Below the pieces are notes generated by a model. It was not told the origin of the DNA. It saw only the letters and a program-made list of their open reading frames with translations, and did not search any database. A program made the translations under genes and the position numbers. Source: Microcystis aeruginosa NIES-843 (GTDB taxonomy: Bacteria; Cyanobacteriota; Cyanobacteriia; Cyanobacteriales; Microcystaceae). Taken from it: a DNA stretch of 32,000 nt. Below, piece by piece: positions 1 through 32,000 of this stretch (its first letter is position 1; the number at the start of each line of letters is the position of its first letter). The stretch is taken from the NCBI RefSeq assembly GCF_000010625.1, contig NC_010296.1, positions 3,750,001-3,782,000 on the forward strand, read 5' to 3'.

Positions 1-207
1 CATATAAGTTTCACCGGTGGGTTGAAAATCGCCGGCCACAATTTCGTACATCGAGCCACTGGTGTCAATTAGAAAGACAAAGGTAGTAGAAGGACGGGTT
101 TGAGCGACTTCTTGGGTTGGTCGCAACTTCAGCATAATAAACAGTCGCTGATCTGGAGTATCGGCCGGTAAAAATTCTCGATGGGGGGTAATAGATACGT
201 TAAGCAT
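1..207 (-). CDS. von Willebrand factor type A (vWA) domain protein, N-terminal part only (gene runs off left window edge)
   Basis: Not in the ORF track because it is edge-truncated. The reverse-strand ATG at 207-205 gives MLNVSITPHREFLPADTPDQRLFIMLKLRPTQEVAQTRPSTTFVFLIDTSGSMYEIV. FLIDTSGSM is the vWA MIDAS DxSxS motif. It starts 23 nt downstream of the 231-635 ORF on the same strand. Confidence 0.7.
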   Translation of the reverse strand, partial: MLNVSITPHREFLPADTPDQRLFIMLKLRPTQEVAQTRPSTTFVFLIDTSGSMYEIVAGDFQPTGETYM

Positions 208-230
208 TAAAATTTCCTTCAGAGAATAGG

Positions 231-635
231 TTAAGTGTTGAAAATGTCTTCTAAAGGGGGAAACATTCCCTCCATGGGTTCTATAGCCCCTAAATCGGGG
301 GTAAAAACAGGGGGTAACTCTTGATTTCCTTCGTCTTGGATGTTTTCAAGGTTCGACTCGCTCAGTAGGGGTAAATCTAGGGTCAGGACAGTTTCTCGAT
401 AGCCTTCTCGGATATCTTCGACCCAAGCGGCGATAATTTGATTGAGACGGTGATCGTTGATAGAGCATGAGCTTCTTGCTTGAAAATGTTTTCGGATTGC
501 TTGGCGAATTTCCTTGGTGAAGATAGTTTCAGGATTATTTTCCTGATCGGCGGTTAGATCTAGAGGATAATCATATCTTTCTGGCGAATTTTTCAGGTTA
601 AGAAAGAATTTATAGACTACCATTTGGGCAACCAA
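231..635 (-). CDS. hypothetical acidic protein, middle gene of the vWA operon
   Basis: 134-aa ORF tightly packed between two vWA genes, with gaps of about 8-20 nt and 23 nt. The track start at 635 is TTG, and an ATG at 623 is the likelier start. I recognise no domain. The C-terminus is acidic and Pro-rich. Confidence 0.45.
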   Translation of the reverse strand: MVAQMVVYKFFLNLKNSPERYDYPLDLTADQENNPETIFTKEIRQAIRKHFQARSSCSINDHRLNQIIAAWVEDIREGYRETVLTLDLPLLSESNLENIQDEGNQELPPVFTPDLGAIEPMEGMFPPLEDIFNT

Positions 636-642
636 AATAAGA

Positions 643-2817
643 TTAATGAGTTGATATTATTCGATTGGACGGTTCGGGCGATGTTTTTACCTCCAGCGTA
701 ATCTGTCCAAATTTCCGGCGATCACCATCCTTTAATTGATGCTCTAGTTTTTTCATCCCCTTGGCTTGTCCATAGGACGAGTTATACTGCATGATAATGT
801 TTTCCCCTTTTTGAAAAACCTGAGCCGTGATCGGGGCATAACCCTGTTTTTTGGGTAAGTAAATATTGGCTTCCGAGGAACTGCCCAAAATGATCGGGCG
901 AGAGCCTAATAAAAATTCTCGTTGTTCCGTAGGACTCCAATGCACGATCAGTTTAGCTTGTCGAGTCAGCAGTTCCAAAAGAGCGATCATCATGCCAATA
1001 CAAAAACCCAAAATCGCTGAACCCGCTAAACGTCCGGCCATCTCATTACTCGCTCCAGCTTGCAAAACAAAACCCATTCCTCCCATCGCGCCACCGAGAA
1101 ACCCGCCCAATACCGCCCTGCCGATTTTCAGATTGGGGACAAAACGAGCCATGCCGCCGCCAAGCATTGTCCCTAAAATCGTCCAACCCAGAAGTGGCCC
1201 CCCTGGGGCAAGGGTGGGAATGCTTTGAATGAGAAAACGAGAGACAAGGAGTCCTGAGCTACCGGCAACCAATCCAGCAACGATTCCCCCCACTGTACCG
1301 ATGCTTGTCTCGCCCAGGGAAAGAAGGCGGCGGCGACGTTGATAGAGGTTCTGCCCGACAATTAACGCTAAAGAAGCACCCACAGACAGGATAGCCGTCC
1401 AGCCACCCGTCCGCAAGGCATCATAGATAAATCTAAATTGAGGGGTTTGCAGTTGATTTTTAGGAAGAGATTGGCTCAGTAAAGTGTATAAAATTCCTTG
1501 ATTTTGCTTTTGTTCTCCGATCAGCTGCGAATCATAGATGAGTTTTGCCGCAGATTGAAAGGCTTGGTCAAATTCTCCGGAATTAGCATAGAAGACTTTT
1601 TTATCTTCTCCCGTCAGTTGAGTCAGAAAGTTTTGATCGGCATCTCCTGTTCCGACGGCAATAATATTGATTTTTTGGCTCAGAGCAGTTTGACCGATGT
1701 TTAGGGTCGCCTCTACAATCGGTTGGCGATCTTCTTCTTTCAGGGTTGTTTCAGCGATGGCTTTACCGATGGTGGGGAGTACACTTTCAAATCCTTGTCG
1801 TCCTGCGGCGGTTTCACCGAGTAAGAAGGTTTCTCCAGGTGCGGAGAGTTGCAGTTGTTCAAAAGTAGCGCGATCATCAGGTTGAATGACTAAGTGCAGT
1901 TGAGCAATTTGATTTTCCTTTAAAACATTAGTGGTTGCTTCTAAAGAAGGAATTTCTCGATCGGGTATTAAAGGAGGAGCATCAGTAATCAGCAGTATGA
2001 CTTTGGTTGCATGGGAACGGAAAGGCTGACGGGCAGCTAATGCCAGAGCATCTAAGCTACTTTCTGGCGGATCATTGCCGTTAACCTGTTGAATGCTGCC
2101 GATTTGCTCACTAAAGCGATCGCTATCAGGGGTAAATACAGAACCATCAAAATTGAGAATTTGCGGCTCTTCGCCAAATAAGCGATCGCCAAAAGCGATT
2201 AGGCCTATTTGAGCATCAAGTTTCCGTTTTTTGAGTTCTTGGGCAAAGTTTTGGATGCCTTGTTGTACTCCGGCGATCTCCTCATTCATACTGCTAGTAA
2301 CGTCGAGAACAATCATAATATCAATTTGTTCTGGAGAAGGAGCCGGGGCGGGTTGTCCATCTGTAAACAGCAAGATATGACGATCGGAGCTGCTAGACTC
2401 TAGTTGCTCAATCGCCGTTGCCAGTCCTAAATCCATTCTTGTCCCCCCACCATCAGATAAATTGTCAATGGCTTGATTGAGGGTGGCTAAATCGGAGGTT
2501 AGTCCTGTGCCAATTTGAACCTGACTGCCGAAACCGACCACCGCGAAGCGATTAACCGAGGGGTCCTGTCGCTCGATAAAGGCTTTAGCGGCATTTTTCG
2601 CCTCTTGTAATTTATTGTCATCGTTCATGCTGCCGGAGGTATCAATCAACATTACGACAGATTGAGGATTCTGTTCGACAATCGGCGGACGTTCAGTCAC
2701 CGTGAGAAAAACCTCTCCTAGTGCGATCGCCGCTACCAAACATCCTCCCGCACCACATAATCCAAAAATTAGGAGTTTTCTGAGATTTCGCCTGATCTGG
2801 CCGAATAAGTTCTGCAT
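643..2817 (-). CDS. membrane protein: signal anchor, vWA domain carrying a second vWA-like insert, five Gly-rich TM segments, C-terminal FHA-like domain
   Basis: 724-aa ORF. The N-terminal anchor is RRNLRKLLIFGLCGAGGCLVAAIALG. vWA motifs are VVMLIDTSGSM, GGGTRMD and ILLFTDG. A second vWA-like unit follows (IMIVLDVTSSM, PESSLDAL, ILLITDAPP), then INIIAVGTGDADQNFLTQL, which reads as vWA C-terminal strands. Hydrophobic Gly-rich segments lie at aa ~472-617. The last ~90 aa are FHA-like (ILGSSSEANIYLP...ITAQVF...LKDGDRRKFGQITLEV). Confidence 0.85.
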   Translation of the reverse strand: MQNLFGQIRRNLRKLLIFGLCGAGGCLVAAIALGEVFLTVTERPPIVEQNPQSVVMLIDTSGSMNDDNKLQEAKNAAKAFIERQDPSVNRFAVVGFGSQVQIGTGLTSDLATLNQAIDNLSDGGGTRMDLGLATAIEQLESSSSDRHILLFTDGQPAPAPSPEQIDIMIVLDVTSSMNEEIAGVQQGIQNFAQELKKRKLDAQIGLIAFGDRLFGEEPQILNFDGSVFTPDSDRFSEQIGSIQQVNGNDPPESSLDALALAARQPFRSHATKVILLITDAPPLIPDREIPSLEATTNVLKENQIAQLHLVIQPDDRATFEQLQLSAPGETFLLGETAAGRQGFESVLPTIGKAIAETTLKEEDRQPIVEATLNIGQTALSQKINIIAVGTGDADQNFLTQLTGEDKKVFYANSGEFDQAFQSAAKLIYDSQLIGEQKQNQGILYTLLSQSLPKNQLQTPQFRFIYDALRTGGWTAILSVGASLALIVGQNLYQRRRRLLSLGETSIGTVGGIVAGLVAGSSGLLVSRFLIQSIPTLAPGGPLLGWTILGTMLGGGMARFVPNLKIGRAVLGGFLGGAMGGMGFVLQAGASNEMAGRLAGSAILGFCIGMMIALLELLTRQAKLIVHWSPTEQREFLLGSRPIILGSSSEANIYLPKKQGYAPITAQVFQKGENIIMQYNSSYGQAKGMKKLEHQLKDGDRRKFGQITLEVKTSPEPSNRIISTH

Positions 2818-2820
2818 TTT

Positions 2821-2870
2821 AATTTCGGGGGACTATATTATCTATTCGCCAGAAGACCTGTGATTTATGC
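2821..2870 (-). promoter_or_regulatory. putative promoter/operator of the vWA-FHA gene (copy A of a duplicated upstream block)
   Basis: The 20-bp block agaagacctgtgatttatgc (2851-2870) and tatattat (2834-2841) recur at the same distance from the ATG of the 5157-5381 ORF. On the sense strand an ATAATATA -10-like box lies ~20 nt upstream of the ATG. Confidence 0.35.
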
Positions 2871-2922
2871 CAAAGCTGTCACAAAAGTACACAAAAAAAG
2901 GCATTGCTGAATAAACAGTCAA

Positions 2923-5115
2923 TTAGCGAGTAAATTGTTCAACCTCTACAGGGATTTGTGTTTCTAAACTACTCTTAATTGAGCTTTTTAAAGTAATCAG
3001 TTTTTCGTAACTATTAGTGATCGTAGTTTGTTTAGTAACTTCAGAAGCAATAGCCTCATCAAGCTTGATAGTTTGGGCAATTTGACTGGATATTTCATCT
3101 TGGCAATCATTAAATAGTTCCAGTAACTTTTCTTCCAAATATTCTGCATGATTTTTCAGGCTATACCAAATATTTGTGTTCAACTCTTTGACAAGTTTTT
3201 TTGTGCATTCTTCCAGTTTATCTTTATACATTTTTAGGGCTTGATCTAAACGCTCAGAAAATGTCTGACCACTACAGTCTTTGAGACTCAATCCAATCGT
3301 CTCAAGCTCGTCTCCATACTGATAGAATAAAGCATCAGCTAGACCACTTAATCTCATCGAAATATCTCGTTCACAAAGGTTATCTTCTAGTTTTTTTAAC
3401 ACTTCTTCGGGTAAATAACTTAGGTTAATGGTTTGTAAATCACTGAGAAGTGTACTTAATCGCTGGGTAAAAGGAATATCGACTACCGATATTAATTTTT
3501 TTCTCATCGATGAAGTCAGTTTGATTTTTTCAGTTACAAAATTAGGTAATCTAGATATATGACCATTAATATCTAGTCCTTCACTCAGATAATTTTTCAG
3601 TTCTTTTTTATCTATTTGCATTATTTTTTTGTCAAGTTCTCGAATCACTTCATGGGTGTCAGACTCTTTCCAAAATTGACTATCTTCGTGCGTGCGAATT
3701 TGTTGGGAAAATTCTTTAACTTTTTTCTTCAACTGATCTATAAAAAACCGAGATTGTGAACTAACAGCACGTATTTTCATGTCATCTTGAGGATTGGAGA
3801 TTTGACTATATTGATGATAGGGTTCTTTCAACAATCGCTCTAATTTACGGATAATCTCCAGAAGTTCTTTTCTCGCATCTGCAATAAACTCATCTTTTGC
3901 CTCTTTATTCAAATATTTATATAGAGATTCAAGGAATTGAGAAAAGAGAACAATATCCGGATGATGAAGGAGCAAGTCTTTAGCTTGATCCTTAGAAGGC
4001 TCGTTTTCTAAGCCAATTTTTTTCAAATTGTCAAGATGTCCTCGTAATTTTTGACTTTGGTTAATTGTTCCTTGAGCAATTGTCTTTAACAATAAATAGT
4101 TGAGGGCAGAAGTCTGAAATTTCCGCTCTTCCTTAATGGTAAAATTATAGTCGCCAACCCGTTGATTAAAGCTATTAATAGCTTCTAGTTTGTGAGTATT
4201 ATCCGGTAAATCCCATTGATTAATAACCCAAAATGCCCTTTGAATAATCGTTGGATTCTTCTTATTGATTTCAGCTAAAAATTCTATTTCTTTCCCTTGA
4301 AGAACATTGAAAGGGTTGATACAAACGACAAAAGCTTTTGCTTTCTCTTTGATGTAGTCTTGAGTAAATTCTTCATGGCGTTTATTGTCCACCCCTAGTC
4401 CTGGTAAATCAACCAATACAATGCCGTCCGCAATATTCAAATTTTCTACAAACACTTCAATTTTATCAACATAAATTGCTCCTTCATAGCCTTCTACATA
4501 GTTGCCAAGTTCTGATAGTTGAATTTCTTTTCTTCCTTGATAATTGGAATTTGGATTTGTCAAATTTCTTACAAGCAATCTACTTTTGCCTAAAGCTTGT
4601 TGATCGATAGAACTTCCAGTTTCTGTTTCATATTGTTTAATGGCTTCCTCAATGCTTTGAAAGTGTCTTCCCAGAGGTTCATGAGATTCATTTGACAAAT
4701 TTTTACCAATTTTGTGACCAATTTCAGTTATAAAACTATCGTAAAGTATCCTTTGCGCTTTGTCATCCATAAAGTAAATAAAGGCTTGATCTTTTTCTCC
4801 TTTTTTAACGATAGTGGGAAATGCAGTGGTTGATGTATTGGCTTCAGGGAGAATTTCTCGTCCTAAAATTCCATTAATTATTGTTGATTTTCCCGCCGAA
4901 TAAGAACCGAGAAAAGCGACATGAAATTCTGTTTGTTTCAACTTACTAATCCAGTCTTTTCGTTTTTCAATTGAGGATTTCTCCGTGTCTTTAATAGGTA
5001 GATAAGGAAAAACACTCTCATAAATAGCGAAGTAATCCTGAAACTGTTGAATAGTGGATTGAATTTTTTGAGAATTATCCGGAATTTGTTGTGAGTGGTT
5101 ATTGTGCATGATCAT
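2923..5115 (-). CDS. dynamin-family (bacterial dynamin-like) GTPase
   Basis: 730-aa ORF. GTPase motifs occur in dynamin order: G1 P-loop GSYSAGKST, G3 VLVDLPGLG (DxxG), G4-like VINQWD. A long K/E/L-rich helical C-terminal two-thirds follows. The gene is markedly AT-rich compared with its neighbours. Confidence 0.85.
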   Translation of the reverse strand: MIMHNNHSQQIPDNSQKIQSTIQQFQDYFAIYESVFPYLPIKDTEKSSIEKRKDWISKLKQTEFHVAFLGSYSAGKSTIINGILGREILPEANTSTTAFPTIVKKGEKDQAFIYFMDDKAQRILYDSFITEIGHKIGKNLSNESHEPLGRHFQSIEEAIKQYETETGSSIDQQALGKSRLLVRNLTNPNSNYQGRKEIQLSELGNYVEGYEGAIYVDKIEVFVENLNIADGIVLVDLPGLGVDNKRHEEFTQDYIKEKAKAFVVCINPFNVLQGKEIEFLAEINKKNPTIIQRAFWVINQWDLPDNTHKLEAINSFNQRVGDYNFTIKEERKFQTSALNYLLLKTIAQGTINQSQKLRGHLDNLKKIGLENEPSKDQAKDLLLHHPDIVLFSQFLESLYKYLNKEAKDEFIADARKELLEIIRKLERLLKEPYHQYSQISNPQDDMKIRAVSSQSRFFIDQLKKKVKEFSQQIRTHEDSQFWKESDTHEVIRELDKKIMQIDKKELKNYLSEGLDINGHISRLPNFVTEKIKLTSSMRKKLISVVDIPFTQRLSTLLSDLQTINLSYLPEEVLKKLEDNLCERDISMRLSGLADALFYQYGDELETIGLSLKDCSGQTFSERLDQALKMYKDKLEECTKKLVKELNTNIWYSLKNHAEYLEEKLLELFNDCQDEISSQIAQTIKLDEAIASEVTKQTTITNSYEKLITLKSSIKSSLETQIPVEVEQFTR

Positions 5116-5156
5116 AATGGCAGTCCTCGGAATGATTAATTGTTATATTGGAGTCA

Positions 5157-5381
5157 TCAAAACTGTGGCATTGAGATACAGAGTTTATCCGATAGATGAG
5201 GTAAGTTTTTGCAACTGAAATCCTTACTTCGGCAGGGTTTAATGTATACTTCACCTTTACGAGAAACGCTGTAAACTTCACTCAGTGCGATCTCTGTCAC
5301 CAGACATCCTGCTGCGCCAAATAATCCAAAGATTAGCGGTTTTTTGCGGTTTCGCCTTAGCTGTCTCAATAAGTTCTGCAT
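5157..5381 (-). CDS. small membrane-anchor ORF paralogous to the N-terminus of the 643-2817 product (possible leader gene or gene remnant)
   Basis: MQNLLRQLRRNRKKPLIFGLFGAAGCLVTEIALSEV aligns with MQNLFGQIRRNLRKLLIFGLCGAGGCLVAAIALGEV. Similarity ends after the anchor and no vWA domain follows. The ORF stops 41 nt upstream of the dynamin-like gene. Confidence 0.35.
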   Translation of the reverse strand: MQNLLRQLRRNRKKPLIFGLFGAAGCLVTEIALSEVYSVSRKGEVYIKPCRSKDFSCKNLPHLSDKLCISMPQF

Positions 5382-5384
5382 TTT

Positions 5385-5434
5385 GGTTTTGGAGGTGTAT
5401 ATTATATTTTCGTTAGAAGACCTGTGATTTATGC
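5385..5434 (-). promoter_or_regulatory. putative promoter/operator (copy B of the duplicated upstream block)
   Basis: agaagacctgtgatttatgc at 5415-5434 and tatattat at 5398-5405 sit at the same offsets from the ATG at 5381 as copy A does from the ATG at 2817. The sense strand reads AATATAATATAC. Confidence 0.35.
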
Positions 5435-5756
5435 AGAAGTGTTAAAAATTCCGATAGGAATAAGTTATCAGTCATTCTGACTTTTCCCGTTATCTTTTTA
5501 GTTGAGCGATCCTTTGATTTCCCCCTATCTCGAAGTCCTCTTCTCTCGTCGCTTATTGTCATTAAGACTAGCTTATTGAAAACTGTGGAGAGCTTGAAAC
5601 CCTGATTATGTCATCGTTTTCAGACTTAGCGGGAAAAGTAAGATCGGTCATTGACTTGGCATCGACAAAAGGCTTACCTGCTCTACCTTCTGCCCTTTTT
5701 TAACTTCATCGAACTCACGTTGTCCCCCTGTCAGCTTTCACCGATATTCAGCAAAC

Positions 5757-5947
5757 CCTAGTGGGACTTAGACAAAAAACAAATCGATAAAAGCCTCAAC
5801 TCCAATCCCCGCTTGGGATTTACTTCGAGAAGCCCAAAATCGCTGAAACCCAGATAGATCAAGGAAAATCATAAATCGAGGTTAACCCTTTGTCCCGTAA
5901 TGGTTTGAGCCTTTTTTGCTGACCGAAAACGCCTAAGTCCCACTAGG
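5757..5947. mobile_element. MITE-like element with 15-bp perfect terminal inverted repeats
   Basis: cctagtgggacttag at 5757-5771 and its exact reverse complement ctaagtcccactagg at 5933-5947 bracket ~160 bp of non-coding sequence in a ~580-bp intergenic gap. I could not identify a clear target duplication. Confidence 0.5.
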
Positions 5948-5964
5948 TAAAAAAAATATTTTTT

Positions 5965-6459
5965 TCAATCAACAATCTCGAATTCTATTAACTGCTCTTG
6001 GGCAAAATTATAGGTAAAATGATCGACAATATTAGTATCGCTCAATTCGAGATTATAAAAATTGATCGCCGGTTGATCAAAAAGTGGGCCAGCGTGCCAA
6101 GTTCCCACCTCTAATTTAATAAAACAGTCCCCGGGGATGCGAAAAACCTTTAGTTTTTCCAAATCCGGTTGAGGATAAGGACTAGGGGGGGCCACTCCTA
6201 AAAACCACTCTTGTCCCCCCAAAGAACCAAGACATTGGGTACATTGACTATGACGAGTAATTCGCTTAAATTTACGTCCGCGAGTCTGTAAACGCATAAT
6301 ATAAAAGCGTGGCACACCGTTTTTTAAATGCAGTTGTGCATCGCTTTCATCAAACGGTTTTCCATCATGACTAGGGATTATTAATTGACCGTAGGGACGG
6401 AAACTCTCGGCGGTAATTAGTTGCGCTGACAGGGGACGAACGGTAATCGAATTACTCAT
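5965..6459 (-). CDS. ureidoglycolate lyase/hydrolase (AllA)-family cupin-like protein
   Basis: 164-aa ORF. Blocks ESFRPYGQLI, RHSQCTQ and GTWHAGPLF parallel the AllA family pattern as I remember it. It starts 5 nt after the stop of the upstream adaptor gene. Confidence 0.55.
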   Translation of the reverse strand: MSNSITVRPLSAQLITAESFRPYGQLIIPSHDGKPFDESDAQLHLKNGVPRFYIMRLQTRGRKFKRITRHSQCTQCLGSLGGQEWFLGVAPPSPYPQPDLEKLKVFRIPGDCFIKLEVGTWHAGPLFDQPAINFYNLELSDTNIVDHFTYNFAQEQLIEFEIVD

Positions 6460-6464
6460 AAAAA

Positions 6465-7922
6465 TTACTGCTGACTAACAGTTATAGCTGTACCATCTCG
6501 GAGAGAAAGAATATTATTAATAGCAATTCTTTCCCCGGCATTTACTCCAGAAATAACCTGATAAGCTTGCCCTTGAATTGTGCCGACTTGAATTGGTTTT
6601 TGTCTGACCACTAAACGCTCCTTGGCATTTTCTTGACCTTCTTTAGCCTTTTCTTTTTCGGCCACAAAAACAAAATTTTGCGCTCCGATGCTAGTCACTG
6701 CCGTGGTGGGAACTAATACCCCCGGTTTTTGATCCCAAATTAACCGCGTCCGCACATATTGGTTATTGCGAAGACTGCCATCATTAGTAAAGGCAAATTT
6801 CACTAAAACCGATTGGGTAGCTTGGGAAACGGTGGGGGAAATAAAAGTTACTTGACCGCGAACGCCCGGGCTGCCATCGGGATTAATAATTTCCACGGGC
6901 AAACCGACGCGCAGACGCGGTTGTAATTCCACGGGAATCTGCACATTTAGTTCCAAAGTTTTATTGTTAGTCAACGAGGTTAATTCTTCACCCAGGGAGA
7001 TAATATCGCCGACTTTTCTTTGATTAAAATCGCCGACAAAACCATCAATCGGGGCGGTAATGGTGTTAAAAACTAAATTCTGGCGCGTCGCCCCTAATTG
7101 CCCCTCGGCACTGGCTACCGCCGCTTGACGACTGTTCACTGTTGCTGCTGCTGCCGCCACCTGTTGCCGTGAGGCTAATTCGTTTTGAATGGCGATATTT
7201 AATGCTTCTTGGTTTGCCTGTAAGGTAGCTCTAGCCGCCGTCACCTGTTGACGGGCCGCATCACGATTTTGAGACCGGGCTTCTACTTCTGCCTTGGCGG
7301 CCTGAATGTCGCGGCGGCGATCATCTAAGTCCTGTTGGGGCTGTGCGCCTTGTTTGACCAGAAATTCGGCTCTTTTTAGGTTTTTTTCCGCTAAATCTAA
7401 ATTAGCTCTCGCTCTCTGTAAATCAGCTTCGGCGGCGCTCAAGGTGGCGATCTGACTTTTAACATTAGCTTCCGCATTGGCCACATTTGCCCGATTCTGG
7501 GCAATTTGGGCTTTATTTGCCCTCGCTTGCGCTTGTCTTTGCCTTAAATCCGCCTCAGACGCATTGAGGTTCGCTTTGGCCGAATTTACCTGGCCGATGC
7601 CGGCGTTTACCTGTTGCTGTTGTTGTTCGGGATCCAATTCGGCGATTTTTTGTCCCTGAGTTACCTGATCGCCAGATTTAACGAAAATAGTCCGAATCCG
7701 ACCGGTAATCTGAGGGGAGACGCTAACACGCTCTTGGGCGATCAAAGTACCCACAAATTCGCTACTTTGCACTAATTTGTCGGTGCCGAGGGTTTGCAGT
7801 TTGACGGGAACAGCCGCCGGTCCAGTGGCTTGGGGGGTTTGGGGGGCGCAACCAGTGATAATTAGGGAAACGGCGATCGACGAACCGATCGCTCTCGATA
7901 CGTTAACGGATCGTTTAATCAT
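6465..7922 (-). CDS. efflux transporter periplasmic adaptor (membrane fusion protein, HlyD/RND-adaptor family)
   Basis: 485-aa ORF. It has a lipoprotein-type signal (LIITGC). Lipoyl-hairpin halves (VSPQITGRIRTIFVKSGDQVTQGQKIAELD and ITAPIDGFVGD) flank a long Q/A-rich coiled coil, followed by a beta-barrel-like C-terminus. Confidence 0.85.
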   Translation of the reverse strand: MIKRSVNVSRAIGSSIAVSLIITGCAPQTPQATGPAAVPVKLQTLGTDKLVQSSEFVGTLIAQERVSVSPQITGRIRTIFVKSGDQVTQGQKIAELDPEQQQQQVNAGIGQVNSAKANLNASEADLRQRQAQARANKAQIAQNRANVANAEANVKSQIATLSAAEADLQRARANLDLAEKNLKRAEFLVKQGAQPQQDLDDRRRDIQAAKAEVEARSQNRDAARQQVTAARATLQANQEALNIAIQNELASRQQVAAAAATVNSRQAAVASAEGQLGATRQNLVFNTITAPIDGFVGDFNQRKVGDIISLGEELTSLTNNKTLELNVQIPVELQPRLRVGLPVEIINPDGSPGVRGQVTFISPTVSQATQSVLVKFAFTNDGSLRNNQYVRTRLIWDQKPGVLVPTTAVTSIGAQNFVFVAEKEKAKEGQENAKERLVVRQKPIQVGTIQGQAYQVISGVNAGERIAINNILSLRDGTAITVSQQ

Positions 7923-8151
7923 TGTTAAATTTACGGGTTTTTAGCAGAAAAAGTGCTAGTAAATCGGAAAAAAAGGGAAGATGAGGAGAGAAGCTTTTCC
8001 TTAAATTTTACTCTACAGAATTGATCAGCGTGATTATTAAACCTCTGGCATAATTAATTTTTGAGGGTTCAAAAACGGCAAAAATAAGGATTAAATTGCC
8101 TAAAATCCGTAAATAGACTATTTAATTGATTATTGTTCATTCTTAATTCTC

Positions 8152-8178
8152 CTGACTACTGACTACTGACTACTGACT
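8152..8178. repeat. heptanucleotide tandem repeat (CTGACTA) x ~3.9
   Basis: ctgacta ctgacta ctgacta ctgact, read directly, in the intergenic region downstream of the GUN4-domain gene. It resembles the cyanobacterial STRR class of heptamer repeats. Confidence 0.8.
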
Positions 8179-8216
8179 CCTAACCCTAACAACAATTTTT
8201 GATTTTTACAAGAGGT

Positions 8217-8819
8217 CTATTGTTTGCTTTGCCCTAAGCTAACAATATTACAGGTAACTAATCTTTGGGCGAGGGTGGTGTATTCTAGGCGACCACCGGC
8301 GATCTGATATTCGTCCCGGGGCGCCGGCAGATGACCGACGGGTGCATTGAGGGTATAGTTAAGATTTTCTTTAAAAATAATCCAATCACCATCTTTACGC
8401 CAACCGATGCGATCGCCAAAAGTTTGAAAATTTTCGATCGCCACTAAGCGCCCCGGTCGATTACCCGTCTCGATAAAAATGCGAAATTGGGTACTGAAAC
8501 TAAAACGACCCCCGGAAGCTTCTTTCCAGAGTTGATCCATCTTTTGCAGATCCCAACAGGCCAATTTTTGCAGGTCTTCCATGGTAAACCAGCCCTGTAA
8601 TTCCCGTCCGGTTGCTTTCAGCATTAAATTACGGGTTTCATCGTTAGCTTGCCGCCAATTTTGTTGAGCGAGGAAATTTTTCAGGCGAGTGTAATTAATG
8701 CCCGTGGTCGGTGATACCATTTCCCCAGAGGTGGTAGTCTGGGCAACGATCGCCGGCAAGGGATTGAGAAATAAAGCGATCGCAAGAGTGATCTGACACA
8801 AGGAAAAATTAATTCTCAT
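8217..8819 (-). CDS. GUN4 domain-containing protein with N-terminal signal-like sequence
   Basis: 200-aa ORF. The core WRQANDETRNLML...LACWDLQKMDQLWKEASGGRFSFSTQ matches the GUN4 domain signature. The N-terminus MRINFSLCQITLAIALFLNPLPAIVAQ looks like a signal peptide. Confidence 0.75.
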   Translation of the reverse strand: MRINFSLCQITLAIALFLNPLPAIVAQTTTSGEMVSPTTGINYTRLKNFLAQQNWRQANDETRNLMLKATGRELQGWFTMEDLQKLACWDLQKMDQLWKEASGGRFSFSTQFRIFIETGNRPGRLVAIENFQTFGDRIGWRKDGDWIIFKENLNYTLNAPVGHLPAPRDEYQIAGGRLEYTTLAQRLVTCNIVSLGQSKQ

Positions 8820-8902
8820 AAACCCTATTTATTAACCTGATGCAAAGAAATCCTACAATAGCATAGACGAAATTTGCCGTTTTTACCGCCTCCTTAACTC
8901 CT

Positions 8903-9883
8903 ATGGCTTTCACTTGGATCCGACACCATATTTTAGGATTAGAAGACTGGCAACCGGAAGAATACCAAACCCTGCTACAAACGGCCTCTAGTTTTCGTGA
9001 AGTTCTTTCCCGACGCACCAAGAAAGTGCCGGCCCTACAGGGACAAGTGGTGACAAATCTTTTTTTTGAACCCTCCACCCGCACCCGTAGTAGTTTTGAA
9101 CTAGCGGCGAAACGTCTTTCGGCCGATGTTCTTAATTTTGCCCCGGGTAGTTCCAGTTTGACTAAGGGGGAAACGATTCTCGATACCGCTTTAACCTATG
9201 TGGCCATGGGTACGGATATTTTTGTCATTCGACATCAACAGTCGGGGGTTCCCGATTTGATTGCGGGGGAAATGGACCGTCTAGAATCGGGGGTGAGTAT
9301 TCTTAATGCTGGGGACGGTCAACACGAACACCCCTCCCAGGGACTTTTAGACCTGTTTACGATCTGTTGTCTGTTAGACGAGGAAAATCCCCGTTTAGAA
9401 CTGTTAGAGGGCAAAAAAATCGCTATTGTCGGGGATATACTCCATTCTCGTGTCGCTCGTTCCAATATCTGGAGTTTAACCACGGCAGGAGCAGAAGTAC
9501 ATTTGTCGGCACCCCCCACCCTGCTGCCGAAATATTTTGGGGAATTGTGCGATCGCCTATTTCTCCACTGGGATTTAGAACCAGCTTTAGAAAAGGCCGA
9601 TTTTGTGATGACCCTGCGACTGCAAAAAGAACGCATGACTGCCAATCTTTTGCCCAGTTTACGGGAATATCATCAAAGTTTTGGCATTACTCGTCCTCGT
9701 TTGCAATCCTGTCAACCGGGGGTGAAGGTGCTTCATCCCGGTCCTGTGAATCGGGGAGTGGAAATTAGTTCCGATTTAATGGACGATCCCGATTTTAGTC
9801 TGATTTCCCAACAAGTTACCAGTGGTGTCGCTGTCAGAATGGCTTTGTTATACCTGATCGGTAATCTTCGCAGCGACCAGTAA
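8903..9883 (+). CDS. pyrB: aspartate carbamoyltransferase catalytic subunit
   Basis: 326-aa ORF with [19 protein letters not shown] (STRTR carbamoyl-phosphate site), [10 protein letters not shown] and HPGPVNRG. Confidence 0.95.
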
Positions 9884-9906
9884 AAGGTTCTCAGGGATTT
9901 GATCTT

Positions 9907-10188
9907 TTAGTCTGGTTTCATTGAAACAATCCTAAAGTTTTTATCAAGGTAAATATCATACTTTCTTCCTCCCTCACACACAGCATCTTCTGCTTCAAAT
10001 AGGTTAGTCTCAACATCAAATTTCATCTCTTTAGGATTCCTACAACCCTGTTTTAGCAAAGCATCAGTCAACCGTGATGTTTCTTCAGGGGTCAAAGCCC
10101 GGTAATCACTACTATTAGCTTGACCCGCATAGATTGACATTCCTATAATGCTAAGAGATAGTAAGCTTATGATCGATTTGGTCTTCAT
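9907..10188 (-). CDS. small secreted hypothetical protein (PepSY-like C-terminus)
   Basis: 93-aa ORF with a signal peptide (MKTKSIISLLSLSIIGMSIYAGQA). The C-terminal RKYDIYLDKNFRIVSMKPD resembles PepSY-type modules. The assignment is weak. Confidence 0.45.
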   Translation of the reverse strand: MKTKSIISLLSLSIIGMSIYAGQANSSDYRALTPEETSRLTDALLKQGCRNPKEMKFDVETNLFEAEDAVCEGGRKYDIYLDKNFRIVSMKPD

Positions 10189-10669
10189 TTTTTCAACTTC
10201 CTGAATACAATAAAAACATCATTCCAAGGGCTTTAGACCCAAATTTTCGCTAATTAGTTCGGCACGATTACCGATCAAGTTTATCTTAGGGGAAGCATAC
10301 CTGGATGGCAATAAGTATAAATACTCAAGCTATCCCTAGGGCTTTTCTAGGAACTTTGACCGATACCGAATTCCGTTCTCAAGGGACTAGATATGGCGAC
10401 CTACTCCTCTCTTTTTTAACTAGGGTTGGCTGAATAAATCTAAAAACCTGGTTGGATAATATCTTTAGGCTTTTTTGAAATCCAAGACTGCGATCACCAA
10501 CCCCAGAAGCCTTACAGAATGAGGGTTTGAACAGAGTGATCGCCTCGAAGCACAAACGACATTGATTATACCTCTCTTTGAGAAAAACGCTGAAATTAAC
10601 GAAGCGACAAAAGATAAAGATTCGGATTAAGTTAATTGAGAACTATTATTATAATTCTCTCAGAATATG

Positions 10670-11944
10670 CTAGAATGCTTTTCTATATCTCACCGAAAAG
10701 TAAACCCCTTGTTCTTGCAGTGAATTTCCGGAATTATCGACAGAAACTAACGGAATCCCGTAATCTAAACGAACAGTTAAACCATTAGCCACTAACCAGC
10801 GTAAACCTAATCCTATCCCTCCTAAAGTAGCAGGATCGGGATCAGGAAGTAAATTATTCCATCCAGTCCCCCCCTCAACAAATGAGGTAATTTGCAAGAC
10901 TTCGGGATCTTGAGTGAGGGGAATTCTTAACTCTAATGATCCTAATAAGGCATTATCGGTAACAATTTCGTTTTTTGCATAGCCTCGCACTGTATCAATT
11001 CCTCCTAAGCTGAATTGCTCAATAATCGGTAAGGGATCACCAGCAATTTGAGCGTAAAAACGACCTAATAACAGCCAATTATTACTAAAACGATTAACAA
11101 ACTGAAATTGACCTAACCAGCTAAAAAATTCCTGATTTGGCTCAATATTAACAACTGTGCTATCAAACGCATTGATACCGAAGTTCAATTGAGAACGAGC
11201 AGCAAAAACTTGGTTAGGCGTACGATTGAGCCATTCTTGGGAAAATCTGAGGACGGTTAGGTTGGTTTTCCCATCAATACAGGGTTGAGAGAAACAAAAT
11301 GACACCCCTTCAAGGGAACTACGGTTATTGCGAATATCTAAGTTTAACCCTAATGTCCATTCGGTTTGTAGAGTCCGATAAATCGGTTGACGATATTCAA
11401 CTCCTAATGTCTCTGTTTGGTTACGAATATCGAAGATATTGAATAAGGTTTCGGTAATTTTGCTGTCTGTATTCCAGTAATGTAGTCCAATTCGTCCATC
11501 CATCGGATTAATTGGCAAGTTGTAGTGAAGATTGTATAAATTTAAACCTTCGGTAATAGAATATTCCCCTGAAAATTTATCACCCCATCCTAAGACATTA
11601 CCATGAGATAAGGCGATAGTTCCTTCATAAGAGCCGATATTTGGGGGACGATAGTTATCGGTGCTAACTTCTACACTTAAAGCTTTTGCTTCTTCTAAAT
11701 TAACCAATAAGACACTTTTTCCGTCTGTGCTTCCGGGTGTTAATTCAGCTTGAATCGTTTTAATTAAGGGATCTAATTGTAATAAAGCGAGTCCGTTTTG
11801 TAAGGTTTGCTGATTTAAAGGGGTTCGGGTGACGTTTTCTAAACGAGAGCGAATATAATAATCTGGTTCTTCCGAACTTACACTGTAGAAAAGTCCCCAA
11901 GCTCCCTCTCTGTCCAGCAATGTTCTAAAGTTGATAAATATCAA
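10670..11944 (-). CDS. ShlB/FhaC/HecB-family TpsB outer-membrane transporter, C-terminal fragment (gene split by a MITE)
   Basis: After the junk N-terminus the ORF reads DYYIRSRLENVTRTPLNQQTLQNGLALLQLDPLI (POTRA2), then beta-barrel sequence ending YFSVRYRKAF with a terminal aromatic residue. The first ~26 codons derive from the inserted MITE. Confidence 0.85.
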   Translation of the reverse strand: MIFINFRTLLDREGAWGLFYSVSSEEPDYYIRSRLENVTRTPLNQQTLQNGLALLQLDPLIKTIQAELTPGSTDGKSVLLVNLEEAKALSVEVSTDNYRPPNIGSYEGTIALSHGNVLGWGDKFSGEYSITEGLNLYNLHYNLPINPMDGRIGLHYWNTDSKITETLFNIFDIRNQTETLGVEYRQPIYRTLQTEWTLGLNLDIRNNRSSLEGVSFCFSQPCIDGKTNLTVLRFSQEWLNRTPNQVFAARSQLNFGINAFDSTVVNIEPNQEFFSWLGQFQFVNRFSNNWLLLGRFYAQIAGDPLPIIEQFSLGGIDTVRGYAKNEIVTDNALLGSLELRIPLTQDPEVLQITSFVEGGTGWNNLLPDPDPATLGGIGLGLRWLVANGLTVRLDYGIPLVSVDNSGNSLQEQGVYFSVRYRKAF

Positions 11945-12027
11945 TCTAACAAAAACTCAAAGCCCTATTGTACAAGCTTTACAAGCATAAGTTGTTGATA
12001 GTTTTGCATGACAGGTTCGGTAGAGCC
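11865..12027. mobile_element. 163-bp MITE inserted in tpsB, with 8-bp target-site duplication
   Basis: The imperfect TIRs are ggttcttccgaacttacactg (11865 onward) and, from 12027 read inward, ggctctaccgaacctgtcatg. Identical AATAATCT lies at 11857-11864 and 12028-12035. Removing the MITE plus one repeat (171 bp, 57 codons) restores GLKRLKDYYIRSRLEN in frame. Confidence 0.85.
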
Positions 12028-12472
12028 AATAATCTTTGAGTCTCTTAAGTCCTTGTATCTCAATTCGTTCAATTTCTCCCTCTACAACTTGAATTTTTAC
12101 CGTTCCCTCAGTAATCTCTTGGTTATTTGGTAAGAATGCCCCAGAAGTAATATAGCCTCTGCTAACATAAAGTTCTGTAATGGTGCTTCGCAGACAAATA
12201 AGTTTTTCAATAGTAATCTTTTGATTTTCTAAAGGTTGAGTTAAAGATCGAATTTCTGCTTTAAAAATACTATTGCCCAAAACCTCAATTTTCTTGACAA
12301 AAAACCCCTCACTTTCAGGATCAGAGGGGCAGTTTTTTGTCTCTTGAAAACGGTCTCCATCAGCCAGCGATTGCGCTTGTCCCGTAGAGCTATCTAAGCC
12401 GATACAACCTGCGATTAAACTCACACAAAATAATCTTTTGAATACCTTAAACATATGATCTTTATTAATCAA
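11957..12472 (-). CDS. TpsB transporter, N-terminal fragment (signal peptide plus POTRA1), truncated by the MITE
   Basis: The likely true start is the ATG at 12454 (MFKVFKRLFCVSLIAGC). FFVKKIEVLGNSIF...VKIQVVEGEIERIEIQGLKRLK is a POTRA module. The reading frame then runs into the MITE and stops. Confidence 0.8.
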   Translation of the reverse strand: MINKDHMFKVFKRLFCVSLIAGCIGLDSSTGQAQSLADGDRFQETKNCPSDPESEGFFVKKIEVLGNSIFKAEIRSLTQPLENQKITIEKLICLRSTITELYVSRGYITSGAFLPNNQEITEGTVKIQVVEGEIERIEIQGLKRLKDYWLYRTCHAKLSTTYACKACTIGL

Positions 12473-13106
12473 TCAGTCCTTCTTCTCTAGCGCGTTTTAA
12501 AGTTAAAATTCGCAAGTTTTTACTATCTTCTGGATAAATTTCTAAGACATCTTGTAATTTTGTCCAATAGTGACGCACCGTTCTTTCTGCAATGTTCATT
12601 TTTATGGCGATCGCTTTATCCTGTAAACCTTCTTCAAACGCAAATCTAAGCAATTCTAACCATTCAGATTTTACCTCTATTCCTGCTTTTAAATCTTTGG
12701 TATGGGTTAATCCCCGCATCACCCAATTAACGCGGTTAATCATTTCTGACTGAGGTAAGGTTTTATCCGCAACTGCAAAACCTCCGTGATGATTATCAAT
12801 ATTTGGCTTAAGACGCATTAGGGCTTTGATATAACTACTTTGCACGATAATATTTAGGTTCGGATAGTCTTTTAGTATTTTTTTAAGAAAATTTAACCCA
12901 TTTTCGACTTCAGCGACTGTTCCCTCGGTTTGGGGGAGGGAAAGATCCATCACCAGAATATCAGGTTGATGACTGCTTAGGAGGTGTTGGGCTTCTTGGA
13001 GATGAGAAGCGGTTAAAAAGTCGGCTTCGGGATGCTCTGCTTGAATAGCTTTGAGCGTTCCTTCAAGAAGGAGGGGATGATCGTCAATTATCAGGATAAG
13101 AGACAT
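12465..13106 (-). CDS. response regulator, REC domain plus LuxR/NarL-type HTH
   Basis: 213-aa ORF. REC motifs are LIIDDHPLL and DILVMDLSLP. The C-terminal KAIAIKMNIAERTVRHYWTKLQDVL is a LuxR-type HTH. Its stop lies 10 nt upstream of the likely tpsB ATG. Confidence 0.9.
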   Translation of the reverse strand: MSLILIIDDHPLLLEGTLKAIQAEHPEADFLTASHLQEAQHLLSSHQPDILVMDLSLPQTEGTVAEVENGLNFLKKILKDYPNLNIIVQSSYIKALMRLKPNIDNHHGGFAVADKTLPQSEMINRVNWVMRGLTHTKDLKAGIEVKSEWLELLRFAFEEGLQDKAIAIKMNIAERTVRHYWTKLQDVLEIYPEDSKNLRILTLKRAREEGLID

Positions 13107-13266
13107 GATTTTAGCGATTAAGGGGGATAAATTTTGAGATTAGACATGATCAATTACAGGCTTAAGGTTAAGGAACAGGTCTATAAGAAGACGTAGCCAT
13201 TCATTATAGACTAAAGAGGAGCAAATCGCACTATCCAAGAAAAATTTTTCATAATTCGCCAACTTT

Positions 13267-13397
13267 GGCTCTTATCGACTTGGTGTGATAATCAGTGCTT
13301 ATCATTCGTAGGAGTCTTGCTAGGCAAGGCTTTGAAGACTATATTTCTGGAAAATTATCCCTATTCTTCTTACTCCCACACAGAAACGAGAAGAGCC
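13267..13397. mobile_element. 131-bp MITE, copy A (ISL3-like termini GGCTCTT.TCG)
   Basis: It starts ggctcttatcgac and ends cgagaagagcc, which are inverted. It is ~90 percent similar by eye to 25911-26044. The AACTTT hexamer abuts the left end and recurs 1 nt beyond the right end, giving a 7 of 8 match if the boundaries shift by one. Confidence 0.7.
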
Positions 13398-13644
13398 CAA
13401 CTTTTTGAAGTGCATTTTCATAAACTGACAAACTTAAGCGAAATTTACCCACTGTTTGCAAGTTATCTAATTGTTCTTTTAAGTTGGGAATTAAGCGATT
13501 TTGTTTTGCCCAAATTAAAAGTACGACTGTTCCGAGTGTGGGTAAATTCAGAGGAAATCGTTGATGAACTAATTCTAATTTTCTAATGCTACTTAAAGCA
13601 ATTAAAACTAATGCGTTGGTTACAGCTTTCATATCACTGATCAA
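13339..13644 (-). pseudogene. DUF3368 (PIN-like toxin) family remnant, internally deleted and hit by MITE copy A at its 3' end
   Basis: ALVLIALSSIRKLELV jumps straight to GTVVLLIWAKQNRLIPNLKEQLDNLQTVGKFRLS, so the N- and C-terminal DUF3368 blocks are present without the middle. The last ~19 codons are MITE sequence. It lies immediately downstream of a UPF0175-type antitoxin remnant. Confidence 0.45.
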
Positions 13645-13897
13645 GTTCTTGTAGAGTATTTAAGTCTGCTTCTAATTCTTCTAAATCGTAGGTACATTAA
13701 ATATTTTCTTGGGCTAATAATTCATGAAAATCCCATTTACTTAATTGGGTTAGTTCACGGGCTTTACCTAATGAGAGAATTTGTTTTTGATAGAGTCTGA
13801 TGGCCAATTCAATACGAACACGGTTGGCGCATTCATCAGGTGGGATGCGTAGATTATCTGCGACTTCATCAGGAATTTATAAGAGTATTTTAGTCAT
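13634..13897 (-). pseudogene. UPF0175-family antitoxin pseudogene (two in-frame TAA stops)
   Basis: My translation is MTKILL*IPDEVADNLRIPPDECANRVRIELAIRLYQKQILSLGKARELTQLSKWDFHELLAQENI*CTYDLEELEADLNTLQELDQ*. The stops lie at 13877-13879 and 13697-13699. The pattern matches cyanobacterial UPF0175 antitoxins paired with DUF3368. Confidence 0.55.
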
Positions 13898-13993
13898 GAT
13901 TTTTATTTAAGAGGGTAGATTAATTATAATCCAAGGAAAATCATCTCTTTAATTTACTTTACAAAATAGGGCGGTGTTTTGCCATAAAATCAA

Positions 13994-14020
13994 GGTGCAT
14001 TACACTTTCATTAATGCACC
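13994..14020 (-). terminator. possible hairpin terminator downstream of the Asn-rich protein gene
   Basis: A 9-bp stem (ggtgcatta / taatgcacc) with a 9-nt loop lies 47 nt after the stop at 14067. On the minus strand it is followed by ttgatttta. Confidence 0.35.
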
Positions 14021-14066
14021 CTACGAGAATGGCGATCGCATTGTAATTAAATTGATCAACACGCAA

Positions 14067-14426
14067 TTACCAAGGGGTTGTATAAGTGCGAGAGGAACTA
14101 CTGCTATTAGAGTTATAAGAATTACTATAAGAACAGTTTCCTGTCTCACAATTACCTGATTGATGGTTATTAGAATGGGAATTACGATTTCCTGATTGAT
14201 GGGTTATGGTGTTGTTATCATAATTTCTGATGGTGCGGTTATAACCTTCTTTGGTTTGATTCCAACCCCCACTGTTATAGCCATTATTGTAGCGTTGACC
14301 GTAATTATTCCCCCATTGATTGTCATTAACATCCCAGTTTTGAGCAGTTGACACAGTGGGGTAAGAAGCAATCATTAAAGAAATAGCGGTCATTGCCAGT
14401 TTTTTGTAGGTATTAGAAGTAAGCAT
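14067..14426 (-). CDS. small secreted Asn/Ser/Gly-rich low-complexity protein
   Basis: 119-aa ORF with a signal peptide (AMTAISLMIASYPTVSTAQ). The mature part is N/G/S/Y-rich, with a repeated HQSGN motif and a C-terminal Ser run. I recognise no homologue. Confidence 0.55.
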   Translation of the reverse strand: MLTSNTYKKLAMTAISLMIASYPTVSTAQNWDVNDNQWGNNYGQRYNNGYNSGGWNQTKEGYNRTIRNYDNNTITHQSGNRNSHSNNHQSGNCETGNCSYSNSYNSNSSSSSRTYTTPW

Positions 14427-14505
14427 TTTTTGTTTTTCCTCGTTGTTTATTTTGCTTTATATGTCTAGATTAATTCGTTAAATCGTGAAAGCATAGGTTG
14501 GTTTA

Positions 14506-14554
14506 TGCCAACTTCATTGCCGTTTTCAGACAAGTAAATGGCACAAAAGTGCAA
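14506..14554 (-). promoter_or_regulatory. 49-bp conserved upstream element, copy 1
   Basis: tgccaacttcattgccgttttcagacaagtaaatggcacaaaagtgcaa is identical to 15235-15283. It lies exactly 79 nt upstream of the start codon at 14426. Confidence 0.5.
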
Positions 14555-14572
14555 GCTTATACTTAAAGAAAA

Positions 14573-14600
14573 AAAGAAAGAAAATAGAGTTTCTTTCTTT
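14573..14600 (-). terminator. AT-rich hairpin terminator after the RTX-like gene
   Basis: An 11-bp stem (aaagaaagaaa / tttctttcttt) with a 6-nt loop. On the minus strand it is followed by a T-run (uuuucuuu). It sits ~45 nt downstream of the stop at 14646. Confidence 0.4.
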
Positions 14601-14645
14601 CAATATTTAAACGCTTGACCTTCAAGATAACGAGAAAAGTCAGAT

Positions 14646-15155
14646 TTAGACAAACTGACAATAGTAGCTCGTCAGCGCAAAGTTACCTGTGTAGTCTTGA
14701 AGAACCCCTAAAATATCTCCACCTGAGGTTCTGATAAGCAGATCTGATGTTGAATTTCCACTAAAATTATTACTAGATCCTGTTCTCTCAAAAGTGTAGG
14801 AAAAACCTCGTGTGAGTTGAATATAGTCGTTAGCAGAATTATAATCGGTAATAGTTGCATAACCATTACCTAAATAACCGCGTCCCCCACGATCACCAAG
14901 CACAAAAGTATCAGAGCCACTACCCCCCGTTAAGGTGTCATATTCTCCTGAATTAAAAGCATAGGAACCAAAACCATCAAGATAGTCGTTTCCACTCCAA
15001 CCAAAGAGGCGATCATTACCAGTGCCTCCATATAAACGATCATTATTTGTATTACCTAGAAGTGTATCATTGCCTCCATATCCACAAGCAGTGAGACTCT
15101 CAGATCCCATATAGTTGTAGTAATCTGAAGCACTGGTTCCATAGTAAGTAGCCAT
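14646..15155 (-). CDS. small calcium-binding RTX-repeat (hemolysin-type) protein
   Basis: 169-aa ORF with tandem nonapeptide-like repeats GYGGNDTLL, GNTNNDRLY, GGTGNDRLF, GWSGNDYLD and GGSGSDTFV. There is no N-terminal Sec signal. Confidence 0.75.
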   Translation of the reverse strand: MATYYGTSASDYYNYMGSESLTACGYGGNDTLLGNTNNDRLYGGTGNDRLFGWSGNDYLDGFGSYAFNSGEYDTLTGGSGSDTFVLGDRGGRGYLGNGYATITDYNSANDYIQLTRGFSYTFERTGSSNNFSGNSTSDLLIRTSGGDILGVLQDYTGNFALTSYYCQFV

Positions 15156-15234
15156 TTGTTTTTGCTCCGTTTTTTGAAATTTGTTTGATGTCTCTAAGTT
15201 AACCCCTTAAACCCTGAAAACCTAGGTCATTTCC

Positions 15235-15283
15235 TGCCAACTTCATTGCCGTTTTCAGACAAGTAAATGGCACAAAAGTGCAA
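15235..15283 (-). promoter_or_regulatory. 49-bp conserved upstream element, copy 2 (in the divergent region with the CHASE2 kinase gene)
   Basis: Identical to 14506-14554. It lies exactly 79 nt upstream of the start codon at 15155 and overlaps or precedes the 5' end of the kinase ORF on the other strand. Confidence 0.5.
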
Positions 15284-17299
15284 AGCCCATTGCAGAAAAG
15301 TGCAAAGCAAGGAGGAGTCAAATTTTTGTATGATAGAACCAACCTAAAAGCCCTAACCCCAAACAAACCCATGTGGCATCGCTGGTGGAAAAAGCCAATC
15401 CTTAAACAATTCAATCAATGGGGAGGACTGTTCCCCGGTATTACCATCATTGCCGTTATAATCACTGCGCGAGGATTAGGATTACCCGAAGAATCAGAAT
15501 GGACAACGTTTGACACCTTTTTGCGGCTTCGTCCCCTTGAAGCGATAGATGAGAGAATCGTAATTATCGGGATTAATGAAGCAGATATTAGACAAATCAA
15601 ACAATATCCTATCCCTGATGCTGAAATTACCAATTTAATCCAAATCTTACAACAATACAACCCCAGAGCCATCGGTTTAGACATTGTTCGGGATCTCCCC
15701 GTTGAACCAGGACATGATAAATTCGTTCAAATTTTGCAAAATAGCCCTAATATAATCGGTATTCAACAAGTTTTAGGCTTAGGCATTGCGCCCCCTCCGG
15801 CTTTACCTTCTGAGCAAATTGGTTTTTCCGATGGTATTCCCGATGATGATGGACGAATGCGGCGCAGTTTATTGGGAACTTACGTCGAAAATAACCCAGA
15901 ATATCAATTTTCCTTGGCCTTACGCCTCGCAGAAGCCTATTTAACCCCCAAAGGCTTTCCCTTAGACAATGGCATCAAAGATCCCCATGCTATGCGTTTT
16001 GGTACAGTAGAATTACCCCGTTTTTCGTCCTATACAGGGGGTTATATTAATACTAAAGCAGGGGGCGTACAGATTCTGGTCAATTATCGCAATAATATCG
16101 ATAGTTTTCGCACTTTTTCCCTAAGTGATGTCAAATCCAGCAAAATTAAGCCCGAATGGATACAAAATCGCCTTGTTTTAATTGGCATGACGACACCCAG
16201 TGCGCCTGATCTTGCTCATACAACGGCGATCGCTTCTTCTCACGTCAAAGGCGAAATTTATGGGGTAGAATTTCAAGCTCATGCCATTAGTCAAATTATT
16301 AGTGCAGTCTTGGATAATCGCCCTTTAATCAAAAGTTTAGCAGAAGGATGGGAATATCTCTGGATTATTGTTTGGGGGTTAGGAGGAATTTATCTGAGTC
16401 AATTAACCGTTTCCCCTTTAAAGAATTTATTAGCGGTTATTCTTTCGAGTTTTATGTTAATTATCATCTGTTATCTTTTCCTCTGGTGGGGATGGTGGTT
16501 GCCTATGGTTCCCGCTGTGTTAGCTTTGGCATTTAATGGGGTTATTTTAACCAGTTTTTATCTTTCTCATCAAAATTTATTGTCAAAATTAGCAGAACGT
16601 CAACAAACTATCGAAGAAACCTTTACAGTGATTCACAATGGACCCTTACAAACCTTAACCATCTTTTTAAAAAAAATGCGAGAGAAGGGAGATCAAGAAA
16701 GTATTACTTATTTAGAAAACTTAAATCAAGAAATTAGAGAAATTGGGGAATATCTTAAACAAGATTCCTTAAAACCTGCAAAAGAGACTTCAGATCGTTT
16801 ACGCTTAGGTAGTGGTTTGATGTTGGATTTAAAACAACCCCTTGACGATCTATTTTACCAAGTTTATAATAGTACCTTAAATCGGGATTTACCCTATTTT
16901 TCTACTTTAAAGGTTAAAAGTCGCTCTTTTGCGCCGATTTCTCTTCCCTTATCTTTAGACAAAAAACGGGAACTTTGCCAGTTTCTTGAAGAAGCATTAT
17001 GTAATATTGGAAAACACGCTCAAGGGGTCATCCGTATTAATGCGGTTGGCATTAATACGGATGGATGGTATATATTAAGTATTAAAGATAATGGACAAGG
17101 AAAAGACTTAATTGCCGAAAATTTAGGCACAAAACAGGCGCAAGCACTGGCTAAAAAACTTGGAGGACAGTTCAGACGAGAAAAACTGCACCCAAAAGGG
17201 GTATTATGCGAATTACGTTGGCAAATTGTTACCCAAAAAACATCTAAGTTATCGCAATGGCTTAAATTAATTCACTCTAAACTCAATCTTAAAAATTAA
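15278..17299 (+). CDS. CHASE2 domain sensor histidine kinase (HisKA_3-like H box)
   Basis: 673-aa ORF. The likelier starts are the TTG at 15326 (10 nt after AAGGAGG) or the ATG at 15371 (MWHRWWKK). It has an N-terminal TM, then a CHASE2-like region (IVIIGINEADI..YPIPD, GLDIVRDLP), then a cluster of TM helices (WEYLWIIVWGLGG, WWGWWLPMVPAVLALAF). The H box is IHNGPLQTL, the N box LEEALCNIGKHA, and the G box KDNGQG. Confidence 0.85.
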   Translation: MQSPLQKSAKQGGVKFLYDRTNLKALTPNKPMWHRWWKKPILKQFNQWGGLFPGITIIAVIITARGLGLPEESEWTTFDTFLRLRPLEAIDERIVIIGINEADIRQIKQYPIPDAEITNLIQILQQYNPRAIGLDIVRDLPVEPGHDKFVQILQNSPNIIGIQQVLGLGIAPPPALPSEQIGFSDGIPDDDGRMRRSLLGTYVENNPEYQFSLALRLAEAYLTPKGFPLDNGIKDPHAMRFGTVELPRFSSYTGGYINTKAGGVQILVNYRNNIDSFRTFSLSDVKSSKIKPEWIQNRLVLIGMTTPSAPDLAHTTAIASSHVKGEIYGVEFQAHAISQIISAVLDNRPLIKSLAEGWEYLWIIVWGLGGIYLSQLTVSPLKNLLAVILSSFMLIIICYLFLWWGWWLPMVPAVLALAFNGVILTSFYLSHQNLLSKLAERQQTIEETFTVIHNGPLQTLTIFLKKMREKGDQESITYLENLNQEIREIGEYLKQDSLKPAKETSDRLRLGSGLMLDLKQPLDDLFYQVYNSTLNRDLPYFSTLKVKSRSFAPISLPLSLDKKRELCQFLEEALCNIGKHAQGVIRINAVGINTDGWYILSIKDNGQGKDLIAENLGTKQAQALAKKLGGQFRREKLHPKGVLCELRWQIVTQKTSKLSQWLKLIHSKLNLKN

Positions 17300-17351
17300 T
17301 CTTTTTTATCTGTATAGCTCCAAGAATTGCTATATATGGGTTTCGAGATTA

Positions 17352-18173
17352 GTGCTATTTCTCATAAAACCCTACTCCCGCCTACTTTTCAAGCTTTTTG
17401 TCCTGTACTTAGTGAGAAATGCTATGATTAAAACTTACAAAAAATCCATTACTCTTTCTTTACTCACGTTAGGATTAACCCTTTTTCCTTTAATAGCTGA
17501 TGCAGGATATTCTCCCCCACCTCAACAAGAAAGAGCAGGAGATCATTCTAAATCAATGGGAGTAAGGACAGGCTCTAATTTAACCGAAGAGGATTACCCT
17601 TTAACGATTATTGCACCGCAAGTTTATGTCGGTCAAACGGCATCTGTTACCCCTTCTTTTGTCTGGATAGTGGGTAATCAAAATACGGATTATGAGGTAG
17701 ATTTTCGCTTATTTGAATTTAATGAGCAAGGAAAAATTCAACAAAGGGGAGAAACGTTACGATTTCAACAAAAAGGAGGAATTCATAACTTTTCTTTTCC
17801 CAGTAATCAAACCCCTTTAGAAGTGGGTAAAAAGTATCTTTGGCAAGTCGCTATTCGTCAAAGTCCTGACGTTTGGATGATTCAACGAGCAGAATTTAGA
17901 GTGGTTGAAATGCCCATTTTTTTAAGTCAACAAGTGGCTAATTCACTTCAAAAAACTGAACAAGCAGAACGCTATGCCGAAAATGGGTTATGGTATGATG
18001 CTTTAATGACGAGCTTATCTTCAACCCATCAAGGAGAATTAAACCCTCAAGTTGCTAATTTTATTAAATCTCTCGTAGAATCTGAACATTTAGAGCCATC
18101 TGAAGGGGTTGATGCCAAAATTATTACTCGACGAAATAACACTTTAATAAAACTGGCAGAGTATTACAAATAG
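17352..18173 (+). CDS. DUF928 domain-containing secreted protein
   Basis: The likely start is MIKTYKKSITLSLLTLGLTLFPLIADA (a signal peptide, about 24 codons into the ORF). Blocks PLTIIAPQ..VGQTASVTPSFVW, LEVGKKYLWQV and ERYAENGLWYDAL match my memory of DUF928 conserved blocks. Confidence 0.75.
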   Translation: MLFLIKPYSRLLFKLFVLYLVRNAMIKTYKKSITLSLLTLGLTLFPLIADAGYSPPPQQERAGDHSKSMGVRTGSNLTEEDYPLTIIAPQVYVGQTASVTPSFVWIVGNQNTDYEVDFRLFEFNEQGKIQQRGETLRFQQKGGIHNFSFPSNQTPLEVGKKYLWQVAIRQSPDVWMIQRAEFRVVEMPIFLSQQVANSLQKTEQAERYAENGLWYDALMTSLSSTHQGELNPQVANFIKSLVESEHLEPSEGVDAKIITRRNNTLIKLAEYYK

Positions 18174-18245
18174 GCTTAATTTTTGTGGAAATCCTATGAT
18201 TAAGGCTATAATTAAACTAAGAAATCAACATTTTCAGCTAAAGCC

Positions 18246-18893
18246 ATGCAATTAGCCTTAGAACAAATTATCGTCAATCCCGGTCAACAGTTACTTTTAA
18301 AAGATATTAACTGGCAAAAATTTGAGACAATATTATCAGAATTAGGAGAAAGTCGTGCTTCTCGGTTATCCTACAGTAACGGAATATTAGAAATTATGGT
18401 ACCTTTACCCGAACATGAAAAAGATAAAGAAATCATTAGTTATATGGTTCAGTTTTTGTTAGAAGTACTCAATATTGATTTTGAACCGTTAGGATCAACA
18501 ACATTTAAAAACGAGCGGATGAATCAAGCGGTTGAACCTGATGCCTGTTTTTATATTAAAAACTATCAAGCCGTTATTGGCAAAAATAGACTTAATTTAG
18601 AAAGTGATCCCCCCCCTGATTTAGTCCTAGAAATTGATATTACTTCCCGTACCTATTTAGATAATTATCGACAGTTAGGTGTTCCCGAACTGTGGCGTTA
18701 TACTCAAAGTGGCCTACAGATTAATTTATTACAAGAAGGAGAATATATTGAGTCTTTAAGCAGTCCCAATTTTCCTCAGATACCGATTATTGAATTAATT
18801 AATCAATTTGTTAAACAAAGTCAACAACTGGGGAGAAGTAAAGCCATCAGAAACTTTAAAAATTGGCTGACGGAAAATATAGATAATAGTTGA
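18246..18893 (+). CDS. Uma2 (DUF820) family endonuclease
   Basis: 215-aa ORF with ILEIMVPLPEHE, EPDACFYI, PPDLVLEIDITS and GVPELWRY, the typical Uma2 PD-(D/E)xK-like blocks. Confidence 0.8.
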   Translation: MQLALEQIIVNPGQQLLLKDINWQKFETILSELGESRASRLSYSNGILEIMVPLPEHEKDKEIISYMVQFLLEVLNIDFEPLGSTTFKNERMNQAVEPDACFYIKNYQAVIGKNRLNLESDPPPDLVLEIDITSRTYLDNYRQLGVPELWRYTQSGLQINLLQEGEYIESLSSPNFPQIPIIELINQFVKQSQQLGRSKAIRNFKNWLTENIDNS

Positions 18894-18899
18894 AAAATT

Positions 18900-21716
18900 C
18901 TAACATTTTCGACTAAGATAAAGTCGTCCGTCGAGAGTTGTATAAACCCCTTGCGGTTCAATGATATGATCACCCTTTTTCCAAGGTTGAGCGGGTGTTT
19001 CAGGAATAGGTTGAATGATTTCAGGGAAATAAGAGGGAGTATTCATATCTCCTGGCCGATTTTGGACACCTCCTGAGCCTTTTATGATAAAACTACCCCC
19101 GCGGTTCTGATTAGGTGAAATACAGCTATTAGCTAAGAGTTTTTCAGGGTTAATCAAGAATTCTGGCAACTGAACGATACTATTTTGAATAAAGGTCAAG
19201 TCTGGAATAATAATTGCACCTGAGACTGCACCACTGGCGTTAATATCGACTCTATCGTTACCATCTAGGGTATTAGGATCACTTTCACTCGAAATCCGTT
19301 GATAACCATTACCAAAAAATACAGGCGTATTAAATTGAATGTTGCCACCTCGTCCATCACGAGAAAAAGCTAAAATATCGCTATCATTGAATAATAGGAT
19401 AGAATTAGCTGTTACCGTAATATTTCCGCCACCTCCTGCTCCATTATTTACATTCGTCCGAATATCGCTATCTCCTTGTAATCTGATGTTATCTGCGGTG
19501 AGGGTAATTTCTCCCCCTGCGCCTTGATTGGCATTTGCGGTAATATCACTATTAGTGGCACTGAATAAACCCGTCAGATTAATATTAATATTACCTGCGT
19601 TGCCTTCTCCTTCTGAACGAACGCTAATTTCTGATTGATTTTGTAGATTAAGAGAATTGGCGTTGATTTCGATCAATCCACCCCTAGCTAATGAATTTCT
19701 AGTTACTGCGGTAGATATTTGACTATTTTGATTCATTAATAGCTCATTCCCCACATTCAAGCGAATATTACCTGCATTGCCATCAGCACTTGTACTAGCA
19801 GTAATTCGAGCATTTCGTTCTAAGGATAAGGTATCGCTAATATTTAGCACAGCGTTTCCCGCATTTTTGGGACTAATGGTAGATGTAGAAATCACCGCGC
19901 CATCTGTGAGGGTTAAGCGTCTTGTTTCTATCAAAAGGTTTCCCCCTTCTCCTTGAGATTGAAAATCAAACCCAATGATCCCTGTTGAGGTAAAAATCCC
20001 ACTAGGAAATCTCAGATCAGAGGATATTCCTGTAATGTAAAGGCTATCGCTCGCTCTGAGCAGAATATCTCCCCCTTTTCCTTGATCAAACGTGGCCGCA
20101 GAAATTTGCGCCCCGTTACTTATTCTTAAAGTTTTTGTGTTAATCTCAAGATTTCCTGCATTCCCTCTTCCGAAAGTATCTGTGTAGATAGCACTATCAA
20201 AATCATCTATATTAATGCTTTCTGAAGCATTAATGATTAAATTTCCCCCTTGACCAGAACTGGTTGCATTGAGAATTTCTCCCCCTTCATTAATATTTAA
20301 AATTTGTGTTTCAATGATTAAGTTTCCTGCTGAACCAGTTTGATCTTGACTTGCACCCAAAGAACCCGCTGCAATAAAACCATCATCAATCACATTAACG
20401 CCATTTTGGGCATTAATAATTAAATTTCCCCCCTTTCCTTGTCCAAGGGTAGTGGTTTCAATAAGAGATGCTCCCTGTACCGTTAAATTATTGGTTTTAA
20501 TAATGACACTCCCACTATCACCAAGAGTATCAATAAACGTTCCAGTACCAATAATCGAACCATTGCTCAAACGAATATCCTGCGCTTGAATTGAAATATC
20601 TCCCCCATCTTGGTCAGAAAGTGTTACTGATAAAATGGCAGATTCATTGATTAAAGCGACCTTTTGAGCGGTTAACTTGATCTCGCCCCCTCCTAACCCG
20701 CTACTATTTAGCAAGGCCAGTTGAGATAAGGTAATTTGACCTTGGGATTGACTATCTATCCCTTCATATCCTAGCCTCCATCCCTTAGGAACAGGAGTTA
20801 AGCTGACATTACCCATATTTCTGACGCTTCCGACTTCTATTCTTCCCCCCAAAGCGGTTAAACTTCCACTATTTAAAGTCACATCCCCCCCGACTAGGGC
20901 AATGGTTTGGTTAGGAAAAACCTGTAAACCGACAGGGCGAGTTAAAATATTCTCAATTAGGGTTTTTGTCCCTTCTAAAACTTCATTCGGACCTCCTGTC
21001 ACTTTAGGGATACTTTGAAGAACACCTGTAAGGGATTGTTCGGGGCCTTGTAGGGTAATCGGTTTAGGAGAAGATGAGGTGAAACCTAAACCAATAGGGG
21101 TACTAATGGTTAAAATAGGGGAAGATTGGGTTAAATTTGCACTAAAAACCGTCCCATCTGCAAATTTTATCTGATTAGCGGTTGTGGCGATAAATGACCC
21201 CCCTAAGTTTAACCTCGCATCGGGTCCAAATAAAATCCCATTCGGGTTGAGAAAAAATAAGCTTGCTGTTCCTAAGTCTTGGGGTTGAATTAAACTTGAT
21301 AAGTTAGTATTCGGTAAAAGGGACAAACTCCGTAGATTAATCAGTAAATTATTAATCGTTTCTGCTTTAATAAGCGATAAATTGCCTAAGATATCCGAAG
21401 GATTATTCCCTGTTACCCGAATTAAAATATTATTCACGCCATTGGGATTGGTTAAAATAATCGTCTGCCCTTCACGAATGTTAAAATCCTGAAAACTTTG
21501 AAACAGATTTTCACCTCTTCTTGCACCACCTTGAATCAGTTGTAGCAGTTGATTAAAAGTGATAACGAAAGCACTTTCGATTCCTAAGCTAGTATCTGGA
21601 ATAATTTGAGCAATAGCTGGACTTTTAACTGAAAATAGACTCAAGGAGACTAATAAGCTGACAAGGTTACGAAATTTTAACATTTTTATCCTGAACATTG
21701 TTACATCACTCCTCAA
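18900..21716 (-). CDS. TpsA-type exoprotein: filamentous hemagglutinin N-terminal (TPS) domain plus beta-helix repeats
   Basis: The likely start is the ATG at 21683 (MLKFRNLVSLLVSLSLFSVKSPAIAQ). TPS blocks are GGARRGENLFQSFQDFNI, NILIRVTG and LFFLNPNGILFG. About 600 aa of degenerate G/N/I-rich repeats follow (GGNLIINA, GNAGNLEINT, GNAGNININL, GAGGEITLTA). The C-terminal ~95 aa are bracketed by Cys residues, and I recognise no toxin domain. Confidence 0.9.
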   Translation of the reverse strand: MRSDVTMFRIKMLKFRNLVSLLVSLSLFSVKSPAIAQIIPDTSLGIESAFVITFNQLLQLIQGGARRGENLFQSFQDFNIREGQTIILTNPNGVNNILIRVTGNNPSDILGNLSLIKAETINNLLINLRSLSLLPNTNLSSLIQPQDLGTASLFFLNPNGILFGPDARLNLGGSFIATTANQIKFADGTVFSANLTQSSPILTISTPIGLGFTSSSPKPITLQGPEQSLTGVLQSIPKVTGGPNEVLEGTKTLIENILTRPVGLQVFPNQTIALVGGDVTLNSGSLTALGGRIEVGSVRNMGNVSLTPVPKGWRLGYEGIDSQSQGQITLSQLALLNSSGLGGGEIKLTAQKVALINESAILSVTLSDQDGGDISIQAQDIRLSNGSIIGTGTFIDTLGDSGSVIIKTNNLTVQGASLIETTTLGQGKGGNLIINAQNGVNVIDDGFIAAGSLGASQDQTGSAGNLIIETQILNINEGGEILNATSSGQGGNLIINASESINIDDFDSAIYTDTFGRGNAGNLEINTKTLRISNGAQISAATFDQGKGGDILLRASDSLYITGISSDLRFPSGIFTSTGIIGFDFQSQGEGGNLLIETRRLTLTDGAVISTSTISPKNAGNAVLNISDTLSLERNARITASTSADGNAGNIRLNVGNELLMNQNSQISTAVTRNSLARGGLIEINANSLNLQNQSEISVRSEGEGNAGNININLTGLFSATNSDITANANQGAGGEITLTADNIRLQGDSDIRTNVNNGAGGGGNITVTANSILLFNDSDILAFSRDGRGGNIQFNTPVFFGNGYQRISSESDPNTLDGNDRVDINASGAVSGAIIIPDLTFIQNSIVQLPEFLINPEKLLANSCISPNQNRGGSFIIKGSGGVQNRPGDMNTPSYFPEIIQPIPETPAQPWKKGDHIIEPQGVYTTLDGRLYLSRKC

Positions 21717-21766
21717 CTTTTTATAGTAGGATTACAGCATTGATTCAATGATCGACTGAGTAAACC

Positions 21767-23296
21767 GTGTTTCATCGCTTTTTCTCCTATTCGCGTCTTT
21801 TGATCTGGCTATTTGTCGCCAGCTTAGTCTTTTTTTCAGGATTAGGCAAAATAACACCCTCTCACTTTATCTTATTTCATGCTCCTTTGATGGCTCAATC
21901 GATGAGTCCTCGTCAATGGGTACAAGAGGGAATTGACGCTTATCAAGCAGGAAACTATCAAGAAGCGGTAAAAATCTGGAAAAAAGCTTTATCTGCTTCC
22001 TCAGAACCCCAAGAAAAGCAAATTATCCTTGAAAACTTAGCAACAGCTTATCAAAAATTAAATCAAAATGAGCAAGTCTTTGAAACCTTAGAAAAGTTAG
22101 AAAAATATGCCATTGAAACAGGAAATAAAGGGAAATTAAGTCAATTATTAACCCAAAAAGCGCAAATTTATCTTAATATTGGTCAACCACAAACAGCGAT
22201 CGCTCTTTTATGTGCTTCAACCGATGAAAAAACCTGTCAACCTAATACCGCCTTAGCTATCAGTCGTCAGATAGAGGATACAAGCATAGAACGTTCAGCA
22301 TTAGGAATTTTAGCAGAAGCTTACCGTTTTAGCGGAAAATATGACCAAAGTATTCAAACCCTAGAAACCGCTCTATCTTTACCCTCTACAGAAGCTCAAA
22401 CATCCTTAAAACAAAGCTTAGGCAATTCTTATACAGCTAGAGGTCAATTATCCCAATTACGGGCAAAATCTGCTGAAAAACAAGATCATAACCGCTCCAA
22501 TACTTTTCAAAAACAAGCGATCTCCGACTATCAACAAGCTACCAAAAATTTCCATGCTAACTTAAATGGATCAGAAGATCCTTTAACAAAACTAGAGAAT
22601 TTATTAAATTTAATTCGTTTATCCTATTATTCTCAAAATTTTCAGATAATTTCTCCCCAACAACGGCAAAATGATTTACAACAGGCGTTAATCTTGCTCC
22701 CTATGGTCCCTCAAAATGTAACAACGGTTTACGCTAGTATTGACTTAGCGAGTCTACCCGCCTTTTCTTTAGCCTTAAGTACCCCTTTAACCCAATGTCC
22801 GACGCAATGGCAACTATCTGACTATCAAAGATTATCCATTCTCGATAATGCTTTAACAATTGCTAAAAATCTTAATAATCCTCGTGTAGAGTCTTTTGCA
22901 TTAGGCGCAATCGGTCATTTTTATGAATGTCTTGGCAGAACAAAAGAAGCCTTAACCCTAACACAGAAAGCGATTTTAGTGGCTAATCAAGATTTAAACA
23001 CAAAAGATGGCTTATATCTTTTGGAATGGCAAAAAGGGCGTATTTTTCAAGCAAAAGGACAATTCAACCTCGCCGTTAACGCCTATCAAAACGCCTATAA
23101 TACTCTTGAAAATATCCGTAGTGACTTATTAACGACTGAAAAAGACGTACAATTGGACTTTCGTGATAGTATTGAACCTATTTATCGTCAACTTGCTCAA
23201 TTAAAGCTACAATTAGCTGATTCTCAAAGTTTATCATCTATACAACAAAAACAAGAATTAAAAGAAGTCCTGGCTCTTCGTTACCCTTTATGCTAA
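21767..23296 (+). CDS. TPR-CHAT protein, N-terminal fragment (signal anchor plus TPR repeats), truncated by IS insertion at 23272
   Basis: It has a GTG start and a hydrophobic N-terminus LLIWLFVASLVFFSGLG. TPR-like repeats include AYQAGNYQEAVKIWKKAL, LAEAYRFSGKYDQSIQTLETAL and GRIFQAKGQFNLAVNAYQNAY. The last 8 codons (ALRYPLC*) are IS sequence. Confidence 0.85.
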   Translation: MFHRFFSYSRLLIWLFVASLVFFSGLGKITPSHFILFHAPLMAQSMSPRQWVQEGIDAYQAGNYQEAVKIWKKALSASSEPQEKQIILENLATAYQKLNQNEQVFETLEKLEKYAIETGNKGKLSQLLTQKAQIYLNIGQPQTAIALLCASTDEKTCQPNTALAISRQIEDTSIERSALGILAEAYRFSGKYDQSIQTLETALSLPSTEAQTSLKQSLGNSYTARGQLSQLRAKSAEKQDHNRSNTFQKQAISDYQQATKNFHANLNGSEDPLTKLENLLNLIRLSYYSQNFQIISPQQRQNDLQQALILLPMVPQNVTTVYASIDLASLPAFSLALSTPLTQCPTQWQLSDYQRLSILDNALTIAKNLNNPRVESFALGAIGHFYECLGRTKEALTLTQKAILVANQDLNTKDGLYLLEWQKGRIFQAKGQFNLAVNAYQNAYNTLENIRSDLLTTEKDVQLDFRDSIEPIYRQLAQLKLQLADSQSLSSIQQKQELKEVLALRYPLC

Positions 23297-24693
23297 ATCA
23301 ACATACAAGATGCCAAGATAACATACTTCTAACCCAAAAATTCCGAAAGTTTCTAAAGCCATAGCCTCTCCGTTTTATTAGTTTAAGTTTATTGTTGATT
23401 CCCTCGACCACCCCATTCGTTGTCCTTCGCTCGAAATAACTAATTATTTCTCCAAACCAGTTTCGGATTGTTTGACAACTCTTGGTAAAAACACTGGAGG
23501 ATTTTGCCAACCATTCCGAGATGGATAGCATTCCCTCTGTCGGATTCTCTGAGGTTTCATAAATCTTTCTAAATTCTTCCTTTAATTCCTGCATCTTTTT
23601 CAAATTTGGGAATTTTTCTTTGATAGCTTCTAGTTTAATTTTTTGGGGTTCCGTTAAATCTTCTTCATTTTTTAACAGGCTATATTTACTTCGCTTTAAA
23701 ACTTCTAGCTTCGCTTCTTTTTCCGCTTTCTGTTTTTTATTTTTCTGCGCTTCTACGGCTCTTTTTTCTGCTCTTCTCTGTTCGTCTAACTCTTGATTAA
23801 TTTGTTTCATTACATGGAATCTATCGGCGACTACTTCGGCCGATGGCATCAATTCTTTCACCAAATTTTTATAAGGCAACCAAAGGTCTATGCTCACTTC
23901 TTCAATTTGCTCTAACACCTCTTTTCCCCAGCCCGTAAGCGTTTCTCTCAACTCTTCTTGTGTTCGCTTCTCTAGAATAGCTATTAGTTTTCCCGTATCT
24001 AAATTTACTAAAACCGCACAGTAATTTTTTTGTCCTTTGACTAGAGCGATTTCATCAATTCCTAGTCTTTTTAATTCCGATAGGTCTGGCTCTGTAATTT
24101 CTTCGGCGATGTCCTCTATCATTCTTTGAATCTCTTCTTCCGTTACGTCATTTATTCGACTAACATTTAAAATATCTCCTTCTTTTAATTGTTCGAGTAT
24201 ATTTGCGGCTAGTCTTTTCGTATAGGTTCGTTTCTTGGCGACAAAATCTAACTCTTCGCTAAAGGGTCTCTGACAATTATCGCACTTAAATTGACGACGA
24301 TTAATTTGTAGGTATACTGGTTGACCTGAGATTGGTAAATCTTTGACTAAATGTCGATGATTTTGGTGGAGTTTATCGCTCTCTAACCCACAACGAGGAC
24401 AGGTTGCTTTTTGATTTTTCGATTCGATTCGGCAAACTATACCGATATTTTCTAGGTGTAGATAGCCTTGAATACAGGTTCCTTTTAGGTTCAAAAATTT
24501 GTCAAGTATCATAAGTAAAATAATCTCGTTTTTGGCTATTATATCAAATCTTAACTCAATTGTCTATCTTTTGGTATTAACCTGTTTGTGCCTTAAGTCC
24601 TTCCCTGTATGGATTTCAGCTACTTTTGAGCGTAGGCGCTCTCATCGAATTTTATTTTAAGTTAATTATTTGCATAACAATTCCCGAAGAGCC
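23272..24693 (-). mobile_element. ISL3-family insertion sequence (1422 bp) with 8-bp target-site duplication
   Basis: The terminal inverted repeats are ggctcttcgttaccctttatgc (23272 onward) and, from 24693 read inward, ggctcttcgggaattgttatgc. GAAGTCCT lies at 23264-23271 and 24694-24701. The element contains a single transposase ORF. Confidence 0.9.
23298..24512 (-). CDS. ISL3-family transposase
   Basis: 404-aa ORF. It has an N-terminal zinc-finger region (CPRCG...CDNC), DEIALVKGQKNY, ADRFHVMK, and the C-terminal TNGVVEGINNKLKLIKRRGYGFRNFRNF typical of ISL3 transposases. Confidence 0.9.
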   Translation of the reverse strand: MILDKFLNLKGTCIQGYLHLENIGIVCRIESKNQKATCPRCGLESDKLHQNHRHLVKDLPISGQPVYLQINRRQFKCDNCQRPFSEELDFVAKKRTYTKRLAANILEQLKEGDILNVSRINDVTEEEIQRMIEDIAEEITEPDLSELKRLGIDEIALVKGQKNYCAVLVNLDTGKLIAILEKRTQEELRETLTGWGKEVLEQIEEVSIDLWLPYKNLVKELMPSAEVVADRFHVMKQINQELDEQRRAEKRAVEAQKNKKQKAEKEAKLEVLKRSKYSLLKNEEDLTEPQKIKLEAIKEKFPNLKKMQELKEEFRKIYETSENPTEGMLSISEWLAKSSSVFTKSCQTIRNWFGEIISYFERRTTNGVVEGINNKLKLIKRRGYGFRNFRNFWVRSMLSWHLVC

Positions 24694-25842
24694 GAAGTCC
24701 TCAAGATTATTGATCATCTAAGACTCGCAGAATTGCAAAATTATCTGGGAAATGACTGTTTTTTGCGGATTGATGCCCCTGTTTCTCAGCCTATATCTGC
24801 TTTTCCTCAGACGGCAATTATTAATTATTTAATGTTTCAAGAGAAAACAGCAATCATTATAACTTTACCCGATGAAAGTATAAAAATTCACTGGATTAAT
24901 CAGAATAAAGCCAATATTATCGAAAATATTGCTCAATTTCGTCAAAATCTCTTAGATGGGTTTTTAACTCTAGGTGATTATGACACAAGCTTATCTGAAA
25001 CCCTCTATAGTCAGATAATTCGTCCTTTTGAGACTGATTTACAGGAATACGACATAAAAAACTTAGTTTTTATCCAAGATAGTCCTTTTCGCCCCATCCC
25101 TATGGCTGCTTTACATGATGGTAAACAATTTCTGATCGAAAAATATGCTGTCTCTACTACCCCTAGTTTATCCTTAACCTTTCTGCAAAAAAGAACCTTA
25201 TCTGACAATAAAACGTTAATTTTAGGAGTCACCGAAGAAAGTCAAATTGATGGTCAAATTTTTCCTTCTTTAGATAATATTCCCCTTGAAATTGCCACCA
25301 TTTCCCAACAATTTCCTAATCATCAACTGCTAGTTAATCAACAATTTAACCCCCAAACCCTCACCCAAACATTAGATAATGCTGACTACTCCATTATTCA
25401 TATTGCCACCCATGCTCAATTTGGGACAATTCCAGATGACACCTTTCTGGTGGCGGGAAATAATGATAAAATAGCCCTTAAAAGTCTTGAAAATACCTTA
25501 AGACTGCTTGAATCAGGCTCTAACTCTGTTGAACTTCTCACCTTAACCGCCTGTGAAACCGCAGAAGGAGACGAACGATCTGCGCTAGGATTAGCAGGAG
25601 TAGCAATACAAGCAGGGGTTCAAAGTGCGATTGCGTCTTTATGGCCAGTTTCTGATCAATCTACGTTACAATTAATATTGGCTTTTTATGACAATTTAAT
25701 TAATTCAGGGGTTAATAAAGCAGAAGCCTTAAGAGAGGCTCAAATCCAATTAATTCAAGCTCAAAGTAATCCAGATATTAATAATCAGTATAGTCATCCC
25801 GTTTATTGGTCTTCTTTTATCTTAATTGGAAATTGGTTATAA
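24670..25842 (+). CDS. TPR-CHAT protein, C-terminal fragment carrying the CHAT caspase-like domain
   Basis: After 8 IS-derived codons the frame continues EVLKIIDHLRLAELQNYLG. The caspase-like dyad contexts are YSIIHIATHAQFG (His) and ELLTLTACETAEG (Cys). The ending HPVYWSSFILIGNW is typical of CHAT domains. Confidence 0.9.
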   Translation: MHNNSRRAEVLKIIDHLRLAELQNYLGNDCFLRIDAPVSQPISAFPQTAIINYLMFQEKTAIIITLPDESIKIHWINQNKANIIENIAQFRQNLLDGFLTLGDYDTSLSETLYSQIIRPFETDLQEYDIKNLVFIQDSPFRPIPMAALHDGKQFLIEKYAVSTTPSLSLTFLQKRTLSDNKTLILGVTEESQIDGQIFPSLDNIPLEIATISQQFPNHQLLVNQQFNPQTLTQTLDNADYSIIHIATHAQFGTIPDDTFLVAGNNDKIALKSLENTLRLLESGSNSVELLTLTACETAEGDERSALGLAGVAIQAGVQSAIASLWPVSDQSTLQLILAFYDNLINSGVNKAEALREAQIQLIQAQSNPDINNQYSHPVYWSSFILIGNWL

Positions 25843-25910
25843 ACATTAGACTTCCTGCGGAAGTCAGGCAATAGGAACTCATGCAACAGGCAACAGAAAG
25901 AAGAATAGAT

Positions 25911-26044
25911 GGCTCTCCTCGACTTTGTGTGATAATCAGTGCTTATCATTCGTAGGAGTCTTCCTAGGCAAGGCTTTGAAGACTATATTTTTTTTGAAAA
26001 ATTATCCCTATTCTTCTTCCTTCCACACAGAAACGAGAAGAGCC
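25911..26044. mobile_element. 134-bp MITE, copy B (same family as 13267-13397)
   Basis: It starts ggctctcctcgac and ends cgagaagagcc. It is collinear with copy A apart from a few substitutions and a short T-run indel. AATAGA occurs next to both ends as an imperfect flanking duplication. Confidence 0.7.
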
Positions 26045-26564
26045 AATAGAATGCTTTCAGCATCAGGATTGATTACTTTTTGACTTGTGCAAGAGGTTCA
26101 ATTTCCTTTTTTACTTTTGACTGGGTACAAGACATCCTTGAAGTCAACGACAGTTCAGTTTGTTACTAGAATCTAGTTCACAAAAATAGATTAGATCATT
26201 GTTTTTAGCAGGGGATTTTTTAACCTCAGTGGGTGTGGATAAATCAGACGTGACAGGGGTTACAGCCGTTGGTGCTAGTTCTGAAAGTACCATGGTTATT
26301 CATTCCTCGTAGTTCGATTTTTACTTTGATAATTAATCAATTCACCGAGGCCGATTAAAATTCTAGAAACTAGCAGAATGAGAGTCTCTTGATTAAGAAA
26401 ATATCCCGTAGAGGCTGTTAAAGAGTTACTGTTTTCTTGTCAGTTAAATTTTGTTAAGATAATGCCCAAAAACTACAATTGATGGCAGAAAAAGAGATAA
26501 GTCGAAACCGAGTTTGATTTTTGCTTACTCTAAATCAGAAAGAGCATTGGGCAAGATTAGCTAA

Positions 26565-27053
26565 CTATCCCTTTTTTGCCTCTTCCAGGTCATGATAATG
26601 CTGATAAGCGCCGATTTCGGGGTTAAAGGGGGCGATTTCTTCATTTACAGCTAATCCCAAACCTTCTAACATTGCTTGTAGGACAGAATCGGGGGCCAGA
26701 CGGAGATAATCGGGATTAATTTCTAAGGCTACATGACGATTACCGAGGTGATAGGCAGCTTTGAGGAGTAAATCGGTTGAAGGAGCAGTAATAGTGATAA
26801 CTGGTTCTGGTTTAGCAATTATTTGAATAATTTCGCCGTTTTCCCCCCGCAGGAAATCGCGGTCCTGTAGAATTGTGCCGCGGGGTAAACGAAAACAGAG
26901 GGAAAAACCTTCGGGACTGTCGAGACGATAACGGCTGCGGGTGCGTTCTTCGGCCGTGAGTAGAAGGCTAAAAAGTACCGTTTCTGGGGGGGGTGAACTA
27001 GCGGTATGACGGGGGGGTAAGCGCTCGGTAAAAGTTAACATGGTAGTGGTCAA
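26565..27053 (-). CDS. ureE: urease accessory protein UreE
   Basis: 162-aa ORF with LTAEERTRSRYRL, the KAAYHLGNRHVAL signature and a His-containing C-terminus (YQHYHD). Confidence 0.85.
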   Translation of the reverse strand: MTTTMLTFTERLPPRHTASSPPPETVLFSLLLTAEERTRSRYRLDSPEGFSLCFRLPRGTILQDRDFLRGENGEIIQIIAKPEPVITITAPSTDLLLKAAYHLGNRHVALEINPDYLRLAPDSVLQAMLEGLGLAVNEEIAPFNPEIGAYQHYHDLEEAKKG

Positions 27054-27118
27054 TAGGAAAAAACATTCTTAATTGTAGCCCTGACTCCAGCTTGACCCGA
27101 AAAACTGAGGAACTTTTT

Positions 27119-27637
27119 CTATTTATTCTCCCGCTGCAGACGAATCATCTCATTTTGCACCCGTCGTCTCAAGTTATTATCGGTACGAATCCGGTTAGTA
27201 ATGGCGTTAAATTGAGATGCGGTGAAGCCATTATCTTTGACAATCTCTTTTGACTTATTACAATAATCGACGGCAATTCTTTGGGCATTAGCTGGAAGAT
27301 TATTAAAGCTTTCCCGTTGGTTACAGGTAATTGCCGGGGGACTTTTGCCTAAAATTTGCGAAATTTCCTCATAAGCTTGTTTTCTTTGGATTTCGATCGA
27401 CAAAACTGCTTTGGCATAACGTTTGATTTGGTCAGCCGTAAAATCTTGAGTATAAGCGGAGGACTGAAAACTAACCACCTCCGTCGTCCAAGAAAATTCG
27501 GGAATCACACCGCCAAGAATGGCGATTACTGCCAAAAAAGTCACAATAAAAGAACGTCTTAAGCTTTGACCTAGATCGGCTAGGGGATAGCAGTAAATCA
27601 CCATGCGAGTTTGTCGCTGAATAGATAATGATAGCAA
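27119..27637 (-). CDS. DUF4168 domain-containing protein
   Basis: It has two repeated helical modules (FTADQIKRYAKAVLSIEIQRKQAYEEI and FTASQFNAITNRIRTDNNLRRRVQNEMIRLQ). The track start is TTG, and an ATG at 27604 is the likelier start. Confidence 0.7.
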   Translation of the reverse strand: MLSLSIQRQTRMVIYCYPLADLGQSLRRSFIVTFLAVIAILGGVIPEFSWTTEVVSFQSSAYTQDFTADQIKRYAKAVLSIEIQRKQAYEEISQILGKSPPAITCNQRESFNNLPANAQRIAVDYCNKSKEIVKDNGFTASQFNAITNRIRTDNNLRRRVQNEMIRLQRENK

Positions 27638-28152
27638 ACTTTCCAGTTAAATCCTGCTTTTTTGAATATTTTTAACGATCATAAGTTCCAATTCTAGCCA
27701 ATATCTCCTGGGCCCGAACTTAATTTTTGGGCAGAAATTGCTTTGGTAAACTTTTTTAACGTTTCTAGGGGCAAAATTAGTCAAAAATCTTTGAGAGAAC
27801 CGATGAACGATTTTTGGGAAGTTAGGATACCTATCGCTTTTAGAGAATATTTATCGGCAATTTAGCCAGCTAATCTCTTTTTATTAGCTTATATCGCTGT
27901 TAATCTCTCGCTTATTTCCTTTTGTGTCTCCCCGTGGCGGGGAATCGAGAGGAAATCTAGATAAATTAAAGGTTTCAGCGATCCCGATCGAGACAATTCC
28001 CGCTTAGAATAATGCAGTGGAATATATAGCCAATGAGGATTTGAGGCATTATTTAGTGATCTCGATCCTGGCGAGTCCTCAAGAGGGGAACCATAATAAA
28101 CTACTGACAACCACCCTAAACTCAGAAAAACCGCAAAAAAAGGAGTTAGCGC

Positions 28153-28437
28153 ATGAATAAAGGTGAATTAATCGATCAAATCGCTCTCAAAGCCTCTGTC
28201 ACCAAAAAACAAGCAGATGCTGTTCTCACTGCCGCCATCGAGACCATTATCGAAGCGGTTTCTGAGGGGGACAAAGTAACCCTAGTAGGATTCGGTTCCT
28301 TCGAGGCCCGGGAACGTCAGGCCAGGGAAGGACGCAACCCGAAAACCGGCGATAAGATGGAGATTCCGGCCACTCGCGTCCCGGCTTTCTCGGCCGGTAA
28401 ACTGTTTAAAGACAGAGTGGCCCCGGATAAGGAATAA
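28153..28437 (+). CDS. hup: HU family DNA-binding protein
   Basis: 94-aa ORF beginning MNKGELIDQIA, with GFGSFEARERQAREGRNPKTGDKMEIPA, the HU/IHF arm signature. AAGGAG lies 8 nt upstream of the ATG. Confidence 0.95.
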   Translation: MNKGELIDQIALKASVTKKQADAVLTAAIETIIEAVSEGDKVTLVGFGSFEARERQAREGRNPKTGDKMEIPATRVPAFSAGKLFKDRVAPDKE

Positions 28438-28462
28438 TTACTGTTGAGTTTCGTTCTCGCGT

Positions 28463-28483
28463 AGCGAGCGCAAAGCGTTCGCT
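28463..28483 (+). terminator. possible hairpin between hup and the cobD-like gene
   Basis: agcgagcgc aaa gcgttcgct forms a 9-bp stem with one mismatch, followed by gtaagtctttt. It is weak and may only attenuate. Confidence 0.3.
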
Positions 28484-28492
28484 GTAAGTCTT

Positions 28493-29572
28493 TTGCCTAG
28501 ACCTAAACATGGTGGTAATCTTGACTGGGCGGCCGCCATTGCCGGCTGTCCGGTTTCCTCTATTCTCGATTTTTCTGCCAGTATCAACCCCCTCGGTCCG
28601 CCAGAAAGCGCCCTAACCGCTATTAAAAACCATTTAACCAGTCTGACTCGTTATCCTGACCCCGGGTATTGGCAGTTGCGTTCTGCCCTCGCTCAATGGC
28701 ATGATATCGGGCCGGATTGGATTCTCCCCGGCAATGGTGCGGCCGAGTTATTAACCTGGGCCGGTCGGGAATTAGCAGCATTTGATAGTGTTTATGTACT
28801 AAAACCCGCTTTTAACGATTACGAACGGGCTTTAAAAAGTTTTGGTGGAAACATCTGCCAACATTCCCTAGATTTAACCACTTTAAAGCCGGTTAATCCC
28901 GAAAAACAAGGCTTATTACTCAATAATCCCCACAATCCCACGGGGAAACTCTGGACGGTGGCGGCCATTCGTCCCTATCTATCGCAATTTGGTTTGGTGG
29001 TAGTGGATGAAGCTTTTATGGATTTTTTACCCCCGCAACAACAGGAGAGTTTAATATCTCTCTTGCCGGAATATCCCAATCTCGTGATTGTGCGTTCCCT
29101 AACTAAATTTTACAGTCTCCCCGGTTTACGTCTAGGATACGTCCTCGCTCATCCCGATCGCCTGTTACAATGGCAAAGATGGCGCGATCCTTGGTCGGTG
29201 AATAATTTGGCCGTGGTTGCCGCTATTGCGGGAATTGAAGATAGGGATTTTCAACAACAAACTTGGGATTGGTTAACGGCGGCCCGCGAGGATTTATGGC
29301 AGGGATTAGCTAATTTTCCGCAATTACAGCCCCAAACCAGTGCCGCTAACTTCCTCTTAGTACAATCTCAATCTTCCTGTTTACCCCTACAGGAAGCTTT
29401 ATTAAAATATCATCGAATTTTCATCCGCGATTGTCTCAGTTTCCCCGAATTGGGTAGCAATTATTTTCGGGTCGCTGTCCGTTTACCGGCAGAAAATCAA
29501 CGATTATTATCGGCTTTAGAGAGTATTTTAGCCGCGTCTGATATTAACAACAAAAAGGCTCCCGCCAACTAG
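28493..29572 (+). CDS. cobD: threonine-phosphate decarboxylase (CobD-type class I/II aminotransferase fold)
   Basis: 359-aa ORF with a TTG start in the track. It has an N-terminal HGGN motif, LNNPHNPTG, and the PLP-lysine context SLTKFYSLPGLRLGY. Confidence 0.75.
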   Translation: MPRPKHGGNLDWAAAIAGCPVSSILDFSASINPLGPPESALTAIKNHLTSLTRYPDPGYWQLRSALAQWHDIGPDWILPGNGAAELLTWAGRELAAFDSVYVLKPAFNDYERALKSFGGNICQHSLDLTTLKPVNPEKQGLLLNNPHNPTGKLWTVAAIRPYLSQFGLVVVDEAFMDFLPPQQQESLISLLPEYPNLVIVRSLTKFYSLPGLRLGYVLAHPDRLLQWQRWRDPWSVNNLAVVAAIAGIEDRDFQQQTWDWLTAAREDLWQGLANFPQLQPQTSAANFLLVQSQSSCLPLQEALLKYHRIFIRDCLSFPELGSNYFRVAVRLPAENQRLLSALESILAASDINNKKAPAN

Positions 29573-29581
29573 ACGGGAGCC
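29557..29581 (-). terminator. rho-independent terminator of psbC
   Basis: On the minus strand GGCTCCCG tctagttgg CGGGAGCC is followed by TTTTTGTTGTT, 23 nt after the psbC stop. The cobD TAG stop (29570-29572) lies in the loop. Confidence 0.7.
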
Positions 29582-29603
29582 GCTGCCATCGAACTAAGGG
29601 AAA

Positions 29604-30986
29604 TTAGTCGAGGTCAGGCATTGCCAATGCGGGTTCAGTCTCGCGGTCAATTCCTTTCTCGAAACCGGCGGCGGCGGCGCGAGCGCGTCCAGCGTGCCAG
29701 AGGTGTCCAATCAGGAAGAAGAAGGCGAGGGTGAAGTGAGAGGTAGCCAACCAAGCGCGAGGAGACACATAGTTAAACGAGTTAACGTCAGTGATAACCC
29801 CACCCACAGAGTTCAAGGAACCTAAAGGAGCGTGGGTCATGTATTCAGCCGCGCGGCGGACTTGCCAGGGTTGTACGTCATTTCTGATTTTGTCGAGGTC
29901 TAAACCGTTAGGACCGCGGAGGGGTTCTAACCAGGGACCGCGGAAATCCCAGAAACGCATGGTTTCACCACCGAAGATGATTTCACCAGTGGGAGAGCGC
30001 ATCAGGTATTTACCTAGACCGGTGGGGCCTTGGGCAGAAGCGACGTTAGCGCCTAAGCGTTGGTCACGCACCAAGAAGGTGAAAGCTTGAGCTTGGGAAG
30101 CTTCCATACCGGTCGGACCGTAGAATTCACTGGGATAGGCGGTGTTGTTAAACCAAACGTAAACGGCGGCGATAAAGCCCATCATGGAAAGAGCGCCCAA
30201 GCTGTAGGACAGATAGGCTTCTCCAGACCAGATGAAAGCGCGGCGCGCCCAGGCAAAAGGTTTGGTGAGAATGTGCCAGATACCGCCAGCGATACAGATT
30301 AAGCCAATCCAGATGTGACCGCCGATGATATCTTCCATGTTGTTGACGCTGATAATCCAGCCTTCGCCACCGAAAGGAGCTTTGGTCAGATAACCAAAGA
30401 TAACTGCGGGGTTGAGGGTAGGATTGGTGATGATGCGGACATCACCGCCACCAGGGGCCCAGGTATCATAGACACCGCCAAAGAACATGGCTTTAAATAC
30501 CAACAACAGCGCACCACAACCCAAGAGAATCAGGTGATAACCGATGATGTTGGTCATTTGGTTTTTGTCTTTCCAGTCGTAACCGAAGAAATTAGAGTAT
30601 TCCTCTAGGGTTTCCGGTCCGCGGATAGCGTGGTAGATACCACCAAAACCGAGTACAGCCGAAGAAATTAAGTGCAGAACACCAGCGACGAAGTAGGGGA
30701 AGGTATCGACTACTTCACCACCCGGACCGACCCCAAAACCGAGGGTAGCTAAGTGGGGAAGCAGGATTAAACCCTGTTCGTACATCGGTTTTTCGGGGAT
30801 AAAGTGGGCGGTTTCAAACAGGGTCATTGCCCCGGCCCAGAAAACGATTAAACCAGCGTGAGCGACGTGAGCGCCGAGCAGTTTACCGGAGAGGTTGATA
30901 AGACGAGCGTTACCAGACCACCAAGCGAAGCCGGTGGAACTTTGGTCACGACCGGTAGCGGTAGGGATATTAGAGAGCGTTACCAC
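29604..30986 (-). CDS. psbC: photosystem II CP43 reaction centre protein
   Basis: 460-aa ORF with a GTG start at 30986. It reads [57 protein letters not shown], unmistakable CP43 sequence. It overlaps the end of psbD by 17 nt. Confidence 0.97.
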
Positions 30987-32000
30987 GCGGGAGAACCTCC
31001 TCAGGGAAGATAAAGTTTTCGTGGGGTTGGTCTTGGGGAGCCATCCAAGCTCTCAGACCTTCGTTAAGCAGAATATTTTTAGTGTAGAAGGTTTCAAATT
31101 CCGGGTCTTCCGCCGCTCTCAATTCCTGAGAAACGAAGTCATAGGCCCGGAGGTTAAGCGCTAATCCAACCACACCCACAGCACTCATCCATAAACCAGT
31201 CACGGGGACAAAGAGCATGAAGAAGTGTAACCAACGTTTGTTGGAGAAAGCGATGCCGAAGATTTGCGACCAGAAACGGTTCGCAGTGACCATGGAGTAG
31301 GTTTCTTCCGCTTGGGTGGGTTCAAAAGCTCGGAAAGTGTTGGAACCTTCACCGTCTTCAAACAGGGTATTTTCTACGGTCGCTCCGTGAATAGCACAGA
31401 GAAGCGCACCACCGAGGATACCGGCTACACCCATCATGTGGAAGGGGTTGAGGGTCCAGTTGTGGAAGCCTTGGAAGAAGAGAATAAAACGGAAGATACC
31501 AGCCACGCCGAAGCTAGGGGCAAAGAACCAGCTAGACTGACCGAGGGGGTACATCAGGAAGACACTGACGAACACCGCAATCGGACCGGAGAAGGCGAGG
31601 GCGTTGTAGGGACGAATGCCGACTAAACGGGCGATTTCAAACTGACGTAGCATGAAGCCAATCAAGCCGAAAGCACCGTGGAGAGCGACAAAGGGCCATA
31701 AACCGCCGATTTGACACCAACGGGTGAAGTTACCTTGGGCTTCCGGTCCCCAGAGAAAGAGGATGGAGTGGCCGAAGGCATCGGCGGGGGTGGAGACGGC
31801 TACAGTCAGGAAGTTGCCGCCTTCCAGGTAGGAACTGGCTAACCCGTGGGTGTACCAGGAGGTGACGAAGGTGGTGCCGGTTAACCATCCACCTAGGGCC
31901 ATGAAGGCGCAGGGGAAGAGTAGTAAACCAGACCAACCGATGAAGACGAAACGGTCTCTTTTGAGCCAGTCATCGAGAGCATCAAACAGCCCTCTTTCTG
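30970..32000 (-). CDS. psbD: photosystem II D2 protein (5' end beyond right window edge)
   Basis: The frame stays open to the window edge. Sequence upstream of the track's Met reads [41 protein letters not shown], canonical D2. It ends PRGNAL*. Confidence 0.97.

What the first reader, a model, noticed from the sequence alone, without database searches (positions are those of the whole stretch)
1..5434. vWA / FHA-like / dynamin-like GTPase operon: possible transmembrane sensing plus membrane-remodelling module
Seen in sequence:
- A tight minus-strand array runs: small anchor ORF, dynamin-like GTPase (G1 GSYSAGKST, G3 DLPG, G4-like NQWD), then the vWA-TM-FHA-like protein, a 134-aa acidic protein, and a second, apparently cytoplasmic vWA protein (FLIDTSGSM).
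- The predicted topology of the 724-aa protein is self-consistent. A positive-inside N-terminal anchor puts the vWA modules outside, and five further TM segments return the FHA-like domain to the cytoplasm. That is a receptor-like architecture.

Established knowledge:
- vWA domains are MIDAS-dependent protein-binding modules.
- FHA domains read phospho-threonine.
- Bacterial dynamin-like proteins remodel or repair membranes, and some have been linked to phage tolerance.

Inference: the combination could be a membrane-damage or invader-sensing system. I cannot place it in any described system from memory.
Basis: partly seen in the sequence, partly recalled or inferred. Interest (0 to 1): 0.7.

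Follow-up and report, generated by a model that had tools for sequence, protein, structure and literature searches.

The report
Dynamin gene recruited to vWA/FHA kinase cluster
The left end of this Microcystis window is the first half of a larger conserved cyanobacterial signalling gene cluster (membrane vWA receptor-like protein, ArnA/ArnB-like vWA–FHA pair, PP2C phosphatase, Ser/Thr kinase), and a bacterial dynamin-like GTPase gene has joined that cluster repeatedly in different positions, which gives a testable lead on what controls cyanobacterial dynamins.

Summary
All five minus-strand ORFs, their motifs and the 6-TM topology are present at the stated coordinates.

- **Dynamin:** the 730-aa protein is a real dynamin-family GTPase.
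- **FHA-like domain:** the C-terminal domain of the 724-aa protein has an FHA fold (AF2 pLDDT 91; all of the top 50 Foldseek PDB hits are FHA). It matches no FHA sequence profile and lacks the canonical pThr-binding residues.
- **"Small anchor ORF":** it is a relic, a roughly 78%-identical copy of the promoter-like site and first ~37 codons of the 724-aa gene.
- **Window edge:** the window cuts the cluster. In near-identical Microcystis contigs it continues with an ArnB-like vWA, an ArnA-like zinc-ribbon-FHA, PP2C and a TPR Ser/Thr kinase.
- **Conservation:** this core order recurs across cyanobacterial metagenome contigs, mostly without a dynamin.
- **Dynamin linkage:** all seven lineages sampled from this dynamin's clade (at least 48% identity) place it beside part of the cluster or its DO-GTPase-like extension, each in a different arrangement. 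Deeper orthologues do not.
- **Strain variation:** one Microcystis strain has deleted the dynamin together with most of the membrane vWA gene.

No PADLOC hit supports a defence assignment. My best reading is a phospho-regulated envelope-sensing module with the dynamin as an accessory membrane-acting partner. The function is inferred.

The parts
1..207 (-). 5' end (69 codons) of the cytoplasmic ArnB-like vWA gene. It is 460 aa in full, and the rest lies beyond the window edge. MIDAS motif DTSGSM.
   Evidence: Translation. Full gene in near-identical Microcystis contigs L005-L008. Pfam VWA 1.2e-17. Best PDB sequence hit is 8s05 chain A, the ArnB chain of the Sulfolobus ArnA-ArnB complex.
231..623 (-). 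p130: a small acidic protein of 130 aa from the ATG (134 aa from the TTG at 635). It always sits between the membrane vWA gene and the ArnB-like vWA gene. It has an N-terminal beta-beta-alpha-alpha-beta domain and a disordered acidic tail with the conserved motif IEPxxGxxPPLxxIF.
   Evidence: AF2 pLDDT is 70.6, about 80 for residues 1-84. No significant Foldseek or Pfam match. The position is conserved in the loci that show both flanks; L119 and L010 lack the membrane vWA gene.
643..2817 (-). 724-aa membrane protein ('vWATM'): N-in signal anchor, periplasmic vWA domains, five Gly-rich TM segments and a cytoplasmic FHA-fold domain.
2704..2772 (-). TM1, the signal anchor (residues 16-38). It is preceded by 4 K/R.
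   Evidence: The segment is conserved across the family.
2347..2658 (-). N-terminal two-thirds of vWA domain 1 (residues 54-157), with an intact MIDAS (DTSGS ... T126 ... D153).
   Evidence: Pfam VWA and VWA_2. These columns are invariant.
1768..2325 (-). A second, integrin-beta-like vWA (Pfam VWA_4, roughly residues 165-350) nested inside vWA domain 1.
   Evidence: In other cyanobacteria this segment matches the ~515-aa 'type B' paralogues (P0010), while the flanks match the ~490-aa 'type A' paralogues (P0020).
1528..1707 (-). C-terminal third of vWA domain 1 (residues 371-430; INIIAVGTGDAD...FLTQLTG).
   Evidence: BLASTP to P0020 and alignment A2.
964..1404 (-). TM2-TM6 (residues 472-618). 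The bundle is glycine-zipper-rich: 21% Gly and 11 GxxxG motifs.
   Evidence: Together with the C-terminal domain it forms a module with 1066 representative clusters at E<=1e-3.
676..960 (-). Cytoplasmic FHA-fold domain (residues ~620-714). It is degenerate: the canonical pThr-binding residues are absent.
   Evidence: AF2 pLDDT 91.3. All of the Foldseek PDB top 50 are FHA domains, the best at E 7e-6 with TM 0.63-0.72. No Pfam or PDB sequence-profile hit. hhalign probability against the cluster's true FHA is 1%.
2709..2885 (-). Copy A of a ~177-nt duplicated segment. It holds a sigma70-like promoter match (ATCACA-16-GATAAT at 2864-2837), the 5'UTR and the first ~37 codons of the 724-aa gene.
2923..5115 (-). 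730-aa bacterial dynamin-like protein. The GTPase domain spans about residues 60-305 (window 4201-4938), followed by a long C-terminal region with no TM or strongly hydrophobic segment. GC is 0.335.
5157..5381 (-). 74-aa ORF. It is the relic 5' end of a paralogue of the 724-aa gene; only the first ~37-45 codons are homologous or conserved.
   Evidence: DNA alignment. In L009 the ORF stops at codon 45. Relatives L001-L003 carry a short paralogue at this position.
5272..5448 (-). Copy B of the duplicated segment (~78% identical to copy A). It carries the better promoter-like match (ATCACA-16-TATAAT at 5428-5401) and now sits in front of the dynamin gene.

Best explanation
**What it is (shown).** The region is the upstream half of a conserved cyanobacterial gene cluster from Microcystis aeruginosa. 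The full order is:
1. relic 5' end of a membrane-vWA paralogue;
2. dynamin-like GTPase;
3. membrane vWA protein with a cytoplasmic degenerate FHA-fold domain;
4. small acidic p130;
5. ArnB-like cytoplasmic vWA.

Beyond the window edge it continues with an ArnA-like zinc-ribbon-FHA, PP2C and a Hanks kinase with TPR repeats.

The dynamin gene took the place of the body of an upstream paralogue of the membrane vWA gene. It kept that paralogue's promoter-like site and first codons, so both genes are now preceded by copies of the same promoter-like site.

**How it most likely works (inferred).**
- The periplasmic MIDAS vWA domains bind an envelope ligand.
- The signal crosses the Gly-rich TM bundle to the cytoplasmic FHA-fold domain.
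- In the cytoplasm the kinase and PP2C set the phosphorylation state of the ArnB-like vWA protein. The zinc-ribbon-FHA protein then binds it, as ArnA binds phosphorylated ArnB in Sulfolobus.
- The acidic tail of p130 is a candidate MIDAS ligand.
- The assembled membrane-proximal complex recruits or licenses the soluble dynamin-like GTPase, which has no membrane anchor of its own, to remodel or seal the cytoplasmic or thylakoid membrane at that site.

The dynamin is an accessory, lineage-specific output of the system. It is not part of the core.
For: **Source and full cluster**
- The dynamin is 100% identical to M. aeruginosa NIES-843 MAE_40870.
- The full gene order is seen in L005-L008 and L097/L098, with Pfam FHA at 8.8e-12, PP2C at 2.9e-19 and Pkinase at 2.2e-44 plus TPR.

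**ArnA/ArnB likeness**
- The best PDB sequence hits of the vWA460 and ZnR-FHA proteins are chains A and C of 8s05 and also 5a8i, which are the Sulfolobus ArnB/ArnA structures.

**Conservation**
- The core order membrane-vWA, p130, vWA, FHA, PP2C, (STK-FHA), STK-TPR recurs in L001, L003, L091, L094-96 and L101-L115.

**Relic and promoter duplication**
-. Short upstream paralogues sit at the same position in L001-L003.

**Recurrent dynamin linkage, in seven arrangements**
- Upstream of the membrane vWA gene (window, L009).
- Between the ArnB-like and ArnA-like genes (Crocosphaera, L010).
- After STK-TPR (L117).
- Beside a decayed membrane-vWA gene, DO-GTPase-like genes and STK-TPR (L116).
- Beside ARC6-IMS-like and beta-lactamase-like genes that flank the cluster elsewhere (L118/L041).
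- Divergent from DO-GTPase-like ... p130, vWA (L119).

**Other**
- FHA fold.
- Topology, and no hydrophobic anchor in the dynamin.
Against: - Every functional step is inferred. There are no expression, interaction or phenotype data.
- Most clusters lack a dynamin. About 30 deeper orthologues of the dynamin (Nostoc, Methylococcaceae, Desulfobacterales and others) have no cluster gene within 10 kb.
- A Microcystis strain about 96% identical to the window has deleted the dynamin plus most of the membrane vWA gene while keeping the kinase half. The pair is therefore dispensable.
- Similarity to ArnA/ArnB is weak (E 1e-4 to 1e-5).
- The FHA-fold domain lacks pThr-binding residues, so its partner is unknown.
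- The promoter call is only a consensus match (18 found against 13.4 expected).
Confidence: 0.5

Rival explanations
1. It is an anti-phage or conflict system of the NTP-dependent, thresholded kind described by Kaur, Burroughs, Iyer and Aravind (2020). The vWA ectodomain senses an invader. The kinase/PP2C/FHA/vWA set acts as the threshold switch. The glycine-zipper TM bundle acts as a membrane-perforating effector, or the dynamin acts as a lysis-delaying effector as DynA does in Bacillus.
For: - Relatives join the cluster to DO-GTPase-like genes (weak Pfam PF19975/PF19993). That paper describes GAP1-N2 DO-GTPase systems with membrane proteins carrying extracellular vWA, and a theme with kinase + PP2C + standalone vWA.
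- TerY-P-like vWA/PP2C/kinase triads can act as stand-alone defence systems.
- There is strain-level presence/absence.
- The vWA ectodomain has been swapped between loci that are 90% identical in the flanking dynamin.
- The TM bundle has 11 GxxxG motifs.
- The PP2C hits the PADLOC candidate PDC-M21C at 9e-11.
Against: - No PADLOC match for either vWA protein, p130 or the FHA protein. The dynamin hits to LeoA cover only the P-loop, residues 37-85.
- The core genes keep a fixed order with 50-60% identity across lineages, and there is no variable enzymatic effector.
- The window neighbours are housekeeping genes (HlyD-family, GUN4-like, pyrB), not a defence island.
- The DO-GTPase genes are absent from the 32-kb window.
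- The cited paper never mentions dynamin, and it lists this theme for actinobacteria only.
Confidence: 0.25
2. It is a regulator of envelope growth or cell division. Periplasmic ARC6-IMS-like and beta-lactamase/PBP-like proteins, the membrane vWA protein and the Ser/Thr kinase system would coordinate peptidoglycan or septum events with a cytoplasmic dynamin. This would be loosely analogous to the ARC6-PDV-ARC5(DRP5B) axis of chloroplast division.
For: - ARC6-like_IMS (PF13355) genes sit directly next to the cluster in L001, L003, L094, L105, L109 and L111, usually with a Beta-lactamase2-like or VanY gene (L109 shows ARC6-IMS paralogues only). They also sit next to the paralogous dynamin in L118/L041.
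- Hanks kinase, PP2C and FHA sets control cell-wall synthesis in actinobacteria (established knowledge: PknB/PstP/FhaA/FhaB).
Against: - None of these envelope genes is in the window.
- The dynamin and membrane vWA genes can be deleted in a natural strain, which argues against an essential division role.
- The ARC6-IMS assignment rests on precomputed Pfam hits only.
- The analogy to chloroplast division comes from memory and is not tested here.
Confidence: 0.15
3. The dynamin is only a passenger. It is an AT-rich gene that landed in and destroyed a redundant paralogue, with no functional tie to the vWA/FHA/kinase cluster.
For: - The gene's GC is 0.335 against 0.45-0.48 for the adjacent vWA gene.
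- It replaced a paralogue and left a relic.
- Most clusters have no dynamin, and most orthologues have no cluster.
Against: - All seven sampled lineages of the >=48%-identity dynamin clade place it beside some part of the same cluster, each in a different position and orientation. Chance would be unlikely to produce that repeatedly.
- Other parts of the window are equally AT-rich.
Confidence: 0.1

Closest known systems
ArnA-ArnB motility-repression module of Sulfolobus acidocaldarius, with kinases ArnC/ArnD and phosphatase PP2A (PMC6509490, PMC12852372)
   Same: - A zinc-ribbon-FHA protein is encoded next to a cytoplasmic vWA protein with a C-terminal extension.
- Ser/Thr kinase(s) and a phosphatase are partners.
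- The Microcystis pair gives its best PDB sequence hits to the ArnB/ArnA structures (8s05 chains A and C, 5a8i).
   Different: - This cluster is bacterial, and similarity is weak (E 1e-4 to 1e-5).
- The phosphatase is PP2C, not PP2A.
- The kinase carries TPR repeats.
- The cluster adds a membrane vWA receptor-like protein, p130 and, in some lineages, a dynamin.
- No link to motility genes was seen.
TerY-P triad: TerY-like vWA + PP2C + Ser/Thr kinase (Anantharaman et al. 2012 and Gao et al. 2020, as summarised in PMC11090510)
   Same: It is a vWA + PP2C + Hanks kinase gene triad proposed to act as a phosphorylation-dependent switch.
   Different: - No PADLOC family matched either vWA protein.
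- The kinase ends in TPR repeats instead of a zinc ribbon or OB fold.
- FHA proteins, p130 and the membrane vWA protein are additional fixed members.
GAP1-N2-type DO-GTPase systems, third theme: kinase + PP2C + standalone vWA (Kaur et al. 2020, PMC7159879)
   Same: - In relatives the cluster is contiguous with 2-3 DO-GTPase-like genes.
- Both have a membrane protein with extracellular vWA and a kinase/PP2C/vWA set.
- Both are predicted to act close to the membrane.
   Different: - The Pfam DO-GTPase hits are weak or faint, and no GAP1 domain was detected.
- The paper reports the theme only for actinobacteria.
- The paper mentions no dynamin.
- The DO-GTPase genes are not in this window.
Cyanobacterial and other bacterial dynamin-like proteins: SynDLP Slr0869, Nostoc BDLP, Campylobacter DLP1/2, B. 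subtilis DynA (PMC5827413, PMC10104851)
   Same: - Dynamin_N GTPase domain with G1-G4 motifs.
- The profile hits SynDLP at 4e-14, Cj-DLP at 6e-10 and Nostoc BDLP at 2e-9.
- NCBIfam DynA matches at 1.3e-21.
- The size of about 700 aa is typical.
   Different: - Similarity is confined to the GTPase domain.
- There is no tandem second BDLP, and no KGK, HSR1 or DnaK neighbour as in the six cyanobacterial clades of Jilly et al. 2018.
- No hydrophobic paddle or TM segment was detected.
- The neighbourhood of vWA/FHA/PP2C/kinase genes was not found described in the literature searched.
Degenerate FHA-fold cytoplasmic domains of membrane proteins, such as the N-terminal domain of T3SS YscD/EscD
   Same: An FHA beta-sandwich is attached to a TM segment on the cytoplasmic side, without the canonical pThr pocket. 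YscD (4a0e, 4d9v) is among the Foldseek hits.
   Different: - Here the domain is C-terminal to a five-TM Gly-rich bundle and is combined with periplasmic vWA domains.
- There is no secretion-system context.
- The YscD comparison of pThr-pocket residues comes from memory and is not tested here.

Membership tests
Dynamin superfamily / bacterial dynamin-like protein | Dynamin-type GTPase domain with G1 (GxxxxGKS/T), G2 Thr, G3 (DxxG) and G4 motifs | tested here: met
   Pfam Dynamin_N scores 76.3 bits against a cut-off of 27. GSYSAGKST, T97, DLPG and NQWD are invariant or nearly so in 24 homologues. The profile hits SynDLP, Cj-DLP, BDLP and mitofusin in the PDB.
Dynamin superfamily / bacterial dynamin-like protein | Helical neck/trunk (stalk) and a membrane-binding paddle or TM segment | tested here: inconclusive
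No window of 19 residues reaches a Kyte-Doolittle score of 1.4, so no obvious hydrophobic paddle or TM segment exists.
Dynamin superfamily / bacterial dynamin-like protein | GTP hydrolysis, self-assembly and membrane remodelling | not testable with these tools
   This needs biochemistry.
FHA domain (Pfam PF00498) | 11-stranded beta-sandwich FHA fold | tested here: met
   The AF2 model of residues 618-724 has pLDDT 91.3. All of the Foldseek PDB top 50 are FHA domains, with E down to 7e-6 and TM 0.6-0.7.
FHA domain (Pfam PF00498) | Match to an FHA sequence profile | tested here: not met
   No Pfam FHA or Yop-YscD_cpl hit at E<=0.1. A 43-sequence profile finds no FHA in the PDB at E<=10. hhalign against the cluster's own FHA gives 1% probability.
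FHA domain (Pfam PF00498) | pThr-binding residues (Gly-Arg, Ser-x-x-His, Asn-Gly loops) | tested here: not met
   The family consensus is LGSS...GY-P-P-x-T-A-K-I with a helix where S-x-N-G would lie. The only hhalign register puts ITAQVF on NHAEIY, so Ser and His are replaced. That alignment has low confidence, so this rests mainly on motif absence.
vWA / MIDAS domain | vWA profile match and an intact DxSxS...T...D metal site | tested here: met
   VWA scores 100.8 bits, and VWA_4 scores 64.7 bits for the nested second domain. D59, S61, S63, T126 and D153 are invariant. DTSGSM is present in the left-edge gene.
ArnA/ArnB-type FHA-vWA phospho-switch | Adjacent genes for a zinc-ribbon-FHA protein with a canonical pThr pocket and a cytoplasmic vWA protein | tested here: met
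   L005 encodes vWA460 followed by a 187-aa protein with CxxC...CxxC, a Pro-rich linker and an FHA carrying VSRNHA and GS(T/L)NG. Only the first 69 codons of the vWA gene lie in the window.
ArnA/ArnB-type FHA-vWA phospho-switch | Sequence homology to ArnA and ArnB | tested here: inconclusive
   ArnB and ArnA structures are among the best PDB hits, but the scores are weak: 8s05_A at 1.7e-4, 5a8i_A at 2.8e-5, 8s05_C at 6e-5.
ArnA/ArnB-type FHA-vWA phospho-switch | Kinase-driven, phosphorylation-dependent tightening of the complex | not testable with these tools
   A Hanks kinase and PP2C are encoded alongside, but binding was not tested.
TerY-P triad / TerY-P defence system | TerY-like vWA + PP2C + Ser/Thr kinase with a C-terminal zinc ribbon or OB fold | tested here: not met
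   The triad of domains is present. However, neither vWA protein hits any PADLOC model, and the kinase ends in TPR repeats. I could not confirm which TerY-P models the PADLOC copy holds.
DO-GTPase / GAP1 GTPase-centric conflict system (Kaur et al. 2020) | Paired DO-GTPase genes plus a GAP1 protein next to the variable components | tested here: not met
   No homologue of the DO-GTPase-like genes of L094/L116 occurs anywhere in the window at E<=1e-5. In relatives the Pfam DO-GTPase hits are weak or faint, and no GAP1 family was detected.
LeoABC / dynamin defence entry in PADLOC | Full-length match to LeoA/LeoBC and the presence of partner genes | tested here: not met
   The LeoA hit at 1.3e-10 covers only residues 37-85, the P-loop. 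No LeoB/C-like neighbour is present.

The most novel reading that the evidence does not exclude
Cyanobacteria possess a previously undescribed transmembrane pathway. A periplasmic vWA receptor with a cytoplasmic phospho-independent FHA-fold domain, an ArnA/ArnB-like phospho-switch and small DO-GTPase-like proteins together recruit a soluble dynamin-like GTPase to a defined membrane site. In lineages where ARC6-IMS-like periplasmic proteins are part of the cluster, this would be a prokaryotic counterpart of the ARC6-PDV-ARC5 logic. In that logic, a signal from the intermembrane or periplasmic side positions a cytosolic dynamin.
Probability: 0.12. Interest if true: 0.85.

Novelty: new variant of a known kind. 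Interest (0 to 1): 0.6.

Why it matters
The physiological roles and regulators of cyanobacterial dynamin-like proteins remain largely unknown (PMC5827413). This work gives a concrete, testable hypothesis for one clade. The recurring genomic partners of that clade are a Ser/Thr kinase/PP2C-controlled vWA-FHA switch and a transmembrane vWA protein that could supply the membrane anchor the dynamin lacks.

It also does the following:
- It extends the archaeal ArnA/ArnB-type module to bloom-forming cyanobacteria.
- It defines a membrane module (five Gly-rich TM segments plus a degenerate FHA fold) with more than 1000 representative clusters and no Pfam model.
- It shows natural Microcystis variants with and without the dynamin/receptor pair, which could be compared directly.

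Tried and rejected
**Searches that gave nothing useful**
- PADLOC scans of all window and downstream proteins gave nothing specific. There were only P-loop-limited LeoA hits, generic kinase hits and PDC-M21C for the PP2C. I therefore did not file the cluster as a known defence system.
- Sequence-profile tests for FHA in the C-terminal domain (Pfam, PDB hmmsearch, hhalign) were all negative. Only the predicted structure recovered the fold.
- For p130, the word-indexed search found only 9 homologues. The AF2 model was mediocre, and Foldseek gave no significant match; the best hit, E 0.13, was to beta-grasp-like RBD/GB1 folds. p130 therefore gets no fold assignment.
- Pfam on ten unannotated genes of the extended cluster in L094 and L116 returned only a weak vWA and a weak DO-GTPase hit.
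- A literature search for dynamin-like + von Willebrand + bacterial + operon returned nothing. The Kaur et al. paper does not mention dynamin.

**Ideas considered and rejected**
- *The 74-aa ORF is a real small membrane protein.* Its tail is not conserved as coding in L009, and its head plus upstream DNA duplicate the 724-aa gene.
- *The dynamin is a recent horizontal insert, judged from GC alone.* Other parts of the window are equally AT-rich.

**Not done**
- A structure prediction of the dynamin or of the full 724-aa protein.

Full report
**1. Observation**

- a 74-aa ORF at 5157-5381;
- a 730-aa gene at 2923-5115;
- a 724-aa gene at 643-2817;
- a 134-aa acidic ORF at 231-635 (130 aa from the ATG at 623);
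- a gene starting at 207 that runs off the window (MLNVS...FLIDTSGSM).

Pfam places Dynamin_N on the 730-aa protein (3.8e-21). It places two vWA domains, VWA/VWA_2 and VWA_4, on the 724-aa protein. NCBIfam agrees: DynA 1.3e-21. A profile of those homologues hits SynDLP, Campylobacter DLP, Nostoc BDLP and mitofusins among solved structures.

A hydropathy and charge analysis reproduces the proposed topology. There is an N-in anchor, then about 430 residues outside, then five more TM segments with an RRRR loop inside, and a C-terminal domain inside. The TM bundle is 21% glycine with 11 GxxxG motifs. The dynamin has no hydrophobic segment.

**2. The 'FHA-like' domain**

No FHA profile matches it. 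Pfam gives nothing at E<=0.1. A 43-sequence profile finds no FHA in the PDB. hhalign against the cluster's own FHA gives 1% probability.

An AlphaFold2 model of residues 618-724 is confident (pLDDT 91.3). All of its top 50 Foldseek PDB matches are FHA domains, with the best at E 7e-6 and TM 0.63-0.72. So the fold assignment is right.

The family consensus (LGSS...GYPPxTAKI, plus a helix in place of the S-x-N-G loop) lacks the Arg, Ser, His and Asn residues that bind phosphothreonine. It should be called a degenerate FHA fold, and pThr reading should not be assumed for it.

The TM bundle plus this domain form a module with 1066 representative clusters at E<=1e-3 in a 1.84-billion-protein library. 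No Pfam model covers it.

**3. Architecture of the 724-aa protein**

Other cyanobacteria have two shorter paralogue types, both with the same N-terminal anchor and C-terminal module. Type A (~490 aa) carries a classical vWA. Type B (~515 aa) carries an integrin-beta-like VWA_4. The Microcystis protein has the VWA_4 nested inside the classical vWA.

**4. The 'small anchor ORF' is a relic**

About 177 nt around its start (window 5272-5448) are ~78% identical to the region around the start of the 724-aa gene (2709-2885). The shared stretch covers about 60 nt of upstream DNA, including a sigma70-like promoter match, and the first ~37 codons.

In a related contig (L009) the ORF stops after 45 codons, so the tail of the 74-aa reading frame is not conserved as coding.

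Relatives L001-L003 carry a short paralogue immediately upstream of the long membrane vWA gene. In Microcystis that position holds the relic plus the dynamin gene. The simplest reading is that the dynamin gene replaced the body of the upstream paralogue and inherited its promoter. The dynamin and the 724-aa gene now each sit behind a copy of the same promoter-like element. This step is inferred.

**5. Source, and what lies beyond the window**

The dynamin is 100% identical to Microcystis aeruginosa proteins, including NIES-843 MAE_40870. Near-identical contigs (L005-L008, L097/L098) show the full order:

relic, dynamin, 724-aa membrane vWA, p130, 460-aa vWA, 187-aa zinc-ribbon-FHA, 607-aa PP2C, 705-aa Ser/Thr kinase with TPR repeats.

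Pfam confirms FHA (8.8e-12, with canonical VSRNHA and GSxNG), PP2C and Pkinase+TPR.

The best solved-structure sequence hits of the 460-aa vWA and of the zinc-ribbon-FHA protein are 8s05 chains A and C and 5a8i. These are the Sulfolobus ArnB/ArnA complex and ArnA. The hits are weak (E 1e-4 to 1e-5), but the two-gene architecture is the same.

**6. Conservation of the core**

Using p130 as a marker, 19 metagenome loci plus earlier loci show a near-fixed order: membrane vWA (~490-600 aa), p130, vWA, ZnR-FHA, PP2C, (302-aa protein), (STK-FHA), STK-TPR.

Many relatives extend upstream with the following:
- 2-3 DO-GTPase-like genes (weak Pfam hits);
- a 700-900-aa protein;
- a ~375-aa protein;
- a weak vWA protein;
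- ARC6-IMS-like paralogues;
- a beta-lactamase-like gene.

None of these upstream genes is in the window.

**7. Is the dynamin linked?**

Two observations count against a link. Most p130-marked clusters have no dynamin within the available flanks. About 30 deeper orthologues found in one-genome-per-species contigs have no cluster gene within 10 kb; these include Nostoc, Methylococcaceae, Desulfobacterales and Saprospiraceae.

Within the cyanobacterial clade at >=48% identity, however, every lineage sampled places the dynamin next to some part of the cluster, and each time differently:
- Upstream of the membrane vWA gene (M. aeruginosa; L009, 82% identity).
- Between the ArnB-like and ArnA-like genes (Crocosphaera L010, 58% identity).
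- After the STK-TPR gene (L117, 55% identity).
- Next to a decayed membrane vWA gene, DO-GTPase-like genes and STK-TPR (L116).
- Next to the ARC6-IMS-like and beta-lactamase-like pair (L118 and Microcystis sp. LSC13-02 L041).
- Divergent from DO-GTPase-like ... p130, vWA (L119, 48% identity).

Repeated re-association in different positions is the classical signature of a functional link.

The pair is also dispensable. Two contigs (L099, L100) from a Microcystis about 96% identical to the window and syntenic with it have lost window ~844-5298, that is, the dynamin plus most of the membrane vWA gene. They keep p130 through the kinase.

In L009 the relic, the dynamin and the first ~130 nt of the membrane vWA gene are 90% identical to the window. 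The vWA ectodomain is entirely different (880 aa against 724 aa), and the C-terminal module is only 68% identical. This indicates cassette-like turnover of the ectodomain.

**8. Mechanism (inferred)**

By analogy with ArnA/ArnB, the kinase and PP2C would set the phosphorylation of the cytoplasmic vWA protein, and the ZnR-FHA protein would bind it (PMC12852372). The conserved acidic tail of p130 (IEPxxGxxPPLxxIF) is a candidate MIDAS ligand. This follows the established MIDAS-glutamate principle summarised in PMC6509490.

The membrane vWA protein offers periplasmic MIDAS sites and a cytoplasmic FHA-fold docking surface. The dynamin lacks any anchor of its own, so it would be recruited to this complex to act on the membrane.

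I rate the anatomical and evolutionary statement as well supported and the mechanistic chain as plausible but untested. Overall confidence is 0.5.

**9. Rivals**

*Defence or conflict system.* Points in favour:
- the DO-GTPase neighbourhoods;
- the kinase/PP2C/vWA theme of Kaur et al. 2020;
- TerY-P precedents;
- strain-level loss and ectodomain turnover;
- the glycine-zipper bundle.

Points against:
- no specific PADLOC match;
- a fixed core without variable enzymatic effectors;
- housekeeping neighbours.

*Envelope growth or division regulator.* This is suggested by the recurrent ARC6-IMS-like and beta-lactamase-like or VanY neighbours. Those genes are not in this window.

*Pure passenger insertion.* This is unlikely given the seven arrangements.

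**10. Novelty**

Each ingredient belongs to a known kind: BDLP, an ArnA/ArnB-like switch, vWA/PP2C/kinase triads and DO-GTPase-centred systems. I did not find the following described in the literature searched:
- the recurrent recruitment of a dynamin-like GTPase to such a cluster;
- the membrane vWA / five-TM / degenerate-FHA receptor-like family;
- the promoter-retaining gene replacement.

I classify the finding as a new variant of a known kind, with interest 0.6.

Noticed in passing
L099 and L100 (contigs VYKX01000323.1 and VYLT01000157.1), corresponding to window ~844-5298: A Microcystis strain about 96% identical to the window and syntenic with it carries a 4.45-kb deletion. The deletion joins codon ~27 of the relic ORF to the last ~67 codons of the 724-aa gene. 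It removes the dynamin and most of the membrane vWA gene but leaves p130 through the kinase intact.
   Followed up: yes
L009 (JGI 3300078835 contig) compared with window 2687-5473 and 686-1431: The locus is a mosaic. The relic, the dynamin and the first ~130 nt of the membrane vWA gene are 90% identical to the window at the nucleotide level. The vWA ectodomain is unrelated in organisation (880 aa, extra vWA repeats), and the TM/FHA-fold module is 68% identical. This suggests cassette-like exchange of the periplasmic part.
   Followed up: partly
L094 1-8200; L105, L109, L111 upstream halves; L116 10400-15800; L119 700-9300; L041 12400-22100: An extended conserved gene set is joined to the cluster in other cyanobacteria. 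It comprises 2-3 DO-GTPase-like genes (weak Pfam PF19975/PF19993), a 700-900-aa protein, a ~375-aa protein, a ~435-490-aa weak-vWA protein, 1-3 ARC6-like_IMS paralogues and a Beta-lactamase2-like gene. None of these is in the 32-kb window.
   Followed up: partly
window 964-1404 (residues 472-618 of the 724-aa protein): The five-TM bundle is unusually glycine-rich: 21% Gly, 11 GxxxG and 25 small-xxx-small motifs. That pattern resembles glycine-zipper channel or pore-forming segments. Whether it only transmits a signal or can itself permeabilise the membrane is open.
   Followed up: no
L005 9281-11104 (PP2C gene, just beyond the window's left edge): The 607-aa PP2C protein has a ~350-residue N-terminal region with a weak protein-kinase-like hit (Pfam Pkinase 0.0022, residues 177-322). 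This may be a pseudokinase docking domain. The Ser/Thr kinase itself begins with a CxxC...CxxC zinc-ribbon-like motif.
   Followed up: no
window 21767-25842: A TPR-repeat ORF (21767-23296, +) and a CHAT-domain ORF (24670-25842, +) are separated by an ISL3-family transposase gene on the opposite strand (23298-24512). This looks like a TPR-CHAT gene or gene pair interrupted by an insertion sequence.
   Followed up: no
window 10670-11944, 15278-17299 and 18900-21716: There are two-partner-secretion components: a ShlB/FhaC-type transporter (424 aa, minus strand) and a 938-aa exoprotein with a TPS domain (minus strand). A CHASE2-domain sensor protein (673 aa, plus strand) lies between them.
   Followed up: no
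window 2923-5115 compared with 643-2817: The dynamin gene has GC 0.335, against 0.45-0.48 for the adjacent membrane vWA gene. Other stretches of the window are as AT-rich (for example 18001-19000 at 0.338), so this alone does not prove foreign origin.
   Followed up: partly
L097 14362-15348 compared with L005 11104-11216: Microcystis strains differ in whether a ~329-aa gene sits between the PP2C and the kinase genes. That gene is a homologue of the 302-aa protein found at this position in other cyanobacteria.
   Followed up: no

Follow-up and report, generated by a model that had tools for sequence, protein, structure and literature searches.

The gene block that we describe here, in the DNA of Microcystis aeruginosa NIES-843, is a broken Microcystis copy of a cluster of genes that occurs across cyanobacteria, and we put at roughly 60% the probability that this cluster is a conserved modular envelope system, inactive here, whose sensory core is linked through a DUF928 protein to a protease and its cargo. 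In the window (the whole stretch of 32,000 nucleotides that was analysed; features in Table 1) the whole system cannot work, as a MITE interrupts tpsB and an ISL3 element interrupts the CHAT gene; the genes for the regulator, the kinase, DUF928 and TpsA are still intact. GC content is 34-42% in the block versus 43-53% in its flanks. No description of the cluster was found in the literature searched, which agrees with the first-pass annotation of this DNA, for which no experimental account of such a unit was known. The new points are a TpsA family with a conserved, unannotated C-terminal module and a tpsB MITE that is common to eight related Microcystis contigs while an intact allele also exists. 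Pfam reproduced every domain assignment of the first-pass annotation at the same positions, with profile support for TPS, ShlB/POTRA, CHAT, CHASE2 and DUF928 alike. Its further statement that all components belong to the envelope or to signalling has to be narrowed, because a Uma2 gene and a DUF3368 remnant, both inside the block, are neither; the Uma2 gene is probably a passenger outside the unit.

Table 1. Features of the block, with positions counted from the first nucleotide of the window.
Feature	Position	Strand	Support
Whole block	10670-25842		
tpsB 3' part, ShlB/Omp85 beta-barrel	10670-11856	-	Pfam ShlB E 1.8e-28, Omp85 E 8.7e-19 (barrel match in ORF 10670-11944)
MITE inside tpsB, 163 bp, ISL3-like termini	11865-12027	-	
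tpsB 5' part, signal peptide and POTRA_2	12028-12472	-	Pfam POTRA_2 E 3.4e-20 (in ORF 11957-12472)
NarL/LuxR-type response regulator, intact, 213 aa	12465-13106	-	Pfam Response_reg E 8e-12, weak GerE match
DUF3368 remnant	13339-13644		
Small N/S/G-rich protein, 119 aa, signal peptide	14067-14426	-	
Upstream region of 119-aa gene, duplicated at 15156-15283	14427-14554	-	
Small RTX-repeat protein, 169 aa, without N-terminal signal	14646-15155	-	Pfam HemolysinCabind E 5.6e-9
Upstream region of RTX gene, copy of 14427-14554	15156-15283	-	
CHASE2 sensor histidine kinase, HisKA_3 class, intact (likely start)	15371-17299	+	Pfam CHASE2 E 2.2e-62
DUF928 exported protein, intact (likely start)	17424-18173	+	Pfam DUF928 E 2.1e-28 (ORF 17352-18173)
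Uma2-family endonuclease-like gene	18246-18893	+	Pfam Uma2 E 1.3e-15; PADLOC PDC-S17 E 5e-40
TpsA exoprotein, intact, about 930 aa	18900-21716	-	Pfam TPS E 2.7e-42; TIGR01901
TpsA conserved C-terminal module, about 110 aa	18903-19232	-	LANSCI...GxGG[LV]..RPGD...EPQGVY...SRKC
TPR-CHAT 5' part, N-terminal hydrophobic export segment and TPR repeats	21767-23271	+	Pfam TPR families (in ORF 21767-23296)
ISL3-family insertion sequence inside TPR-CHAT gene, 1,422 bp	23272-24693	-	
ISL3 transposase, intact, 404 aa	23298-24512	-	Pfam DDE_Tnp_ISL3 E 2e-68
TPR-CHAT 3' part, CHAT caspase-like protease domain	24694-25842	+	Pfam CHAT E 2.8e-61 (in ORF 24670-25842)

Both disruptions are clean mobile-element insertions, as had been proposed, with perfect 8-bp target duplications and reading frames that can be restored by excision in silico. 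The MITE, with ends GGCTCTACCGAAC / GGTTCTTCCGAAC, is bordered by the duplication AGATTATT at 12028-12035 and 11857-11864, and its removal gives an uninterrupted tpsB ORF of 543 aa with 97% identity to an intact 537-aa TpsB allele (P0032). Removal of the ISL3 element, which has terminal repeats GGCTCTTCG and the duplication GAAGTCCT at 23264-23271 and 24694-24701, gives an uninterrupted TPR-CHAT ORF of 881 aa that carries the His/Cys dyad (HIATHA...TACET) and equals in length the intact gene of a related contig (L088). The accompanying view that the unit is inactive in this strain is right for the two split genes but understates the decay, because the tpsB MITE and its flanks are identical in all eight related Microcystis contigs examined (L088-L095) and several of these carry different, independent further lesions, with the CHASE2 and TPS genes split in L088 and TPS and CHAT deleted in L092; larger deletions occur in L008 and L010. 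This pattern is compatible with the costly or counter-selected function that had been suggested, and equally with simple relaxed selection.

We then compared the gene neighbourhoods of DUF928 at 80 cyanobacterial loci, which are the best DUF928 matches rather than a random sample, using family profiles home-built from the window proteins. The grouping seen among these loci is not chance. A CHASE2 kinase gene lies directly upstream of DUF928 in 45 of 63 loci (25 of 38 genus-level groups), and TPR-CHAT lies directly downstream in 39 of 55 loci (22 of 32 genus-level groups), the gap being 23 nt at the median and often only 4-25 nt. The order response regulator, CHASE2 kinase, DUF928, TPR-CHAT recurs in many genera on independent contigs, with TPS and sometimes TpsB genes adjoining it. 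TPS exoprotein genes were present inside the retrieved flanks in 20 of 31 genus-level groups and TpsB in only 9 of 31, a count that is low partly because long TPS genes push TpsB beyond the fetched flank; among the 26 loci whose flanks extended 9 kb or more in both directions, CHASE2 was found in 23, the regulator in 21, CHAT in 21, TPS in 11 and TpsB in 6. Pseudanabaena-type loci encode TPS::CHAT fusion proteins adjoining DUF928 (fusions in L070, L076 and L078), and a TpsB-anchored search also yielded CHAT-TpsA-TpsB triplets.

The recurring order, the short DUF928-CHAT gaps and the fusions support the earlier claim that these genes form one functional unit, with the qualification that the unit is modular and its parts also occur separately. 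Regulator, CHASE2 and DUF928 stand without CHAT or TPS in L001, L040 and L064, CHAT-TpsA-TpsB stands without the sensory part in L097, DUF928 accompanies a TPS::CHAT fusion without CHASE2 in L070, and in Microcoleus loci RTX or subtilase genes take the place of TPS, with no TPS within 10 kb. Such separations of the sensory and secretion parts, together with CHAT/TPS intergenic regions in which we found neither a shared DNA motif nor a regulator-binding motif, would fit two independent systems lying side by side without cross-talk, one a DUF928-assisted CHASE2 two-component system and the other CHAT-TpsA-TpsB secretion. We consider this unlikely, since CHAT immediately adjoins DUF928 in the 39 loci above, DUF928 stays beside CHAT even where CHASE2 is missing (L070), and in Microcystis the regulator gene and tpsB overlap in one operon, the tpsB start overlapping the regulator end by 8 nt.

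Although the kinase ORF is open from 15278 and was first read as 15278-17299, its likely start is the ATG at 15371, which gives 642 aa and matches the calls in related contigs. HisKA_3 was not called in it by Pfam; in a profile built from 14 orthologous C-termini the H-box (IHNGPLQ) and N-box (EEALCNxGKHA) are invariant, and the profile's significant matches in the PDB were the ATP-binding domains of HisKA_3-class VraS and DevS/DosT (best E 4.9e-6) and a chain whose record names it simply as a GAF domain-containing protein, with DesK matching weakly (E 0.14-0.57). The regulator, identical as a protein in many Microcystis contigs, aligns over its full length with the NarL family member DevR (E 2.5e-8). 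DUF928 likely starts at 17424 (249 aa), and alignment A1 and an AF2 model (pLDDT 78) lay it out as a signal peptide, a conserved N-terminal tail, a beta-sandwich and a helical bundle, with invariant G46/R48 adjoining a low-confidence loop; its fold is a generic beta-sandwich that gives no functional clue.

TpsA comprises a signal peptide, the TPS domain, beta-helix repeats and the conserved C-terminal module, which no Pfam family covers and for which no confident structure model was obtained. The module is flanked by two Cys, holds a near-invariant Arg, and sits at the very C-terminus in all of the representative clusters found to carry it, at least 801 in number. Neither Pfam nor NCBIfam placed a toxin domain in TpsA, matching the first reading of a protein without a recognisable toxin C-terminus, and this result, together with a C-terminus that is conserved across those clusters rather than polymorphic and no small immunity-like gene after tpsA, makes contact-dependent inhibition (CdiA/CdiB-like) or other toxin delivery against neighbouring cells very improbable, even though such a role would suit the TpsA/TpsB architecture, the several TpsA paralogues found at single loci in relatives and the recurrent loss seen in Microcystis. 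CdiA/CdiB/CdiI and the block have in common the two-partner secretion of a large beta-helical exoprotein, whereas the block is without a polymorphic toxin tip or immunity gene. The fixed terminal position of the module would also suit a CHAT enzyme acting as a sortase-like or PorU-like C-terminal signal peptidase or transpeptidase that removes the module, the exoprotein being fixed or released at the surface while the two-component system only tunes expression. Clan CD enzymes, to which the predicted exported protease belongs, perform such C-terminal sorting elsewhere (PorU and GPI8), and the TPS::CHAT fusions put CHAT on the secretion route; the idea nevertheless leaves unexplained both the tight DUF928-CHAT and DUF928-CHASE2 links and the Microcoleus loci without TPS genes, and we rate it as distinctly doubtful. 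PorU (type IX secretion) and GPI8 resemble the block in pairing a clan CD cysteine peptidase with cargo bearing a conserved C-terminal module, but they serve another secretion route, and transpeptidation in the block is hypothetical.

The hydrophobic N-terminal segment of the TPR-CHAT protein was seen in 90% of its orthologues versus 0% of regulators. An export segment of this kind argues against a module for phage defence or abortive infection that is centred on the protease in the manner of Craspase (type III-E CRISPR), with which it has the TPR-CHAT architecture in common; PADLOC gave a weak match of BovA to the CHAT domain and linked Uma2 to a defence candidate (PDC-S17), but it matched no system to DUF928, CHASE2, the regulator or TpsA, and the block has no nucleic-acid sensor, so that we give this explanation almost no credence.

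Two small proteins had also been read as exported-looking, which holds for the 119-aa protein with its N-terminal signal peptide but not for the 169-aa RTX protein. The former had no family match and is Microcystis-specific, kept at the same position in L089-L095, while RTX proteins recur in related loci; each is possibly an accessory or target gene. Their duplicated upstream regions contain an identical 48-nt core (14507-14554 in the first copy), and the second copy sits in the intergenic region between the divergently oriented RTX and CHASE2 kinase genes.

Returning to the modular envelope system that we favour, the NarL-type regulator, the CHASE2 histidine kinase and the exported DUF928 protein would make up the sensory core, with the exported TPR-CHAT protease and a secreted cargo, usually at least one TpsA exported by a TpsB channel, as the second part. 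DUF928, the CHASE2 domain and TPR-CHAT are predicted to face the periplasm, where DUF928 might be the hub through which protease activity and kinase signalling are coupled, like CpxP with CpxA and DegP, a role that we infer solely from gene order. The kinase-regulator pair would set transcription of the neighbouring secreted-protein genes, and the CHAT protease may cut exposed linear motifs on the C-terminal side of conserved arginines, with GxR in the DUF928 tail and GGLPxRPGD in the TpsA module as candidate sites, such that the exoprotein would be matured, released or retained. Such working would amount to the chain from signal through transcription and secretion to processing that the first-pass annotation had put forward.

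Among known systems, Csx29 of Craspase is likewise a TPR-CHAT, caspase-like protease regulated by a partner, but it works in the cytoplasm under RNA guidance and its gene belongs to a CRISPR locus, whereas the CHAT protein here is predicted to be exported and is linked to secretion and two-component genes. HetF (HetF/PatU3 of Anabaena PCC 7120), the sole characterised cyanobacterial CHAT protease found in the literature searched, is a cysteine protease that cuts a specific substrate after Arg (PMC9457339); it differs in being cytoplasmic, in acting on a cell-division regulator and in lacking both the TPR-plus-export architecture and such a gene neighbourhood, and the NCBIfam HetF model scored only 17.7 bits against the window CHAT protein (cut-off 1200). 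In CpxP-CpxA-CpxR-DegP a small periplasmic accessory stands between a sensor kinase and a periplasmic protease, which is the logic proposed for DUF928, although CpxP and DUF928 have no sequence or fold relation. With FhaB/FhaC of Bordetella the block shares a TpsA exoprotein that leaves through a POTRA-bearing Omp85 channel and, as proposed here, expression under the control of a two-component pair whose regulator is of the NarL family (BvgAS in Bordetella) and dedicated proteolysis of the TpsA C-terminal region (SphB1, CtpA and DegP in Bordetella). The block differs in using a CHASE2 sensor rather than the Venus-flytrap hybrid kinase of BvgAS and a clan CD TPR-CHAT protease rather than a subtilisin autotransporter, in adding a DUF928 protein, in clustering all of its genes, and in a TpsA C-terminal module that is short and conserved family-wide.

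Pfam searches of the window reproduced, in place, every domain named in the first-pass annotation: ShlB/Omp85 and POTRA_2 (tpsB), Response_reg, CHASE2, DUF928, TPS, TPR, an ISL3 transposase and CHAT (see table). TpsA carries its TPS domain after a signal peptide, as expected of two-partner secretion (PF05860, E 2.7e-42; also TIGR01901), with LTNPNG and FLNPNGILFG motifs legible in the sequence. DUF928 (PF06051) scored 99.8 bits against a Pfam cut-off of 26, and the window gene shares 90% identity with its M. ichthyoblabe counterpart. The CHAT domain (PF12770, E 2.8e-61) bears its catalytic His and Cys in HIATHA and LTACET once the ORF is restored; as it stands the coding sequence is interrupted, the ISL3 element parting TPR from CHAT. 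Similarly, the Omp85-type barrel and ShlB-type POTRA domains of TpsB are present, divided rather than in the single intact protein of a type Vb transporter. In the window, ~7 kb and other genes separate tpsA from tpsB; the two are adjacent in the related loci L016, L031, L038 and L097-L100. In NCBIfam, none of DUF928, the CHASE2 kinase, TpsA and CHAT matched a specific family.

Coordinates of features in the window and in comparison loci (L-numbers)
Feature	Sequence	Position	Strand	Remarks
Two adjacent large ORFs	window	643-5115	-	~725-730 aa each
tpsB	window	10670-12472	-	split by MITE
MITE in tpsB	window	11865-12027		163 bp; ISL3-like ends; perfect 8-bp duplication AGATTATT
Regulator	window	12465-13106	-
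DUF3368 ORF	window	13339-13644	-	PIN-like toxin family
Duplicated upstream region	window	14427-14554; 15156-15283		~130 nt
AAAAGTGCAAAGC	window	15274; 15296		two copies
CHASE2 kinase	window	15371-17299	+
DUF928	window	17424-18173	+
Uma2-family gene	window	18246-18893
tpsA	window	18900-21716	-
TPR-CHAT	window	21767-25842	+	split by ISL3 element
ISL3 element	window	23272-24693		1,422 bp; inverted ends GGCTCTTCG; perfect 8-bp duplication GAAGTCCT
ORF opposite IsrR	window	29604-30986		presumably isiA
IsrR antisense RNA	window	30389-30575	+	Rfam, full-length, 174 bits
TPS::CHAT fusion	L070	6737-9985		adjoins DUF928
TPS::CHAT fusion	L078	1216-4455		adjoins DUF928
TPS::CHAT fusion	L076	4182-7006		adjoins DUF928; split into two overlapping ORFs
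MITE pieces	L088	7990-8074; 9225-9328		second copy of the tpsB MITE family

Evaluating the gene neighbourhood, an alignment scan for DUF928 with one genome per species returned 80 loci, nearly all cyanobacterial, which represent the best DUF928 matches rather than a random draw, many of them short or from metagenome bins, and which we annotated with home-made profiles from the window proteins. The families, which had been proposed to form one unit for sensing, secretion and proteolysis, do cluster in these loci. A CHASE2 kinase lay directly upstream of DUF928 on the same strand in 45/63 loci (25/38 genus-level groups), a TPR-CHAT gene directly downstream in 39/55 (22/32 genus-level groups; separated by a median of 23 nt, or 4 nt in Microcoleus), and the regulator upstream in 39/58. 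Within the flanks covered around DUF928, a TPS gene was found in 20/31 genus-level groups and TpsB in 9/31, a TpsB count that is too low, since TPS genes are 3-6 kb long and carry TpsB beyond those flanks. On independent contigs, precomputed Pfam labels agreed with these DUF928-anchored results, and when the search was anchored on TpsB, Synechocystis LKSZ1 and Aphanothece proved to have TpsA and then TpsB after a divergent TPR-CHAT gene.

The unit is built from modules: L001, L040 and L064 have just the sensory trio, L097 just CHAT-TpsA-TpsB, and L070 DUF928 with a TPS::CHAT fusion and no kinase, such that DUF928 is the element common to the modular variants, which suggests that it is the connector of the unit. 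That two systems are merely adjacent here is a plausible reading, if a doubtful one. Nine Microcoleus loci (L048, L054, L060, L063, L066, L068, L077, L081 and L086) have regulator-CHASE2-DUF928-TPR-CHAT followed by an RTX or RTX-subtilase gene, which thus sits between this and a second TPR-CHAT gene, with no TPS gene within 10 kb; the cargo may differ between lineages.

Gene fusion is classical evidence that two functions belong together, and three Pseudanabaena-type loci possess just such fusions, of ~1,080 aa, with an N-terminal TPS domain and a C-terminal CHAT; in one of them the DUF928/TPS::CHAT pair stands alone among housekeeping genes. These fusions argue that TPS and CHAT functions belong together, and they put the protease on an export route. 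Ahead of their CHAT part they also contain a short GGLP-bearing stretch (SGGLP in L078) and then a linker rich in Ser and Thr. The contig of L070 is titled as a Rhizobium sp. Q54 MAG, and in both its DUF928 and its TPS::CHAT gene it almost equals the Pseudanabaena contig L078, so that it is probably a binning error and not a case from a proteobacterium. Of the full-length TPR-CHAT orthologues in the loci, 90% have a strongly hydrophobic segment at the N-terminus, as do none of the regulators; TPR-CHAT is thus probably exported, which would place it in the periplasm together with DUF928 and the CHASE2 domain. Such export segments, together with the lack of any matching PADLOC system, make it unlikely that the unit serves in anti-phage defence.

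For the pair of signal-transduction proteins, Pfam made no HisKA_3 call in the kinase core at E 0.01. A profile of 14 orthologous kinase C-termini revealed an invariant H-box (IHNGPLQ) and N-box (EEALCNxGKHA), and against the PDB it matched the ATP-binding domains of the HisKA_3-class kinases VraS, DevS and DosT (best E 4.9e-6), with one further significant match to a chain deposited merely as a GAF domain-containing protein and weak matches to DesK (E 0.14-0.57); the kinase thus combines a HisKA_3 H-box with a HATPase domain. The regulator, an identical copy of which is present in many Microcystis contigs, matched Response_reg at E 8e-12 and GerE at 19.1 bits, under the 23.5 cut-off, and aligned end to end with DevR (E 2.5e-8), consistent with a receiver plus a LuxR/GerE domain. 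Taken together, the boxes, the VraS, DevS and DosT matches and the DevR alignment place kinase and regulator in matching classes, HisKA_3 and NarL/LuxR, as first proposed, and their adjacency in 39/58 loci points to a putative phosphotransfer between the window's two proteins.

TpsA had been described as possessing no recognisable toxin C-terminus, which is correct in that no toxin family matched and incomplete in that its end is a conserved module of ~110 residues (LANSCI...GxFxITGxGGLPxRPGD...YPTGxV...PW..GDPIVEPQGVYRLxNGxLVLSREC). The same end was found in 24/25 long, C-terminally complete TPS proteins of the DUF928-anchored loci and, by eye, in eight further TPS proteins. A word-index protein search with the TpsA C-terminus returned mostly fragments; an exhaustive profile search was informative and located the module in at least 801 representative clusters (E <= 1e-30), and in almost all of the 150 best matches it sits right at the C-terminal end or close to it. 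Six of seven full-length module proteins carried an N-terminal TPS domain, in five of them as the sole Pfam match, and no Pfam family covers the module itself. An AlphaFold2 model of the module gave no usable fold (mean pLDDT 45). One TpsA representative of 1,696 aa with the conserved module (P0152) also has an internal LAGLIDADG_3 match of homing endonuclease or intein-like type. Contact-dependent inhibition (CdiBAI) would call for a variable toxin end behind a pre-toxin motif and then an immunity gene, and is unlikely because the C-terminus is conserved family-wide and neither a toxin family (Pfam, NCBIfam) nor an immunity gene was found. A further reading of so conserved an end, that CHAT is a sorting peptidase for the module, seems to us improbable.

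For DUF928, the structural model (pLDDT 78) has a conserved tail at the N-terminus along with a beta-sandwich and a bundle of helices, and Foldseek against the PDB returned only generic Ig-like, macroglobulin and carbohydrate-binding beta-sandwiches with query-normalised TM-scores <= 0.36, which gave no clue to function. A linear motif common to the DUF928 tail and the TpsA module was rejected (hhalign probability 0.06%). A crude k-mer search of 15 divergent intergenic regions between CHAT and TPS genes for a conserved regulator site gave nothing above shuffled controls, and k-mers common to the window's own promoters were just those of the duplicated region upstream of two small genes, which encode a 119-aa signal-peptide protein and a 169-aa RTX-repeat protein. 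Both copies of that region contain the same 48-nt core, 80-128 nt ahead of the ATG, and AAAAGTGCAAAGC occurs twice in the divergent region shared with the CHASE2 gene; these repeats may be a common promoter or regulator site.

The mechanism that we propose is conjecture throughout. DUF928 would couple the periplasmic protease to the CHASE2 kinase, much as CpxP couples DegP to CpxA, and the kinase-regulator pair would control the adjacent secreted-protein genes. CHAT would cut after a conserved Arg in exposed motifs, the candidate sites being G46-x-R48 in the DUF928 tail, beside a low-confidence loop of the model, and, in TpsA, the Arg of GGLPxRPGD, which is near-invariant. HetF, the sole characterised cyanobacterial CHAT protease found in the literature searched, cuts after Arg (PMC9457339). 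In a bolder reading, an extracytoplasmic caspase-like signalling loop to which we assign a probability of roughly 0.15, exported TPR-CHAT would cleave DUF928 and/or the TpsA module after the invariant Arg and CHASE2 would read the cleaved product or the freed DUF928, such that secretion status or a surface event feeds back on transcription. If true, this loop would provide the first defined CHASE2 ligand and establish caspase-fold proteolysis as a bacterial envelope signal.

The window retains intact genes for the regulator, kinase, DUF928 and TpsA, and those of TpsB and CHAT are disrupted, so that the secretion and processing half is non-functional. In-silico excision of each element with one duplication copy restored open frames of 881 aa (TPR-CHAT, including the His/Cys dyad) and 543 aa (TpsB). 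Uninterrupted alleles exist for both, a 537-aa TpsB from another sample (P0032), to which the restored protein is 97% identical over its length, and an intact 881-aa TPR-CHAT gene in the related Microcystis contig L088. The transporter and protease had been called knocked out in this strain; both lesions are indeed clean insertions, and the tpsB lesion is not peculiar to the strain because eight other contigs sharing the regulator have the MITE and its flanks (identical in seven, 99.6% identical in the eighth). Other Microcystis contigs differ in their damage: L088 has CHAT intact with the CHASE2 and TPS genes split, L092 lacks TPS and CHAT wholly, with ureE adjoining Uma2, and in L008 and L010 a tpsB remnant and a truncated DUF928 lie ~0.2-0.4 kb apart, the interval in L008 containing IS-like sequence. 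This pattern fits relaxed and negative selection alike. The repeated independent lesions suggest a surface function that is dispensable or disfavoured in Microcystis bloom populations, and the alleles could thus serve as population markers. The second copy of the MITE family in L088, whose two pieces flank a 297-aa gene with transposase-type helix-turn-helix domains, indicates that the family is multi-copy in Microcystis.

Several neighbouring genes were also recorded. The Uma2-family gene, which lies between DUF928 and tpsA, is matched in PADLOC by the candidate defence family PDC-S17 (E 5e-40), and Microcoleus loci have Uma2 genes too, a few kb upstream of the regulator; as a possible unit member it was found in 11/26 loci, mostly Microcoleus and ~2-5 kb away, and was treated as a passenger. 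PADLOC gave no match for DUF928, CHASE2 or TpsA, and its other matches, weak BovA (CHAT), weak SduA and PDC-M60B/C (regulator receiver), generic TPR and the PDC-S17 assignment of Uma2, were rejected as defence-system identities. The DUF3368 ORF, which separates the small genes from the regulator, resembles what is left of a toxin-antitoxin system, given a UPF0175/DUF3368 pair at the equivalent place in L088. Outside the unit lie the IsrR RNA and, unrelated to it, the two large ORFs, which may be a bacterial dynamin-like pair, given a Dynamin_N GTPase domain in the second.

The family-level module is real and widespread and the window copy is a decaying relic, so that it is the family, more than this locus, that gives the finding its value. 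We know of no ligand for CHASE2, no function for DUF928 and no role in this setting for exported CHAT proteases, widespread as all three are. The regulator-CHASE2-DUF928-CHAT order, the TPS::CHAT fusions and the TpsA family of at least 801 clusters now offer them testable partners, and, if these links hold, a cyanobacterial surface-protein system under caspase-like proteolysis, which would bear on adhesion, colony and mat formation, and motility. The searchable literature contained nothing on the whole cluster and no paper joining CHAT, CHASE2 and TPS, and the sole open-access mention of DUF928 was a passing one, of CHASE2, DUF928 and WD40 in Nostoc punctiforme (PMC5587647). Among known systems, the arrangement resembles Bordetella FhaB/FhaC with BvgAS and SphB1 in joining two-partner secretion, two-component control and proteolytic maturation, here proposed from the genes, and differs from it in its CHASE2 sensor, its clan CD TPR-CHAT protease, DUF928 and a C-terminal module conserved across the TpsA family.
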